Below are positions 1 through 64,000 of a stretch of 64,000 bases of DNA, in pieces. How positions within the stretch are numbered: position 1 is the stretch's first letter; each line of letters begins with the position of its first letter. The notes under the pieces were generated by a model that did not search any database, was not told where the DNA came from, and saw nothing but the letters and a program-made list of their open reading frames with translations. The DNA comes from an uncultured Nitrospiraceae bacterium. GTDB lineage: Bacteria > Nitrospirota > Nitrospiria > Nitrospirales > Nitrospiraceae. The stretch is taken from NCBI GenBank assembly GCA_963730935.1, contig CAVSTP010000004.1, forward strand, positions 832,001 to 896,000, in the 5' to 3' direction. A program made the translations under genes and the position numbers.

Positions 1-801
1 GGGACTTGGCGCTTCCTCAAAACCGAACAGGCGCTGAAGGTCAGCCAAGCGAAAACACTGGAGGCCCTGCGGCAAAGCGATGCGGTCAAATCATCATTGT
101 TGTCCTCGGTCTCCCATGAGCTCCGGACGCCGCTGACGTCGATCAAATCGATGCTGTTTAGCTTGCACCATGATGGGCCGCTGAGTCGAGTGAGTGCAGA
201 TATCGTAGCCAGCATCGAGGAGCAAGTCGATTATTTAAACCGACTTGTGGGCAACCTGTTGGACATGTCTCGTCTGGACTCCGGCACGTTACAACCGCAT
301 CGTGAATGGAACATCTTGGAGGACTTGGTCGAAGGAGCGATCCGTCGCCTCGGCGTCTTTATCAAAGACCGGCCCATCGACGTACAGCTTGCGCCGGATC
401 TTCCACCCATTTCAGTGGACGCGGTGCAAGTCCAGCAGGTGCTGGTCAACCTGCTGGAGAATGCTGTGAAATTTTCCCCTCCCGGCTCATCTATCCGGCT
501 GGCCGCATCAGTCAGGGACCGAGAGCTGGAAGTGTCGGTGACAAATACCGGCGAGGGGATTCCTCCCGATGAACTCGAGAAAATCTTTGAGCGCTTCTAT
601 CGATTAGTGCCGAGACAGTCTTCGAGGCCGCCAGGAACCGGCCTTGGACTGGCTATTTGCAAAGGCATTATCGAAGCTCATGGCGGTCGGATCAGCGCTC
701 GATCAATCGGTGGCGAGACGATCTTTCTGTTCCGGCTACCTTTCACGAGTCCGATGAGCCAACACAGCATTTCCCTGCTACCGCTGGAGGGGGCGTCATG
801 A
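1..801 (+). CDS. kdpD: Sensor histidine kinase, KdpD-like C-terminal part (5' truncated by window edge)
   Basis: Frame open from base 1; HisKA SHELRTPL, HATPase NLLENAVKFS and GTGLGLAIC; overlaps kdpE-like gene. Confidence 0.75.
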   Translation, partial: GTWRFLKTEQALKVSQAKTLEALRQSDAVKSSLLSSVSHELRTPLTSIKSMLFSLHHDGPLSRVSADIVASIEEQVDYLNRLVGNLLDMSRLDSGTLQPHREWNILEDLVEGAIRRLGVFIKDRPIDVQLAPDLPPISVDAVQVQQVLVNLLENAVKFSPPGSSIRLAASVRDRELEVSVTNTGEGIPPDELEKIFERFYRLVPRQSSRPPGTGLGLAICKGIIEAHGGRISARSIGGETIFLFRLPFTSPMSQHSISLLPLEGAS

Positions 802-1496
802 CCACCGGCGCGCGCATTCTCGTCATCGATGACGAAGCACCAATTCGCAGGTGGCTCAAAGTGAATCTTGAAACTCGAGGATATACGGTCGATACGGCAG
901 AGACAGGTGAACAGGGGATCAAGGCATTAGAAAACCGGCGGCCAGACCTTCTCATCCTCGATCTGCTGATGCCAGGCATGGGTGGCATCGACGTGGTACG
1001 AAAGCTCCGTAGCGTTTCAACCATCCCTATCATCGTGTTATCAGCCATTGGAGAAGAAGCACAGAAGGTTCAGGCGCTTGAGCTCGGCGCCGACGATTAC
1101 ATGACGAAGCCCTTCGGGATGGAGGAGCTTTTCGCGCGCATACGATCGTTGTTGCGGCGGGCCGCTGGCGCCACGAGCGCCGCTCCGGTCTTCGTCGCAG
1201 GCGACCTGTCGGTGGACTTCGACCGACGGGAAGTGAGGCTCGATGGCCAACCGATCAAATTGACGCCCACCGAATATGACTTATTGAAATACATGATTGA
1301 ACATGCCGGGAAAGTGCTCACGCACCGAATGCTGCTTCAGGAAGTCTGGGGCCAAGCCTACATCGATCAGGCTCAATACCTGCGTGTGTTCGTCGGCCAG
1401 CTTAGAAAAAAAATCGAAAAACATCCTGGCCGACCGCGGTTCATCCTCACCGACCCCGGCGTCGGATACCGCTTCTGCTCAGACACGGACGATTGA
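798..1496 (+). CDS. kdpE: OmpR-family response regulator, KdpE-like
   Basis: Receiver domain plus wHTH (LTPTEYDLL, YLRVFVGQLRKKIE, TDPGVGYRF); ATG at 798 after GGAGG. Confidence 0.85.
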   Translation: MTTGARILVIDDEAPIRRWLKVNLETRGYTVDTAETGEQGIKALENRRPDLLILDLLMPGMGGIDVVRKLRSVSTIPIIVLSAIGEEAQKVQALELGADDYMTKPFGMEELFARIRSLLRRAAGATSAAPVFVAGDLSVDFDRREVRLDGQPIKLTPTEYDLLKYMIEHAGKVLTHRMLLQEVWGQAYIDQAQYLRVFVGQLRKKIEKHPGRPRFILTDPGVGYRFCSDTDD

Positions 1497-1521
1497 GTCC
1501 AAGCATCCTGTCCTTCCGAAT

Positions 1522-1539
1522 CTTTACGCCTTCTTTATG
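1522..1539 (+). promoter_or_regulatory. Possible KdpE/OmpR-type direct-repeat binding site
   Basis: CTTTAC/CTTTAT repeated at 11-bp spacing, resembling the TTTATA-N5-TTTACA KdpE box. Confidence 0.35.
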
Positions 1540-1644
1540 AGCGCCCCTCCATCTCCGTATCGAGTCCTTATGTCACGAGAGTGTAGCGTGTAGTCTCGTC
1601 AAGAGCGACGCAAGCTCTGTAAGGAGACCACTGGGGTCCGACCT

Positions 1645-2049
1645 GTGACAAATCTAATCCCGCGCATGCTCTCCATTTGGGCCATCTTTCTCGTATCCGG
1701 AACAGCGCCGTCACCAGGGGCCGTGGCCTTGGACCCTGTCATCGACATCGCGTTTCAATCGAGCGCGCCGTACTACGAGCCACCTGTGGCTGTCGTGCCA
1801 ATGGACACGCCGATTCGCTGGGTCAATGCCACGGCATCTCCCCATAGTGTTCGACACGACGCATGTATCGACGAGGAGCCATGCCCGTTTCAATCTATCG
1901 CCATCCCTCCCGATAGTAACTTCGTCGTCGCCCCCTTGCCTCCCGGTCGCTATGCCTATCACTGCGAGCTGCACCCCATCATGCGAGGCTCTCTGCTAGT
2001 CATCGACCCCTCCTCGACGCATAAGAACGATGAGAAGGGCACCCCATGA
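1645..2049 (+). CDS. Exported cupredoxin/plastocyanin-like protein
   Basis: Signal peptide; PHSV and YHCELHPIMRG copper-ligand motifs. Confidence 0.75.
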   Translation: MTNLIPRMLSIWAIFLVSGTAPSPGAVALDPVIDIAFQSSAPYYEPPVAVVPMDTPIRWVNATASPHSVRHDACIDEEPCPFQSIAIPPDSNFVVAPLPPGRYAYHCELHPIMRGSLLVIDPSSTHKNDEKGTP

Positions 2050-2107
2050 CCCGCCCAGGACCGGCTGGGCTATTGGCTGAAAACGACGGTGCCTTGGGGC
2101 GCGGCTA

Positions 2108-2509
2108 ATGTCTCGGATCCTCATTGTTGATGACGAACCGCATATCTGCGAAGCCTTACAGGACTCCCTGCAGGCCGACGGGTATGACGTGCTTGTCGCC
2201 CACGATGGTCAAGCAGCTATTGGGCTCATTGCTTTGGAAGCCCAGCGAGGCCCCATCACGGGTGCGATTTTGGACATGGAAATGCCGATCGTTCACGGCA
2301 TCGAGGTGCTTCGGCGGCTCCGAAAGCAGTATCCGGATCTTCCCATCTTGATGGTCTCGGCCAATCACGACAGGAAGATGTACGACGAGGCTATGCGCAG
2401 CGGCGCCAATGGATACTTACCCAAGCCGTTTAGTCGAAAGCATTTGGTCCATCTATGCAGCAAACTCTTTCGAGGTGGACCTCCTATTGATCCCAAGCCG
2501 GACTCATGA
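2108..2509 (+). CDS. Single-domain response regulator (CheY-like)
   Basis: ILIVDDE, LDMEMP, YLPKPF. Confidence 0.85.
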   Translation: MSRILIVDDEPHICEALQDSLQADGYDVLVAHDGQAAIGLIALEAQRGPITGAILDMEMPIVHGIEVLRRLRKQYPDLPILMVSANHDRKMYDEAMRSGANGYLPKPFSRKHLVHLCSKLFRGGPPIDPKPDS

Positions 2510-2555
2510 CGCCGTTGCTGGGCTTCGTTTGACTAGTGGGGAGAGAGCGAGAGCG

Positions 2556-2780
2556 ATGCACAAACAGAGCTCTCGGGTTGCTACTGACGATCAGATCCTT
2601 TCTGTTTGCTGTGTCTGTGGTCTCATCAGAGATGAGATGGATTCGCTCCCCGATGAGCGCTGGGTGACAATGCAAATCTTTCGACAAACTCATGGTCTAG
2701 ATTCAGCCGCTTACCGCCTCACTCACACGTACTGCCCTGCGTGTTATACCTTGTTCATGAATCGAATTGCTGCCACTTAG
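2556..2780 (+). CDS. Small hypothetical protein with CxxC...HxxCxxC motif
   Basis: VCCVCGLIRD...THTYCPAC. Confidence 0.55.
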   Translation: MHKQSSRVATDDQILSVCCVCGLIRDEMDSLPDERWVTMQIFRQTHGLDSAAYRLTHTYCPACYTLFMNRIAAT

Positions 2781-3510
2781 CAGGACTGTCTCGTTTTGTT
2801 CTCGCCAGTATGGGATTCGCCGATTTGGCTTTGCCGCTCTTCCAGACACTTCGACGAGACTCTGAGGTTTCCGTTCTGTGGCCGTGATCATCTGGGGTCT
2901 CGCCACATTCATGCTGAATTGAATTAGTATGAGAGTATTCTGTCCGATCTGGTATCTGGAAGTTATTGAAAGTATGTCATTAACCTTCTGAGTTTTATAC
3001 GGCGGTCGAAAGACAACGCTCCTGATGACTTCTCAGCGGCGGCGTAAGGGAGCTGTGAATAGTGCATTTGGCCTCCCCCATTTTAGGCAGCTCCTTGAAT
3101 TCCTTACTTCACGCGTCCTCGTCTGCTACCACGCTGCTACCAGGACAGGACAAATCAGCCCCATCTGCACCCACTTTGGAAGCATCTTCGTTGTGGTTTC
3201 TGATGGGTAGGTTGTCTGAGGCTGGACTTGCGGAAATTCGTAAACCGCAGATCCCTCATACTGTCTTGGTGCCAAGCCGGTGCCAAAACAGGAAGACACA
3301 CCATGACCCAGGATGATCTGTACTATCACGAATCTTCCACTTTCGCTGACGATTCCTCTTCCTGAATACCCGATCCTCCACGGGGTCTCCCCCTCTGCTG
3401 CGATGTCGATTTTGGTCATTGCGGACGACTATAAGTAAGGAGCAGCGTTTCATAAGCGTTCATCCTTCTGAAGAGTCCTGATTCTACTTTATAGAAAGGA
3501 GAAATTGGTC

Positions 3511-4185
3511 ATGAGAAAAGTGATTGTCAGCGCGATGGTTTCAATGGACGGCGTGATGCAGGCCCCCGGCGGACCGGAAGAAGATCCCACCGACGGTTTC
3601 AAGTTCGGCGGCTGGACCGCTTCACTGGGGGACGACCCGGTTTTCGGTGAAGAACTCGACAAGTTGTTCGGCGGGCCGTTCGACCTGCTGCTCGGGCGGC
3701 GCACCTACGATATCTTCGCCGCGTACTGGCCCTATGCCGAAGGCGGGCCGTCCGACGACATCGCCAAGACCTTCAACCGGATCACCAAGTACGTTGCAAC
3801 GCGCAAAGGCGTGGACCTGACCTGGAAAGGCTCAGTGGCGCTGCGCGACGCAACCAAGGATGTCGCGAAGCTGAAACAGGAAGACGGCCCCATCCTCCTC
3901 ACGCAAGGCAGCACGAAGCTGGTGCATGCTTTGCACGCCGCCGGCCTCGTTGACGAAATCCGCATGTTCACCTTCCCCCTGTTGCTAGGCAAGGGCAAAC
4001 GGCTGTTCAGCGGTGATAGCCAGCCGCGCGCGTTCAAACTGACGCACAGCGCCGTCTCGCCGAACGGGCTCATCGCCGCAACTTACGTGCGCGATAGCGA
4101 GGTGAAGACAGCCACCGTCGGCGGCGCGTTCGAGCCCTCCACCGCCGAGCTGGCGCGCCGCGAGAAGCTGAAGCGTGAAGATTAG
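3511..4185 (+). CDS. Dihydrofolate reductase/RibD C-terminal family protein
   Basis: SMDGVMQAPGGPEED, LLLGRRTYDIF, GKGKRLF; RBS AGGAG. Confidence 0.85.
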   Translation: MRKVIVSAMVSMDGVMQAPGGPEEDPTDGFKFGGWTASLGDDPVFGEELDKLFGGPFDLLLGRRTYDIFAAYWPYAEGGPSDDIAKTFNRITKYVATRKGVDLTWKGSVALRDATKDVAKLKQEDGPILLTQGSTKLVHALHAAGLVDEIRMFTFPLLLGKGKRLFSGDSQPRAFKLTHSAVSPNGLIAATYVRDSEVKTATVGGAFEPSTAELARREKLKRED

Positions 4186-4264
4186 GGCGTGAGGCTCGAA
4201 ATGCGGTAGCGCATGTCCGTAGTAGAAAAGTGGACATTCTAATTTTTAGAAACATACTCATCAA

Positions 4265-4290
4265 ACAACCATCTCGCGGCAGCGGGCCGG
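4265..4290 (+). repeat. Array repeat copy (internal deletion)
   Basis: ACAACCATCTCGCGGCAGCGGGCCGG. Confidence 0.75.
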
Positions 4291-4312
4291 CTCCTTGCCT
4301 TCCGCAATGCAG

Positions 4313-4945
4313 TCAAAGTGCTTGCCGAGAGGCTTCCTGAGTTTCGATCACAACGCCGATCAAGCGAGCATCTCCGGGCATGTCATCAAGCACTACGCTG
4401 CTATTCGCGTCACGACTGACTCTGATATGCCATACGTCATTGTTCGCTGCAGGCGCTGGCTCGGTCACGTTGATGACGAGCGCAGTATTGAGGTGCTTGG
4501 TCGATTTCTTCGCCTGATCTGAGGCGCAGTGATGGGCAGTTCGCCTGAGAGAAGCGCCACCCTCACGCTTGAGATCAGTCGCAGTAACGAGTTCTACACA
4601 CCATCCTACTGAACCGATCGTGGACGCCGCTTGCCACATGATCGTGACATTGAGCTTCCCCCTAAATTGTCCAGGCAATGTGAACGGAACAATCGCGCTT
4701 TGAACCTCGTCGGCATCGAAGCTAAGTACCCCTTTCCTCACATCATTGCGTACCACGCAAGCAGGGGTTGGGGAGTTACCATCAGCAAGCGTCCATTCCG
4801 TCTTGGCGGTGGAACCGTGGCAATGCGCAGCAGAGAATGAGCTTTCCTCTTTACGAGGGCTCTTCACTTCAGCTCCCGAATCTAAGACGCTGAGCAGTGT
4901 GACTGACAGCACTATCAATCCAACGACGGACGCTAGGGGCTTCAT
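4313..4945 (-). CDS. Exported hypothetical protein
   Basis: ORF with N-terminal hydrophobic signal; ends 23 bp from repeat. Confidence 0.6.
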   Translation of the reverse strand: MKPLASVVGLIVLSVTLLSVLDSGAEVKSPRKEESSFSAAHCHGSTAKTEWTLADGNSPTPACVVRNDVRKGVLSFDADEVQSAIVPFTLPGQFRGKLNVTIMWQAASTIGSVGWCVELVTATDLKREGGASLRRTAHHCASDQAKKSTKHLNTALVINVTEPAPAANNDVWHIRVSRDANSSVVLDDMPGDARLIGVVIETQEASRQAL

Positions 4946-5051
4946 GACAAGCTTCCCTCTTCGTCGAGGCAACGACCGGAAGTCTACGCTCAACGCAATC
5001 CCAGAGCAACCATTGCAGTCTTGAGGAAAGGAAAGAGGACATTCTCCTCCC

Positions 5052-5419
5052 TCAGCTTGTCGTTAGCTCCTTGAAGATCCGCTCCGCTTCCGGTTTATAT
5101 TTTCGCTCCCACGTATATCGGTAATGGGGATACTCGGCATGAACCACAGCTTCCACTTGCTTTCTTGCATCCTCGATTCTCCCCTGCTTCCTGTAGAGCT
5201 TGGCAAGAAGGATCCTTGCGTTAGCGTAATTCCCGTCGGCCGCAATAGCCCGTTCGAAATACTCTTGAGCTTTCTTTTCACTGCCGCCCAGGAACCGAGG
5301 GAGCTCCAGCAACATCCCACCCATCATCTGTAGGGATTGCGCATGCTTGGGGTTGATTTCGATCGCGCGCGTTACACAGCTCTCAGCTCATTGATCACGA
5401 GCGAAAGATACACCGCTTA
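5052..5419 (-). pseudogene. 3' fragment of a TPR-repeat protein, cut at the repeat
   Basis: RAIEINPKHAQSLQMMGGMLLELP...AQEYFERAIAADGNY TPR-like; frameshift near 5380; no start codon, coding-like sequence runs up to the repeat. Confidence 0.6.
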
Positions 5420-5448
5420 ACAACCATCTTGCGGCGCGTGCGGACCGG
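5420..5448 (+). repeat. Array repeat copy
   Basis: ACAACCATCTTGCGGCGCGTGCGGACCGG. Confidence 0.8.
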
Positions 5449-5498
5449 CTTGTTCCTCGCCTCCCTGCCCTCACCGCTCATCGCACCTCACACCGCGG

Positions 5499-5527
5499 TA
5501 GACCCCGCCGACGTGAAAATGTAGAAT
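5499..5527 (+). promoter_or_regulatory. Sigma70-like promoter downstream of repeat
   Basis: TAGACC-N17-TAGAAT. Confidence 0.55.
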
Positions 5528-5559
5528 GGCCTGGCGTTTTTTTGCAGGGCCATCCCCTC

Positions 5560-5883
5560 ATGAACGAACTATTCGAACGCTATCCGTTTCTTCGCGTGCT
5601 TTCAAAGTGCACGCACCTTGACTATTCCTCCTTGATGGTGCCACAAGGTCCACTGTCCGCATCACTGGGACAATTCGACAGCATTCATCGCTGTCATTCC
5701 ATTGTGTATCAGACCTGTAAGGATGCTCGCATCCCGCTTCGCGCGCAGTTGTGCCGCTACCTTCAACCTGCGTTCCTGAAGGCGGAGGCTGTACAGGCGC
5801 TCCAAGACCTCGAATCGTCGTTGCCCGACGACACAGCCATTGTCGCGTACGCAGCACCACTGCAAATCAGAGTAAAGACCTAG
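5560..5883 (+). CDS. Hypothetical protein
   Basis: ORF fills the unit between promoter and next repeat. Confidence 0.5.
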   Translation: MNELFERYPFLRVLSKCTHLDYSSLMVPQGPLSASLGQFDSIHRCHSIVYQTCKDARIPLRAQLCRYLQPAFLKAEAVQALQDLESSLPDDTAIVAYAAPLQIRVKT

Positions 5884-5903
5884 AGGGTGGGGATGTCGAC
5901 TAG

Positions 5904-6029
5904 GCGGCGCGTGGCGGGCTCCTTTCCTCTCCTCTTCATTCCTCTCACCTGCATAGATCAAACCTCTGAGAAGAAGTAGAATACACTCCCTTTCTGCCTC
6001 GCAACGGATCATTCACGGAGGGCACCATG
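5904..6029 (+). repeat. Repeat core plus promoter/RBS leader, duplicated at 19588-19717
   Basis: GCGGCGCGTGGCGGGC followed by TAGATC-N17-TAGAAT and GGAGGGCACCATG. Confidence 0.85.
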
Positions 6030-6281
6030 CTGGACTGCGTGACGTGCAAGTGGATTAAATGGAGTGCGAGCATCCCCGTTGTCTTGCTCTTCGGTGCCGC
6101 TGGCTTCCTAGTCCTCGCGCAGGTCGCTGTGGCTCAGGATAATGCGCCCGCTGTTCTCCTCGACCTCTACCTGGCGACCTGGTCGTATATTTTGGCCGTC
6201 GCCGGCGTAGCACTTCTCACAGGCTGGTGGCTGTGGAAATCGATCCACATGCGGACTGCACATGCGCTTCGGCCATGTTGA
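6027..6281 (+). CDS. Small two-TM membrane protein
   Basis: Two hydrophobic segments; RBS GGAGG. Confidence 0.6.
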   Translation: MLDCVTCKWIKWSASIPVVLLFGAAGFLVLAQVAVAQDNAPAVLLDLYLATWSYILAVAGVALLTGWWLWKSIHMRTAHALRPC

Positions 6282-6290
6282 AGGAATAAG

Positions 6291-6327
6291 AAAAGGTGTC
6301 AGGAACCGTTCCGGCGCGTGCCGGGCC
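6291..6327 (+). repeat. Array repeat copy with AAAAGGTGTCAGGAACC upstream motif
   Basis: AAAAGGTGTCAGGAACCGTTCCGGCGCGTGCCGGGCC. Confidence 0.85.
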
Positions 6328-6452
6328 CCGTTTCCTCGATTTAGAACGTGGTAGGCGTGTCCACCGACATGTCCTCGCGGGATCCGGGGCATGGCCGCGC
6401 ACAGTACGCGAACCAGCATTTTCGGTGCAAGAAAAAGTAGCCTGTCCCCTTT
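6327..6452 (-). mobile_element. Remnant of Y1 HUH transposase (RAYT/IS200-like): upstream motif plus first 22 codons
   Basis: ATG at 6392 gives MPRIPRGHVGGHAYHVLNRGNG, then runs into the repeat; AAAGGGGACAGGCTACTTTT at 6452-6433. Confidence 0.75.
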
Positions 6453-6457
6453 AAAAA

Positions 6458-6703
6458 CTATTGCTCATAATTCTCGACGACCTGCGGCGGGCGAACTTGT
6501 GCGTCGTCAGGGTCGAGCCCGACATCGCGAAGGGCACGTCGCTGGCGCAAGAGGTCCCAGCACTGATCCAGTTCGACTTGGACTTGCGCGAGCCGCTTAA
6601 GATCGGCTTTGGGAAGTTTCCCTTGCTGGTACAATCGCTGTTCCTCTGCGACAAGGCGCTGAATATAATTGAGGACCGGCTGATCCCTGACTCGATTCTC
6701 CAC
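6458..6703 (-). CDS. DUF2630 family protein
   Basis: IQRLVAEE...VELDQCWDLLRQRRA...VVENYEQ; true start possibly GTG at 6688. Confidence 0.8.
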   Translation of the reverse strand: MENRVRDQPVLNYIQRLVAEEQRLYQQGKLPKADLKRLAQVQVELDQCWDLLRQRRALRDVGLDPDDAQVRPPQVVENYEQ

Positions 6704-6811
6704 GAGAGCCTCCTCTCACGCGGATATGATCGAAACGGCACGATTTTATGTTACGCCCCACCGAAATTGGGGTCAACCGAAGCTGACCAACATGATGTTC
6801 CCAGTGAACAG

Positions 6812-6845
6812 AAAGACGGGGCCATCTGCATTTCGCGGCGCGTGG
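6812..6845 (+). repeat. Array repeat copy
   Basis: AAAGACGGGGCCATCTGCATTTCGCGGCGCGTGG. Confidence 0.8.
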
Positions 6846-6927
6846 TACTCAGATGCACTCGGCCTATCCCAGCCGGGGTTTGCGGGATTTCAAAACTTTG
6901 GCTAGAGTAGCTAGGATGAGTAGGAGT

Positions 6928-7218
6928 ATGGCGTCTTTTTCACTCGTGAAAACTATCGCAGTGCTTTTTGCCCTGTTCACCCTGACGTCATGCATCGATG
7001 CCCCCCGGACAGAATTCATGGGACCGAACGGCAAAATGGTCTATGCCATCTCATGTCAGACAATGGATGATTGCGCGACAGAGGCGCGGGAATTTTGCCC
7101 AAGTGGACACAACATCGTTCCCGCTGCGTCTGGAGCAGGTGACACGACGGCGAGAGGTGGAATTGGCGGCACGCCTGAAAGAAGGCTACTAATCGAGTGT
7201 AAAGCACCATCGCCCTAA
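6928..7218 (+). CDS. Putative lipoprotein
   Basis: Lipobox LTSC; RBS AGGAG. Confidence 0.65.
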   Translation: MASFSLVKTIAVLFALFTLTSCIDAPRTEFMGPNGKMVYAISCQTMDDCATEAREFCPSGHNIVPAASGAGDTTARGGIGGTPERRLLIECKAPSP

Positions 7219-7253
7219 GTCGCTCTCTTCTTTTTTGGACTTGTGGGGATAAG

Positions 7254-7298
7254 AAAAGGAGACAGGCAGCATTCTGAATCTCGCGGCGCGTGGCGGGC
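7254..7298 (+). repeat. Array repeat copy
   Basis: AAAAGGAGACAGGCAGCATTCTGAATCTCGCGGCGCGTGGCGGGC. Confidence 0.85.
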
Positions 7299-7487
7299 TA
7301 GCGACTCCTCGCCTCCCCCACTCCGCTCACGCCAACCCGATGGATACAACACCTAATATGCACCACATCCCAACGAGACAACTGCTGACTGTTGCATTGA
7401 CAGGGTCGAGTAAACTCAGTAGCCTTCCCTAGCCTGGATCCACAGACGCGCTTCATCGGCATTCTACCTCTTCCAAAGGAGGCTTCG

Positions 7488-7871
7488 ATGGCCACGTTCA
7501 TGCGTCCCTATGCCGCTCAGTCGTACGCGCTCCTGCGAATCGTGACCGGCTTTCTTTTTCTCTGGCACGGGACCCAAAAACTATTGAGTATCCCCACACC
7601 TCCGCCGCCTCAAATCCCATCGTTCGTCATTGCGATTGCAGGTCCGATTGAACTCATCGGCGGCACGTTGGTAATGCTCGGGCTGTTTACAGGATGGGCG
7701 GCGTTTCTCTGCAGCGGGCTCATGGCGTTCGCGTATTGGATGGCCCACGGCACAAACGCCCCTCTACCCATTCAGAATATGGGCGAGTTAGCTGCACTGT
7801 ACTGCTTCGTATTCTTGTATATCTCTACTCAAGGCTCAGGCATCTGGAGTGTGGACGCTGTACGAAAGTAG
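7488..7871 (+). CDS. DoxX family membrane protein
   Basis: LLRIVTGFLFLWHGTQKL, GSGIWSVD; promoter TTGACA-N17-TAGCCT at 7397-7425. Confidence 0.85.
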   Translation: MATFMRPYAAQSYALLRIVTGFLFLWHGTQKLLSIPTPPPPQIPSFVIAIAGPIELIGGTLVMLGLFTGWAAFLCSGLMAFAYWMAHGTNAPLPIQNMGELAALYCFVFLYISTQGSGIWSVDAVRK

Positions 7872-7957
7872 ACCTGACAGCACCAAAATGCCTGGCTCGT
7901 GAGAGACACGCCTGCGAAATCTAGTGATAAATCATCGTGCGGATGATGGCCGGAGTT

Positions 7958-7993
7958 GTGTCAGGAACCGTCCTGCGGCGCGTGCCTGACCGG
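7958..7993 (+). repeat. Array repeat copy
   Basis: GTGTCAGGAACCGTCCTGCGGCGCGTGCCTGACCGG. Confidence 0.75.
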
Positions 7994-8137
7994 CTTGGTC
8001 GCGCGTACCCTCGCCTCCTCGCGTAATCCCTCCCCCGTTCAATTCTCTCAAAAAGTAGCAAGTTCCAATTCTTTTGCTATGCTTTTCTGAAGCATACGCC
8101 TGAACTGATCCGGCACGTCCAGCAGAGGTGAAAACCA

Positions 8138-8989
8138 ATGATGAATGATCGACGATGGAGAATGGTTTCCTGGCTCAACCTCGCGATCGTGGGACTCCTG
8201 ACGTTCACATCGGGAATCGTCCATGCCAATGAGATATCAGATCAAGTGTTGATGGCCGCTGCACAAATTGGAAAGGTGGATGCCGTGAAACGTTTGTTAG
8301 CCGAAGGGGCAAATATAGAGACGACCGACCAACACGGCAGGACCGCCCTTGATGTGGCTATCGCATTCGATCAAACAGACGTGGTGAAGTTGTTGCTGAC
8401 GGCTGGGGCCAATGTAAATGCGGGAACCGGCAATCGAAAGACTGCTTTGCACATAGCCGCCGCATCCGGGAAGACCGACATCGTGAAAGCGGTACTCGAT
8501 GCCGGGGCACGAGTCGATGTTGCCGATCAGGACGGCAATGAACCCCTTCACATCGCTGTGGCCAACCCAACAAACGGACAAATTGTGAAGGATCTGCTTC
8601 ACGCAGGAGCAAGAGTGGATGTGGCAAACAACGATGGCATGCAACCTATACACCTGGCTGCTCGGTCTGCAGGCGCGGGCACCGTCCAGACGCTCCTCGA
8701 CTCCGGTGCAAAGTCAGATGCAGTCGATCTTCACGGCCTGCGGCCCCTGCATCTAGTCGCACAAGGAGGCGCACAGAAAATCAAAGCATCTCGCACGTCC
8801 GCTAACAGTCTCACGAAGTTGCTCTACGGATGGGAATATACGATGGTCGTGAAGGTGCTGCTCTCCGGCGGTGCAAGCCTCGACGTGGAGGATAAAACGG
8901 GCAGACGCCCTATAGATTATGCTTCCGAAGGCGGCTTTTCCGAAATGGTTGACCTCTTGCTAGCCGCAGGCGCCAAACCACCGCGTTAG
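8138..8989 (+). CDS. Exported ankyrin-repeat protein
   Basis: Signal peptide; repeated G-TALH-AA...LL-AGA-V motifs. Confidence 0.9.
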   Translation: MMNDRRWRMVSWLNLAIVGLLTFTSGIVHANEISDQVLMAAAQIGKVDAVKRLLAEGANIETTDQHGRTALDVAIAFDQTDVVKLLLTAGANVNAGTGNRKTALHIAAASGKTDIVKAVLDAGARVDVADQDGNEPLHIAVANPTNGQIVKDLLHAGARVDVANNDGMQPIHLAARSAGAGTVQTLLDSGAKSDAVDLHGLRPLHLVAQGGAQKIKASRTSANSLTKLLYGWEYTMVVKVLLSGGASLDVEDKTGRRPIDYASEGGFSEMVDLLLAAGAKPPR

Positions 8990-9016
8990 ACTGTGTCCTC
9001 CTGCGAAAAGCAACGA

Positions 9017-9051
9017 TGCCAGAAACCGTTTCGCGGCGCGTGGCGGGCCGG
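9017..9051 (+). repeat. Array repeat copy
   Basis: TGCCAGAAACCGTTTCGCGGCGCGTGGCGGGCCGG. Confidence 0.9.
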
Positions 9052-9056
9052 CCGTC

Positions 9057-9599
9057 CTAAGGCGTAATATTTGTGTATTCCTCATACGGGTCTGGAGTTC
9101 TCTCCCCCCGTCCCACCCATACAATCGCCCTTTTGTCCCTGAGTGCGCTTGCAAGGTTTTGGCTCAGGCGCACTTGATAGTTGTATTTTCCCTGATTCGC
9201 GAAACAGAGGCTGGCAGAAGAGTTCGGTTCGATAAGAGCAGAAAGGGCAATGTGCTCTTCTGTCTTGAACCCTGTGTTACATGAAATTCGGTTCGCAACT
9301 GATGATGGGAAACTGATGACAATCGGCTCAGTCAATGTGTTACGCCATTGCACCTCATCTCCCAGCCCAACAAGGACTTGGCGAGGTTCCACCTCATGTG
9401 CCACATCAACGTTGCGTATTGTGCTTTTGCCCGTTGAAGGAGAGACAGAACTGCATCCCACCAAGAGCAGTCCGAGCGCGATATGAAGGAGGCCATTAGG
9501 TGTGAGAAGCCGTTCATACAATACGTGCGTCGCGTGGAGGGCCAGCTTGGCTAAAGTCTTTCCCCTCACAATGTCCCCTCTTTTATCGCCTCCTGGCAA
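9057..9599 (-). CDS. Putative lipoprotein, cupredoxin-like fold (start uncertain)
   Basis: Lipobox LVGC; GDEVQWRN, SLCF..GKYNY; stop 6 bp from repeat. Confidence 0.6.
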   Translation of the reverse strand: MPGGDKRGDIVRGKTLAKLALHATHVLYERLLTPNGLLHIALGLLLVGCSSVSPSTGKSTIRNVDVAHEVEPRQVLVGLGDEVQWRNTLTEPIVISFPSSVANRISCNTGFKTEEHIALSALIEPNSSASLCFANQGKYNYQVRLSQNLASALRDKRAIVWVGRGERTPDPYEEYTNITP

Positions 9600-9842
9600 G
9601 ACAGGGCGGCAAAATACAGCTTAATCCCTACCGGTGTCAGAAATCGAGACAGCTCTCTCACAAACTGTGAATCATTTCGATACCAGGAAGAGTACGCTTT
9701 CTGATTCAGCACGTATTTCCTCATTGCGACTCCCTCATCAGATTTCTTGCGTTTATCTTCCAATTCCCGCTCCGCATGAGCGGCATTCTGCTTGCTCATA
9801 GTACTCCGACAGAAGGCTCACATCATGAAGTCCTGAGGCACA

Positions 9843-10388
9843 ATGATCCAGACTGTTGTCGCTATCACGGCCTTATGCATCTTCTTACATGGAAGGAATC
9901 TGCTTGCAGCCGAGTTCAAGGCCACCGTGACTCGCGTGATCGATGGCGACAGCCTTGAGGTCTCACATGATAATCGTGCATTGACCATTCGACTGCATGG
10001 CGTTGACGCGCCGGAGATCAGCCAACCTTACGGACGCATTGCCATGGTTGCGGTCTTCCGCCAAGTATTTGGGAAGGTCGTCAGAATAGAGACGCATGGG
10101 TTGGATGCGCATGGCCGAACGATTGGAGACGTCTATTTGCCGGATGACACGCTGCTCAATCAGGAAATGGTGAGACTAGGACTCGCTTGGTGGTACTGTA
10201 AGCACTCTCACGATGAAGGTCTCCGCCAACTCGAACTTGAGGCCCGGGAGGCGAAGCTCGGTCTATGGAAAGACTCTGAAGCCAGTCCGCCTTGGATCTT
10301 CCGCCAACGTTATGGTATCGGCCTGGATTATTTTGATGGACGTTGCTTTCCCACAATACGTCTCACAGAAATAAACGCTGCAGAATAG
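9843..10388 (+). CDS. Thermonuclease (SNase) family protein
   Basis: RVIDGDS, IRLHGVDAPE, EAREAKLGLW. Confidence 0.9.
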   Translation: MIQTVVAITALCIFLHGRNLLAAEFKATVTRVIDGDSLEVSHDNRALTIRLHGVDAPEISQPYGRIAMVAVFRQVFGKVVRIETHGLDAHGRTIGDVYLPDDTLLNQEMVRLGLAWWYCKHSHDEGLRQLELEAREAKLGLWKDSEASPPWIFRQRYGIGLDYFDGRCFPTIRLTEINAAE

Positions 10389-10421
10389 CAACGAAACAAA
10401 GACGGCAGTTTTAAGAATTAG

Positions 10422-10460
10422 AAAAGGTGTCAGGAACCATTTCGCGGCGCGTAACGGACC
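10422..10460 (+). repeat. Array repeat copy
   Basis: AAAAGGTGTCAGGAACCATTTCGCGGCGCGTAACGGACC. Confidence 0.9.
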
Positions 10461-10673
10461 AACGAACTGTGCACTGTTTGCGTTGCCGGGGTATGGACGC
10501 GGAGAACGTGACGGCGTAGAGTATCGACGGTCGAATATCCCGCCTACCGCCTGTGGGGGGACCCTCTTTGTGGAAATCACTCGCAGCAACGGCCACGTTC
10601 ACTATCGCAATGATCTCCCCTGCTTCTCTTCTTACCAACAGGCCCGATTGAAAGGCATTTGAAAGGCATTCCC

Positions 10674-11465
10674 ATGGAGCTAGATCTTAAAGATAAAGTG
10701 ATCGTTGTGACGGGTGCCAGCAAAGGCATCGGCCTGGCTGTGGTCAAAGTGTTGGCCCGAGAGGGTGCTCGCATCGTCGCGGGCAGCCGGACCACGACTT
10801 CAGAACTCACCAGTCTACGTGATATGCACGATCTCACAGTGATTACGGTGGACCTCGCGACGGCCAACGGTCCCACCTCACTGATTGACGCGGCAGCGAA
10901 ACGGCACGGGAAGATCGACGTGTTAATAAACAATGTCGGCATCGCGAGTCCACGCTCAGGTTTTCTTGACATCAGTGATGATGAATGGCAGCGAGTGTTT
11001 AACCTCACTTTCTTCAGCGCAGTGCGTGCGACTCGTGCGGCACTGCCCCATCTTGTCGCCAGTCGAGGCGCGATCATCAACGTCGGTTCGATCAACGCTC
11101 GATTGCCGTTTCCGATGGTGGTGGACTACTCGGCGGCAAAAGCTGCTCTCTCCAACCTGAGCAAGGCACTTTCTGAGGAATTCGCGCCGCGCGGCGTACG
11201 GGTGAATGTGGTCGCCCCCGGCCCAGTACGCACCCCCTTCTGGACGGATCCAGGCGGGTTTGCCGATGTCGTCGCCTCTGGCTCTGGCGTCAGCGCCAAA
11301 ACCGCTCTCGACGAAACCGTACCGCGCAATATGGGAATCTCTACAGGCCGCGTCACTGAGGCGGATGAGGTTGCCGGCCTTGTGGCCTACCTTGCTTCGT
11401 CGCGTGCTGCCAACATTACCGGAGCCGAATTCGTCATCGACGGCGGTCAGGTTAAGACCACCTGA
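10674..11465 (+). CDS. SDR family oxidoreductase
   Basis: TGASKGIG, YSAAK. Confidence 0.9.
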   Translation: MELDLKDKVIVVTGASKGIGLAVVKVLAREGARIVAGSRTTTSELTSLRDMHDLTVITVDLATANGPTSLIDAAAKRHGKIDVLINNVGIASPRSGFLDISDDEWQRVFNLTFFSAVRATRAALPHLVASRGAIINVGSINARLPFPMVVDYSAAKAALSNLSKALSEEFAPRGVRVNVVAPGPVRTPFWTDPGGFADVVASGSGVSAKTALDETVPRNMGISTGRVTEADEVAGLVAYLASSRAANITGAEFVIDGGQVKTT

Positions 11466-11466
11466 T

Positions 11467-11488
11467 AACCGTTTCGCGGCGTGTGACG
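11467..11488 (+). repeat. Array repeat copy abutting stop codon
   Basis: AACCGTTTCGCGGCGTGTGACG. Confidence 0.75.
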
Positions 11489-11547
11489 TCACCCCCTCCC
11501 CCTACTTCTCGATGGAACAAGGCTGCGTGGAGACGTAGAATGCGGCG

Positions 11548-11874
11548 ATGGCGCTGAACCTGCCCAAACCGATCGCCGAATATCTCGCTGCGGTTGAGGA
11601 TAAGAATTCGAACATACTAGCAGGGTGTTTCGCAGAAAACGCCGTCGTGCACGACGAAGGCGGGACCTATCGCGGGCGAGATGCGATCAAGGCCTGGAGT
11701 GAAGAGACACAGGGCAAGTACAACTATACGATGGATGCCCTGGATGCCTCAGTTGCCGGAGACACCGTCCGCCTCCGGGCCAAAATAACCGGCAGCTTCC
11801 TAGGCAGTCCGATAGAACTCGACTACCTCTTTATGCTCGCGAACGATAAGATCGCCTCACTCAAGATTGAATAA
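11548..11874 (+). CDS. SnoaL/NTF2-like protein, probably leaderless
   Basis: FAENAVVHDEG..YRGRDAI; TAGAAT 6 nt before ATG. Confidence 0.8.
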   Translation: MALNLPKPIAEYLAAVEDKNSNILAGCFAENAVVHDEGGTYRGRDAIKAWSEETQGKYNYTMDALDASVAGDTVRLRAKITGSFLGSPIELDYLFMLANDKIASLKIE

Positions 11875-11875
11875 G

Positions 11876-11900
11876 CCATTTCGCGGCGCATGGCGGGCCG
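11876..11900 (+). repeat. Array repeat copy abutting two convergent stops
   Basis: CCATTTCGCGGCGCATGGCGGGCCG. Confidence 0.9.
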
Positions 11901-11904
11901 ACTC

Positions 11905-12360
11905 TTAGCTTAAAAGACGCGGATCAAAAGAGAATCCTATACCGGCGTCCCACGAGATCTTTGAAAAGTCCGGATGAAGAGGGTTAAGAACATAGTTCCA
12001 TTCATGCTCGATTACTACTGATGGAACCCTTAAGACGGGACTTTTAGCGTGGTTGGCCCAATCAGAACCCAGTTGCTGTAAACCTACGGGTATAATTTTA
12101 TCTTTCCAATCGACTGGCAAGTTAGCGGTATGGATGGTTTCCATCTTAAGACTATCTGGAATTGTCGCTCTTACACTGACCAATGCATCGGGGAGTAGGT
12201 CAGAATCAACATGAACGAGATATTCTAGAGCAGCAAGAGATAGCGTACCCGAGGTGTAAACTACTGGCGTTCCAGGTTTATTCCACCGTCCTCCATAACG
12301 TCGCGCCCCCTCTCCGTCCGGGGCAGTATGCTGCTTGAGCGTAAGTCGCCAAACAATCAC
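11905..12360 (-). CDS. RES-domain toxin (ParT/MbcT-like)
   Basis: GEGARRYGGRWN, YTSGTLSLAALEYLVH, VPSVVI..EWNYVLNPLHPDF. Confidence 0.9.
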   Translation of the reverse strand: MIVWRLTLKQHTAPDGEGARRYGGRWNKPGTPVVYTSGTLSLAALEYLVHVDSDLLPDALVSVRATIPDSLKMETIHTANLPVDWKDKIIPVGLQQLGSDWANHAKSPVLRVPSVVIEHEWNYVLNPLHPDFSKISWDAGIGFSFDPRLLS

Positions 12361-12794
12361 TAGCCAATGACGCCGTGCTCGATCCTTCCCAGCATCGTCT
12401 CAACTACTTGAGTGCCAAGGTCAGTATCGAGGAGTTCTATTGGAGCAGTCCCCTGTAGGACCCTATGAGGTCTGGTGAGCCAGGTGGAAGCCTTTTCTTC
12501 AGTACCAAAAACATTACTGGCGTATGTCAAGATTCTGGCTAAGCGTGCTAAGCGATCGGATTCCTGTGCGGTCAGCCGTTGCTCTGCCTTCCGCCGGGCC
12601 ATTGTACGTTGTGGCACGCTAAGAATCTTGCTCATTCGAGGTAAATCTAGATGAAATTTGGAGAGAACAAATTCGAGCGATCGATATGGGAAGCCTTTAT
12701 GAATGATCGCACGAACATCTTCAGTCGATTGAACCTGTCGCTTAAAAACGCTGGCTCCGCCCAACGTTTTGAATAGCTCTTCAGCTTGAGGCAT
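12360..12794 (-). CDS. Xre/MbcA/ParS-like antitoxin (DUF2384)
   Basis: RTMARRK, ESDRLARLARI, WLTRPH..L...PIELLDTDLG..V. Confidence 0.9.
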   Translation of the reverse strand: MPQAEELFKTLGGASVFKRQVQSTEDVRAIIHKGFPYRSLEFVLSKFHLDLPRMSKILSVPQRTMARRKAEQRLTAQESDRLARLARILTYASNVFGTEEKASTWLTRPHRVLQGTAPIELLDTDLGTQVVETMLGRIEHGVIG

Positions 12795-12807
12795 GGCTCC
12801 CCTTCAT

Positions 12808-12850
12808 TGTCATATGGCCTAATAATAATGCCAAATGGCACCTTTGTCAA
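12808..12850 (-). promoter_or_regulatory. TA promoter with palindromic operator
   Basis: TTGACA (12850-12845)-N17-TATTAT; TGCCA-AA-TGGCA palindrome at 12829-12840 and a degenerate copy at 12808-12819. Confidence 0.6.
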
Positions 12851-12877
12851 TATGAGAGAAGAAGGGGAGCCTACGAG

Positions 12878-13234
12878 CTATATAGTTGGTTGCCAAACAC
12901 TTTCTACCCGTGCAATGCGGTTCAGTACTCCTCCGTCTTCGAGTCCCATGACATAACGCTGTAATACAACGGACGGACTACACTGATACAGGAACGTTCT
13001 ATCTCTACGGAATAGAGCGTCCCTAAGACCATCCTCTTCTGCACACCATTCTTCCAGTTCAAGCTCCGTACGCGCTGTCACTTGTTGCTTTTGACACCAG
13101 TGAATGCGCGCCACAATCGAGTTGCTGGTCCGTGTCGCGTGATCCACGTTGATGGGATTACGAGAGTCATTAAAAGCATGAACCGGAGCTGGCACCAGCT
13201 CTTCGGCATTCATCGGAGCGAGTAAACGGCTCAT
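12878..13234 (-). CDS. Hypothetical protein (paralog of 23638-23979)
   Basis: RI.WC...ART..E.E.W..E..GL.DAL motif shared. Confidence 0.6.
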   Translation of the reverse strand: MSRLLAPMNAEELVPAPVHAFNDSRNPINVDHATRTSNSIVARIHWCQKQQVTARTELELEEWCAEEDGLRDALFRRDRTFLYQCSPSVVLQRYVMGLEDGGVLNRIARVESVWQPTI

Positions 13235-13639
13235 GATGAACCTCCATGTAGTCAGCAGATTGGAAGCCGCTCGTCTTGCTTGCTAAGCACGTGATGACAA
13301 GATAGACGGCAGCGGGGAAACTTCACTACAAGGAGTCAGTTGGAGGATCGGTCTGAGAAGGGCTCGACATATAGCGATGATGTTCCTTGGCAGGCATGCT
13401 GAGGCCTAATAGGTCTGATTTTACATCAGGACTCGCAAAACTTAAGCCAGCCGCTACATAGGGTAAATGAACCAGTTTCTCGCGCGTTAAACCATTGTCT
13501 GTCGTGGATATGCTGCAGACCGTGTGCACAACTGTTGGTTTTTTGCTTGAGGCACGCCAAGCCTAGTCAGCTTTTCTCTGACTTCAGCACAGACCACACT
13601 TGTGGAGCCAGACCGAATAGAAGGGGTCGTTGGTTTGTA

Positions 13640-13664
13640 GAACCATTCGCGACGCGTGGCGGGC
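13640..13664 (+). repeat. Array repeat copy
   Basis: GAACCATTCGCGACGCGTGGCGGGC. Confidence 0.85.
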
Positions 13665-13716
13665 ATTTCTAAGTTACTTCCTTGGATGGAATCTGTGACT
13701 GGCCTGAACGGCCGCT

Positions 13717-14169
13717 TTACATTCTACGCAGTGAATCTACAAAAAAATCAATCTGAGCGTCAGCCCTTTTAAGAAAAAAGCTCCTGTTGACATATAACTC
13801 TTCTTTCAAACGAGCGGCATGTTGCTCCGATATACCGCCTATATTCATCTTGTGCAGGTCCTCACACCGTTCGTTAGACACATACGCCTTCACTTGGTCC
13901 TTCAACTCCCCGGCTAAGGTGTCACTGAAAGGAATCTGAAGCTCCGAAATCAATTCGGTCTGTAACACCACCGCAGCCGTTATGATTTTCTTCACAAGGT
14001 GAATGTCGACTTGACTCCGAAGCCCTGCTGTAGAAGAGGTGGATACTTCCCCGCGTCGAACAGCGTCAGCATCGGCTTTTGAGAATTCAATGGACGACTC
14101 TTTCCTCAGTTCGACAAGCTTTGATCTCATCATTTGCTGAAATCGATTATTAAACATCTTCGGAAGCAC
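13717..14169 (-). CDS. Hypothetical protein (AT-richer unit)
   Basis: 150-aa ORF with GGAGG RBS. Confidence 0.6.
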   Translation of the reverse strand: MLPKMFNNRFQQMMRSKLVELRKESSIEFSKADADAVRRGEVSTSSTAGLRSQVDIHLVKKIITAAVVLQTELISELQIPFSDTLAGELKDQVKAYVSNERCEDLHKMNIGGISEQHAARLKEELYVNRSFFLKRADAQIDFFVDSLRRM

Positions 14170-14254
14170 TTTCGGTTACCTCCTGGAACCAGCTTACAAC
14201 AGCGATAGGATCCTTGCCACACCGACCAGTCTCATGTTGTTCAAGAGGACAGGC

Positions 14255-14297
14255 GGGGACAGCCTACTTTACTAAGTGCATTCCGCGGCGCGTAACG
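14255..14297 (+). repeat. Array repeat copy with GGGGACAG.CTACTTT upstream motif
   Basis: GGGGACAGCCTACTTTACTAAGTGCATTCCGCGGCGCGTAACG. Confidence 0.8.
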
Positions 14298-14425
14298 CTT
14301 TCCTGCTCAACTTTTCCCCACAATCGCATTGGGATGAAGAATATTGCTCTGACTTTGCGGTAGATTGGACCACGCAGGCGCAAGCCGGGCCATTGCCTGT
14401 TCCTCATACCCAAAGGGATCAATCC

Positions 14426-14920
14426 ATGCGCTGCATGTCTATGCTCGTGTTGACTGTTGCAAACCTCATCGCGGCCTCCCCTGTCTACGCACTCGATGTC
14501 TGCTCGCTGGTTTCTCGATCAGAGATGGCCGCTGCCATTGGCGAGGCAATTTCCTCCGCAAAGCTCGACGGCCCAGATGAGGATCAAGCCAGCGGTTCAC
14601 AGGCGTGGACGTGTACCTACGGTTTGGCCAAGGGTGTCCTGGTTGTGAGCGTGGCAGAGTTTGCCTCTACTAGTGCGGCGAGAAACTTTGTGACCTTGGA
14701 AAACCTTCAAAAGGAATTGAAGGATGTACAAATCCAAGTCACGGAAGAGAGTGGTATCGGGGATCGTGCATTTCTGCTTACCGATGAAGAAGGCATCACC
14801 TTAACTGTCCTTAAAGGGGCCAGGTACTACGCCGTGACAGCAGGAGGGCACAAGTTTCCGCCGGATCGCCTGAAAGCCTCGCTACGAAAGATCGCCAACA
14901 TACTGCTACCAAGGCTCTAG
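14426..14920 (+). CDS. Exported protein, DUF3558-like
   Basis: Signal peptide; DVCSLVS, CTY, SGIGDRAF. Confidence 0.6.
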   Translation: MRCMSMLVLTVANLIAASPVYALDVCSLVSRSEMAAAIGEAISSAKLDGPDEDQASGSQAWTCTYGLAKGVLVVSVAEFASTSAARNFVTLENLQKELKDVQIQVTEESGIGDRAFLLTDEEGITLTVLKGARYYAVTAGGHKFPPDRLKASLRKIANILLPRL

Positions 14921-14961
14921 CCGTAACCCCGGAGTGTTGCGATCAGATGTTGACACTCTAG

Positions 14962-14993
14962 GTCCGAAAATTTCCCGGTGCGAGGCGGGCCGG
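14962..14993 (+). repeat. Degenerate array repeat copy
   Basis: GTCCGAAAATTTCCCGGTGCGAGGCGGGCCGG. Confidence 0.65.
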
Positions 14994-15161
14994 CACATTC
15001 TTCGCTTGCCCTCCCCGTTCATTCCATAGCCTTTAGAGAGGTGCCTCTCTACCTCAGCGCAATGGAATCTCGCATTGCTTCCGATCATCTCAAGATACTA
15101 TGATGCTTCCCAAGGCTGCTCATTGATGAGGGCCATCCATTCGATAGCTAGGAGGATGCAC

Positions 15162-15692
15162 ATGCGAAGCATGCAGAAAGTCGCTGGGTTCGTGGTCGCG
15201 GCCGTAGTCAGCGGAGCCGTCTTGCTGGGAACGGCCAGCTTAGCTGTAGCGGATGAAAAAGGGAAGGGACAGGAAGCGCACAAACACTTCAAGGGCGAAG
15301 TCATCGAAAAGGGCGGCGCACTGGCCATTAAAACACAAGAAGGGACCACTTACCAGCTCAGTGAAAATGAGGCACGTCGCCAAGGTCGCGCGTTCAAAGT
15401 CGGCGACAAGGTCGAGGTGTCGGTCAACGAGAACAACGCCATCGTGGACGTGCACCTGGAAGGAGAAAAGGCCGAGCATAAGTTTGTGACGGGAAAGCTC
15501 GTACACGTTGGCAAAATGAAGAAAGAGATCAAGCTGCAAACGGCGGAGGGCGACCAAACCTTTCCGCTCCTCCTGCAGGAGACGAAAACCGGAGGCCTTG
15601 CCGAAGGAACAGAAGTCACTGTTGAGTTGAACGAGGCAGGAACGGTCATCGATTTGCACAAAGGCAAGCACGTTAGTCAAAAGAAACAGTGA
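15162..15692 (+). CDS. Exported hypothetical protein with two beta-barrel-like repeats
   Basis: Signal peptide; GDKVEVSVNENNAIVDVH / GTEVTVELNEAGTVIDLH. Confidence 0.7.
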   Translation: MRSMQKVAGFVVAAVVSGAVLLGTASLAVADEKGKGQEAHKHFKGEVIEKGGALAIKTQEGTTYQLSENEARRQGRAFKVGDKVEVSVNENNAIVDVHLEGEKAEHKFVTGKLVHVGKMKKEIKLQTAEGDQTFPLLLQETKTGGLAEGTEVTVELNEAGTVIDLHKGKHVSQKKQ

Positions 15693-15736
15693 CCCACGCC
15701 AAAGCACTTACCTGCTTCTGAGTTTAGAAAACACAC

Positions 15737-15777
15737 GCCCCGTCACGTGTCATAAGGCGTGACGGGGCCCTGTTTTT
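15737..15777 (+). terminator. Intrinsic terminator
   Basis: GCCCCGTCACG-loop-CGTGACGGGGC followed by T-run, between convergent genes. Confidence 0.75.
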
Positions 15778-15810
15778 CGAGGGTCAATGGGATGAAAAAT
15801 GGATCGAGGA

Positions 15811-16161
15811 TTACAGCCGGCACTGATCCTTCGAAGGAATGCAGCAGATCATCTGGACCGGGGCGCTGGGATCCGCCATAAAGCAGTGCTGCTCGTTCGG
15901 AGCGATGTAGACTGAATCCCCAGGCTTGAACAGTGTTTCTTTTCCTTCTGCTCGCACCCGTCCCGTTCCTGAAATAATATAGACTTCGTGCTCCCAGGCA
16001 TGCGTGTGGTAGGGCGTGGCGGCGCCTGCCGTCACGTCGAAGACTCGCATGGCGAAGGTTGGGGCACCGTCCTGCGCCGTGATCATCTCGCGAACCTGTA
16101 CACCGTCAGACAATCCCTGATACCTGCTTGGCGAGACATCGTTATAGGATTTGATTACCAT
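15811..16161 (-). CDS. Cupin domain protein
   Basis: TPYHTHAWEHEVYI, NEQHCF. Confidence 0.85.
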   Translation of the reverse strand: MVIKSYNDVSPSRYQGLSDGVQVREMITAQDGAPTFAMRVFDVTAGAATPYHTHAWEHEVYIISGTGRVRAEGKETLFKPGDSVYIAPNEQHCFMADPSAPVQMICCIPSKDQCRL

Positions 16162-16231
16162 CCGTCCTCCCTCCACACGACTCAGTCATGAGATATCTTT
16201 GCCGTTCCGTCCGCGCGAACGAGGTATCCTT

Positions 16232-16543
16232 TCACGAAGAGCGGTTCTCCCTTGTTTCTCGGATAGCTTCTTTGCCCGCCGTCATGGCAGCTTCGACATC
16301 GGCCTGCCTGTTCGTCACGAAGGTCTTGCTGCGTTCAATGACGTCGTCGAGTGCAACACGCACTTCTTTACCTGCCTTGATCAAGTCTTGCAGCTTCTTC
16401 TTCGCGTAGTCTTCCAATTCCCATCGGGTTTCTTGCCCTGACTTATCGGTCAAAAGAATTCCGGCAATGGCACCGACCACGACTCCTCCGAGAAAGGTGA
16501 TGAATAGGACTGGTCCTGAATGCCTGACGTTCTGATTGTCCAT
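16232..16543 (-). CDS. YtxH domain protein
   Basis: FLGGVVVGAIAGILL..KSGQETR. Confidence 0.75.
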   Translation of the reverse strand: MDNQNVRHSGPVLFITFLGGVVVGAIAGILLTDKSGQETRWELEDYAKKKLQDLIKAGKEVRVALDDVIERSKTFVTNRQADVEAAMTAGKEAIRETRENRSS

Positions 16544-16734
16544 GTTTATTCCTCCATCAGCTTCATTTTCGCCGGCCGGCTTGAGGTGTATAGCTATTCT
16601 ATGACTTATTGACAATAAATAGTAACGGGGCAGAACAAAGCCTCTGACTCTTAATCGGCGGGGAGGAGGGGTTTGTTTTTCAGAGGGTACTGACTAGTTA
16701 CCAGAGTTAGTTTGGTGATTTGAACCGTTAACGC

Positions 16735-17427
16735 CTAGCCATTGTCTTTCGGCATGGCGGCAATGAAGGAATCGGCTTCTTGAATGGACGCGTTTAGATC
16801 CTTAATGAGTGAATTGATGTTCCCTTCCACCGAGACCAGTTCGCCTTTTAATGACGCGATTGCTTGAGCGTTCAGGTTATGCTTGAGAAAAAGAACCTGG
16901 TCTTTGAACTTTGCCAATACCGGATCCATTTTAGACTCCGCCCGCTTCATGGCTTTGATCAATTGCGCATAGTGAGAGCGCGTCTGTGTCAGTTGCTCTT
17001 GGCTCTTCTTGCGCAACGCGGAACTAGAATACTGCTTGAGTTCGGCATTCCATTCCGTAAATAAAGCTTCAGACACCTCTTCCACAGACGCAATTCGATT
17101 TCGAACCGCTTTCGCTTTGGCTTCGCTCCGCTCGTATTCGGTATTCAGGGCCTCGTATTTCTCCTGTAACTCCCCGCCTTGGATATCCAAGGTTTTGGAG
17201 AAGCGGTCGAGAGCCGATTTGAATTGCTCTTTGGCTTCCTGCTGAGCGTCACGGGCTTTTTCTACATCGCGGACCATTAGGTCGCGCTTGTGATAGCCAA
17301 ACTTTTCCATCGTTTCATAGTAGGCTGTCTGGCAACTCAATCCGGTAAGACTGAAGAACACAATCGCATATGTCAGGAGAAAGGGCCGTCTGCGAACATG
17401 TGATGGAGAATATTGAAGATGCGTCAT
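16735..17427 (-). CDS. DUF2959 family lipoprotein
   Basis: CQTAYYETMEKFGYHKRD, LFLKHNLNAQAIASL. Confidence 0.85.
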   Translation of the reverse strand: MTHLQYSPSHVRRRPFLLTYAIVFFSLTGLSCQTAYYETMEKFGYHKRDLMVRDVEKARDAQQEAKEQFKSALDRFSKTLDIQGGELQEKYEALNTEYERSEAKAKAVRNRIASVEEVSEALFTEWNAELKQYSSSALRKKSQEQLTQTRSHYAQLIKAMKRAESKMDPVLAKFKDQVLFLKHNLNAQAIASLKGELVSVEGNINSLIKDLNASIQEADSFIAAMPKDNG

Positions 17428-17542
17428 GTCATCCTGTGCTAACGGTTCACGGTCAACGAGGGTACTCTATCACAACGCGCGCAGCAGCTTGTAGGTAGCC
17501 CCTTCGCTCAGACACCAATCAGGCGCCGGGAATCCTTGTTAC

Positions 17543-17572
17543 GGAAGCATTTCGCGGCGCGTGGCGGGCCGG
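17543..17572 (+). repeat. Array repeat copy
   Basis: GGAAGCATTTCGCGGCGCGTGGCGGGCCGG; TAGAAC-N17-TAGAAT at 17609-17637. Confidence 0.9.
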
Positions 17573-17740
17573 GTTCTCCATCTTTCTCATCACGTCCACT
17601 TCTCGCCGTAGAACTTTCTGCTTCGAAACCGTAGAATGCCACGTCTCTTGGACTTAGAAGAACCCAATGGCTCGTTTCACTCCCGTTTGTAGCAGGGCCT
17701 CATCTCACCGCGCGCTGCTCGCAGACAACAAGGAGGCAAT

Positions 17741-18301
17741 ATGAGTCTATACAAGAAATTCCGGATGAGGCCTCTCGTGGTTGGGTTGGCTATTGCCGTC
17801 CTTCGATTTGCTGGTCCCGCAAACAACGACGTGATCGCAGCAACGCTGCCTAAGGATCCCTGCGCGCTGCTCAAGCCCGCCGCGATTCAGACAGCCCTGG
17901 ATCCGAACAACAACATTGGCAGTGGAGTTCCGGATACCGGCATGCTTCCTATTGGTGTCGGCTGTACATACACGTGGGGACCCAGAACTAACGAATGGGG
18001 GCAATCCGCTCTCACAATCACCGTTATCGACGCATTGAAAGCCTGGCAGGGTCGTAGCCCCGATGTGATCCAGGATGGACTCCTTGCCAAGGCAAAAGCT
18101 GGTGGGCCGAACGCATCGCAGATTTCGGGCGTTGGCGACGCAGCGCTGTTCACCTTCGAAGCTCGTTCGTCAAATGCTACGGTAAAGGCATACTTCAAAG
18201 CAAAAGCCATCCATCTGTCGCTGATATTCCATCGAGGCGACTCTCTTCAAACCAAGGATAAAGTCATCGCGCTTCTGAAAGAAGCAGCAGCGAGGCTGTA
18301 G
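17741..18301 (+). CDS. Exported protein, DUF3558-like
   Basis: DPCALLK, CTY, ISGVGDAA; similar to 14426-14920. Confidence 0.6.
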   Translation: MSLYKKFRMRPLVVGLAIAVLRFAGPANNDVIAATLPKDPCALLKPAAIQTALDPNNNIGSGVPDTGMLPIGVGCTYTWGPRTNEWGQSALTITVIDALKAWQGRSPDVIQDGLLAKAKAGGPNASQISGVGDAALFTFEARSSNATVKAYFKAKAIHLSLIFHRGDSLQTKDKVIALLKEAAARL

Positions 18302-18361
18302 CATACGAAGGCGGAGAAATAGAGGGGGTCGACAATCTTTTCCCGATCAGAGGGGAAGAAG

Positions 18362-18399
18362 AAATGGTGCCAGAAACCATTTCGCAGCGCATGGCGGGC
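18362..18399 (+). repeat. Array repeat copy
   Basis: AAATGGTGCCAGAAACCATTTCGCAGCGCATGGCGGGC. Confidence 0.9.
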
Positions 18400-18448
18400 A
18401 GATTTTCTTCGTTTCTCTCATCCCGTGCAATGCTTTAGCAGTTACGAA

Positions 18449-18874
18449 ATGATGAATACGTCGCAGGCCAGACTTTATGGTGTTTTTCTCGCACTTCTGG
18501 TCATGCTGAATTCAGAAACGATCTGGGCGCAGACGAATGATACATCGCCTTCCGAAAATTTCGTGGCCAGCGATATGATCGCATCCCGTAGTCAAATATC
18601 TGCCTGGTGCGGCACATTCGCGAAACCCTGGGATCATGATAGCCAACCGGAGGTAAAGTACGGGAAGGTGCGGAATGACGTCACCGAAAAACCGGATATC
18701 AACGGCATGATGGTGGCTGAGGATATGCGGTGCCGTCAGTGCCACGGGAAATGCGAGGCCGACAGCCTGAGGTGCCGGAGTCAGTGTTTGAGCGATAGCG
18801 CCTGCTTAGTCCATTGTGAAGAGCGGTCAAGCAAGTGCACCGCCAGGTGCAAGGAACTATTTCAGTGCCAGTGA
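18449..18874 (+). CDS. Exported protein with Cys-rich C-terminus
   Basis: Signal peptide; CxxC/Cx3C repeats; stop codon overlaps the repeat. Confidence 0.6.
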   Translation: MMNTSQARLYGVFLALLVMLNSETIWAQTNDTSPSENFVASDMIASRSQISAWCGTFAKPWDHDSQPEVKYGKVRNDVTEKPDINGMMVAEDMRCRQCHGKCEADSLRCRSQCLSDSACLVHCEERSSKCTARCKELFQCQ

Positions 18875-18903
18875 CAACCATCTCGCGGCGCGTGGCGGGC
18901 CGG
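18874..18903 (+). repeat. Array repeat copy
   Basis: ACAACCATCTCGCGGCGCGTGGCGGGCCGG. Confidence 0.9.
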
Positions 18904-19023
18904 TGTCATAGCGCGCCTCTCACTTGATAACCCATCAGCCAGCCTAATAACGCGTGGTTGACCGCCACTTTCAGCTCGGTGCGCTGCGCATTCGGCACGC
19001 ATCAACAGGTATCGCTGCGCAGG

Positions 19024-19401
19024 CTACCCAGCCTTACGTTGCACCCGAGCCGCATTGTATATACCGGTCAGATACTTCATGAGTTTCCGGGACGTATGTC
19101 TATCCAGCTTGAGAAACTCAACACCCAATTGATGGCGTCGTACTACCCACCGAATGGCGACGGCGGGTATCTCCAACAGCTCAGCCTGATTGGGGATCGT
19201 CAAAAATAATGTCAGGTGGTCATCCGTCTTCACGAGAGCAACGGTCTCAATTAGTGCACCGCGCATCGACAAATTCCTGACGACTCCCATGCCTTCGATT
19301 TCTATTCCTTCAGGAGTCAGCCCTAAGAACTGCACATCCATCTGAACCTCGAAGCGGGCTGAGCCTATCCTTGTTCTCTTGGACTTCACTGGTTGCTTCA
19401 T
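19024..19401 (-). CDS. PilZ domain protein
   Basis: NLSMRGA, IRWV..HQLGVEF. Confidence 0.75.
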   Translation of the reverse strand: MKQPVKSKRTRIGSARFEVQMDVQFLGLTPEGIEIEGMGVVRNLSMRGALIETVALVKTDDHLTLFLTIPNQAELLEIPAVAIRWVVRRHQLGVEFLKLDRHTSRKLMKYLTGIYNAARVQRKAG

Positions 19402-19580
19402 CACATCTCCTCTGATACCCACAGCTTTCTCCGCGGGATGGGGCATCGGTCAGGCGTCACCACTAATAAGCGTACCACCGTGCGGCCAGAAGGATAGATA
19501 AAACAGCTAATCTTTACAGCGATGCCAAAGGAATAGGTTAGTTTCAAGGCTCGCCTCAAGCGGAGCAAGGTATGCGCGAG

Positions 19581-19717
19581 CCATTTCGGAGCGCGTGACG
19601 GGCTCCCTTTTACCTCTCCACTTCATTCCCTCTCACCTGCATAGATCAAACCTATCAGAAGAAGTAGAATACACACGCTTTCTGCCTCTCAACGGATTAT
19701 TCAAGGAGGGCGCCATG
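19581..19717 (+). repeat. Repeat core plus promoter/RBS leader, duplicate of 5904-6029
   Basis: CCATTTCGGAGCGCGTGACGGGC...TAGATC-N17-TAGAAT...GGAGGGCGCCATG. Confidence 0.85.
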
Positions 19718-20008
19718 GCTACATATCTGATGCTCCTCAATTGGACGGATCAGGGGATGAGAAATATTAAGGAGTCGCCGAAGAGGATGGATGCAGCGAA
19801 GAAGCTGGCCAAAGACTTCGGAGGGGAGATCAAGACTGTCTTTATGACGCAAGGGAGTTTCGATCTTGTCTTCGTCGCTGAGATGCCCAATGATGAGAAA
19901 GTGGCCGCCTTCGTGTTGAAGCTTGGCTCATTGGGAAATGTCCGGACCACGACGCTCAAAGCCTATTCGGAAGACGACTATCGGAACATTATTGGCGGTC
20001 TGAACTGA
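19715..20008 (+). CDS. GYD domain protein
   Basis: YLMLLNWTDQG, TQGSFDLV, GNVRTTTLKA. Confidence 0.85.
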   Translation: MATYLMLLNWTDQGMRNIKESPKRMDAAKKLAKDFGGEIKTVFMTQGSFDLVFVAEMPNDEKVAAFVLKLGSLGNVRTTTLKAYSEDDYRNIIGGLN

Positions 20009-20031
20009 ACGTCGGTGAGCAGGAACAGCTT

Positions 20032-20064
20032 TCAGGAACCATTTCGAGGCGCGTGGCGGCCCGG
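20032..20064 (+). repeat. Array repeat copy
   Basis: TCAGGAACCATTTCGAGGCGCGTGGCGGCCCGG. Confidence 0.85.
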
Positions 20065-20380
20065 CTCGTTTTCTCGAGATCTAGCTCCCATACCATTCCT
20101 GATCGATAGAAACCTACCGGACCTTCAGTACATTGTCCGCCGTCATGTCAGACAATATTCTCTCTAAGAGCAGCAAATCACTGAATTTGTCTCAGCCAAA
20201 CCATGTGCGGACGCTTATTCTTGTTGGATGGATCCTCCTCATAATCGTCTTTGCAGCTTTCCTTGGTGGATAGAATCTCCTCAATGGAGGCGTGTGAGAT
20301 GGATCCCACTCCTTGATGTGCTCCTATTCACCATATCGGCCTTCGATCGCGGTCAAGTCTTTGGCTAGGCTGAGAGCACG

Positions 20381-20400
20381 AAAAGGGGACAGGCTACTTT
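20381..20400 (+). repeat. Stand-alone upstream motif matching the one before the Y1 transposase remnant
   Basis: AAAAGGGGACAGGCTACTTT. Confidence 0.75.
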
Positions 20401-20407
20401 GCTGAGC

Positions 20408-20851
20408 CTAGCGATCAAGTCCGCTCTTTCGAATGTCGTCTGCATCCGGCTTGTTGGGAGGAGTGAGTTCAAGCCAGTTGAAAGCCTCTTCTGGAGTCTC
20501 AAAGGTCTTGATAGTCATCCCAAGATTCACTGCTACGGTTTCCCCGTACCTTCGCGGGTCACGAAGAGGTTCATTGATAAGATATGCAAACCGTGGAGCA
20601 CGGTACATTGGGTATCTCGCCATAAGCTTCATAGTTTCTGTGGCCGCGAAATAGCCATAGTAGAATCGCTCGATATGTTCGGGTTGTCCCTTCAGGTTCC
20701 GACCATCGAAGAGTACTTTCTCGGCCTGGTATTGGGCAACCGCAGCAAGCATTTCTAGGAAGGCCCGTTTTGCCTCTTCCAGCGAGAACTCCCCCCTTGC
20801 ATCGATAGTGAGAAGACCTGATTCAAAATGGATCTCCTGCTGCAAACCCAT
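20408..20851 (-). CDS. Hypothetical protein (STAS/SpoIIAA-like)
   Basis: KVLFDGR, GETVAVNLG..IKTF...EEAFNWL. Confidence 0.6.
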   Translation of the reverse strand: MGLQQEIHFESGLLTIDARGEFSLEEAKRAFLEMLAAVAQYQAEKVLFDGRNLKGQPEHIERFYYGYFAATETMKLMARYPMYRAPRFAYLINEPLRDPRRYGETVAVNLGMTIKTFETPEEAFNWLELTPPNKPDADDIRKSGLDR

Positions 20852-21051
20852 TTTTTCAATATCCTTGCTATCAATTGTTATGGGCTTTGATTTGAAAGTA
20901 AAGAACGGATACTCGCTTGATACCGCTTTTAAGGGTCTAATCTTAAAAAACTAGGGGAAACGTTAGAGGGGTTTGTACGAAAAAGAGAATGGGGACATTC
21001 TATATTTCGGTATGTCTTCCTTGCCCCTTCCCCTTCGCGTACGATCTCCTT

Positions 21052-21939
21052 ATGGCAGATCAGAACTCACAGCTGACACCCGGCACGTTGCAAGCCTCCC
21101 TATTGGAACGTACGGCCAGCGCGCGCCGGTGCGGAGCGCTAGCATTCCTGCCGACCACTACAGAAGTGATCGAGCAGGACGGCATCCCCTTCCAGGTGCG
21201 TGTTCTAGAATCTTCGGCCGTAGAAGAGATCGACAAAGCCGCTCGATCGAATGTCAATCCGTTTCCGCACGATCCCGATCTCTTCGTCACACCAATTTCG
21301 GCAACCCACATCGCCTTGATCAACAAATTCAGTGCGGTGGAACACCATCTGTTGATCGCTACGAGATCGTTCGAGGATCAGCGATGCCAACTCACACAAA
21401 AAGACTGCGAGGCCCTCCTCATAGGCCTCACGGAGATCGACGCGCTCGGCTTCTACAACGCGGGACACGAGGCCGGAGCCAGCCAAACGCACAAACATCT
21501 GCAATTGATGCCGCTCGACGCGGCAATCGCTCCACTGCCCATCGAGCCACTCCTGCGCTTCGCTCAGACGGACCGCATGATCGTACCTCGCCTGCCGTTC
21601 CACCACGCCTATGCCGCAATGGATCACGACTGGACCAATCCGGGAAAGGACAGTGGGGCTTCCTTGCATGCTTGCTACCGCAAGGTCCTGCACGCGGCCG
21701 GTCTATCTGTTGACGCCACCTCGGGCAGTCATGGACTGACCGCTCCGTACAACCTTCTCATGACTCGAAGATGGATGTTGGCCGTGCCACGGTTGCACGA
21801 ATGCTTCCAGGGCATCTCGGTCGATGCCTTGGGGTTTGCAGGAATGTTCCTCGTGAAGGATAGACAGCAACTCGCCACGCTGCGGAGATTCGGTCCGATG
21901 GCCGCCCTTCAGCATGTAACAGGTAAAGATAGGCAGTGA
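21052..21939 (+). CDS. ATP adenylyltransferase / Ap4A phosphorylase
   Basis: NPF, LINKF, FYNAG..AGASQTHKHLQ. Confidence 0.85.
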   Translation: MADQNSQLTPGTLQASLLERTASARRCGALAFLPTTTEVIEQDGIPFQVRVLESSAVEEIDKAARSNVNPFPHDPDLFVTPISATHIALINKFSAVEHHLLIATRSFEDQRCQLTQKDCEALLIGLTEIDALGFYNAGHEAGASQTHKHLQLMPLDAAIAPLPIEPLLRFAQTDRMIVPRLPFHHAYAAMDHDWTNPGKDSGASLHACYRKVLHAAGLSVDATSGSHGLTAPYNLLMTRRWMLAVPRLHECFQGISVDALGFAGMFLVKDRQQLATLRRFGPMAALQHVTGKDRQ

Positions 21940-21963
21940 GAATGAGACGCCAGCAGGAAAAAG

Positions 21964-22004
21964 AAACGGAGACATTCTGCATTTCGTGGCGCGTGGCGGC
22001 CCGG
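21964..22004 (+). repeat. Array repeat copy with GGAGACATTCTG upstream motif
   Basis: AAACGGAGACATTCTGCATTTCGTGGCGCGTGGCGGCCCGG; TAGACC-N17-TAAAAT at 22036-22064. Confidence 0.85.
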
Positions 22005-22096
22005 CATCTTACCCCCTGCCACTCTCCCCTCGGCATAGACCCGACCCCCCAACAAACGTAAAATGTTCCCCTATTCCAGTCCCCGACAGGACCAGC

Positions 22097-23485
22097 ATGA
22101 TGATCAGAGCGTGTGTGTATCTTTCTGCAATAGTGTGCCTCTGCCTCGCGTTGAGCAGTTGCGAATACGTCCGACCCACTCTCAATGTTCCATTGAAACG
22201 CTGGGAACCAGCCGGAGGGTATCGCCTCGTCAATCTCGCGCCATCCGACGGTGACAATTCTGACAGTCTTTTTCTGGTCGCCGCATTTTCCGGCGGAGGA
22301 GTTCGTGCCTCGACGCTTGCCTATGGCGTATTACGAGAATTGGCGCGCCATGAGATCAGCTGGCAAGGGAAACAGAAGCGGCTAGTGGATGAACTCGATG
22401 TCATCTTTGCTTTATCGGGTGGCTCGTTTCCTGCTGCGTATTATGCCCTGTATGGCGACCGCCTGTTTCAGGACTTCGAAGATCGCTTTTTACGAAAAGA
22501 TTGGGACAGCGAACTTCGCGCCCGTATCTTCTGGTCTCCCAGCAATTGGTTTCGGCTCTGGTCGCCCTACTTTGGGCGTGCCCATATTTTGGCTGAACTG
22601 TTGGATGAGGCCCTGTTCGACAAGAAGACGTATAGCGACCTGACGGCCCGCCGCCAACGCCCGCTCCTTGCGCTTCATGCAACCGATATGACCACCTTAT
22701 CCCGCTTCGAATTTACGCAAGGCACATTCGATCTGCTCTGCTCAGACCTTGGCCAATTGCCCATCGCATGGGCCTCTGCGTCCTCTGCTGCGGTACCACT
22801 GGTTCTCAGTCCGATTACGCTCAAGAACTATGCGGGACAGTGTGACCACCAGCATGTCGAATTGCTCGAACGCGCCAAGAGGGAGGGTGGAATCGGAGCT
22901 CAGGTCGCCAACGAAGCGCTGTCCTATTTGGATGTGGAGAAACGGCCGTACGTCCATCTCGTCGATGGCGGGCTGGCAGATAATATGGCGCTCCGTGGGA
23001 TTATCGAAGCGGTTGGCCTCGTTGGAGGGTACGAGCAGTTATTGAAATTGTCCGGGGTGAAGAACATCCGCAAATTAGTGGTCCTGGCGGTAAATGCCGA
23101 GACCACTCCCGACGTCCTTGAATATCGGAGCGACCAGGTTCCGATCATGTCCCAAGCCATGAAGTCGATGATCGACGCTCCGATTAATCGCTACTCATTT
23201 GATACCGTAATGCTGATGCGGCTTGCTCTCAAGGAGTGGCAGAAGGAGCTACGTGACAGGCCCAGGGATGCGGAGAGTCCGTTTGCACCGGATGCCAAAA
23301 TCTATTTCATTAATGCCAGCCTCGGTGAAGTCCTCGATCCGGACGAACGTCTCGCGCTCATGAAGATTCCGACATCGCTCTATCTGACGGATGACCAGAT
23401 CGACCGACTGGTCCGTAACGCGTCCGACCTCATTCTCCGCGATACGGAGTTTCAGCGGCTCATGGAGGATCTGCACAAACAATGA
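22097..23485 (+). CDS. Patatin-like phospholipase lipoprotein
   Basis: FSGGGVRA, ALSGGS, LVDGG. Confidence 0.85.
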   Translation: MMIRACVYLSAIVCLCLALSSCEYVRPTLNVPLKRWEPAGGYRLVNLAPSDGDNSDSLFLVAAFSGGGVRASTLAYGVLRELARHEISWQGKQKRLVDELDVIFALSGGSFPAAYYALYGDRLFQDFEDRFLRKDWDSELRARIFWSPSNWFRLWSPYFGRAHILAELLDEALFDKKTYSDLTARRQRPLLALHATDMTTLSRFEFTQGTFDLLCSDLGQLPIAWASASSAAVPLVLSPITLKNYAGQCDHQHVELLERAKREGGIGAQVANEALSYLDVEKRPYVHLVDGGLADNMALRGIIEAVGLVGGYEQLLKLSGVKNIRKLVVLAVNAETTPDVLEYRSDQVPIMSQAMKSMIDAPINRYSFDTVMLMRLALKEWQKELRDRPRDAESPFAPDAKIYFINASLGEVLDPDERLALMKIPTSLYLTDDQIDRLVRNASDLILRDTEFQRLMEDLHKQ

Positions 23486-23487
23486 CG

Positions 23488-23527
23488 CGGGGGCACTCAA
23501 TCGATTTCGCGGCGCGGGGCGGGTTGG
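23488..23527 (+). repeat. Array repeat copy
   Basis: CGGGGGCACTCAATCGATTTCGCGGCGCGGGGCGGGTTGG. Confidence 0.8.
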
Positions 23528-23637
23528 CGCACGCCTCGTCTTCCCTCCCCTCACCGCGAACCTTACCAGGGATGGATACAGCCGCTGTCACTGTCAATCG
23601 CGTACTTCGTAGGTATTCGCACCGGTCAGCAGCGTTG

Positions 23638-23979
23638 CTAATTATGGGTGTAGGTATGATGACAAGAGGGTCTTATCTTTGCCACCTGAATTAGCACTCT
23701 TCCATCTTGCAGCCCCCTCCTGTATCGCTCCCGAAGAGCGGGCGTACCTTCGTACTCAGGCGTGCAATCTCGTTCAAGAAGGGCGTCTATAAGACCCTTT
23801 TGCTCCGAATACCACGCTTCGACTTCAAGAGTTGTGCGCGCGTCCATTGCCTGTCGGTGACACCATCCAATGCGAGCGATGAGGCAGGCGTTGACCTCCG
23901 CCATAGGCGTGGAGCCGATGCTCGGACAAGATGGACAGCTGGTAGCCGCATCTTCCTGATCTAGCAAATTTGGCAGCAT
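23638..23979 (-). CDS. Hypothetical protein (paralog of 12878-13234)
   Basis: Shared motif; GGAGG RBS before ATG 23979. Confidence 0.6.
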   Translation of the reverse strand: MLPNLLDQEDAATSCPSCPSIGSTPMAEVNACLIARIGWCHRQAMDARTTLEVEAWYSEQKGLIDALLERDCTPEYEGTPALRERYRRGLQDGRVLIQVAKIRPSCHHTYTHN

Positions 23980-24271
23980 GGGATCCTCCATAGATACACA
24001 AGGCTGATGTACAGCGGTGATGTCTGTGTGATGCATTTGAATAGCAAGTGTTAAACCAATCTGCTCTGTCCAAGAGACGACCGCAATTTTGCGCGTTTTC
24101 AGCATCACCCATCGAGGAAGCATCAATCGGCGCACATTTGAGTTGTATTCATGAGAAGCGCAGCGAAGGCGTCCGGCACTAGGGGGGACCCTAGTTGAGC
24201 TGGTTATCCCCCGGTTCGAAGATTTTCCTTACCGGTATTCCCTAGGAGATCTGGCCGCTTGTGTGCGCGTA

Positions 24272-25141
24272 TCAGAACGGAAAGCCAAATTGCGCCCTCA
24301 CTCCTGTCAGGCCGTCCCCGAAGCGGTAGCTGACGCCGATCCGCGGGTTGTCGAAGATCCACAGCTTGGTTGGCTTGGCGGAGCCGATGTTGATCCCGAA
24401 CTCGAACTGATTGGAGACCTCGAGCGGACTCTCACCGGGCAGCGAGAACTTGGCCGACGGGAAGAAGTAATAGTAAATAAAGGAGACGCCGACGTCGGGC
24501 TCAAAGCCCTTCACCTCCAAACCGAGCGGGTGCCGGACTTCCAGGCCGTTCTGGAGCGTCCCATAGTTCGTGCTCTTGGACTGCTGTCCGGCATCCCCCG
24601 CCGCCGCCAGCTTGGAGCCGACACTCAGCAAGAAGTCCTGCAGCCGGAATTCGAACAGATTACTGATCCCAGCCGCGTAGAGGAAGACCCAACCTTCTTC
24701 TACGTGAACTTCCCCTGCCGAGCCTTCGATGGCCGCAGACCCGTTGAAAGTCCTACCGAGACCCGCTGCTACATAGGGTTTGACCGTCCACCAGCGCCGT
24801 ATGGGAATCTGGAGCTCTGCCTGGGGCAGCACAAACACAAAGTCCTCCGACGCGGTGACCTTGGGCCCGAACACACTGGTCTCGAAGGAGAAGTGCCCGT
24901 AGCCCAGGTAGCCGGTGAGCACCAGTCGCCACGCATCCTCCTCTGGCCCTAGCGCAAAGGTATGCTGCACCGGGACACGGAAGACATCGACCGAAAGCCC
25001 CCCGACATCGTAGGACCCGAACCCGAACTGCACTGCGTAGGGGAGGTTGACCTGGACATCGAGCTGGGCCGCCGCGTCCTGGGCGGGTCCAGCGACGGCG
25101 CCCAGCAGGAGGAAACCAAAGCCAAGCCATCCACCGCGCAC
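24272..25141 (-). CDS. Probable outer-membrane beta-barrel protein (GC-rich)
   Basis: Signal peptide; alternating beta-strand pattern; C-terminal FGFPF; GTG start at 25141 assumed. Confidence 0.65.
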   Translation of the reverse strand: MRGGWLGFGFLLLGAVAGPAQDAAAQLDVQVNLPYAVQFGFGSYDVGGLSVDVFRVPVQHTFALGPEEDAWRLVLTGYLGYGHFSFETSVFGPKVTASEDFVFVLPQAELQIPIRRWWTVKPYVAAGLGRTFNGSAAIEGSAGEVHVEEGWVFLYAAGISNLFEFRLQDFLLSVGSKLAAAGDAGQQSKSTNYGTLQNGLEVRHPLGLEVKGFEPDVGVSFIYYYFFPSAKFSLPGESPLEVSNQFEFGINIGSAKPTKLWIFDNPRIGVSYRFGDGLTGVRAQFGFPF

Positions 25142-25166
25142 CAGCCACCAATCCCGCGCGGGAAGT

Positions 25167-25202
25167 AAAAGTGCCAGAAACCATTTCGCGGCGCGTGGCG
25201 GG
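25167..25202 (+). repeat. Array repeat copy
   Basis: AAAAGTGCCAGAAACCATTTCGCGGCGCGTGGCGGG. Confidence 0.9.
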
Positions 25203-25263
25203 ATGTGATCCTTCCTTTGTACATCGTTCATCACGATCAGCCATACACGTCGGGAAGCCGAAA

Positions 25264-25557
25264 CTAGGTTGGCACGCGGGTATGCGGAGAGCGGGGATCC
25301 TCCTTCATCACCAACTGCACTCTACATCCGGACTCCGAATTGGCACGGAGCTCGCCCAGCGCGCGGAACAGGTGTTCAAGTGCCGTTGTTCGAGGGCTCC
25401 TGGCAGCAAACCACTCTCCGCGGCAGTAAAAGCACCGCTCGGGTGGATCGCCTTGCAGACGCGCTACAGGAAATTCCGCGGACGCATGGCACTCCGGACA
25501 AGTGATCTTGATCGCTGTAAGATCGGACAAACTGATATTCAGCATCGTGTCGCTCAT
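25264..25557 (-). CDS. Small Zn-ribbon-like protein
   Basis: CPEC and CFYC pairs. Confidence 0.6.
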   Translation of the reverse strand: MSDTMLNISLSDLTAIKITCPECHASAEFPVARLQGDPPERCFYCRGEWFAARSPRTTALEHLFRALGELRANSESGCRVQLVMKEDPRSPHTRVPT

Positions 25558-25712
25558 TCAGATCCTTTCATTAGACCTCGTGGAAAGAGGACCGCCGTCG
25601 TCCGTATTGCGCACAAAACATGTCGGCGACTAATCATGACGTAAGTACTATTCAAAAAGCGAATGCCGCCATAATCTTACTCATGAAATGCCGCACTCTT
25701 ATCTTAGAAAAG

Positions 25713-25754
25713 AAAACGGGGACATTCTGCATTGCGCGGCGCGTGGCTGGCTGG
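25713..25754 (+). repeat. Array repeat copy
   Basis: AAAACGGGGACATTCTGCATTGCGCGGCGCGTGGCTGGCTGG. Confidence 0.85.
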
Positions 25755-25816
25755 TTCCAAAACGGCTTGTAGGATATCCTGGTTTGAGATAGCCTCCGAC
25801 TCTGAGTACACGGCAC

Positions 25817-26212
25817 ATGAAAGAGAAGAAACACATTCCCACGAGCGATGAGCCGTTCGCATGGAAGAGTCCGTTCGCTCCGCTGAAAGATGTCACACTG
25901 CCATCGACACCAGCTCAGTCACATGCTGTCGATTTAGCTGATAGGACACCACCCAAACCAAACAGCAATCGTGGGCGGGTGGATATCATTCGTTCAACCG
26001 CGCACCGGGGTGGGAAGACAGTGACAGTTGTCACAGGATTTGTCGGCATCGGTCAGCCAGAGAAAGAGCGGCTGGCGAAAGAAATGCAAAAGGCTTGTGG
26101 TGCGGGAGGCACCGTGAAGGAAGGACGAATCGAGATTCAAGGTGATCACCGTGATACTGTCGCACGTATCTTGACCAACGCAGGCTTCCGTCCCGTCTTC
26201 GCCGGTGGCTGA
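25817..26212 (+). CDS. yciH: Translation initiation factor SUI1/YciH family
   Basis: RGGKTVTVV, KACGAGGTVK, IEIQGD. Confidence 0.85.
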   Translation: MKEKKHIPTSDEPFAWKSPFAPLKDVTLPSTPAQSHAVDLADRTPPKPNSNRGRVDIIRSTAHRGGKTVTVVTGFVGIGQPEKERLAKEMQKACGAGGTVKEGRIEIQGDHRDTVARILTNAGFRPVFAGG

Positions 26213-26249
26213 TCCACTCTCCCCTACCCCTCTCCAGCTGTTCCCATAC

Positions 26250-26278
26250 GAACCGTTTCGTGGCGCGTAGCGTGCCCG
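26250..26278 (+). repeat. Array repeat copy
   Basis: GAACCGTTTCGTGGCGCGTAGCGTGCCCG. Confidence 0.7.
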
Positions 26279-26361
26279 CAACTTCTCGATGATGTAGATG
26301 GCGCTGCCATCCCTACTGCACCGCCAGATATGATATCCATGAGGTGAAGAAGGATTTTCTC

Positions 26362-26691
26362 ATGGCGTCGCGCTTTGAAATCGCAAATGCTCTGCTCAGC
26401 GTGACCCTCCTAGCGCTGATCTCGTTGCCAAGGTGTTTGACGTTGGAACAGCGGTGGGAGCGGTTCGATATGGAGCGACGACAGGAGATTGGCGTGAAGA
26501 CGAAAGACTACTATCTCAGCGAATGGGGAAAACCGGCGAAACGCGTGAAATCAGATGATGGTTGAGAGGTGTGGACGTGGGAATTCTCCGGGTATGGAGG
26601 AGCGCAGGGTTGGAAAAAGACGCTGAGCTTCACGCAAGATGGAGTCCTAAAGGACTTTCGTCGAGACTACTGGCCTAAGGAATCATGGTGA
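26362..26691 (+). pseudogene. Lipoprotein-like gene with in-frame TGA at 26563
   Basis: Frame continues after TGA as EVWTWEFSGYGGAQGWKKTLSFTQDGVLKDFRRDYWPKESW. Confidence 0.6.
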
Positions 26692-26744
26692 TCCGCGACG
26701 GTTCGCCATCTGTCTCCTTTTGAGCAGAAAAGAAAGCAGCGAAA

Positions 26745-27209
26745 TTGGAAAATACACACTTTCCCACCTCCCGCCTCGTTGCGCTGGAGCGACACATGAT
26801 GATTCCTCCGATGCAGCTACTTATCAAGTCACTGGTTCTTGCGGCTTGGCGGAAACTCCGACCTGTGAAGCTCTCATGCAAGGAGACACTCCAGCATACA
26901 CAGAAGGAGCAGCGCCAGTTTCATCGCTGTCCCGTCGAATATCCTGTGAGGGTGTCCACTGACCACGGTCCCTCTGGTTTTGCAATGATCGCAGATTTAT
27001 CGGTGAAAGGGTGCAGAGTCAAGAGCAAGAAGATCGTCACACCAGGTGAACTCGGCAAGCTCCTTATCTATGTGCCTTTCGGGATTACTCCATTGACAAT
27101 ATCGCTCACGTCGGTTCGATGGGTGAGCGGGCATGAGTGCGGCCTCGAGTTCATTCTCATGGACCTTGATGAACAGGGTTGCCTTAATCGCTGTCTTATT
27201 CACGCCTAG
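26745..27209 (+). CDS. PilZ domain protein (start uncertain)
   Basis: QRQFHR, DLSVKGC, VRWV...CGLEF. Confidence 0.7.
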   Translation: MENTHFPTSRLVALERHMMIPPMQLLIKSLVLAAWRKLRPVKLSCKETLQHTQKEQRQFHRCPVEYPVRVSTDHGPSGFAMIADLSVKGCRVKSKKIVTPGELGKLLIYVPFGITPLTISLTSVRWVSGHECGLEFILMDLDEQGCLNRCLIHA

Positions 27210-27388
27210 AGTCAAACGACACCCAGAGTGTTCACTAGCCTCTACCGCCTACACTTTGGATGTGAAATACCACACCAATAGTGCGATGTTCTAATCACAC
27301 CTGAATCCTTTTTCTATTAAGACCACCTACATAGTACCTGGCATTCAAGCTGCACTGAGCAGGGGGATAGGTAGCCTCAAGTCGGGAG

Positions 27389-27745
27389 GTGACTATGACG
27401 GTTGTTAAATCTACCGGTGCCGTAATGACAGTGATCAGTCTGAGTCTTGTGACTACACTGTTCGCTGCAGAGACCCAATCTCAATTAGGAGCGACGGCTT
27501 CGAAAACTGTCATGGGAGAAGTCTCTGCGGTGGAGGGAGAATTCCATATGGCGAAGAATGCACGAGGTGAAGACATTCTCAAAATGGTCGACAAATCCTA
27601 TGTCATCACCACTCCAACGGGCCGAAAGATCGAGTTGAAGCTCTCTCGTGACACAAAGGTCCCAACGAGAGCCAATCCTGGGGACCGAATTGAGGCTAAG
27701 ATTTCTGACCGAGGCCAAACCCTGTCGGTCATGCTGGTCGAGTAA
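27389..27745 (+). CDS. Exported hypothetical protein
   Basis: Signal peptide; GGAGG RBS. Confidence 0.65.
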   Translation: MTMTVVKSTGAVMTVISLSLVTTLFAAETQSQLGATASKTVMGEVSAVEGEFHMAKNARGEDILKMVDKSYVITTPTGRKIELKLSRDTKVPTRANPGDRIEAKISDRGQTLSVMLVE

Positions 27746-27777
27746 AGTGGTCTGGCTGGTGCAATACGAGGCCTCAG

Positions 27778-28191
27778 ATGCAGACCTTCGCACCCATCCT
27801 CTTCATCGATAACCATGACGACGAGCGCCAGTATTGGGCACAGCGGTTGAGAATTTCCTTGCCCGATTATGTGGTCCTCGAAGCTTCCACTGGAAAGGCA
27901 GGGCTCGTGATTTGCCGGTCGCAGCGGGTTGAGTGCGTTATCTCGGAATTGACGCTCCCTGACATCTCAGGTTTTGAAGTACTCTTGCAGTTGGTATCCA
28001 CACCCCGCCATCCAGAGATAGCGTTTATCTTCCTTACCCGACTCACTCTTTCATCCATGAGGCACCTTGCATTAAACAATGGCGCACAAGCGTACTTGGT
28101 TAAATCTCATAGCTCTTGTGATGACCTAGACCGTACAATTCACAAGGCGCTTGCGAGTGTTGCCCCGACTCGAAAGGAGCTTCGCTCCTAA
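27778..28191 (+). CDS. Atypical single-domain response regulator
   Basis: Receiver fold with E at the phosphoacceptor position (ISELTLPD). Confidence 0.7.
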   Translation: MQTFAPILFIDNHDDERQYWAQRLRISLPDYVVLEASTGKAGLVICRSQRVECVISELTLPDISGFEVLLQLVSTPRHPEIAFIFLTRLTLSSMRHLALNNGAQAYLVKSHSSCDDLDRTIHKALASVAPTRKELRS

Positions 28192-28336
28192 ACCCGAAGC
28201 CATCCTGGTTTGTGGTTTCTTGCGGCGTTAGGTTGTCTTGGAAAGGGATGCCTCACCTGGCCAGCCAGATTGTATCGAACCGCCCTGAGTAGCTCATTCA
28301 TAGGGGTCCGGAGTCTTTTCTTGACGAGAAAAAACC

Positions 28337-28370
28337 ACGGGGACATTCTGAATTTCGGGCCCGTGGCGGG
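28337..28370 (+). repeat. Array repeat copy
   Basis: ACGGGGACATTCTGAATTTCGGGCCCGTGGCGGG. Confidence 0.75.
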
Positions 28371-28452
28371 AACCTAAGTCGGCTGGTCGCGTGTCGAATC
28401 GTATCTCAGACTTGCATTTTAGACAACCGATATGACTAGGATCACAATAGCG

Positions 28453-30637
28453 ATGACGAATTTGCCACCAGATCGCCAGCCTCAGACTCCCGACACATCC
28501 GTCGACCTCGGCAGTCCAAGCTTGTTTTTCAACCGAGAACTCAGCTGGCTCCAATTCAACCTGCGAGTCTTAGAGGAAGCCGAAAATACGAGACATCCAT
28601 TGCTGGAACGGGTCAAGTTTCTGGCAATCTTCGCGACGAATCTCGACGAGTTCTTCATGGTGAGAGTATCGGGTCTCCGCCGTCAAATTGCGGGAGGAGC
28701 CGGCGAGATCCCGCCCGACGCCATGACGCCTTCTGATCAAATGTTGGCCATATGCCGTGAGCTGACAGTACATCTTGAGCGGCATCAAGACTGCTGGAAG
28801 AAAGATCTCTTGCCCAGGCTCCGTGAAGCAGGCATTCATGTCCTCCACATGAATGAATTGAATCAGCGCGAGCGGGACAGCCTGCGCCAATACTTTTCAC
28901 GAGAAATCTTTCCGACGCTCACTCCTCTGGCCATTGACCCGACCCACCCCTTTCCACATATCTCGAATCTCAGTTTCAATCTCGCAGTCGTCGTCAAAGA
29001 TCCTGATCGCGGTGAATGCTTCGCCCGCGTCAAGTTACCGGACGTGTTTCGGCGCCTCGTGTCCGTTCCCGGGCACGATGCGGACGCTCCGAAGAAAACA
29101 GAACTGGAGACAAGTCAGAAGAGCCAACGATTCGTCTGGCTGGAAGAGATTGTGGCAGACAATCTGGATCTGCTGTTTCCCGGTCTCGAAATCGTCGCCT
29201 CTTATCCCTTCCGCGTGACACGGGACGTCGAAGTGACGATCAAAGATGACGAAGCTCCCGACCTGATCACGGCGGTCGAGGAACAGCTCGAGTTACAGGA
29301 GTTTGGTTCCACGGTGCGGTTGGAGCTGGATGCCACCACTCCGAAGCATATTGCCGAAATCCTCACCAAGAACCTCCAGTTACCATCGTATTTGGTCTAC
29401 ACCGGAGAGGATCCGATCGGCATGGCCGGAGATCATGGAACTGACCTCGCTCGAACGTCCCGACCTGAAAGATGCTCCTTTCCAGCCATCCATTCCTGCG
29501 CTCTTAAGCAAGCCTGGCGGCATCCTGAACGCCATTCGGCACCAGGACTTGCTGCTCTATCATCCCTATGACAGTTTCATGCCAGTTGTGGACTTCGTCC
29601 GCGAGGCGGCCAATGATCCCAATGTCCTCGCGATCAAACAGACACTCTATCGTGTCAACCCACGATCGCCCATTGTTGACGCGTTGATGGAGGCCCGCGT
29701 CAACGGGAAGCAGGTGGCCGTCCTTGTCGAGCTGAAGGCCCGATTTGATGAAGAAAACAATATCGAATGGGCTCGGAAGCTTGAAGACGAAGGCGTGCAC
29801 GTCGTCTATGGAGTGCGCGGGCTCAAGACCCATACGAAGGTCTGTTTGGTCATCAGACGGGATGCCGATGGAATCCGGCGCTATGTCCATCTCGGCACTG
29901 GAAACTATAACGTCGTGTCGAGTCGCATCTACACCGACCTGAGCTATTTCACTTGTGATCCCGTCATCGGCACTGATGTGTCAGACCTCTTCAATGCTCT
30001 GACCGGATACTCCCGCAAGATAGCCTACGCGAGATTGCTGGTCGCCCCAACGACATTGAGGCGGGAAATGATCGAACGAATTGATCGTGAGATCCACCAT
30101 CACCGCGAACATGGCGGAGGGCACCTTTCTTTCAAGATGAATGCGCTCGTCGACAAGCCATGCATCCAAGCGCTCTATCGTGCGTCGCAAGCCGGCGTGA
30201 AAATCGATTTACAGGTACGAGGCATCTGCTGCTTGCGGCCCGGCGTGCCAAGAGTGAGTGAAACCATCACGGTGCGCTCGGTCGTCGGTCGGTTTCTGGA
30301 ACATGCCAGGATCTACTACTTTCACAATGCGGGACAACACGAAGTGCTCTTAGGCAGCGCGGATCTTATGCCGCGAAATCTCGATCGCAGGGTGGAAATT
30401 CTCTTTCCCGTGCTTCATCCGCAATGGCGAGACACGATCATCAATGACATTCTCGCGGTGGGAATTCGGGATAATGTTCAGGCAAGACGATTGCTGCCTG
30501 ATGGCAGGTACGAACGTCTTCATCCGCTGGATGGCGATCAGGCGATCGATTCTCAAGAATGGCTGCTCACTCGATGGAAGTCCGAGTCGAAAAAAGATAC
30601 CGCCTCAGATCGTTTACGTGTAACCTCGATTGAGTGA
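28453..30637 (+). pseudogene. ppk1: Polyphosphate kinase 1 split by a +1 frameshift near 29428
   Basis: FNRELSWLQFN, HPFPHISN in frame 1; LYHPYDSF, IKQTLYR, LKTHTK, GRFLEH in frame 2. Confidence 0.9.
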
Positions 30638-31245
30638 AAAAAGCCAGGCGCTCATCACACGACTGCTACCGAGCACAATTCGCCATTCACGCCTGCTTTT
30701 TCACATTTGCTTTTCTGGGTCTATCGATCCTCGTCTCAGAACACAGCATCGCAGGTGATATCACTCTTTTGGACATCGGCCCACGCTACGGGTTCAGCCG
30801 GAATGAACCTCTTTTAGGGAAGCGACAAACAGAATCTTTTAACCTTGTCGACCTAGCTGCCACCTTCAGACTGCCTTGGTCATGGCCACTGGGGCAGAGT
30901 CCGTGGAGTATCGAGACAAGACTGATCACCAGCGCGGGAGCTCTCTCCGCTGCTGGGAAAACCGGGTTCATTGCAGCTGTCCACCCGGATGTGGCCTTGA
31001 CCGGCTGGAACAATTTTGTTTCGATTGATGTGGGAGTAGGTCTAGCATTCTTGGGGCGAGAACAATACGGCTCGCAGGACTTCGGAGGGCCTGTCCAATT
31101 TGGACTCACGATGGCGCTTCAAATCCACCCGATCTCTCATGCGTTTGCGGGCTTTCGATTTCAGCACTTTTCAGACGCAGGCATGTATGGTTCGGATTCC
31201 CTCGGCATTGACTTATACCTCATCGAGGTCGGCTACCGATTCTGA
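30634..31245 (+). CDS. PagL-like outer-membrane acyloxyacyl hydrolase
   Basis: DFGGPVQF, FQHFSDAG, C-terminal YRF. Confidence 0.75.
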   Translation: MKKARRSSHDCYRAQFAIHACFFTFAFLGLSILVSEHSIAGDITLLDIGPRYGFSRNEPLLGKRQTESFNLVDLAATFRLPWSWPLGQSPWSIETRLITSAGALSAAGKTGFIAAVHPDVALTGWNNFVSIDVGVGLAFLGREQYGSQDFGGPVQFGLTMALQIHPISHAFAGFRFQHFSDAGMYGSDSLGIDLYLIEVGYRF

Positions 31246-31502
31246 TGTCAACCCTAGCCGACCCCGAATTAGTCTGGGAATGTCTGCTTCGACGAACTTC
31301 CCGAGAAGGATGAGCGATTCTTGCCATGATGACGCCGAAACATTCCATCGGTGAGTGGGGTGTTATGGCTGACTTTGCCGCTCCCTAGGGGCACGTCCTC
31401 TCGCTATGGGAAAAGCCGAAAACATAAGCCTACGGGCCGGGAAGACACAAGGTGGGGCAAAACGACCGTGCCATCCGAACGGCAAGGCGGGACGAAGGAG
31501 AG

Positions 31503-31540
31503 AAAACGGGGGTCTCCTGAATCGCGGCGCATGGCGGTCC
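31503..31540 (+). repeat. Array repeat copy
   Basis: AAAACGGGGGTCTCCTGAATCGCGGCGCATGGCGGTCC. Confidence 0.75.
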
Positions 31541-31747
31541 AGTCTTGTCGCCTACATCTCGGTTGAACGTCTCCATGCGCAACGGTGGGAGAAATTCGCT
31601 GACCCATAGTCAGCACATCTAATAGGTTCGCCTGTCAATTCTGACAGTATTCCTCTCTCCATCCCGGACATATACTTTCCCTTAAGACTCAACGCGGAGG
31701 AACACAACGTAACCGCCACGGGTTTGTCGGCCTGGAACAAGGCACAC

Positions 31748-32416
31748 ATGGAAATGAAGGGGAAAGTCGTCCTGATTACCGGCGGAGCTGGCGCACTAGG
31801 ACAGAGTGTCGTTCCGGCGTTCGTTTCCGCGGGTGCCTCCGTCATCTTAGGAGATCTCAATCCAGTGCAAGTGCCTGGAGTCACTGCGCTCAAGGCCGAC
31901 TTCACCGACCAGACACAAGTCCGAACCCTCGTGGATGAAGTGATCCGAACGTCAGGCCAGCTCGATGCGCTGATCAATCTGGTCGGTGGCTTCGCCACGG
32001 GTCGTGTAGTGGAAACCGACGTGTCGGTATGGCAGCGGATGTTAATCTTGAATCTGACCTCGGCTTTTCTGCTCTCGCAGGCAGTGTTGCCTTCCATGCT
32101 GCAACGCGGTCAGGGACGCATCGTGCACGTTGCCGCCCGAGCCGCACTTGAACCATTTTCAGGGGCAGCAGCGTACATCGTATCGAAGGCAGGCCTTATC
32201 GGATTGATCCGCACGCTGTCTATAGAACTGGCAGGTTCAGGTGTCACGGTGAACGCTGTCTTGCCGAGCACGATCGATACGCCTGCCAATAGAAGGGCGA
32301 TGCCCGCTGCCGATCCATCAAAATGGGCTCGGCCAGACTCCATCGCACAAACGTTGACTTTCCTCGCTTCGGACGCCGCCAGCCAAATCAACGGGGCGTT
32401 AATTCCAATCGGGTAA
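31748..32416 (+). CDS. SDR family oxidoreductase
   Basis: TGGAGALG, YIVSK, PSTIDTPANR. Confidence 0.9.
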   Translation: MEMKGKVVLITGGAGALGQSVVPAFVSAGASVILGDLNPVQVPGVTALKADFTDQTQVRTLVDEVIRTSGQLDALINLVGGFATGRVVETDVSVWQRMLILNLTSAFLLSQAVLPSMLQRGQGRIVHVAARAALEPFSGAAAYIVSKAGLIGLIRTLSIELAGSGVTVNAVLPSTIDTPANRRAMPAADPSKWARPDSIAQTLTFLASDAASQINGALIPIG

Positions 32417-32425
32417 GGCGAAAGG

Positions 32426-32462
32426 AAACGGTGTCAGGAACCACTGTGCGGTGCGTGGCGGG
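32426..32462 (+). repeat. Array repeat copy
   Basis: AAACGGTGTCAGGAACCACTGTGCGGTGCGTGGCGGG. Confidence 0.8.
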
Positions 32463-32515
32463 ATTACAATGCTTAACCGACTGTCCAAATATTTAGTGGA
32501 GCCGTACAGTCCTGT

Positions 32516-32968
32516 TTAGTCGATGATATCGACCTTCTTCCCCTGTGCCTTTGCACGTGTGAGGCAATCGGTATCAGTCGTTGAACAACGCAGCGTGTCA
32601 AGTTGATGTTCTTCGACAATCTCGACCTTCTTGCGTTGTGCCTTCGCCTGCTTCATACAGCCAGCATCGGTAATGAGACATTTCATGGTGTCATTAGTGG
32701 CTGGCTTTTCAACCATCTCGACCTGTCTCCCCTCCTCTTTTGCTCGCCTGAGGCACTCTCGGTCCGTCGCGACACATTTGACCGTCTCTTCGGTCTTCTT
32801 GATAGCCTTGTCAATGGATTGGTCGATGTTCTGATTTACTCGGTCTTGCGCTTTGCGCTTGGCGCTTTCGGTGGCTCGATTCATAAGACCATCGATATAT
32901 CCTTGAGCTTGTACCTCGGCAACATTGAACAGCGTCAGCGCCACAATGCACCCGATGAAACGTGTCAT
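32516..32968 (-). CDS. Exported protein with three internal C..TD..C...AK repeats
   Basis: CVATDRECLRRAK / CLITDAGCMKQAK / CSTTDTDCLTRAK. Confidence 0.7.
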   Translation of the reverse strand: MTRFIGCIVALTLFNVAEVQAQGYIDGLMNRATESAKRKAQDRVNQNIDQSIDKAIKKTEETVKCVATDRECLRRAKEEGRQVEMVEKPATNDTMKCLITDAGCMKQAKAQRKKVEIVEEHQLDTLRCSTTDTDCLTRAKAQGKKVDIID

Positions 32969-33076
32969 GATAAGTGGCCCTCCCTTCAAACCAGCTAACC
33001 TACAAATAAGGATAGCAGATCGGGCAAACCCCGCTACCAAGCTGAAGGAAAAGGTTATTAATCGTCCCCCATCCTA

Positions 33077-33198
33077 GCGGACGGATGGGACATAGACTGC
33101 TGATTACGAATCAGCAGGATCACAATCATGCCGCGCTATCGCATACTGGGGATTTTTTATTCCATTCTCTCGATGTCCGGCGAAACCCATGCCTTCTG
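33077..33198. repeat. Imperfect duplicate of 33949-34069, including the last 14 codons of a DUF1214 gene
   Basis: Minus strand 33198-33157 encodes QKAWVSPDIERME* versus QKAWVLPDIERME*. Confidence 0.8.
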
Positions 33199-33219
33199 CC
33201 TTGATCACTCGCGCGACAC

Positions 33220-33861
33220 GTGATAGAAGCTTTGCCCGCTGGTCGGAGTTCTAACAAGAGGCACTTCATTCACTTGAGTCGATCTGGGCCATGTACGCAT
33301 TTGTCCGCTGTGATCTTAGCCGTGGCCACGGCTCTCCTCGGACTTATGAATCCGTCCGCTGGCGCTGAAGAGTTGAGACTCGAATATTTGGCCCTGAGAG
33401 GAGGCTTTACCGGATATGTGATTGGACAATATCAACCAGACTATTTTAACCAAGCCGATGTTGCGTTAGCCGCGCGGCTTCCCTGGCAAAAGGAACTCGG
33501 GGCCGACTGGGTTCTCGGGACGCGCATTCTGGGCTCTGCCGGCGTGCTCATCGGGGCTCACGAAACGCCTGGGATCTTCACGCTGATACCGTTCTATGTG
33601 ATGTGCGGTCGAAAGGACGGACTGATTTCCATTGATATAGGTGGGGGCGGTGCCTTGGTCACCCAGTATAAGTTCCAGAATCAGAGCTTCGGCGGGCCGT
33701 TTCAGTTTGTGTGGACGTTCGGCGCGACCAGTCGTTTCGCCGGACCGTTCGGAGCAGGCTACCATTTTCAACATTTCTCCGACGCCGGAATGTACGGGAG
33801 TGACGCCCGCGGCGTCGATATGCATCTCTTTGAACTTACCTATTGGTTTGACACAAAGTGA
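33220..33861 (+). CDS. PagL-like acyloxyacyl hydrolase (start uncertain)
   Basis: FGGPFQF, FQHFSDAGMYG. Confidence 0.75.
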   Translation: MIEALPAGRSSNKRHFIHLSRSGPCTHLSAVILAVATALLGLMNPSAGAEELRLEYLALRGGFTGYVIGQYQPDYFNQADVALAARLPWQKELGADWVLGTRILGSAGVLIGAHETPGIFTLIPFYVMCGRKDGLISIDIGGGGALVTQYKFQNQSFGGPFQFVWTFGATSRFAGPFGAGYHFQHFSDAGMYGSDARGVDMHLFELTYWFDTK

Positions 33862-33873
33862 CCTGGGGAAGAG

Positions 33874-33914
33874 AAAAGGTGTCCGAAACCCTATTGCGGC
33901 GCGTGGCGGGCCCG
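33874..33914 (+). repeat. Array repeat copy
   Basis: AAAAGGTGTCCGAAACCCTATTGCGGCGCGTGGCGGGCCCG. Confidence 0.85.
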
Positions 33915-34027
33915 CCTTAATCGGCTGTACCCGTTGAACGTCTTCCTTGCGGACGGACGGGACATAGCCGCTGATAACGAATGAGCGGAATCACAATCCT
34001 GTTTCGTCATCGCCTACTTGGGCTTTT

Positions 34028-35479
34028 TTATTCCATTCTCTCGATGTCCGGCAACACCCACGCCTTCTGGAAAAGTGGCTTTTCCGGACCATAGAACCGG
34101 AAGAGAACTTCGAAGCCTCCGTCGGCGTTCGTCGGCACCCAGTTTGATTCCTTCCCATCTGGCGGTGTTGAGCCGAAAAAAAGATCGACCGAGCCGTCCG
34201 CGTTCTTCTGGAGTCCGGGTGTACTCGATGAGCGGCTGAACCAACGTGAATTGCGGATGAGCGTGTGCGTGGCGCCGTCGTACGCGGTGGCTGACCAGTA
34301 GAGGCTTACAGGGACGTCGGGAGGCACGGTGAGGCGATAGGCTCTGGCCCCCTCCAGGCGACGGCCAGACTTGTCCTTGATGGTCATAAGATAGAACTGT
34401 CCCGCACCAAGGTGCTTCGCACTGAAGTACGCCATGGCATACGTTACCGCACGCCCATCTATAGGGTAACTGTTTCGGTTCGCAAAAAAGTTTGGCATGC
34501 CTTCGACGACTTCCGGCGATGCAGGCAATGCCCAGTGATTGCCTGCATTGAATGGCGGAACGAAGGTCTTTTCATATTGCATCTCTATCAAGGCGCGGGC
34601 TTCATGCGCAGACGTTTCTAGCATCACCTTGGTGGTTGTGTCAGGATGAAACGGCTTGCCCTTCTCGATGCCAACCGACTTCAGCATGTCGATCATCGCC
34701 TTGTCGCGGGTCAGCCACGGCTCGGTTTGCACAAAGCGGTTGAGTGACTCGAAAAAGCGCGCGTCATACGGAATAGTCGCATCGAAGATGCGGCCAACCG
34801 CGTCAACGAATTTGGTTTGCTGACCGCTTTTTCCCCCACCCGCCGCCAGCGGATAGAACTTTACGCGCTTGCCGTACGCGACGGCTTTTGCGATATCGGC
34901 CTCGCTGCCGCTTTTCAGGTTTGACCGAAGGAGCGCATACCCTTGGTAGGTATCGGAACGAAGTGGGATGTAACCGGTGGGAACCTTCCCCTTATGTTCC
35001 GGCGGCAGGATTAAATACTTACCGCCCTTACCCTTATCCACACCGGCAGGGCCGACATCTTCCAGCGCGTTTTGCCATCCATCATCGATGCTACCGGTGA
35101 TTGAGCCCTCGTCGGACGGCGGAATCTCGAGCACGACAGGGCCATCCTTCGTGTTGTAGAACGGCATGAAGTATATGGTGTCGGGGTTGGGCGTGAGGGT
35201 CTGGTTCTTCCAGTCCACTGGCCTCGACCAATAGACGATCTGGTTAGGCCCTCCCTTGACGGCAACGAATGCCTGATACATCAGGTCGAAGTTGACCGCT
35301 GGCATGCCCCACATGACGGCTTCGACGGCCCTGCGCTTGAGGGTACGGCGGGCAAGCTCCTCAGCTGAGTAATCTTGGGCCTGCGTCATCAGCGTGTCTG
35401 TCATCACCAGAAACAGAGCCACGGCAACGAGAAAACAGGCCTGGTTTCTAAGACCTCCCATAATTTCATGCTCCTTCAT
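34028..35479 (-). CDS. DUF1254/DUF1214 exported protein
   Basis: LTPNPDTIY, GPAGVDKGKGGKYL, NADGSVDLFFG, FRFYGP. Confidence 0.85.
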   Translation of the reverse strand: MKEHEIMGGLRNQACFLVAVALFLVMTDTLMTQAQDYSAEELARRTLKRRAVEAVMWGMPAVNFDLMYQAFVAVKGGPNQIVYWSRPVDWKNQTLTPNPDTIYFMPFYNTKDGPVVLEIPPSDEGSITGSIDDGWQNALEDVGPAGVDKGKGGKYLILPPEHKGKVPTGYIPLRSDTYQGYALLRSNLKSGSEADIAKAVAYGKRVKFYPLAAGGGKSGQQTKFVDAVGRIFDATIPYDARFFESLNRFVQTEPWLTRDKAMIDMLKSVGIEKGKPFHPDTTTKVMLETSAHEARALIEMQYEKTFVPPFNAGNHWALPASPEVVEGMPNFFANRNSYPIDGRAVTYAMAYFSAKHLGAGQFYLMTIKDKSGRRLEGARAYRLTVPPDVPVSLYWSATAYDGATHTLIRNSRWFSRSSSTPGLQKNADGSVDLFFGSTPPDGKESNWVPTNADGGFEVLFRFYGPEKPLFQKAWVLPDIERME

Positions 35480-35658
35480 TGACTTCGATCCATTCCCTTC
35501 TGGCGAAGATGGCCTCGTGACTGATATCCCACAACGCTTAGTGTATTTTATCCACCTACCGGCCAGCCAGAAACTGGGAGAAGTAACAGGTTCAATGTGG
35601 ACACGATCCGGCGGAGTGGCTAGACTGATCAATCCCCTCATTCATTCAGCAAAAAGGA

Positions 35659-36132
35659 GTGACCATGAGACTTCTTCATGAACTCCTCAACAGTCTCCTA
35701 TACGCAAGCCTAACGGTCACGGCCATATCCGGGGGGACAGCCCTAGCCGGTGGTGGGACTGTGGTGACAAAACCCAGCAACTATTCTGTCTCCGAAACAA
35801 TCGGCCGGATTGAGAGAGCGGTCACGGCGAAGGGGATGCAGATCTTTGCTCGGATTGATCACGGCGGAGAGGCGAAGAAAGCGGGGTTGGCCATGAGACC
35901 AACCGAGTTGCTCATCTTTGGCAACCCAAAGGGCGGGACCGCTCTCATGGTGGCCAAGCCTACAGCTGCGATTGACCTCCCCATGAAAGCCTTGGCATGG
36001 GAAGACGAGGATGGCAAAGTGTGGCTCACGTATAACTCGCCCGAGCTCCTGCACGAGCGACACGGTGTGCCGACGGACCTCACCTCGAAACTCGATTCGG
36101 TTGGCAAGCTGTTGGAAGCGACGGTGGAGTAG
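35659..36132 (+). CDS. DUF302 domain protein
   Basis: FARIDH, LIFGNPKGGT.LM, IDLP. Confidence 0.85.
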   Translation: MTMRLLHELLNSLLYASLTVTAISGGTALAGGGTVVTKPSNYSVSETIGRIERAVTAKGMQIFARIDHGGEAKKAGLAMRPTELLIFGNPKGGTALMVAKPTAAIDLPMKALAWEDEDGKVWLTYNSPELLHERHGVPTDLTSKLDSVGKLLEATVE

Positions 36133-36162
36133 CTAGCGTAGCGGGGGCCGTTTATCGGTAGC

Positions 36163-36555
36163 CTAGGCGCGAACCAACATTCGACCATGCAAGAAGAGAA
36201 AGATGGAGAAGACCAAAGCAAGCAGTGCAAGCACTGTATTCGTGGCAGCAAGGACGAGTTTGCTTTGAAACAGGTTCGTGAATCGCGCCTGCAAATGTAA
36301 CCGCTGTAACCACTTGGGATACCCGTCAGTCTCGTGCCAGCCCCTATTCAATCCGAACAGCACAAGGATCGATAGAATGGAGAAATTCGCGGCGTACGCG
36401 ATGTTTTGCAGCAGCTTCCCCAGCTCATCTTGCGAGCTTGGAGGGGTATCCGGAATATCGAGGAGGGCCTTCAAGGAATCGCCAGAAAATGGCAGGCTGA
36501 TGACGAGCCAGACAAGCCCGACGAATGCCCAGAAAAACCATGAGGCTTTCTTCAT
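36163..36555 (-). CDS. Membrane protein
   Basis: Three hydrophobic segments. Confidence 0.55.
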   Translation of the reverse strand: MKKASWFFWAFVGLVWLVISLPFSGDSLKALLDIPDTPPSSQDELGKLLQNIAYAANFSILSILVLFGLNRGWHETDGYPKWLQRLHLQARFTNLFQSKLVLAATNTVLALLALVFSIFLFLHGRMLVRA

Positions 36556-36612
36556 TTGGCAATCACAATAGAACAAGCCGGTGCGGAAATCAAAAACTGC
36601 GCCATCAATCTG

Positions 36613-36630
36613 TTCGCGGCGCGGGGCGGG
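36613..36630 (+). repeat. Array repeat copy
   Basis: TTCGCGGCGCGGGGCGGG. Confidence 0.7.
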
Positions 36631-36746
36631 ACAAGGCTCCCCTTGCAACCTGCCCGAAGCATAACGCAGTTCGGTAGCCCGCCCAACCAATAGCGTCTCC
36701 CTGCCCGCGGGAACGCAAATCATCCCTTACAAAGTCTTTGAACTTC

Positions 36747-37033
36747 CTAGCTGCCATTGAGATGAAGGAGAAGGCCAAGTAAGACGGCTTTCCCCTGAGC
36801 GCGTTCGGTTTCAGCCTTCGCCGTGCCTTTTGCGGGTTCTACTCGGCGCTCGTCTTGTTGCCCTTCACGTCCTCGACTGCGTCTTTCGTCTGTCCTTTCC
36901 CTTTCTCGACGAGAGACTTCGTTTGTCCTTTCATTTTCTCCATCGCGACGGAGGTGTCGCCTGCGTGACCCGCACCGACGAATCCCAAGATTGAAAGTAT
37001 CGCGATGCCTGCAGCAAGTGGAAGTGTTCTCAT
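36747..37033 (-). pseudogene. CsbD-like exported protein, frameshifted near 36842
   Basis: EKMKGQTK/EKGKGQTK repeats continue in another frame (AKGTAKAETERAQGKA). Confidence 0.5.
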
Positions 37034-37229
37034 GATCCAATCTCCTTCATGGTACGAGGTGATAGATCCTTGACACGTGATCCTTGCTGATATTCTTAGC
37101 CTCTTTGCGCGACGCGGATAGGTGTGCGGTGAACAGCGGCGGCGTATCTTCAATCCACCATGATACCCGGCGAGAGATCACGCCGCGGCGAAGAGACACG
37201 CTAACGAGATACCTATGGTGAGGCCGATG

Positions 37230-37475
37230 CTAGCCCCTTCGCCTGCCTTTCGTCCTCGGCCTGCTCAGATCGTGCTGACGTGGGAAGCATAGCCTGAGAT
37301 TGTGGGTCCCCTTGCTCATCTCGACTCGCCCCGCTTGATTCAAGCGAACGAGTTCGATGAGGGTATCGTGCCAGGTAAATTCGCTGCAGCTGAACACCAA
37401 CTCTTCAAGCTCACATTCAGGAGAGCGGCGTAACTGTTTGATGACTCGCTTGGTAATGGCGGTGTAGGGTGACAT
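37230..37475 (-). CDS. Small wHTH-like protein (paralog of 50269-50478)
   Basis: P.C..E.LV....F.W...E..RL...G pattern. Confidence 0.55.
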   Translation of the reverse strand: MSPYTAITKRVIKQLRRSPECELEELVFSCSEFTWHDTLIELVRLNQAGRVEMSKGTHNLRLCFPRQHDLSRPRTKGRRRG

Positions 37476-38026
37476 CAAAATGTCTCCTTTCAGATGATCC
37501 GACCGTCCCGATCCACAGTGTCGATCTGCTGAGACGTCTTCAACCATAGCGTGACCTCAAGCAAGGAGTCTGCTGAGCGACATCCTTGCCGGTAAGGCCG
37601 CCATCTGGATGGCTGAATTTCCATCTCCAGCCTCACCTACCACTTCGATAAGACGAAATCGTCAAAGAATTCCCGTAGAGTCTCACGAAACGGAACAAAA
37701 TCATCGACCTCCAGAATACTCAGTGATTCAGCTGGGAAGGTTACCGACATCGTGTTCAACTGTTCAAAGGCCACATTCCACCTGCATTGATTCTCTGCCT
37801 CTAAGACCGCCCTGTCTGTTCAAAAGATGACACTGGGGCATTCCCGAGCCGCATAATGGCCAATCATCGCTTTAGAGTTGTGGGCAGGAGCGGACTGAGC
37901 CCGAATATCGCACGCTGCTCATCAAAGCCGGACTTCAGATGACCAAGGCCGTGCCCACAGAGCGGTGAGCATCGTGGAGGCGATGGTTGCCTGATCACCG
38001 GTTCCACTCAGGTGCAGCAGATTGAG

Positions 38027-38051
38027 CACTTCACCACGCGCGGCGGGCCGG
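38027..38051 (+). repeat. Degenerate array repeat copy
   Basis: CACTTCACCACGCGCGGCGGGCCGG; TAGACC-N17-TAAAAT at 38099-38127. Confidence 0.65.
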
Positions 38052-38162
38052 CCTTCCGCATCGACCTCCCCATTCACACTGCTTATCCATGCTTGCCTTA
38101 GACCTGCCCGCATAAGAAACGTAAAATGGCTCGACTCCTCGTTCGACACCGCGAGGCGTTAC

Positions 38163-38558
38163 CTGATACCCGTTGTTGTTGGCGTTCTCCTTGCTGCTGG
38201 AATCGCAGCACTTGCCAAGTTCACACGCTTCGATGAAGATCGCAGCTTCTACCCCACTGTTCTGGTGATCATCGCATCATACTACCTGCTATCCGCAGTT
38301 CTAGGCGGGTCAGGTCACGCCTTGGTCTGGGAGCTGGTTATCGCCGTCGCATTTTCAACAGCAGCTATTATCGGAGCAGTCTTTTCACCCACGCTGGTAG
38401 GGATTGGCATTCTTACACATGGTCTATCTGATCTTGTGCATGACGTGATCATTCAGAACCCTGGCGTCCCGACCTGGTGACCAAGCTTTTGTGGAAGCCT
38501 TGATGCATTGTTGGGGCTGTGGGTGATCAGCATTACCCGTTCCCGACGAATTTCGTGA
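38163..38558 (+). pseudogene. Membrane protein with premature TGA at 38478
   Basis: DRSFYPTVLVIIASYY...NPGVPTW*PSFCGSLD; probable TGG to TGA change; no canonical start codon. Confidence 0.55.
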
Positions 38559-38659
38559 TGCGGGACTGGCTAGTCTACCCGCTGATATGCAATCAGCGCG
38601 TTCAGATGAAGGATGTGTGTGTGCTTCTGTGTTAAGATGACGCACCTCGGCTTGAACCA

Positions 38660-39106
38660 ATGGAGAATCGTTCTATGAACGGCGATAAGACGATCGCCTC
38701 CGATCTCTTGCAGCGGCATTTCCAGACACTCGTGAATGACAACCTGCGATGGCAGATGCTCATCGACGATAATATTGTATGGGAACTCGCTTACGCGGCG
38801 GCCATAGGCCACCCAACGAGGCTCTCGGGGCGGGAAGAAGTCGTCCGTCACGTCACCTGGTTCTTGGGAGCGGTGAAGGATTTTCGCTTCTTTGATCTTA
38901 AGGTGTTTCCCTTGGCTGATCCTGAAGGAGCCGTAGGTCAAGTCATGGCGGAGGGGACTATTCAGTCCACTGGCCGAATGTATCAGCAGGAATATGTGCT
39001 GTTCTTGCGTGCGACCGGTGGCAAGATTATTTCCCTGCGAGAGTATTTTGATCCTACGCGCGCAGCGAAGGCCCTCAATACGCCCATTCTCGGTCTGGAA
39101 GCCTAG
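38660..39106 (+). CDS. SnoaL/PhzA-B-like NTF2 protein
   Basis: GRMYQQEYV, GKIISLREYFDP. Confidence 0.8.
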   Translation: MENRSMNGDKTIASDLLQRHFQTLVNDNLRWQMLIDDNIVWELAYAAAIGHPTRLSGREEVVRHVTWFLGAVKDFRFFDLKVFPLADPEGAVGQVMAEGTIQSTGRMYQQEYVLFLRATGGKIISLREYFDPTRAAKALNTPILGLEA

Positions 39107-39912
39107 TATATAGAAGCTGTCCTGCTCAGAAAGTCGCGTACCAATCGGGCGACCTCGAACGGCTTTTCAATCGCCGCGAGTTGACTGGCCTCGTCAAGAA
39201 TTTTGAACTCTGCGCCGGGAATTTGTGCGGCGATAAAATCTGCTTGCGCCGGCGTGACGGCAGGATCCTGCCGCCCGGCAAGGACTAGCGTCCGAGTCCT
39301 AATCCTATGAAGCTCACTGCTCACATCTGATCGATTGAAGGCGGCAAGCGCCGCGTTAAACATGCCGTTGCCGTCTGGTATGCTCACGAGCTGGTTTCTA
39401 AATTTTGCGATGAGGTCAGGTCTGGATTGATACGTCGAGGGCGCAAACAACAGTTTCATTGCTGGGTCGACAATGTCCTGGCGATGTCCGTCCCGAAACA
39501 TTTTCCAGAGGTGGAGGGTCGATGCTTTCATTGTTGAGGGATCGGGTCGTGCGCTCGTTGCCATGAGCACGAGCGAATCAAAGGCGTCGGGATGTGCAAG
39601 CGCCACGCGCATACCGATCATTCCGCCGATCCCATTTCCGAACCATGCGACCTTTCCTAGCCCCAGCGCTTGCAACAACCCATAATAATCTTCCGCCATC
39701 GCTTCGAGTGTCATGGCTTCCCGATATCCGCTCAGACCATGGCCATGGAGATCGACCGTCATAAGGCGGGCATCTCTCGCGATTTCTGTCAACACCTCGG
39801 CGAATGCGTCTGGTCCCCACATCAGCGGATGGGCGAACACGATCGTCGGAGTGTCCTGGTCTCCAGACTCTCGATAATGCATTCCAATCCCGTTGATCTG
39901 CACAACCGGCAT
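39103..39912 (-). CDS. Alpha/beta hydrolase (PcaD-like)
   Basis: DLHGHGLS, GNGIGG at the nucleophile elbow (Ser absent). Confidence 0.8.
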   Translation of the reverse strand: MPVVQINGIGMHYRESGDQDTPTIVFAHPLMWGPDAFAEVLTEIARDARLMTVDLHGHGLSGYREAMTLEAMAEDYYGLLQALGLGKVAWFGNGIGGMIGMRVALAHPDAFDSLVLMATSARPDPSTMKASTLHLWKMFRDGHRQDIVDPAMKLLFAPSTYQSRPDLIAKFRNQLVSIPDGNGMFNAALAAFNRSDVSSELHRIRTRTLVLAGRQDPAVTPAQADFIAAQIPGAEFKILDEASQLAAIEKPFEVARLVRDFLSRTASIY

Positions 39913-40143
39913 ACGCTTCTCCGAGGTGGGAGCCAGCAAGAGCTGTTACGGTGACTCGCACACGACACTACTGGGAAGGCGGCGCTCGATTCAAGTCATC
40001 GGAGCTCTCTCCCCGTCCCTCGACCTTCTCTCCGATCGCCATAGACCCGTTGGGCTCTTGAAAGTAGAATGGGCTTGCGGTTTCACTCATAAGGCCGAAG
40101 CCATGGCCATGACGTGCAGTACATTCAGCAAAGGAGAGCGTCA

Positions 40144-41145
40144 ATGATCTGTTGGTTGACCCATGGTGTGATCCTCGCTGTTCTGATGTCCATCTATGGA
40201 TGTGTATCATCGCCCACGATCAATTGGACAAACGAGAAAATTGGTTTTACTCGGGCACCTCAACTTGGCGGGACGGATTCTCTTTGGATCATGAACGGCG
40301 ATGGATCCGGCCAGTCGCAGCTTGATTTAGGTGCGGACGGGAATAGCTCCCTGACGTGGTCGCCTGATGGCAACTCCATTGCGTTTGAATCCGTCCGAGA
40401 TGGCCACATTGAGCTCTACACCGCGCGGATTATCAGCAACGGCAACGACACATATTCTGCTCAGGAGATTCAACGAAGGACTACCGCTCCTGCGGACCAT
40501 TCATTTCCAGCATGGTCACCTGATTGCGCATGGCTTGCGTTTTCGTCCAACAGAGTCAACCAGAATTCCTACAACATTTATCAACTCCATCTGAGCGACG
40601 ACACCGTGACCCCCATTACGAGCGGAAACTACCAGGATTTGTCCCCTTCATGGTCTCCTGATGGGTCCAAAATCGCCTTCACGCGTCACGTGGGCAATGC
40701 GTCACGAGAGATTTATGTTCACGTGATGAGCTCTGGGCAGGATATTCGACTGACGAATAACAGTGTGAATGATACTGATCCCTCGTGGTCGCCATCCGGC
40801 CGTATTATTTTTGCACGGCATTCCGAGGATGGCAGTCGTGCGGCTCTCTTTGAAATGGACGCTGTCGACGCGAATGGAGACGGCAATGGAGACCATCTCG
40901 CCCCAATTACTACCCCAAATGAACATGAATATGACCAGAAGCCGGAGTATTTTCGGAGTGGAAAAGCCATCGTATTCTTTCGAAGTCAGGAGGCTGGTGG
41001 GGGAGGACCTGGGGATGTCTATAAACTCCTCATCCAGGACGGGACAGTCATGGAACCGCTTCTGAATCTCACCCACACCAATCCCCAGCACGAACATGGC
41101 GCGACTTGGAAGCGAAATGGAGTCTGTGTCAGAAAAGCGAAGTAG
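40144..41145 (+). CDS. TolB-like PD40-repeat lipoprotein
   Basis: Repeated WSPDG motifs; promoter TAGACC-N17-TAGAAT at 40042-40070. Confidence 0.85.
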   Translation: MICWLTHGVILAVLMSIYGCVSSPTINWTNEKIGFTRAPQLGGTDSLWIMNGDGSGQSQLDLGADGNSSLTWSPDGNSIAFESVRDGHIELYTARIISNGNDTYSAQEIQRRTTAPADHSFPAWSPDCAWLAFSSNRVNQNSYNIYQLHLSDDTVTPITSGNYQDLSPSWSPDGSKIAFTRHVGNASREIYVHVMSSGQDIRLTNNSVNDTDPSWSPSGRIIFARHSEDGSRAALFEMDAVDANGDGNGDHLAPITTPNEHEYDQKPEYFRSGKAIVFFRSQEAGGGGPGDVYKLLIQDGTVMEPLLNLTHTNPQHEHGATWKRNGVCVRKAK

Positions 41146-41161
41146 CAACAGCTACTGCACG

Positions 41162-41196
41162 AATGGGACATTCTGTATTTACCGGCGCGTGGCGGC
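41162..41196 (+). repeat. Array repeat copy
   Basis: AATGGGACATTCTGTATTTACCGGCGCGTGGCGGC. Confidence 0.8.
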
Positions 41197-41325
41197 AAAG
41201 CTTCGCGCCACATCTAGCGTCAAACCGACTGCAATGGGGTAACTCTTGAAGGAATCGGTAGCGAGAGGTATGCTGTTTACCGTCGGCAAGTGAGCCGGAC
41301 CGCAGCCTGCTGAGAGGATGGAATT

Positions 41326-42312
41326 TTGGCAAAACAATTGTTGCTCAGATCAGTGATAGTTCTGGGGTTGTGGCCGGGTCTTGGCCTAGCGGCAGACCAC
41401 GATCTGACGCCTCGCGAGATCTACGAGCTCGACTCGCCAGCTGTTGTGATGATCATCGGATATTCCAACAGCGGCCAGCGAGGTAACGGCGGCACCGGCT
41501 CCATTATTCAACAAGATGGACTCGTATTGACGAACGCTCACGTCGTCATTGAGGACCAAACAGGCAAACCCTATCCCCGCTTGACCATTTATCTGAAGCC
41601 CGAACGCGTGAGCGGTGACCCCAAGGCCGATTTGTCGCGGAGCGCCAAGGGTCGTGTCGTCGCCTTCTCACAACCATTGGACCTGGCTTTGCTCAAGCTC
41701 GATGGGCCGCCTGGACCCTTTCCCGTCCTCGAACTGGATGATTCCGACCGGATCGAGATCGGTGACCGCGTGGTGGCGATCGGGCATCCCGAGCAGGGCG
41801 GGCTTTGGACCCTGACAACCGGTACCATCAGCGCGCAGTTTGAGAACTTTAATGCTACGAAGGGCAAGTCGGTGTTTCAGACGGAAACGGGGCTCAACCG
41901 CGGCAACTCCGGTGGACCGCTGCTCGACACGTACGGCCGCATGGTCGGGATCAATACGGCAATCGCCCGCCTCTCATCGGATGGACTGCCGATCACGAGT
42001 ATTAGCTTCTCGTTGAAATCCAATGTAGCCAAGCGCTGGTTGCGTGATCAAGGTGTGTCGTTTCAGGAGATGCCGGCATCGGACAGGTCAACGCCGGACA
42101 AATCGGCAAGTCGTTCTACCCCTCTATCCGAGGAGCACACGACGAAGTCTGAGAATCTGCCTGCCGCCCCCACGGTCGCTTCCCCATCCTCGCCGCTCTC
42201 CGCGTCCTCTCGGCCATACAATCTGGATCGCCTTATCAGTGAACGAAGCCGAGCCGAGGCCGATCTCGAGGATATGATCAAAGAAATGCGAGGCAAATTT
42301 AGCGGGCGGTGA
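41326..42312 (+). CDS. Trypsin-like serine protease (HtrA-like, no PDZ)
   Basis: LTNAHVV, DLALLK, NRGNSGGPL. Confidence 0.9.
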   Translation: MAKQLLLRSVIVLGLWPGLGLAADHDLTPREIYELDSPAVVMIIGYSNSGQRGNGGTGSIIQQDGLVLTNAHVVIEDQTGKPYPRLTIYLKPERVSGDPKADLSRSAKGRVVAFSQPLDLALLKLDGPPGPFPVLELDDSDRIEIGDRVVAIGHPEQGGLWTLTTGTISAQFENFNATKGKSVFQTETGLNRGNSGGPLLDTYGRMVGINTAIARLSSDGLPITSISFSLKSNVAKRWLRDQGVSFQEMPASDRSTPDKSASRSTPLSEEHTTKSENLPAAPTVASPSSPLSASSRPYNLDRLISERSRAEADLEDMIKEMRGKFSGR

Positions 42313-42339
42313 AGCCGTCGCGTCGCCTGTCGACACTCC

Positions 42340-42843
42340 TCACTTCGAATTCACGTCCCGGTAGTCAACGATAAACCGTCCGACCGACTCAAATATTCTG
42401 CTGCGAATATCGAGAACTCTCGAGTCGCTGAGTGAACCAAAATGTATGGGGCCTTCCCACGTGGTCGCAAAGAGTTCTGTGCTTGGATTCCGTGATAGTT
42501 GAACAAGTTGTTTCAATGTGAGCGCGACAGCGTACGTGTTGACAGTGACTGAGGGACCTGTGATCGGATACACGGCAACGTAGAGATACGGTGCTCCGGG
42601 TGAGTTCGCTACCTCTGAGATGGTCAAGACGCGCAGGCCTGCCTGTCGAAGTCGCACTTCGATGTCGCGTTGGAGGTGTTCGCGGTTCAACCCTTCCCGT
42701 TCCACATCGTCCGGAAGATACTCAACGAGCACCGAAATCTCTTTGAGTCCTCGTAGTGTGTCTCGCTTGTCAGCCGTAAAGCTGAAGCCAACGGTCGGCC
42801 AACACAAGGTCAGGCCCAACAGAATGAGCACCCTCAGGCGCAT
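42340..42843 (-). CDS. Exported hypothetical protein
   Basis: Signal peptide; AGGAGG RBS. Confidence 0.65.
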   Translation of the reverse strand: MRLRVLILLGLTLCWPTVGFSFTADKRDTLRGLKEISVLVEYLPDDVEREGLNREHLQRDIEVRLRQAGLRVLTISEVANSPGAPYLYVAVYPITGPSVTVNTYAVALTLKQLVQLSRNPSTELFATTWEGPIHFGSLSDSRVLDIRSRIFESVGRFIVDYRDVNSK

Positions 42844-43086
42844 CGGCCACCTCCTCGTCGGTGGCTCGCACAATAGCCGCCCGCTCTACCTAAAGACAAG
42901 AACACGACTGCCCTTGTGAGTAAATGTGACAGGACCCTCGCCGAGTGGATCCTGTAACCGTTTCTTACGGCGCTTAGAGAGTAAGAGGCGGGAGTGCTAT
43001 CTCACAATCATCTCGAGCGATGATCCTTCGCGTTTGACGGTTCGGTATGCAGGAAGTAAACGGGGGGTGGAAGGGGGCAATTCGCC

Positions 43087-43278
43087 CTAGCCGCCTCCGC
43101 GGCGCAGGTTACCGAACACGATGATTAGCACTGCGGCAACGCCATACCAGGGAATGATCGCCCACGGATTGGTGCTTTGAACGTAGCTAACAATCCAATG
43201 CCCGGCAAACACGATCCCCAGCACGATCAAGCCGGCAACTATCAGGCTTCCTTGGCCAGGTGATTTCTCAGGGAGCAT
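43087..43278 (-). CDS. Small two-TM protein
   Basis: Two hydrophobic segments. Confidence 0.45.
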   Translation of the reverse strand: MLPEKSPGQGSLIVAGLIVLGIVFAGHWIVSYVQSTNPWAIIPWYGVAAVLIIVFGNLRRGGG

Positions 43279-43354
43279 ATGTCAGTACTTTCCGCCCGCG
43301 ATCCTAGGGGAAGATCATGGGATACGCAAGCGGCCACACGAACGCAGTCGCTTC

Positions 43355-43960
43355 TTACGCCTGGGACTTTTCGATGCACCCGCGTTCATCCGTCCATCGC
43401 GCGTTGGGATTGGCTTCGCAGGCCGCCCGTTCGAGCGCCGTCTCTGCCAGCTCAGTGACTGCGGGATCGTACACGAAGCTGGTCGAGCCTCCCCTCGCCG
43501 TCACACTCCATTGAGTCGTCGCATCTACCACGCTAAGGCTGCGTATCGTGACAGTCGGATCAAAGAGCGTCGTGACACGCGGATGCCCTTCTTTATACCC
43601 CGAATACAGGTTGTACAGGGGGTATGAGTGACGCTCGACTGTTGCGGCTAAGACTCTATTTGCTCCGGCCATGCGGCCAAGTTGTCGAAGCGACAGTTCT
43701 ATTTCCCTGGCTGGCTGTTCCATGAGGGAGTCCCGGCTGATCGCATCTCCAACGATATCAGAATCGATCACTTGTCCACCGTGTTTCCGTACCCAGTCAA
43801 CCAGGAGTGGCTCGAGCTTTGTTTCGTTAGTCCAAATGAGCACGCGAGCGTCCTCCCGCGTTTCGAGGCACTGAGAAACACAGACTGCATCGGTGATGGG
43901 ATGTGGTGAACAACCCACGAAAGTTAAGAAGCCTAGGAGAATGGCCGATACTTTTTTCAT
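43355..43960 (-). CDS. Putative lipoprotein
   Basis: MKK signal with FVGC lipobox. Confidence 0.65.
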   Translation of the reverse strand: MKKVSAILLGFLTFVGCSPHPITDAVCVSQCLETREDARVLIWTNETKLEPLLVDWVRKHGGQVIDSDIVGDAISRDSLMEQPAREIELSLRQLGRMAGANRVLAATVERHSYPLYNLYSGYKEGHPRVTTLFDPTVTIRSLSVVDATTQWSVTARGGSTSFVYDPAVTELAETALERAACEANPNARWTDERGCIEKSQA

Positions 43961-44233
43961 TCCAGCCGAAGCTCCAAGGTATTGATTACTATACTCGCCA
44001 AGCTGGTGCCAACAACAACCAGACAAGCCGGTGTAATATAATTAACCGGCTGACGAAGTCTGGGGCTGTGCAGAGTGGAGGACGCATGCGCGCATTCTGG
44101 CGCCTGCTGATTGCATTGTGCGCACTGACGTTGGGCGGTGCGGCGCATCCGTGTGGATGCGGAAACGGCAAAATTATCAAAGGCCTAGACCTGCCATAGG
44201 CTCAGCCTTCTCTGTTCAGGGGCGCCGTGTACG

Positions 44234-44308
44234 AAGGGACAGACTACTTTTCTGGGCCTTCGAGACTGAAGAAAAGCGTCAGGAACCATTTCGCGGCGGC
44301 GGCGTGGC
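44234..44308 (+). repeat. Two upstream motifs in tandem plus repeat core
   Basis: AAGGGACAGACTACTTTT, then AAAAGCGTCAGGAACCATTTCGCGGCGGCGGCGTGGC. Confidence 0.8.
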
Positions 44309-44348
44309 ATCTTTCAATGGATGGATGATTCGCTCATACTCCTTCGTC

Positions 44349-45233
44349 ATGGCCGACCACGAAATCGATGCCATTCGTGCACTGTTGCTGGCCAAACCAC
44401 GACCGAATGAGCTCAGCGAACGACGCAAGCGCCTAGACGACCTAGGAACCCAGTATAAGATCGCCCCTGACGTGCTGATCGAGTCGGTGGAGGCGAACGG
44501 CATCAGAGCGGAGTGGTCCTCGACCCCACATGCCGACGCTGCAGGTGCGATCCTATTTTTGCATGGTGGTGGTTACGTGTCTGGGTCGCTCGATAGTCAT
44601 CGGCCATTGGCCACGGAGATCGGTCGAGTGTGCAGCGCTCGTACGCTCGCCCTGGAATACCGGCTGGCGCCCGAGCATCCGTTCCCGGCGGCACTCGAAG
44701 ACGCACTAGCCGGCTATCGCTTCCTGCTCTCGTGCGGCATCAACCCGCGCCAGATCGCGGTGGCGGGCGACAGTGCCGGAGGCGGACTGACCGTAGCACT
44801 GATGGTTTCCGCCCGCGATGCCGGGCTGCCGAAGCCGGCCTGCGGTTGGTGTCTCTCGCCGTGGGTGGATTTGGAATGTCTTGGCGAAAGCATGAACAGC
44901 AAAGCCGAGGTTGACCCGTTGATCCAGAAATCTTATTTGAAGGAGGTGGCTGGAACCTATCTCAATGGCGCTGATCCCCGCTCGGCGCTGGCCGCGCCAC
45001 TGTATGCAAATCTCAAGGGTTTGGCGCCACTTCTGATTCAAGTGGGCTCGGCGGAGACACTCCTCGACGATGCAGTTCGTCTCGCCAATGCCGCTGGGGC
45101 CGCTGACGTGGCGGTAACATTGGAAATATGGCCCGACATGATCCACGCATGGCCGCTGTTTCATCAGCAGCTCACAGCCGGGCGCCAGGCGATTGCGCAC
45201 GCCGGATCGTTCATCCGCTCTAGGATGTCATGA
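44349..45233 (+). CDS. HSL-family esterase
   Basis: HGGG, GDSAGG, MIHAW. Confidence 0.9.
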   Translation: MADHEIDAIRALLLAKPRPNELSERRKRLDDLGTQYKIAPDVLIESVEANGIRAEWSSTPHADAAGAILFLHGGGYVSGSLDSHRPLATEIGRVCSARTLALEYRLAPEHPFPAALEDALAGYRFLLSCGINPRQIAVAGDSAGGGLTVALMVSARDAGLPKPACGWCLSPWVDLECLGESMNSKAEVDPLIQKSYLKEVAGTYLNGADPRSALAAPLYANLKGLAPLLIQVGSAETLLDDAVRLANAAGAADVAVTLEIWPDMIHAWPLFHQQLTAGRQAIAHAGSFIRSRMS

Positions 45234-45331
45234 GCGCCCTCGCCTTCTCGGTGTCGCTTCTTATGATTGCCATGCTTCATCTAAGCACATATCATATGCC
45301 GTGCCATGTCCGGCCAACCTGAGGAGGCAAG

Positions 45332-45560
45332 ATGCGCCCGATCACATTCACCCTTGCACTCTTTGACGTATTCTGGTGTCCTGCACAGCTTTTGCGGCAG
45401 GCGAACCCTGTCTACTGATCGCAGAGACGCAAGTCAGCACGGCGCTGGAGATCCCTGTCGAGCCCGGGACACCTATTAGCAGTCCATCGACGTGTGAATG
45501 GATAGGAAAAGGCAGATTTGCAACACTTACCATTATGCAGCCACTCGCTGGCAAGAGCCC
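45332..45560 (+). pseudogene. Truncated, frameshifted DUF3558-like exported protein
   Basis: GGAGG-ATG at 45332; EPCLLI..VSTAL..CEW resembles 14426 and 17741. Confidence 0.4.
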
Positions 45561-45997
45561 TCGCATACTCTTGGAGAACGGCTCCTGCAGTGTTCTGCAG
45601 CCTCTTGGTGGTCCTCATGGCCGGAGGATGCATCACACCGGAAGTATCTTCTGATAGCCCCGACCTCATAGCCATTCCGGACGGGAGCTTTGGAGGATCT
45701 GATGCTTACTGTGATATGACCAGGGCGGCCCAGCTGCGAATCGTCATCCAAAATCAAGGCCAAGGGAATGCCCTGGCCTCGATTACCCGAGTAAGATTTT
45801 CCCCCGGTGGAGTGATGGATATTTCGACACCGCCTCTGGAATCGGGCGAGCGTACGATGCTCGCTCCAATTCCCATTCCCGCGGCCTGTTTTGATCCAGA
45901 TTGCGATTTTACGATCACGGTCGATTCGACGGACCAAATCAACGAAACCACAGGCGAAGAGAACAATGTGACAGATGGGCGCTGTATCCGGCCATAA
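45518..45997 (+). CDS. CARDB-domain lipoprotein (start uncertain)
   Basis: PDL, IQNQGQG, TVDSTDQINE..EENN. Confidence 0.65.
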   Translation: MQHLPLCSHSLARALAYSWRTAPAVFCSLLVVLMAGGCITPEVSSDSPDLIAIPDGSFGGSDAYCDMTRAAQLRIVIQNQGQGNALASITRVRFSPGGVMDISTPPLESGERTMLAPIPIPAACFDPDCDFTITVDSTDQINETTGEENNVTDGRCIRP

Positions 45998-46008
45998 AAC
46001 CCGGCTCT

Positions 46009-46031
46009 CATTTCGCGGCACTGGCAGGCCG
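46009..46031 (+). repeat. Array repeat copy
   Basis: CATTTCGCGGCACTGGCAGGCCG. Confidence 0.7.
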
Positions 46032-46154
46032 CCTCAAACACAATTGCCTGCGTCTTTTGAAGGTGGGGCGGCTGCTTGCCGCCCCATTTCCGTCGCCTGA
46101 AGAGGAATCGATATGCCTACACTCAGCAGCAACTGTCCAGCGGATTTTGTCGCA

Positions 46155-46616
46155 TTACGCCCAAGCAACCTGTCGTTGTTCCATCGCTTTCGCCACTGCA
46201 TCCCTCAGCCTCTCCGCCTCGACTGGCTTGACCAAGTAATCAGCCACACCCTTCAGGAGAAAGGAAACGGCCATTTCGGTCTCCGGGTAGCCCGTGAGGA
46301 CCACAAGTGGAACATGGGGGTACTCTCTCTGGAAATAGTCGATGGCCTCGACACCATTGATTTTAGGCATGCGGATGTCACAGATCACGGCATCCAGAAC
46401 TAACCGGTTCTCTCCTGTATTGATCACGTCGATGGCTTGCTCCCCGTTTTCTGCTTCGAGGACGTCATACCCCGCCTTTTCCAGTGTCAATCTGACCACC
46501 GTCCTCACAGAGGGTTCATCATCGATCACGAGTATGCGTCCGTTCCCCGTTAACGCCCCAAACAATAGATCTGATTTGTATTTCTCCTCAATCATGGCAT
46601 GCTCCTTTTTTATCAC
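46155..46616 (-). CDS. Single-domain response regulator
   Basis: ILVIDDE, CDIRMP, YLVKP. Confidence 0.85.
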   Translation of the reverse strand: MIKKEHAMIEEKYKSDLLFGALTGNGRILVIDDEPSVRTVVRLTLEKAGYDVLEAENGEQAIDVINTGENRLVLDAVICDIRMPKINGVEAIDYFQREYPHVPLVVLTGYPETEMAVSFLLKGVADYLVKPVEAERLRDAVAKAMEQRQVAWA

Positions 46617-46814
46617 AGTTGTTTTGGACTCTCTCGGCGAATCACGCGTGCTGCCACTGCATAGAGCAACGCCTGTGCCAGATGACGATCAGCTGCGGCT
46701 AAAAGAATTAGACCAGAAAATGGCAGTTATTCACCGGATTTCATTGCTTCCTCGTTGAACCGGTTCTCTGAGTGGGCGACCTTGAAGACACACAAACCGA
46801 TGCTGTGTGGATGT

Positions 46815-46850
46815 AATTCGATTCACCAGAAGTATTCCGCGGCAGACCGG
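46815..46850 (+). repeat. Degenerate repeat copy with 15-mer identical to 48799-48813
   Basis: AATTCGATTCACCAG AAGTATTCCGCGGCAGACCGG. Confidence 0.55.
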
Positions 46851-46960
46851 CGCCTTACCGTCCATCTTCCAACCGCTCTTCCATCGCCTCTGGAGTGATG
46901 GATACGTCTCAGACTTTGCAGTAGACTGAGGTGGAGGAGAATTCATCAGGAGGTACATCC

Positions 46961-47434
46961 ATGCACAAGCGAATCATCGGCCAAAAGCAGGAAAGGTCCG
47001 CATCGTCTGAGCAGGGTTGGTTGAACGTGGAAGGACTTGTCGAGGTGGAGATCACCTCAGAGGACGCCACGCATCCCATCGAATCAGCATTACGACCAGG
47101 CGAAACGTCGGGATGGCGGGCCGCAGAGGCTGGAGCACAGACGATCCGGCTACTTTTCAACAATCCGCAGCGGCTCCAACGGATCTGGATGAATTTTGTG
47201 GAACCCGAAACTGCACGCACTCAGGAGTACGTCCTGCGTTGGTCGCCGGACAGCGGACAGTCCTTCCGCGAAATTGTCCGGCAGCAATGGAACTTCAGTC
47301 CCCCTAGCACTACGAACGAGATGGAAGATCATCGTGTGGAGCTCCCGGCGGTCACGATGCTCGAGTTGCACATCATTCCGGACATCAGCGGTGGCAATGC
47401 CGTCGCATCCTTAGCGCAACTACGGCTGGCCTAA
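46961..47434 (+). CDS. Galactose-binding/discoidin-like domain protein
   Basis: HPIESAL, GWRAA..G.QTIRL, RTQEY.LRWS. Confidence 0.7.
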   Translation: MHKRIIGQKQERSASSEQGWLNVEGLVEVEITSEDATHPIESALRPGETSGWRAAEAGAQTIRLLFNNPQRLQRIWMNFVEPETARTQEYVLRWSPDSGQSFREIVRQQWNFSPPSTTNEMEDHRVELPAVTMLELHIIPDISGGNAVASLAQLRLA

Positions 47435-47442
47435 GGCATACC

Positions 47443-47481
47443 AAAGGTGTCGGGAACCATTCGCGGCGCGCGGCGGGCCGG
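47443..47481 (+). repeat. Array repeat copy
   Basis: AAAGGTGTCGGGAACCATTCGCGGCGCGCGGCGGGCCGG. Confidence 0.9.
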
Positions 47482-47541
47482 CGCGCGTTCAAGACCCGCG
47501 GCTTAGGAAAGAGGGCAGGAATTGGGCTGACGTTTCTCGGT

Positions 47542-48468
47542 TTAAGACGTTGAACTCACAATGGAAAGTTCTATCTGGGAAGCTGTCGGTGCAAAAGCAG
47601 CATCGAACGCTTCCCGTCTGACCTCGCCATCACCATCTTCACGGTACACCAGCTCGTCGCGATCGAAATCGAATTCGGGTAACGCTGGACTCGTCCAGCG
47701 CTTCAGAAAATATTGATACCAAAGCGCATATAGCCCGTGCTCCTGACGATCGTGTTGAAAGACGTATTCGGGTCGTGTTCCGACCTCTAGGTCCGTATGG
47801 TAGCACTGGAGCCAAACGTGTTCCCCGAGAATAGCGAGTCTGACAAGCGGGAGATCAGAATACAGTTTCAGTTTGACTGGTTTTCCAGCCGCCTTGAGAG
47901 ACTTCAGGAGTCTAATACTGGCCACGACTTCATGGTGGACACGGCTCCATGCGGCTGCAGGATCTGGTTGTTGCTCGATGCGACGACGTACCGCATCACT
48001 GAAGGGATTGGCGAGCAGGATTTTTGCCTCCAGACAATTCTGGACAATGGGATATAAATCACTCTTCGGATCAGCGAACGTTGAGAATCCTGTGAAGCCG
48101 ATCACTCGAAGTGGGCGACCGAGTCCTTGCTGAGTCTTGTTGGCTGCGATTTGATGGCGAACCCCATTCCCTTGTGTATGGAAGCACGATACCAAGCCTG
48201 CCTCGGCAGCGGTTTTGGCGACTCGCCGGTCTTTTATACTGCGACGGAGCAAATTGACAAAGAGGATCATGAACGTGGCAACGGCCAGTTCCACGTACAT
48301 CAACAGCATCTTTTCATGCTCCACATGTGACCAGAATGCCAAGAAATGCCGGGCTGCCCATGGAAGCGAGAAGGCGATCCCGGCACTTACAACGATAACG
48401 ACCAGATGGGAGCCCATGGAGGTTAGATGGTGTAACAGCGTGCCATCTTTTGCGATATGGTCTTTCAA
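47542..48468 (-). CDS. Two-TM membrane protein with soluble C-terminal domain
   Basis: 308-aa ORF; KILLANP, KLKLYSD. Confidence 0.65.
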   Translation of the reverse strand: MKDHIAKDGTLLHHLTSMGSHLVVIVVSAGIAFSLPWAARHFLAFWSHVEHEKMLLMYVELAVATFMILFVNLLRRSIKDRRVAKTAAEAGLVSCFHTQGNGVRHQIAANKTQQGLGRPLRVIGFTGFSTFADPKSDLYPIVQNCLEAKILLANPFSDAVRRRIEQQPDPAAAWSRVHHEVVASIRLLKSLKAAGKPVKLKLYSDLPLVRLAILGEHVWLQCYHTDLEVGTRPEYVFQHDRQEHGLYALWYQYFLKRWTSPALPEFDFDRDELVYREDGDGEVRREAFDAAFAPTASQIELSIVSSTS

Positions 48469-48798
48469 AACGGGTTAACCTTTCGTTTGAGTCTCGGGAA
48501 GTTACATCAGTCAGTGTCTCGGACGCTCCTCGGTTGTCCCTCTCGTGAGTCAGAGCCGATACGGGATAAGCAGACTCTTTTTTAGATCGTTCGTTGAACC
48601 GGCGGCGCGTGAGATGGTGCTACCGACTACCGGTGCTCGATACCTGCGGAGAAGGAGCAGGAGGCACGATCAAAACCGTCACTGTGTTTACCCTACAGAA
48701 GGGTAGCTACTTTGTACAGTAAATTGTCTGTAACGTCTTGATCACGCCATGATCACATTGGGTATCTTCGAGGTCGCCGCTCAGAGAATGTTATGTGC

Positions 48799-48841
48799 AA
48801 TTCGATTCACCAGCACCATTTCGCGGCGCACGGCGGGCTGG
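48799..48841 (+). repeat. Array repeat copy
   Basis: AATTCGATTCACCAGCACCATTTCGCGGCGCACGGCGGGCTGG. Confidence 0.85.
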
Positions 48842-48850
48842 GACGAGCGG

Positions 48851-49162
48851 TCACTGAATAGGCTCGATGGTCGTGGGCGGCCGGAGAGGCTTTCTCTGCT
48901 TCTCGTGGTCTTGGTCAATGACCTTTAAGGCGTCCAGTTGGGCCTCTAACTCCTCAATACGCTTATCTCGCTCTTGAATTTGTCTCTGGAGAGCTTGCAC
49001 CTTGCCCGACATATCGACCGCGGGTTCCCGCTTAGATTCTACCGTGGTAGCGGGAGCTGTTCCGCACCCGCTGAGCGCGACGGACAAACTCACCGGACCA
49101 ATCACGCCGAGCATGATCTTGATGTGCGACAGAGTCATGGTCCTACGTGTCTCCAATGCCAC
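48851..49162 (-). CDS. Coiled-coil lipoprotein
   Basis: LSGC lipobox; heptad repeats. Confidence 0.65.
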   Translation of the reverse strand: MALETRRTMTLSHIKIMLGVIGPVSLSVALSGCGTAPATTVESKREPAVDMSGKVQALQRQIQERDKRIEELEAQLDALKVIDQDHEKQRKPLRPPTTIEPIQ

Positions 49163-49622
49163 ATACCGACATGTCAGCGATCATTATGACAGACTGAGTC
49201 ATTAAAAAGGGAGACAGCACCACCCAGCGGTCGCGTGACTGACGTAGACCGCTCGACACTCGAAAGAGGGACTCTGCGTAGAGGACCATTGACTCCACTC
49301 CCTTAGCCATGTAGGGTGAATTTACGACGTATTAAGCCACGCCGACTGTCCTAATCTAGCGCGCGTCCTCATTTTTCCTGCGCGTTTGATTCCCCTGGTC
49401 TTCGCCGCTTTTACGCCAGAGTACGCGTTTCCAGCACTGTGGGAACGTTGCGAGGTTGCCTTGAATCTCGGCCAAGCGGCGTTATGTCCACTGGAGCGGA
49501 AACTATATTGGGTATCCAGATCTCAAGCCAGCCGTATAACCTACTATCCATGCAGAGGGCAGGTTATTCCAGGTATTCGTTGGGCATGTCAATAGGTTGA
49601 GCCAACAGAGGGAGATAGTACT

Positions 49623-49967
49623 ATGCGAAAGATCGTCATTAACAAGAGCTATGAACAATTTTGCGTCAGTCATAAGGCGTTCCTGCGTTTACGAGAACTT
49701 GGGCAGCGGGAAGCGCTGCAAGAAACCGATCTCGGGGCCTACTGGCCTGCTGCGTCAACACCCCAAGAACCGAAATTCAATCAGTGTGGGAAACTGATCC
49801 CGAGGGATGACCAGATGTTGGCCCAAGTGGTAGAGGAGCTCGGTGTGGATGCCAATGGATTTTGTGCTGAGTTGAAAGTGGTGGCGATTCCCGACGATGT
49901 CCGTTGGGAGATCCGATCGGTGGATGGGCAGGAGCAAGTCAGTGAGGTGCATCGTACGTGGGCATGA
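49623..49967 (+). CDS. Hypothetical protein
   Basis: MRKIVINK...RDD..L.QVVEELG..ANG...ELKVV.IPDDV.W. Confidence 0.7.
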   Translation: MRKIVINKSYEQFCVSHKAFLRLRELGQREALQETDLGAYWPAASTPQEPKFNQCGKLIPRDDQMLAQVVEELGVDANGFCAELKVVAIPDDVRWEIRSVDGQEQVSEVHRTWA

Positions 49968-50268
49968 GCACACGAAGAAGGCGCTGCACGGTGTTCATTC
50001 TGATCGATGGTTGAGGGAGGTGTGCAATGGCGGTAACTGGACGGGTTCAGAAAACTGGAAGCACGCCTAAACCAACGCGTCCCGCCGAAGACCTTACCTG
50101 TGATGAAAATCAGGTCGAGGATCTGTTGTCGGAAGGGGAATCGACCGACGCCGAGCATGACGGGAAGGAGACATCCAAGCAGACGGCATCGCGGAAGGGA
50201 ACATGAAAAGGGAGATATGAACTGTCGCCTGATCTAGGACTCGGTGTATATTCGGGAGGAGAAACCCA

Positions 50269-50478
50269 ATGTCTCAGCAGAAACCCATTACCGAGCAAAT
50301 CCTTAAATTTCTCCGAGATGTGCCTAAATGTGACTTCGAGGCCTTGGTGACTCGTTACCCGGAATTCTCCTGGAATGAGCTCTATCTTGAAGTGTCCCGC
50401 TTGAATCGCCACGGCCTGGTAAAAATTACGAGGGGCGTGGGGGTTTTCACCATTCAAGAAACCCCAGCTTTGCCGTAG
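50269..50478 (+). CDS. Small wHTH-like protein (paralog of 37230-37475)
   Basis: Shared motif; GGAGGAG RBS. Confidence 0.6.
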   Translation: MSQQKPITEQILKFLRDVPKCDFEALVTRYPEFSWNELYLEVSRLNRHGLVKITRGVGVFTIQETPALP

Positions 50479-50491
50479 TCCAAAATTGTTA

Positions 50492-50525
50492 TCGGGAACC
50501 GTTTCCCACGCGCACGGTAGACCGG
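50492..50525 (+). repeat. Degenerate array repeat copy
   Basis: TCGGGAACCGTTTCCCACGCGCACGGTAGACCGG. Confidence 0.55.
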
Positions 50526-50661
50526 CGCTTCCCTCCCCCATTGCGTCGGTTAGCACTGCATCTCATCACCATTCATTTCTGCAACTCACATTTTCTAGGT
50601 TCACCATCTGACTCGTGCTAGACTCCTCCCAGTCGCTTTCATTTTCCATCGAGGTACCTTC

Positions 50662-51756
50662 ATGAACGCGCAATTGCTGCAGCTAGCACAGCAGATGCCC
50701 AAGGCCGAGCTGCATTTGCATATCGAAGGCAGTCTGGAACCGGAGATGGTGTTCCGTCTTGCCGAGCGCAATGGCATACGACTGAATTATCCCGACGTGG
50801 ACTCGCTGCGTGCCGCTTACGCCTTCAACAATCTCCAGGAGTTTCTGGACATCTATTACACCGGCATGTCAGTCCTGCGGAAGGAGGAGGATTTTTACGA
50901 ACTCACATGGGCGTACCTGAAGCGGGTGCATCAGGACAACGTGGTCCATGTGGAAATGTTCTTTGATGCGCAGATGCATCTGGAGCGTGGCATTCCGCTT
51001 AACGTTCAGGTCGGCGGTATTCGCCGTGCGCTGCAGGATGGTAAGGAGCAGCTGGGCATCAGCTCCAAGCTCATTTTGTCATTCCTGCGTCATCTGTCGG
51101 AAGCGCACGCCTTTGAAACCCTGAAGCTCGCCCAACCCTTTCTGCATCAACTGGATGGCTTCGGGCTGGATTCCTCGGAACTCGGCCACCCACCCGAGAA
51201 GTTTGCCCGAGTGTTCGCCAGGTGCAGGGAACTGGGTTTTAAGATCACCGCCCATGCCGGTGAGGAAGGCCCGCCGGACTATGTCTCTCAGGCGCTGGAT
51301 CTGCTGCAGGTGGATCGCATCGATCACGGTAACCACTCGTTGGACGATCCTGCGCTGGTGCAACGTCTGACTGATGAAGGCAAAACTCTCACGGTCTGCC
51401 CACTGTCCAATCTCAAGCTCCGTGTGGTAACGCACCTGGATCAGCACCCGATACTGACAATGCTTCAACGGGGTCTGAAGGCGACCATCAACTCAGATGA
51501 TCCTGCCTATTTCGGCGGGTACGTGAACGACAATTACCGCGCACTCCTTGAGCACCTTCCAGTCACCGGCGAAGACCTCTACCAATTGGCACGCAATTCC
51601 TTTGACGGCGCCTGGGTGAGTGAAGAAGAGAAAACCACGCACCTGAATGAACTCAACCGAATGTTTGGGAGAACAAATCACGGGGACATTCGGAACTTCT
51701 CGGCGCGTGCGGAAAAGAAAAGTGGGACGAGAACGGGGACCTTCGGGGCCTTCTGA
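50662..51756 (+). CDS. add: Adenosine/adenine deaminase; C-terminus reads through repeat
   Basis: [41 protein letters not shown]. Confidence 0.9.
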
Positions 51757-51777
51757 GATTGTCGCAAGGCGGGCCGG
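51680..51777 (+). repeat. Two tandem degenerate repeat copies
   Basis: ACGGGGACATTCGGAACTTCTCGGCGCGTGCGG, then AACGGGGACCTTC...GGCGGGCCGG. Confidence 0.65.
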
Positions 51778-51912
51778 CTAATCCGTTGCATCTCCGTCGC
51801 CACCTCTCGATTTTCAATGGACCTGCAGGTCTAAAAAATTGAAATCCCTCGGCTTCAGCCAATTGTCCCGACATGCTAATCGGATTCACTGTTGCCACCA
51901 TTGGGGAGATCC

Positions 51913-52692
51913 ATGATGTCGGACCAGGAGCGCGTGCGCGTCTTCGACTCTCAAGGCGAGGCGTACAAACAGGCCTTTCAAATCTTCCTCGACCATACAG
52001 ACCAGAAGCGGAATGCCAGGCGCTGGCTCCAGCAGGTCGTGGACCGTTTACCGGCGCGCAAAGTCTTTATCGACGCCGGCGCAGGTAACGGCGAGGTCAC
52101 TCGCACCTTCGCTGATGCGTTTGAGCGCACCATTGCGATTGAGCCGAATGTCTACTTACTGAAGCAGTTGCAACAGGCAGTTCCGGCCGCCGAGGCCATC
52201 GGCCAACCGATCATGACGGCCCAACCGGCCGTGCGGGGCGATCTGGTCCTTTGCTCCCATACGTTCTATTACATTCCGGCCGAGGACTGGCTCCCACACC
52301 TTGAGCGCCTCGTCTCGTGGATGTCGCCGACCGGTGTCACCATCGTCGTCCTCCAACACCGCGAAAGCGGATGCATGAACATGGTCCATCATTTTCTCGG
52401 ACACCGTTTCGAACTGCGCCGAACCGCCGACTTGTTTCGCATGAAACACGGGGATCGGTACGACGTCGTGACGACGCTCGATCCCGCAAACGTGGTGACC
52501 CCCGACCTGCCCAAAACCTATGCGGTGGCGGAATTCATGCTCAATCTGTTGGACGTTAAAGATGCGCCTACCAGGCAGCAAGTGGAAGCCTATCTCCAGA
52601 CGAACTTCGCGTCTTCCGACGGCGGTTACCAGATTCCAGTGCACCAAGACTTTTTGCAGATCCATGCCAGGGTGCCAGCTGGCACTGCCTAA
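51913..52692 (+). CDS. Class I SAM-dependent methyltransferase
   Basis: FIDAGAGNG, IEPN, DLVLCSH. Confidence 0.8.
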   Translation: MMSDQERVRVFDSQGEAYKQAFQIFLDHTDQKRNARRWLQQVVDRLPARKVFIDAGAGNGEVTRTFADAFERTIAIEPNVYLLKQLQQAVPAAEAIGQPIMTAQPAVRGDLVLCSHTFYYIPAEDWLPHLERLVSWMSPTGVTIVVLQHRESGCMNMVHHFLGHRFELRRTADLFRMKHGDRYDVVTTLDPANVVTPDLPKTYAVAEFMLNLLDVKDAPTRQQVEAYLQTNFASSDGGYQIPVHQDFLQIHARVPAGTA

Positions 52693-52731
52693 TTGCAACA
52701 CGTTGTTATACGAAAATGCTAATTCCGTGGA

Positions 52732-53130
52732 TTAACTTTTGGCTTTGGACTTGTTCAGCGTCACGGCGGCGCGAACGAGAGTCTTCAACGCCTCTTCGTC
52801 TATCGTCTCGCCCTCGTGGAAGTCGATGGCACGCCTGGTGTTCCCGTCAAGACTGGAGTTGAAAAGGCGCGACGGATCCTTCAGAGCCGCCCCTTTGGCG
52901 AAGGTCATCTTCACCACGGTCTTGTACGTCTCGCCTGTGCAGATCAATCCGTTGTGCGACCACACCGGAACCCCTCTCCACTTCCACTCCTCGACAACGT
53001 CGGGATCGGCATTCTTGACTAAGCCACGGAGCCTGCTGAGCATCTTGCCCCGCCAGTCGCCTAGCTCCTTGATTCTCGCGTCTATCAGCTGAGAAGGAGA
53101 CTTGCTTTTCTGCGACCCGCTCTTCTTCAT
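52732..53130 (-). CDS. DUF1801 (YdhG-like) protein
   Basis: EEWKWRGVPVW, TFAKGAAL.DP..LFN. Confidence 0.85.
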   Translation of the reverse strand: MKKSGSQKSKSPSQLIDARIKELGDWRGKMLSRLRGLVKNADPDVVEEWKWRGVPVWSHNGLICTGETYKTVVKMTFAKGAALKDPSRLFNSSLDGNTRRAIDFHEGETIDEEALKTLVRAAVTLNKSKAKS

Positions 53131-53237
53131 CCCCGTTTCAGCTCCTTCGTCCCCGAGGCAGTTCATGCGTTCCCATGGGCGCCGGCTCATGCACTCACAT
53201 CACTGCGTCCGCACGAGCCCCGAACTGGGGCTGACTC

Positions 53238-53831
53238 TCAATTCAGAGAATTGAGATCCGATGCCCGCAAGAAAGACAGCAATTCCGGAATGGCCATCAC
53301 GAAGAGATCAAACACCGAACCATCACCTGCAGAACTCAATGTACACTTTGATACAAAATCGACCGGAATTTCGAGGATTAGTGATGCCTTTGCTCTCGGC
53401 TCGAGCGATATGAGGATGTGAAAGTTCTTCTGGCGGGTCAAATACTTTTCTATGTGGTCCGCCGAGGCGTATCCCACATAATACACGATCCCATCCAAAT
53501 GCTTATGAATTTCCAAGGTCGGACTGTTCGTGCGAGCGGCGCTTACGGTCTGAGCATCGCATGTTGCGAAACCGTATGTTCCATTTACCACCTCCCGTGC
53601 GCGTGCGCCGTTCTCCATTGCCGTCAAAGGTCTCAGATGATGTCTTTCCCGGAGTGCAAGTATCTCTTCCGGGACGTCTTGGCCCTTAGGCACCGATGCA
53701 CCGCTCTGCTTGTTGTGTGTTTTCCAGATCATGTCTAAGTGTAATGGGCCCGTCATTTTGGGAAGCAAGTAATACTCCAATACGCCCAATACAAGCAGGA
53801 ACATTATCAGATATGAGTACCACCGTTTCAT
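53238..53831 (-). CDS. Hypothetical membrane-anchored protein
   Basis: N-terminal TM segment. Confidence 0.6.
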   Translation of the reverse strand: MKRWYSYLIMFLLVLGVLEYYLLPKMTGPLHLDMIWKTHNKQSGASVPKGQDVPEEILALRERHHLRPLTAMENGARAREVVNGTYGFATCDAQTVSAARTNSPTLEIHKHLDGIVYYVGYASADHIEKYLTRQKNFHILISLEPRAKASLILEIPVDFVSKCTLSSAGDGSVFDLFVMAIPELLSFLRASDLNSLN

Positions 53832-54279
53832 AACTCTCGCTTATCTGGTCTATCAGATTACCGACCATACTAAGACCTCTTTTCAGAATAAGAAATGGGG
53901 GGGCAGCCAGTGACCGGAGGGCCGTCAGCAATATCTGTGTGGACGTATGTACCGCCGAGGTTCGCGTCAATGAACGGAGTCACTGGTCCCGCAAGAAAAT
54001 TATACGTGGTGACCATGGCAAAGGTATTCGTTTCAACCGTTCCACTCTGTGAGCGTGGCCCAGCAGAGCAAGAAACGGACCCGCTACTTTTCTCACTTAG
54101 AGTCGTCCTTGCCGCCTCAATTGCAACTCTCGATCAGCGGATCGTAGGTTCGCTACTTCGGCACCGTCGATCGCGTCAGTAACCATTCCACTAGACTTTT
54201 CAACGATCGGTGAACATTGTGAATCTGCTTTGCCGTCGAGTAGCGAGCTGCTATCGTTCACGTGGCAGGAGACAAGTCG

Positions 54280-54603
54280 ATGGGTTTCAAACGGAAGTCA
54301 TCCCGGATCGAGGTGGGCAAGCCAGGCCGATTGCATCGTGGGTCTCTTTCAGCACCCTGCCAAGTGATGAATGTCAGCGAGACTGGAGTGAGGTTACAAA
54401 GCCGCTTGTTCGTCAAGAACGGCGATGTGCTCCAGCTTTCGATTGAACTCGATGCCGGCCGACAACTGGACTGCGAGATACAGGTAAGCAACGTACGCCC
54501 TCAGCACTTTGGCGCGAAGATTCTTTCAATCACTCCCGACGATAGGGAGCGTTTGTCCCATATCCTTGACGATCACTTGCAGACCCGCCTTTCACGCGGA
54601 TAG
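54280..54603 (+). CDS. PilZ domain protein
   Basis: KRKSSR, NVSETG. Confidence 0.75.
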   Translation: MGFKRKSSRIEVGKPGRLHRGSLSAPCQVMNVSETGVRLQSRLFVKNGDVLQLSIELDAGRQLDCEIQVSNVRPQHFGAKILSITPDDRERLSHILDDHLQTRLSRG

Positions 54604-54642
54604 AGACCGGGATTTCCATGCCCCTCATCGGTCTGTAGACGT

Positions 54643-55002
54643 TCACCGACTCGAATGCTCGGCAGCTGTGTCGCCGGTTACGCGATTCGACCCGCTGTAG
54701 AATTGGTTCAATCGCTCGCTAATATCACCCTGTGCAATCGGTTTTTCCATCTGTCCAGACCTCAGCCGCTCTTCAACTGTCTGAGTCCGATCGGGCGGCA
54801 CCGGTAGCTGTTTCGGCTTGCCCGCTGATGGCGTCCGTACCGTCGCATTGGGAGCCGCCTTTCGTAGCACCCCCGGCTGACTTCCACTAGAAGCCAAATC
54901 CCCGTCTGGTTCTGAGGCCGCGATGCTCTGGGACTCTATTGATATCGTGATGCTGACGAGGCTCAACGTCATTACGCATAGGAACGCGGTTGTGGCATTC
55001 AT
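54643..55002 (-). CDS. Exported hypothetical protein
   Basis: Signal peptide. Confidence 0.5.
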   Translation of the reverse strand: MNATTAFLCVMTLSLVSITISIESQSIAASEPDGDLASSGSQPGVLRKAAPNATVRTPSAGKPKQLPVPPDRTQTVEERLRSGQMEKPIAQGDISERLNQFYSGSNRVTGDTAAEHSSR

Positions 55003-55158
55003 GACTCATGCCTCCACGTTTGTCCCAAAACAAGAAACTCCCACCGGCTTTGCGCCCGTAGGAGCCCTCCGCCGGTCAGCTTTGCTCTTTATTACGCTAC
55101 TCCTCCCTGACCGTAGCCGTCAATTCTGCAAACTCGTGTGCCTCGAGCTGTGCAGTCG

Positions 55159-55197
55159 AACGGTATCAGACGTCGTTCGCGCCGCGTGACGGACCCG
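55159..55197 (+). repeat. Degenerate array repeat copy
   Basis: AACGGTATCAGACGTCGTTCGCGCCGCGTGACGGACCCG. Confidence 0.55.
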
Positions 55198-55434
55198 TCT
55201 TATCGCCTCAATCTGCGTTTGTTAGTCACTTCGGGACCTATGCTCCTCAGAGTTAATTCTGGGATTCCCCCTAGGGCCGACCCTCTCGCGAGGGCCTACA
55301 TCAGCTTGGGAGAATCCGCTCCCAATCTCTCTCGCGCGTCAGAAGGATCCCCTCGGAGCTGTCCACCTGACGGCCCATTGAACCGTGGATTTCACCCGTC
55401 GACTCTTCCGTTCGTTGGGCGTACATGGTTAGCC

Positions 55435-55614
55435 ATGATGCAATCGGTACATTCAGAACCGCTCGGCATGCGCTGTTGGAAATGTCACGCCCCGCTCAAG
55501 GATGAGACAGTCGTCGATCTGAACAGTGGCCTGTCCATTCGACAGTTCGTGTGTCTCGGCTGCGGCCGCCGGTGGTTTAGCGGTGAGCGGCCACGACCGG
55601 CGATCGCAGCGTAA
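55435..55614 (+). CDS. Small Zn-ribbon protein
   Basis: CWKC...CLGC. Confidence 0.45.
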   Translation: MMQSVHSEPLGMRCWKCHAPLKDETVVDLNSGLSIRQFVCLGCGRRWFSGERPRPAIAA

Positions 55615-55751
55615 AAGTCTTCAAACGGCGCAAGCCAAGTGGCCGCCCGTCGTTTGGTCTCCTCCTTACGTTCCGAGGCGGAGTATAGTTCTCCCTTCGA
55701 CGTTTTCCTGCATTCTGTAGAAGCGCGTACTTATTCTTTATAAGGGGTGCA

Positions 55752-56069
55752 ATGATGAACATACGCATGATTCTCATCCTCACGCTATGTCTTCTCTTCT
55801 CCGTCAGTGCGACTGTCACGACCAGTGATGCGACGACCATCTTCGGCGGAAGCAGAATCATGGCCATCGATCAGGACCAGCGCACGATCACGTTTAAGAC
55901 AAAAGAAGGAGAGACCTGGACATTGCCAGTGACTGATCCCAACCTCTTGAATCGGCAACCAATCGCCAAAGGCGATCAAGTCACCATCGAAATTGATCTG
56001 AACGACCGGATTACCAATTGTCGTCAAGGCTTCGGAGGTGCCCACTGCTCCGAAACAGAGGATCGATGA
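55752..56069 (+). CDS. Exported hypothetical protein
   Basis: Signal peptide; KGDQVTIE. Confidence 0.55.
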   Translation: MMNIRMILILTLCLLFSVSATVTTSDATTIFGGSRIMAIDQDQRTITFKTKEGETWTLPVTDPNLLNRQPIAKGDQVTIEIDLNDRITNCRQGFGGAHCSETEDR

Positions 56070-56155
56070 CCGATACAGCGATCCAATCGACGACAATCTA
56101 AGCCACTTTCCGGCGTCTTATCGGTGAAGATGGGTTGGATGAAAGGAGACGCCTT

Positions 56156-57016
56156 ATGCCATACGTGACAGTCGGGAAAGAACGCTCCGCCAACATCGAG
56201 TTGTACTATGAAGATCACGGTACCGGTAAGCCGGTCGTGTTGATCCATGGATACCCATTGAGCGGCGCATCGTGGGAAAAGCAGCTTCCGGCGCTGCTGA
56301 ATGCTGGTTACCGAGTCATCACCTATGATCGACGAGGCTTTGGCAAATCCAGCCAACCGACCGGGGGCTACAACTATGACACGTTTGCAGAAGACCTTCA
56401 CACGCTGATCACCCACCTCAAGCTGCAAGACTTCACGCTGGTGGGATTCTCGATGGGCGGCGGGGAAATCGCGCGTTACTTCGGGAAGTACCGGTCCCAC
56501 GGAGCAAGCAAGGCTGTCATCATCGGTGGCGTACCTCCTTTCTTACTCAAAACCGACGACAACCCCGAAGGCGTGGACGGGACCGTGTTCGAGGGCATTC
56601 AAAAAGCCGTGGCCGCGGACCGCTACGCCTTCTTCACCGAGTTCTTCAAGAATTTCTACAATACCGATCTGCTTCTCGGGAAACACGTGAGCGATGAAGT
56701 GGTGCGCGCCAGTTGGAACGTTGCAGCCGGGGCATCTCCGACAGCGAGTTTGGCGTGTGTTCCAACTTGGCATGAAGACTTTAGGCAAGATCTGGCCCAC
56801 GTGGACGTGCCGACGCTGGTGATCCATGGTGACAATGACCGGATAGTGCCAATTACGGCGGCGGGCCAACGGACGGCCAAACTCATCAAAGGAGCTCGGC
56901 TGGTGGTGGTGAAGGGAGGCCCACACTGCATTACCTGGACACACGCTGAGGAAGTCACTGCCGAATTAGTGAAATTTCTCGGCGAAGAGCGCAAACCGAT
57001 GCGCGAAGTGGCTTAG
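56156..57016 (+). CDS. Non-heme haloperoxidase/arylesterase (alpha/beta hydrolase)
   Basis: LIHGYPL, YDRRGFG, GFSMGGG, HGDND. Confidence 0.9.
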   Translation: MPYVTVGKERSANIELYYEDHGTGKPVVLIHGYPLSGASWEKQLPALLNAGYRVITYDRRGFGKSSQPTGGYNYDTFAEDLHTLITHLKLQDFTLVGFSMGGGEIARYFGKYRSHGASKAVIIGGVPPFLLKTDDNPEGVDGTVFEGIQKAVAADRYAFFTEFFKNFYNTDLLLGKHVSDEVVRASWNVAAGASPTASLACVPTWHEDFRQDLAHVDVPTLVIHGDNDRIVPITAAGQRTAKLIKGARLVVVKGGPHCITWTHAEEVTAELVKFLGEERKPMREVA

Positions 57017-57049
57017 CTCAAGCAACGCGGGTTTCAGTTCCACCCGACA

Positions 57050-58255
57050 CTAGCCTTCCTCACTGAGATCGGAAGGCAAAGCGGTTTTTCTTGGGACTTG
57101 CGTTCCAGGACTGACTAGGTGGATTGGTAAAAAGGATTTGGCTGCGATGATTGTGGGTACCACGGCACTGGCAATGACCGCTGCGACCAGAAAGGAGTAC
57201 TGCTCTTCAGTTACCAACCCGTGAGACAAGCCAAAAAGGGCTGAAATCGTCCCAAAGGTCAACCCCGTGGACATTAACAGAGTGTAGAACCATCGTTCCT
57301 TGGGATGCTGACGAAACACGCTAATCAGGGGATACAGTCCCAAAATCTTAGCTGCCAACTTTCCAGCCAATAGCGAGAAGAAAACGAACGGGGCAGTCAG
57401 CAAGGCTGGAAGCGAGACCAACGTGCCCGCCCGGAGAAAATAAAAAGGCGTTAAAAATCCCACGGTCAGCGTACGAAGACGGCGCATCCAATGAACATCC
57501 TTGGCCGCTCCTCCGGCCAAGACCATTCCGGCGAGATACGCTGGTAAGACTGCTTCACTGCCCGACCAAAGCGCGAGCGCGCCAAGCCCGAATAGCATCA
57601 ACATGACCCACTTCGTACGGATTGCCGCCGTACGGTGACCGTAACGATCGGTCAGCCAATTAATACTGCCGGGAAGCACCCCTAGAACAATGGCTGTAGC
57701 GGCGATGAACACAACGGTTTTATAGGTGAACGGAGAGAACAGGAGCCCGAGCGCAACAACTGTTCCGAGGTCGTTAATGAAGCATGCGCCGAGTATCCCC
57801 TTGCCAAATTCTGTTTGATTCAAACCGCTTTCCAACATCACGGTATAGACAACCGCCATGGATGTCGTAGAAAGCGCAATGCCCGCCAACCAACTGGCAT
57901 CGGTGTTCCAACCAAGTCCGTAGTGCGCCAATGCAGCACATCCAAAGAAAGGCGCGAAAAATCCAACGAGGCCGACGATGTTCACTTCCGCTATTTTTTT
58001 CCGCATGACGTGAGGATCCAGTTCGGCTCCCGCAAGAAAGGTCAACAAGACGGCGCCCACGGCGGCCAAAAAGCGGAGCCATTCCGAATTGGCGGCAAGA
58101 AGATGCGTGCCGTCGAAAGCAGCTAACACCGAGGCGGCGGCTACACCAACGCAGATCTCAACCAGGGCTATTGAAAGACGAAGTGCCGACGCGAGGAGCG
58201 CGGATAAGACAGCGAGGAACAGCCAACAAGCGGCGATCGTGAAGGGATGTTCCAT
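57050..58255 (-). CDS. Cation:proton antiporter (CPA family), likely fluoride-related
   Basis: Many TM segments; LTFLAGAE, STTSMAVV, FINDLGTV; downstream of fluoride riboswitch. Confidence 0.8.
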   Translation of the reverse strand: MEHPFTIAACWLFLAVLSALLASALRLSIALVEICVGVAAASVLAAFDGTHLLAANSEWLRFLAAVGAVLLTFLAGAELDPHVMRKKIAEVNIVGLVGFFAPFFGCAALAHYGLGWNTDASWLAGIALSTTSMAVVYTVMLESGLNQTEFGKGILGACFINDLGTVVALGLLFSPFTYKTVVFIAATAIVLGVLPGSINWLTDRYGHRTAAIRTKWVMLMLFGLGALALWSGSEAVLPAYLAGMVLAGGAAKDVHWMRRLRTLTVGFLTPFYFLRAGTLVSLPALLTAPFVFFSLLAGKLAAKILGLYPLISVFRQHPKERWFYTLLMSTGLTFGTISALFGLSHGLVTEEQYSFLVAAVIASAVVPTIIAAKSFLPIHLVSPGTQVPRKTALPSDLSEEG

Positions 58256-58333
58256 GTAGAGTCCTCCGAAGGAATTTATGAACATGCCGCCTGTGTGGAG
58301 TGGCAAACACCTACGCAGACAGCTTCCTCTGTC

Positions 58334-58390
58334 GCGTAGGAGTCATCAGCCACTGCAGTGGCGGTTATCCGGGGGACTCCATCCCCTATC
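58334..58390 (-). ncRNA. Fluoride riboswitch (crcB motif)
   Basis: Minus strand GGGGATGGAGTCCCCCGGATAACCGCCACTGCAGTGGCTGATGACTCCTAC fits the GGxGAUGGxGUxCxCC...AAC...GCUGAUGACuCCUAC consensus. Confidence 0.85.
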
Positions 58391-58468
58391 TTTGCACTAT
58401 ATCTGTATCGACAAATGGTATCAATTCGAGTCAGAGTTCAGCCATAATTGCGTCTTCAGTGTTGTGAC

Positions 58469-58837
58469 CTATGTCCATCGACTCTCTGGACCTCCACCCA
58501 GGCGTGCGATGTCGGCATATTTCACGACTAGGTCAGCCAACCGTATTCCAGTGCGCTCCCCGTCAGCCAGAAAATCGCGCTTAGCCGCCTTCCACGCCTG
58601 TGTCCACTGATCCTCAGATGCCTCGATGTGGTAATACAACTCAAGCGTCGAGACGGCCTGGTCCGCCTCCTGCTCAGAGAGTCCCAACTCCTGCATGAGA
58701 TCGTTTCTCTGCTTTTTCCTTATCTCAATGTACTGTTGCACCAGGGATTTCACGTCATCGTTCATCGGTGCGCTCCTCGACTGCATATCGGTTGATCGTC
58801 CTTCACCGTCCGCAGCACCCATCAGGTAGCACTCCAC
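58469..58837 (-). CDS. Hypothetical protein
   Basis: 122-aa ORF. Confidence 0.45.
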   Translation of the reverse strand: MECYLMGAADGEGRSTDMQSRSAPMNDDVKSLVQQYIEIRKKQRNDLMQELGLSEQEADQAVSTLELYYHIEASEDQWTQAWKAAKRDFLADGERTGIRLADLVVKYADIARLGGGPESRWT

Positions 58838-58841
58838 GGTC

Positions 58842-59192
58842 TTAGAACACCATCACGTGATCGACCAGAAATGTGTCATCCTTTTCGACAAGGAGCATTT
58901 CGGCGACGAATTCACCAGGCGCCTTCGTGAACCACTGCTTCCAGATAATCGCCACTGCGCCAGGGCGTTTGAACACGGCGACAGGCTCCCGCCGCGAGAA
59001 ATAACCCTTCTCCCGCTGGTACTTCTCACAGACCTTCTGAAGGTACTCCTTTGTCACGAGCGTCTTCATTCTTTCGCTGAAGTCTCGAATGTGCCGCCCA
59101 TGATCGATTGCAGTCGATGCATCCATGAGATTGTCCATGATCGGATTGGCGACATGGAGGATTTCCTCATCAGACATTCTTTCCAGAGTCAT
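58842..59192 (-). CDS. Conserved hypothetical protein
   Basis: ANPIMDNLMDAST.ID...H.RDFS. Confidence 0.7.
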   Translation of the reverse strand: MTLERMSDEEILHVANPIMDNLMDASTAIDHGRHIRDFSERMKTLVTKEYLQKVCEKYQREKGYFSRREPVAVFKRPGAVAIIWKQWFTKAPGEFVAEMLLVEKDDTFLVDHVMVF

Positions 59193-59380
59193 TTGTCTCT
59201 CCAGTCAGTGCTACCGAACGCCCCCGGCTTCCTACCAAAAATGATGTGTGTGACAAGGTCTCAGGAACCTAAAAGAGACAAGAACATTAGGACAGGTCAG
59301 TGCGGCAGCGATAGTTTGTGACCTATCTACTGTGATACGGTTGCCACAGAGAAACGGCCGACACCCACGGAGGAGTCACC

Positions 59381-59812
59381 ATGATGCATGTTCTGTTTAT
59401 CGCGATCAGCTTGTTGAGCGCGAGCCAGGTTTTTGCTCAAGAACAGTCCTGTGGCTCGCAAGCCATGATGACCATGACCAAAGCAGACGGCTCGAAGTTA
59501 GGTCTCTTCATTTCCTTCGCACAAATATCCAGTTCGCCACCCTGGACACCGGAAGCAGGCGAGCCACCACTCGCCTTATCAAAGGCCGTACAACTCGCGA
59601 CGGAGTGGGCAAAAAAGGAATACAAGCGGTTTGACGGTGTTCAGGTTCGGAGTATCAATGTGACGGCGTACGGGTGCCCCGCGCCAAAAGACCGCTGGTA
59701 TTACACAGTTCACTTCGCACCTATCATGGATACGATTCCCCTGCTCGTCCCTGGCTATTTCGTTGCTGTCCTGATGGACGGCACGATCATCGGGCCCACG
59801 ACGGTGAAGTAA
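59381..59812 (+). CDS. Exported hypothetical protein
   Basis: Signal peptide; PPL..SKA, VLMDGT. Confidence 0.65.
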   Translation: MMHVLFIAISLLSASQVFAQEQSCGSQAMMTMTKADGSKLGLFISFAQISSSPPWTPEAGEPPLALSKAVQLATEWAKKEYKRFDGVQVRSINVTAYGCPAPKDRWYYTVHFAPIMDTIPLLVPGYFVAVLMDGTIIGPTTVK

Positions 59813-59823
59813 ATTGAGAGACG

Positions 59824-60216
59824 CTACTGGCGCAGCTTGGCTAGAACCGCAGCAGGGTCCCAGTAGGCCCATAACGACGTGATCCGGCCCGCCTCATTGA
59901 ATTCGAATACGTCGATGCCGGCCACCTCCACAGGCTTCAGATTCTTCCCGATGGCCTTGCCCCGGAACACGACCGCTGCGCGATTGCTCGCCGGATGCAC
60001 CGAGTCCGCTTGAATGCTGACGTCTTGAACCGCGTGTGCAATGCCCCCAAAGAACTCCCGCAACGCGCTTGCACCCTCACGCGGCGTACTCCCGTATGGA
60101 TCATGTACAACCGCCTTCTCATCAAAACAGGCCACATACGCAGAGGGATCGAGACTGCACCAGGCAGCGAAGTAGCGGTCTACGGCATCCGACATCTGTT
60201 TTGGAGAAAGAGGCAT
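59824..60216 (-). CDS. SnoaL/NTF2-like protein
   Basis: AVVHDPYG, GIDVFEFNEAGRI. Confidence 0.8.
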   Translation of the reverse strand: MPLSPKQMSDAVDRYFAAWCSLDPSAYVACFDEKAVVHDPYGSTPREGASALREFFGGIAHAVQDVSIQADSVHPASNRAAVVFRGKAIGKNLKPVEVAGIDVFEFNEAGRITSLWAYWDPAAVLAKLRQ

Positions 60217-60430
60217 AGTCTAAGAGGAGCGATCTTAGTACGTACGCCGCAATTTCGCAACGCGCAATGGTCGAAGTAAAGGGGTCTGGGGCGATGCACC
60301 GATGGACCTAGCCAACGATAAAAAGTACAATAGCACCGGTTCTTCTTGCAACCTACCGCGTTAGGTCGTCATCACTCTGTGGGCTTCACTTCGGCTAGGG
60401 AACATAGGGCCAGCGCACGGGGGAGTACAT

Positions 60431-61891
60431 ATGCAAAAGACACGCATTATCTGCACGATCGGCCCGGCTACGGAATCATACGAGATGTTGCAGAAGATGT
60501 ACGAGGCCGGGATGAGTATCGCGCGACTGAACATGTCCCACGGCGACCACGACTCGCACGCCAAGGTCATCCAACACATTAAGACGCTCAACAAGAAGGT
60601 CAAGTTTCCCATCCCTATCCTCCTGGATACGCAGGGCCCGTCGATCCGCACCGGGAACCTTTCCAACGAGCTCGATCTGCGGCAGGGCGCCATCGTCTCC
60701 GTCACCACGCGCGGGCCGATGGACGTTGAAGAGAGCTCCATCCACATTGACTATGAGGACTTGCTTGAGCAGGTCAACGTCGGGGACAAGATCACTGTGG
60801 ATAACGGATTGATCAATTTGGAGGTGCTGGAGAAGGAAGAGCGCCATATGCGGTGCCGTGTCTTGGACGGTGGGCTCTTGAAGAGTAAGCGCCACGTCAA
60901 TCTCCCGGGTATCCGTGTCAATCTGCCGGCGATCACGCAAAAGGACACCAAGGATATTCTGTTCGGCCTGGAACGGGATGTGGACTTCATCGCGCTTTCG
61001 TTCGTCCGTGAAGCCGCGGATATTCAGCAGCTCAAGGGACTCATGGGTGAAAAGGTCGGAAGGGTGAAGATTGTCGCAAAGATCGAGGACCAGGAAGGCG
61101 TGCGAAACCTGGAGGAGATCATCAGGGAATCGGATGGCATTATGGTCGCGCGTGGCGATCTGGGGGTGGAGATCAACATCGAGGATTTGCCGAATGTCCA
61201 GCGCACGATCGTACAGCGTTGTGCCGAGCACGGGAAACGTGTGATCGTTGCCACCCATCTCCTCGAATCCATGATCCACAATCCGCACCCTACCCGCGCC
61301 GAAGTCACGGACGTCGCCAACGCGATCTATGAAGAAGCCGATGCCGTCATGCTGTCCGGAGAAACCACGGTTGGGAAGTATCCGGTGAAATGTGTCGAAT
61401 ACCTGCGCAAGATCGCGCTGAAATCCGAGACGATTCCCGGATTGCGGTTTGCGAAACAATTGCGCGATACGGGCAATAAACAACAATTGGCGGCGGCGGC
61501 CGTTCAGCTCGCCGAGGGGGTCAACGCCAAGGGCATCGTCGTGATCACCAGACGGGGACTCATGGCCGATCTTGTCGCAAACTGCCGTCCGTTCTCGACC
61601 AACATCTATGCCTTTACCAACATGAGCCAACCGCGACGGACCATGATGCTCAACCGTGGTGTCTTTCCGTTCAAGATTGATTTCAGTTCGGACCCTGAAA
61701 AGACGCTGCAAACGGCGTTCCGGATCTTGAAGGAGCGAGAACAGTTTCAGGTTGGGGACAAGGTCGTGATCATCTCGGACGTGCTGGCTCAGCAACGTGT
61801 CGACTCGATTCAGATTCGTGATGTCCCCACGGATGACCTCTCGCCCGAAGCTTCTTCCGCAACGGGTGTAGTCTCCCCATCGATGGGGTAG
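60431..61891 (+). CDS. pyk: Pyruvate kinase
   Basis: TRIICTIGPA, RLNMSHG, AKIE, MVARGDLG, MLSGET; promoter TGGACC-N17-TACAAT at 60303-60331. Confidence 0.95.
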   Translation: MQKTRIICTIGPATESYEMLQKMYEAGMSIARLNMSHGDHDSHAKVIQHIKTLNKKVKFPIPILLDTQGPSIRTGNLSNELDLRQGAIVSVTTRGPMDVEESSIHIDYEDLLEQVNVGDKITVDNGLINLEVLEKEERHMRCRVLDGGLLKSKRHVNLPGIRVNLPAITQKDTKDILFGLERDVDFIALSFVREAADIQQLKGLMGEKVGRVKIVAKIEDQEGVRNLEEIIRESDGIMVARGDLGVEINIEDLPNVQRTIVQRCAEHGKRVIVATHLLESMIHNPHPTRAEVTDVANAIYEEADAVMLSGETTVGKYPVKCVEYLRKIALKSETIPGLRFAKQLRDTGNKQQLAAAAVQLAEGVNAKGIVVITRRGLMADLVANCRPFSTNIYAFTNMSQPRRTMMLNRGVFPFKIDFSSDPEKTLQTAFRILKEREQFQVGDKVVIISDVLAQQRVDSIQIRDVPTDDLSPEASSATGVVSPSMG

Positions 61892-61911
61892 CCTCTGCGA
61901 AACAGAACCGC

Positions 61912-61944
61912 TGTCAGGGACCATCTGGCCGCGCGTGGCGGGCC
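61912..61944 (+). repeat. Array repeat copy
   Basis: TGTCAGGGACCATCTGGCCGCGCGTGGCGGGCC. Confidence 0.75.
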
Positions 61945-62192
61945 TGCCGCGGAGAACTTGAACACCTCTACCCTGGAGCCGGCCCGGCGCGACGGTTTTC
62001 CCCACCGGTCATGCCGTTCGTTATTCCTCCGGCTTTCAAACCACATAGACCCGGCCCCTCTGAAAAAGTACAATGTCCCCGTTTGTTTCCAGTAGGCTGC
62101 TGCGCGAGGAAGAAGCACGGGAAGTGCTGACTTTGACGCGAACCGATGATTGCACCAAGTCGCCGACAGTGCCCATACCTAGGAGGGATCGC

Positions 62193-62762
62193 ATGACACG
62201 CATGATGCAGCAGCATACTTGCACACTGATACTCGGACTGACCGCCCTAGTAGGGTTCACGCTGGCAGGGAGTCCTGCCGGTGCGGTTTCCCCATCCGAT
62301 TCAAGTTCAGCCACGCATTTCTCCGACAAAAATTGGGACAGGAAGCTGCCGAGCGCTACGCGGTTTACCATCTTGAGCGCCTTCGGAGATGCGGCCGTGC
62401 GTGACAATGAAACAGGGCTGGTATGGGAAAAGACTCTGGAAACGGCCGAGATGTCCTGGACCGAGGCTCGTGCTGCCTGCGCCGATAGGGACGTCGGCGG
62501 ACGGAAAGGCTGGAGGCTGCCATCGATTTCGGAACTGGCGAGTCTGGTGGATCCCGCCATACGATCAGGGCCTGCGCTTCCCCTGGATCATCCTTTTACC
62601 AACGTGTTGACGGACGTGTATTGGTCAGCGACATCGGTGACAGACAATCCCAAAAACGCCTGGCTCGTGTTCTTTGACACCGCCAAGGCGACCTTCGCCG
62701 TGAAGACCATTACCTTTCATTTCTGGTGTGTACGCGGTGACATGACTGCAGATCAGTACTAA
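62193..62762 (+). CDS. DUF1566 (Lcl-domain) exported protein
   Basis: DNETGLVWE, GWRLPSISEL, YWSAT. Confidence 0.85.
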   Translation: MTRMMQQHTCTLILGLTALVGFTLAGSPAGAVSPSDSSSATHFSDKNWDRKLPSATRFTILSAFGDAAVRDNETGLVWEKTLETAEMSWTEARAACADRDVGGRKGWRLPSISELASLVDPAIRSGPALPLDHPFTNVLTDVYWSATSVTDNPKNAWLVFFDTAKATFAVKTITFHFWCVRGDMTADQY

Positions 62763-63547
62763 AGGAGCGGCGTCGGTTTCCATCCGGATAGTACGCACCG
62801 ATGAGCTACTAACGGCGCGAAGCTCGGGACGTCCTCGGACACGGCCGTCATGATTTCATCGGCAAGTTGAGGGTCCTCAAAACACTCGTACACGTCGTCG
62901 AGAAACCCGCCTCGCAACAATGGGTCATGCAAAAATGCGCGTCCGTAACCGGCGGCGACTTCCAAGGGATATTCGTGAACACCGATGCGTTCGAAGCCGA
63001 GTGTGTGAAGCCACCCACGGCCTTCCTCAGCAGACGGCCGTTCAGCGACATAGGCTTCGAGCCGGCGTCGTTCATTGTGCAATCGCCGGACCGCCATTTC
63101 TTGATCGACTCTCCGCCACAGAGAATCGAAAGTGCCAAGCGATGGAAACGTCAGAACGATTTGTCCACCTGGCTTCAGATGTGCCGACAAACCCTGTATC
63201 GCTGCGAGCCGATCGGGTCGGAAGAACATGACCGACAAATTCCCAGTGATTCGATCAAAACTCGGCAGGTTCGACGGCAGTGCGCGCATATCAAGACACT
63301 CGAACCGTAACCAAGGGAGTTGCTGCCCTTGAATGATCCGGGCGCTCCCCACCTGATGCGCACTGAGATCGATACCCAGTACCTGTCCGGCCGGACCTAC
63401 CTGCTCGGCAAGATGGAAGGCAGGAATCCCATGCCCTGAAGCCACATCCAAAATTGTCGCTCCAGAGAAGAGGTCCAGATGCGTGAGCAACGATTCGGCG
63501 AACGGGGTCGACCAGGGGTCATGTTTGGGAAGAGGCCAAGACGGCAC
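62759..63547 (-). CDS. Class I SAM-dependent methyltransferase
   Basis: ILDVASGHG, GIDLS, LKPGG. Confidence 0.8.
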   Translation of the reverse strand: MPSWPLPKHDPWSTPFAESLLTHLDLFSGATILDVASGHGIPAFHLAEQVGPAGQVLGIDLSAHQVGSARIIQGQQLPWLRFECLDMRALPSNLPSFDRITGNLSVMFFRPDRLAAIQGLSAHLKPGGQIVLTFPSLGTFDSLWRRVDQEMAVRRLHNERRRLEAYVAERPSAEEGRGWLHTLGFERIGVHEYPLEVAAGYGRAFLHDPLLRGGFLDDVYECFEDPQLADEIMTAVSEDVPSFAPLVAHRCVLSGWKPTPLL

Positions 63548-63862
63548 GGAAACCCTTTCAATCTAATCCAGCCAGCCGACAGTGCGATGGCCGGCTACTC
63601 ACCGGAGATTTCAAAGCCTATAGATGGAGGATGATGCGCCTATGCCCGCTTGCGATGCAAGACACCAGCAGGGCCACTCTACTCCAGCTTATTCAGTCTC
63701 GCTCAGGGCTAGTTCATCCAAGCAAGGATCCGTCCAAGTCTCGCCCTAACGCACTAGTCCGCAGTCATATTTCGACTATTTCTTGCTAAACAGAAAGCCC
63801 TATCGCAGGATGGCGGAGACTACGTTCTGTTCACTTCATTTGCAACCTTAAAGGAGGGCGTT

Positions 63863-64000
63863 ATGGGAATGGGTAGAGTTCTCGTAGTAGATGATGAGGC
63901 GCATATCAGAACGACCGTCAGAATGGCACTGACCAAAGCTGGATATGACGTCGTCGAGGCAGAAGATGGTGAAAAGGGAATCCAGGCGATCAAGTCAGAC
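63863..64000 (+). CDS. Response regulator (3' truncated by window edge)
   Basis: MGMGRVLVVDDEAHIRTTVRMALTKAGYDVVEAEDG; AGGAGG RBS; similar to 46155-46616. Confidence 0.75.
   Translation, partial: MGMGRVLVVDDEAHIRTTVRMALTKAGYDVVEAEDGEKGIQAIKSD

What the first reader, a model, noticed from the sequence alone, without database searches (positions are those of the whole stretch)
4265..61944. Candidate new system: about 58-kb gene-cassette array punctuated by about 40 co-oriented repeats, with no attC sites or integrase
Seen: a roughly 28-bp GC-rich core (AACCATTTCGCGGCGCGTGGCGGGCCGG) recurs at about 4265, 5420, 5904, 6300, 6830, 7280, 7965, 9022, 10435, 11467, 11876, 13640, 14279, 14970, 17545, 18375, 18874, 19581, 20035, 21980, 23504, 25178, 25730, 26250, 28351, 31520, 32438, 33890, 36613, 38027, 41177, 44284, 46009, 46833, 47454, 48596, 48815, 50495, 51695, 51760, 55175 and 61920. 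Every clear copy is on the + strand regardless of the orientation of neighbouring genes. Units between copies usually carry 1-3 unrelated genes, and more in the longest distal units. Established: ordinary REPs occur in both orientations or as inverted pairs, CRISPR spacers are short and uniform, and integron attC sites are bounded by RYYYAAC/GTTRRRY; none of these fits. Inference: the repeat is a polar recombination or insertion site used repeatedly to add cargo, giving a superintegron-like gene reservoir. The core can fold into a small bulged hairpin (CCA-TTT-CGC-GGC-GCG-TGG), the kind of ssDNA structure HUH transposases recognise.
Basis: partly seen in the sequence, partly recalled or inferred. 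Interest (0 to 1): 0.92.

Follow-up and report, generated by a model that had tools for sequence, protein, structure and literature searches.

The report
Integrase-free gene-cassette array in Nitrospira
A soil Nitrospira chromosome carries a roughly 100-kb stretch in which small gene units, separated by same-direction copies of one short repeat, are reshuffled between species and strains without any integron machinery, so it may be a second, still uncharacterised way of building a gene reservoir.

Summary
A 26-nt GC-rich core recurs 38 times on the + strand of the window and never on the - strand. Genome-wide, 53 of 60 profile hits lie in one 103-kb array, C4:798,869-902,080, all on +.

The repeat occurs in 19 of 24 genomes of the genus that were searched.

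Units between cores are shared with other species at 80-95% identity but in a different order. Contigs from soil and sediment metagenomes break or join at the cores.

It is not an integron:
- the genome has no IntI;
- AAC/GTT boxes, R-arm pairing and a conserved fold are all missing;
- an attC scan that finds real attC sites in two control integrons finds almost nothing here.

The genome's only HUH Y1 transposase, a RAYT, lies inside the array. It is flanked by inverted copies of a hairpin that also precedes some of the cores.

Best reading: an integron-like cassette array whose junction modules are REP/BIME-type repeats, with units moved by recombination between co-oriented modules. The catalyst is not known: RAYT about 35%, RecA-type recombination about 30%.

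Earlier notes of this scan describe similar RAYT-linked arrays on other DNA.

The parts
4265..61947 (+). Part of the cassette array that lies in the window. The whole array is G000:C4:798,869-902,080, which is window -33,131 to +70,080.
5407..5457 (+). junction core copy
   Evidence: nhmmer
5883..5931 (+). junction core copy
6283..6333 (+). junction core copy, directly abutting a RAYT gene fragment
6324..6419 (-). Fragment of the RAYT gene: its first 32 residues, 78% identical, cut off at the core.
6432..6454 (-). Hairpin A (REP-like) copy, reversed. It follows the stop of the - strand gene 6458-6703.
6806..6845 (+). junction core copy
7255..7309 (+). junction core copy
9006..9054 (+). Junction core copy. 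Metagenome contigs diverge at 9049/9052.
10414..10461 (+). Junction core copy. Loose ends at 10415-10452 in two runs.
11862..11907 (+). junction core copy
13635..13665 (+). junction core copy
14946..15001 (+). junction core copy
17535..17579 (+). Junction core copy. A joint 12856->17548 and a loose end at 17572.
18354..18410 (+). Junction core copy with a B1 hairpin. Loose end at 18385.
18862..18909 (+). Junction core copy. Joint 16618->18885.
19559..19615 (+). junction core copy
20017..20072 (+). Junction core copy. Loose ends at 20032 in three runs with two different partners, and at 20049 and 20064.
20380..20402 (+). hairpin A (REP-like) copy
21956..22013 (+). junction core copy with a B2 hairpin
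23494..23530 (+). junction core copy
25162..25213 (+). junction core copy
25705..25758 (+). junction core copy
26246..26286 (+). junction core copy
31520..31549 (+). junction core copy
32421..32464 (+). junction core copy
33866..33920 (+). junction core copy
36586..36633 (+). junction core copy
41159..41204 (+). junction core copy
44264..44308 (+). junction core copy
47434..47483 (+). junction core copy
48807..48841 (+). junction core copy
55160..55204 (+). junction core copy (weak, E 0.07)
61898..61947 (+). junction core copy
7966..7994 (+). diverged core copy, found by the repeat finder and the score scan only
28328..28375 (+). diverged core copy with a B2 hairpin
38024..38052 (+). diverged core copy
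5499..5527 (+). Promoter-like box (TAGAC, 17-18 nt, TAGAAT) closing a full-length junction module.
17609..17637 (+). promoter-like box after the core at 17535
19642..19670 (+). promoter-like box after the core at 19559
22036..22064 (+). promoter-like box after the core at 21956
62045..62074 (+). promoter-like box after the core at 61898

Best explanation
The window lies inside a roughly 103-kb variable locus that sits at a conserved chromosomal place in this Nitrospira genus. The locus is a chain of units of 1-3 unrelated genes. Each joint between units carries a junction module. Its constant part is a 26-nt GC-rich core, always in the same direction. About half of the copies have a REP-like hairpin in front. 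About a quarter are followed by a sigma-70-like promoter box that reads into the next unit.

Units are cut out and put back by recombination between co-oriented modules, through a circle that keeps one module (Campbell-type). This keeps every core in one direction and lets units change neighbours one at a time.

Shown: the anatomy, the clustering, the strict polarity, the reshuffling between species and strains, and break points at the cores.

Inferred: the circle intermediate and the catalyst. My odds for the catalyst are:
- about 35% the RAYT (HUH Y1 single-strand DNA transposase) that lives in the array, acting on one strand;
- about 30% RecA-type recombination between the 26-150-nt repeats;
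- about 20% an unrecognised sequence-specific recombinase;
- about 10% an integron integrase acting in trans.

The modules are filed as REP/BIME-type mosaic repeats, not as attC sites.
For: Clustering and polarity: 53 of 60 genome hits lie in one locus, all on +, and the window has 38 + and 0 - sites.

Position relative to genes: the left neighbour of a core is a + strand gene in 40 of 53 cases, and in 27 of those the stop codon lies within 106 nt. Right neighbours are 29 on + and 24 on -.

Genus-wide: the core is found in 19 of 24 genomes of the genus, and in 0 of 16 genomes from three other families of the order. Both flanks are conserved in relatives.

Shuffling: 11 blocks shared with one contig of G006 keep their direction but lie in the order 826.9, 839.4, 857.7, 847.1, 848.7, 884.7, 864.5, 878.9, 868.1, 891.8, 878.1 kb of G000. 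A 953-nt unit is present in G000 and absent in G006.

Break points: homology between shared units stops in or at the edges of the core.

Strain level: contigs of four metagenome runs show joints and loose ends at the cores at 9049/9052, 10415-10452, 17548/17572, 18375/18385, 18885 and 20032-20064.

RAYT link:
- It is the only Y1_Tnp match in the genome, at C4:809,462-810,139.
- Its HUH motif and catalytic Tyr align with E. coli TnpA-REP, PDB 4ER8.
- Inverted hairpin A copies flank it in G000, G046 and G001.
- RAYT gene fragments sit at unit borders.
- 15 of 20 hairpin A copies in the genome lie in the array.
- The B2 hairpin in front of 8 cores shares its first half with hairpin A.

By GC skew, the strand complementary to the cores is the lagging-strand template.
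Against: No step of the mechanism was observed.

Only 3 of 33 genomes of the genus have an intact RAYT at 71% identity or more, while the core occurs in most of them, including genomes that are 98-99% complete and give no RAYT match (G003, G020). The core is therefore kept without this RAYT.

26 of 53 cores have no recognisable hairpin in front, and only 8 have hairpin A upstream.

The core has no conserved fold on either strand, whereas known HUH transposases read hairpins.

No core lies next to the RAYT gene itself.

The crossover could not be placed. Some pairs carry the core with the left unit and others carry its 3' half with the right unit, which is what homologous exchange anywhere in the repeat would give.

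Contigs cannot show circles or rare forms.
Confidence: 0.55

Rival explanations
1. The junction module is first of all a regulatory spacer, ending one transcript and starting the next. The reshuffling is then a by-product of RecA-dependent recombination and gene conversion between its many copies, including integration of circles or of taken-up DNA. The RAYT and its hairpins are lodgers in a permissive region.
For: A promoter-like box follows 13 of 53 cores, and the consensus scan flags it 4 times in 11.5 kb. Apparent crossovers fall on both sides of the core. Cores persist in genomes with no RAYT match. Full-length modules offer up to about 150 nt of homology. Campbell-type exchange by homology also keeps repeats in one direction (established knowledge).
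Against: The core never flips with gene direction: 0 reversed copies against 43 - strand genes. Hairpin A does flip. The module has no terminator features. 26 nt is at the lower limit for RecA exchange (recalled). The central 14 nt are at least 90% conserved across species while the neighbouring genes are 80-90% identical. This points to reading by a sequence-specific protein.
Confidence: 0.27
2. The array is a degenerate or unusual integron (CALIN). Its sites would be recombined in trans by the integron integrase that some species of the genus still carry.
For: Bona fide IntI genes, above the TIGR02249 cut-off, occur in 3 of 33 genomes of the genus, with fragments or a pseudogene in 3 more. 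Two of the intact ones are 94% identical and have no cassettes beside them. Sites sit right after ORFs. IntegronFinder 2.0 reported two CALINs in one Nitrospira (PMC9024848, passages read).
Against: G000 has no IntI or remnant of one. In G046 the IntI gene lies about 1.5 Mb from the array, and in G005 it is on another contig. AAC is present in 74 of 135 sites and GTT in 47 of 135. R-arm pairing scores 4.12 of 7 against 4.26+-0.10 for shuffled partners. RNAalifold predicts 0 pairs on either strand. Spanning inverted repeats are no more frequent than at random places, 21 of 53 against 82 of 200. A crude attC scan gives 0.36 hits per 10 kb here. It gives 5.56 per 10 kb in a Gemmatirosa integron region and recovers 1 of 2 class 1 attC sites.
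Confidence: 0.08
3. A dedicated but unrecognised sequence-specific recombinase, encoded elsewhere in the core genome or among the unknown array genes, acts on the double-stranded core. The core is an imperfect dyad: CC, 4 nt, CGCG, 1 nt, CGCG, 4 nt, GG.
For: The primary sequence is strongly conserved and there is no fold. The dyad can be read directly from the copies. The core persists regardless of RAYT or IntI. 38 of the 98 array proteins scanned have no Pfam family.
Against: Pfam, PHROGs and PADLOC find no candidate gene among the array proteins. Nothing recombinase-like lies at the conserved flanks. The 13 tyrosine-recombinase matches in the genome all lie far from the array.
Confidence: 0.18
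4. The motif is a replichore-skewed or chance motif with no link to gene content.
For: All copies lie in a region of uniform negative GC skew.
Against: 53 of 60 hits fall within 2.6% of the genome. 0 matches are expected in shuffles. Unit borders coincide with the cores.
Confidence: 0.01

Closest known systems
Sedentary chromosomal integrons (Vibrio superintegron type) and CALINs (clusters of attC sites lacking integrase)
   Same: A very long array at a fixed chromosomal place. It holds mostly small unrelated genes. A co-oriented site lies just after the ORF. Units are reshuffled between strains and species.
   Different: There is no IntI in the genome. The site is a conserved primary sequence without AAC/GTT boxes, R/L pairing or a conserved fold. 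About 40% of the genes are reversed. Many units bring a promoter-like box.
REP/BIME elements with their RAYT (TnpA-REP, REPtron, REPIN-RAYT systems)
   Same: A single-copy RAYT with HUH motif and Tyr, flanked by inverted hairpin repeats in three species. The hairpin copies lie just after stop codons. Junctions are mosaic, built from several short modules.
   Different: REPs are dispersed over the chromosome in tens to hundreds of copies and in both directions (recalled). Here 53 of 60 core copies and 15 of 20 hairpin copies sit in one locus. The core is strictly one-directional and not palindromic, and it marks movable gene units.
IS200/IS605 peel-and-paste transposition (Y1 HUH TnpA)
   Same: The same enzyme superfamily. 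A strand-specific, orientation-fixed reaction tied to the lagging-strand template would explain the polarity.
   Different: No pair of left-end and right-end hairpins per unit was found. There is no tnpB. The transposase is not carried by the units.
Tandem accretion of islands at one attachment site (for example composite SCC elements) and pdif modules
   Same: Units without their own recombinase are separated by repeated copies of a short recombination site.
   Different: Those use known serine or tyrosine recombinases or XerCD. pdif sites alternate in direction. No such enzyme or site type is seen here. This comparison is recalled and was not tested.

Membership tests
Integron / CALIN | Integron integrase (IntI) next to the array or elsewhere in the genome | tested here: not met
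   TIGR02249: best hit 86 bits against a cut-off of 265. The nearest PF00589 matches on this contig are more than 60 kb away. tblastn with a relative's IntI finds only Xer-like hits at 28% identity.
Integron / CALIN | attC site: AAC and GTT triplets in complementary R boxes, L boxes, imperfect hairpin | tested here: not met
   AAC in 74 of 135 sites, GTT in 47 of 135, and R-arm pairing no better than with shuffled partners. 0 consensus pairs on either strand. The attC scan has positive controls. No spanning inverted repeat above background. IntegronFinder itself could not be run.
Integron / CALIN | Site directly after the cassette ORF, all sites co-oriented | tested here: met
   40 of 53 left neighbours are + strand genes, 27 of them within 106 nt of the stop. 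53 of 53 cores are on +.
REP/RAYT (REPtron) | Y1 HUH transposase of the RAYT type with HUH motif and catalytic Tyr | tested here: met
   PF01797 at 52 bits against a cut-off of 23. NF047646 at 72.9 bits, just under its cut-off of 80. The alignment to PDB 4ER8 keeps both motifs.
REP/RAYT (REPtron) | RAYT gene flanked by inverted copies of the repeat | tested here: met
   Hairpin A flanks the gene at C4:809,448 (+) and 810,153 (-). The same holds in G046, and the downstream inverted copy is seen in G001. This applies to hairpin A only, not to the core.
REP/RAYT (REPtron) | Repeat is a short palindrome that forms a hairpin | tested here: inconclusive
   Hairpin A and the B1 hairpin fold as 7-8-bp stems in single copies. 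The core has no conserved fold.
REP/RAYT (REPtron) | Copies dispersed over the genome, in both directions | tested here: not met
   Core: 53 of 60 hits in one locus, all on +. Hairpin A: 15 of 20 in the array, 11 on + and 4 on -.
CRISPR array | Short uniform spacers between identical repeats | tested here: not met
   Spacing is 156-8129 nt and the intervals hold whole genes. No Rfam match.
Skewed chromosomal motif (Chi/KOPS-like) | Spread along the whole replichore | tested here: not met
IS200/IS605 | Sub-terminal hairpins at both ends of each mobile unit | tested here: inconclusive
   Hairpins are seen only on the 5' side of the core, in 27 of 53 copies. No partner was found at the other end of the units.

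The most novel reading that the evidence does not exclude
Nitrospira keeps a chromosomal gene-capture platform that behaves like a superintegron but runs on other parts. Those parts are a sequence-specific, one-directional 26-nt junction site and a single-strand (HUH/RAYT) or still unknown recombinase. Some junction modules also supply a promoter to the next unit. If the similar RAYT-linked arrays noted by this scan in other phyla are the same thing, this would be a widespread second class of cassette system, independent of integrons.
Probability: 0.3. Interest if true: 0.9.

Novelty: new variant of a known kind. Interest (0 to 1): 0.72.

Why it matters
Integrons are the only well-understood machine that stockpiles and reshuffles single-gene cassettes in bacterial chromosomes. 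This locus has the same outcome: about 100 kb, more than 50 units, a different order in each species, and variants among soil strains. Yet it has neither the integron enzyme nor the integron site.

If a dedicated enzyme is at work, it would be a new route of gene capture in a globally important group of nitrifiers. It would also be a possible new recombination tool with a short, directional site.

If the reshuffling is only homologous exchange, it shows how REP/BIME-like repeats can turn a chromosomal region into a cassette store. That bears on how accessory genomes are built.

Either way, the array explains a hot spot of gene-content variation in Nitrospira genomes and MAGs, and a likely cause of broken assemblies there.

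Tried and rejected
**RNA families and tRNAs.** Rfam gave no family for the repeat at gathering score on the window or at E<=1 on 11.5 kb of full-length modules. It gave none for the side element either. No tRNA or tmRNA lies in 136 kb around the array, so this is not accretion at a tRNA gene.

**Candidate enzymes.**
- The last conserved gene at the left flank (295 aa, no Pfam) looked like a possible divergent recombinase. Its translation is the N-terminus of a B12-binding radical-SAM enzyme.
- Thirty array proteins without a Pfam family gave 1 PHROG hit, of unknown function.
- PADLOC hits are limited to TIR, caspase and HIT genes at the left edge, one nuclease-like protein and an adenosine deaminase, so this is not a defence island.

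**attC-like readings.**
- A short attC formed by AGGAAC ... GTTCCT around the core: the consensus folds at -9.4 kcal/mol, but the arms do not covary.
- A long attC or MITE with GACATTCT ... AGAATGTC ends: this is clear in one unit only (C4:807,301). Spanning inverted repeats occur at 21 of 53 cores against 82 of 200 random places.

**Other dead ends.**
- Placing the crossover by comparing pairs with the same left unit or the same right unit: 9 and 6 pairs, several of them false sites in coding DNA. The result was ambiguous.
- The left edge of the array showed no clear attI-like site.
- Neighbours of the 7 core copies outside the array showed no shared enzyme gene.

**Literature.** Three full-text searches (Nitrospira + integron + attC; RAYT/REPIN/cluster/gene cassette; Nitrospira/hypervariable/genomic island/repeat) listed no paper that describes this array (listings only, except passages of PMC9024848). 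Supplementary tables of PMC9024848 were not opened. They may list which Nitrospira genomes were scanned.

Full report
**Observation**

- With up to 3 mismatches the 28-mer occurs 6 times, all on +, against 0 expected in 100 shuffles.
- The repeat finder collects 23 + strand copies.
- A local-alignment score against the 25-nt core supports 37 of the 42 listed positions. Their scores exceed every - strand score. The unsupported positions are 46833, 48596, 50495, 51695 and 51760.
- The whole window holds 38 + sites and 0 - sites.

The window is G000:C4:832,001-896,000. A profile of the copies finds 60 hits in the 4.05-Mb genome at E<=0.1. Of these, 53 lie between C4:798,869 and 902,080, all on +. 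The array is therefore about 103 kb long. It begins 33 kb before the window and ends 6 kb after it.

**Anatomy**

The constant part is about 26 nt, as in window 9026-9051. Its central 14 nt are at least 90% conserved across 80-89 copies from several species.

Features found around the 53 cores:

| Feature | Copies |
|---|---|
| B1 hairpin directly in front (stem GAAANGGT/ACCNTTTC) | 19 |
| B2 variant in front | 8 |
| No hairpin in front | 26 |
| Further REP-like hairpin A upstream | 8 |
| C/T-rich stretch plus box TAGAC, 17-18 nt, TAGAAT downstream | 13 |

The B2 variant shares its first half with hairpin A. The promoter-like box is itself almost confined to the array: 17 of the 20 + strand matches on C4 lie there, and none on the - strand. 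The promoter scan scores it 9 of 12.

My own ORF calls, made with a codon model trained on this genome, give 107 genes of 60 aa or more in the array, 64 on + and 43 on -. The gene to the left of a core is on + in 40 of 53 cases, and 27 of these have their stop within 106 nt. To the right the split is 29 on + and 24 on -. The core keeps its direction whatever the genes do. Hairpin A flips with the gene.

The cargo is a mix of small enzymes and unknowns. It includes short-chain dehydrogenases, methyltransferases, hydrolases, SnoaL, PilZ, GYD, response regulators, PagL, adenosine deaminase and pyruvate kinase. It is not a defence island.

**Relatives**

- The core occurs in 19 of 24 genomes of the genus drawn as relatives and in 0 of 16 genomes from three other families of the order. 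Copies are clustered and co-oriented on each contig.
Most record titles name Nitrospira or Nitrospiraceae, with single hits in unrelated GC-rich taxa.
- Both flanks of the array are conserved. G000 790,001-795,560 matches the stretch just before the arrays of G046 and G005, and 905.3-908.2 kb matches the stretch after the G005 array.
- Inside the array, units are shared at 80-95% identity but not in order. Eleven blocks on one G006 contig correspond to G000 positions 826.9, 839.4, 857.7, 847.1, 848.7, 884.7, 864.5, 878.9, 868.1, 891.8 and 878.1 kb. All keep their direction. One extra inverted copy of a unit exists in G006.
- A 953-nt unit (C4:847,775-848,727) is present in G000 and absent from the otherwise continuous G006 sequence.

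**Strains**

Contigs of four DNA runs from soil and freshwater-sediment metagenomes were laid on window 8001-28000. Most pieces are 95-99% or more alike. Their joints and loose ends pile up at the cores:
- 9049/9052
- 10415-10452, in two runs
- 17548/17572
- 18375/18385
- 18885
- 20032, in three runs with two different left partners
- 20049 and 20064

The joints skip 4.7 kb (12856 to 17548) and 2.3 kb (16618 to 18885). Contigs cannot show circles or rare forms. The clip points mark where similarity ends, not the crossover itself.

**Not an integron**

- The genome has no integron integrase. The best TIGR02249 score is 86 bits against a cut-off of 265, on a Xer-like gene 745 kb away.
- A relative's IntI finds no remnant in G000.
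- IntI does exist in the genus: above the cut-off in 3 of 33 genomes, with pieces in 3 more. In G046 it lies about 1.5 Mb from the array, and in G005 it is on another contig. The repeat is absent from its neighbourhood.
- The site itself fails the attC tests. AAC is present in 74 of 135 sites and GTT in 47 of 135. R-arm pairing scores 4.12 of 7 against 4.26+-0.10 with shuffled partners.
- RNAalifold predicts 0 pairs on the + strand (80 copies) and on the - strand (89 copies).
- Inverted repeats that span the core are no more common than at random places, 21 of 53 against 82 of 200.
- A crude attC scan gives 4 hits in 111 kb here. The same scan finds about 15 evenly spaced 96-nt GCCTAAC...GTTAGGC sites beside the IntI of a Gemmatirosa plasmid, and 1 of the 2 expected attC sites of a class 1 integron.
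- IntegronFinder 2.0 reported only two CALINs in the phylum, both in one other species (PMC9024848, passages read). I could not see which genomes it scanned.

**The RAYT**

- Pfam on 98 array proteins turned up one mobile-element enzyme: C4:809,462-810,139 (-), 225 aa, Y1_Tnp. It is the only match to that family in the genome.
- It scores 72.9 bits on NCBIfam's REP-associated tyrosine transposase model, whose cut-off is 80.
- It aligns to E. coli TnpA-REP (4ER8) with the HUH motif and the Tyr in place.
- Inverted copies of hairpin A flank it. The same arrangement holds for the 71%-identical orthologues of G046 and G001, which also lie at or in their arrays.
- The reverse strand of hairpin A contains GTAG. 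I recall this as the tag of many REPs; it is named in the title of PMC3733652, which I saw only in the listing.
- Pieces of the RAYT gene sit at unit borders: C4:805,004-805,156, window 6324-6419 and two places in relatives. The window fragment is cut exactly where a core begins.
- GC skew puts an origin-like minimum near 1.76 Mb and a terminus-like maximum near 0.38 Mb of C4. On that reading the strand complementary to the cores is the lagging-strand template, the strand that HUH transposases of the IS200/IS605 type use (the rule is recalled).

**What speaks against the RAYT as the engine**

- Only 3 of 33 genomes of the genus have an intact close orthologue. Arrays with well-kept cores occur in near-complete genomes without one.
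- Half of the cores have no hairpin.
- The core has no fold.
- Variants in the 5' part of the core tend to travel with the left unit and variants in the 3' part with the right unit, but exceptions exist. This fits a crossover near the centre or 3' edge of the core. It fits homologous exchange equally well.

**Verdict**

The finding is a real, large, genus-wide cassette array without integron parts. Its junctions are best filed as REP/BIME-type mosaic repeats linked to a resident RAYT. The movement of units by recombination between co-oriented modules is well supported. The enzyme is open.

Earlier notes of this scan describe RAYT-linked, co-oriented repeats at cassette borders in Gallionellaceae, Negativicutes, Bdellovibrionota, Aminicenantes and Syntrophales. 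I did not test those notes and they are not independent evidence, but they suggest the pattern is not peculiar to Nitrospira.

Three literature searches listed no description of such arrays.

Noticed in passing
window 58330-58395 (-) and 57050-58306 (-): A fluoride riboswitch (Rfam RF01734, 55.9 bits) lies directly upstream of a 418-aa Na+/H+-exchanger-family gene, inside one of the long distal units of the array.
   Followed up: partly
G000 C4:533,392, 534,152, 535,662, 536,439, 273,535, 426,525, 970,171; C3:20,804 and 22,145; C1:178,658 (loci L025-L030): A second repeat of about 60-95 nt that ends in GACACCCCTTCCCAAGGGTGG. It has 10 copies in the genome and none in the array. It lies 70-100 nt after four of the core copies outside the array and forms a small array of its own at 533-536 kb. 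One metagenome contig places its start right after the core at window 20064. No Rfam family and no shared neighbouring gene were found.
   Followed up: partly
L005:14233-14384 (G046) and L009:6430-6581 (G005): The integron integrase genes of two relatives have no cassette array beside them. They do have a conserved 150-nt structure just after their stop codon: two 23-nt inverted arms, 91% complementary, 106 nt apart. It begins with GTT and ends with AAC, the reverse of the attC order.
   Followed up: partly
L001:15816-19375 (C4:795,816-799,375), left edge of the array: TIR-domain, caspase-like and HIT-family genes lie in a row. PADLOC matches them to ThsB, caspase and ThsC models. They sit between the conserved flank and the first cores.
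   Followed up: partly
window 5941-6029 vs 19629-19717; window 33099-33198 vs 33970-34069: Two pairs of near-identical promoter and leader stretches (91% and 84%) stand in front of different units. The first pair ends at the start codons of an 84-aa gene and of a GYD-domain gene.
   Followed up: no
full-length modules, e.g. C4:807,267-807,420: The 8-mer GACATTCT of the B2 hairpin recurs reverse-complemented as AGAATGTC, overlapping the TAGAAT box at the other end of the module. Only one unit extends this into a clear 16-nt inverted repeat.
   Followed up: partly
whole array, C4:798,869-902,080: By GC skew the + strand here is the lagging strand, so 64 of the 107 array genes would be transcribed head-on to replication. 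That is unusual for a bacterial chromosome.
   Followed up: no
L011:2141-3012 and 7266-8137 (G006): One unit, the homologue of C4:822,697-823,568, is present twice in G006, once inverted together with a reversed core. This is the only reversed core seen in that array.
   Followed up: no
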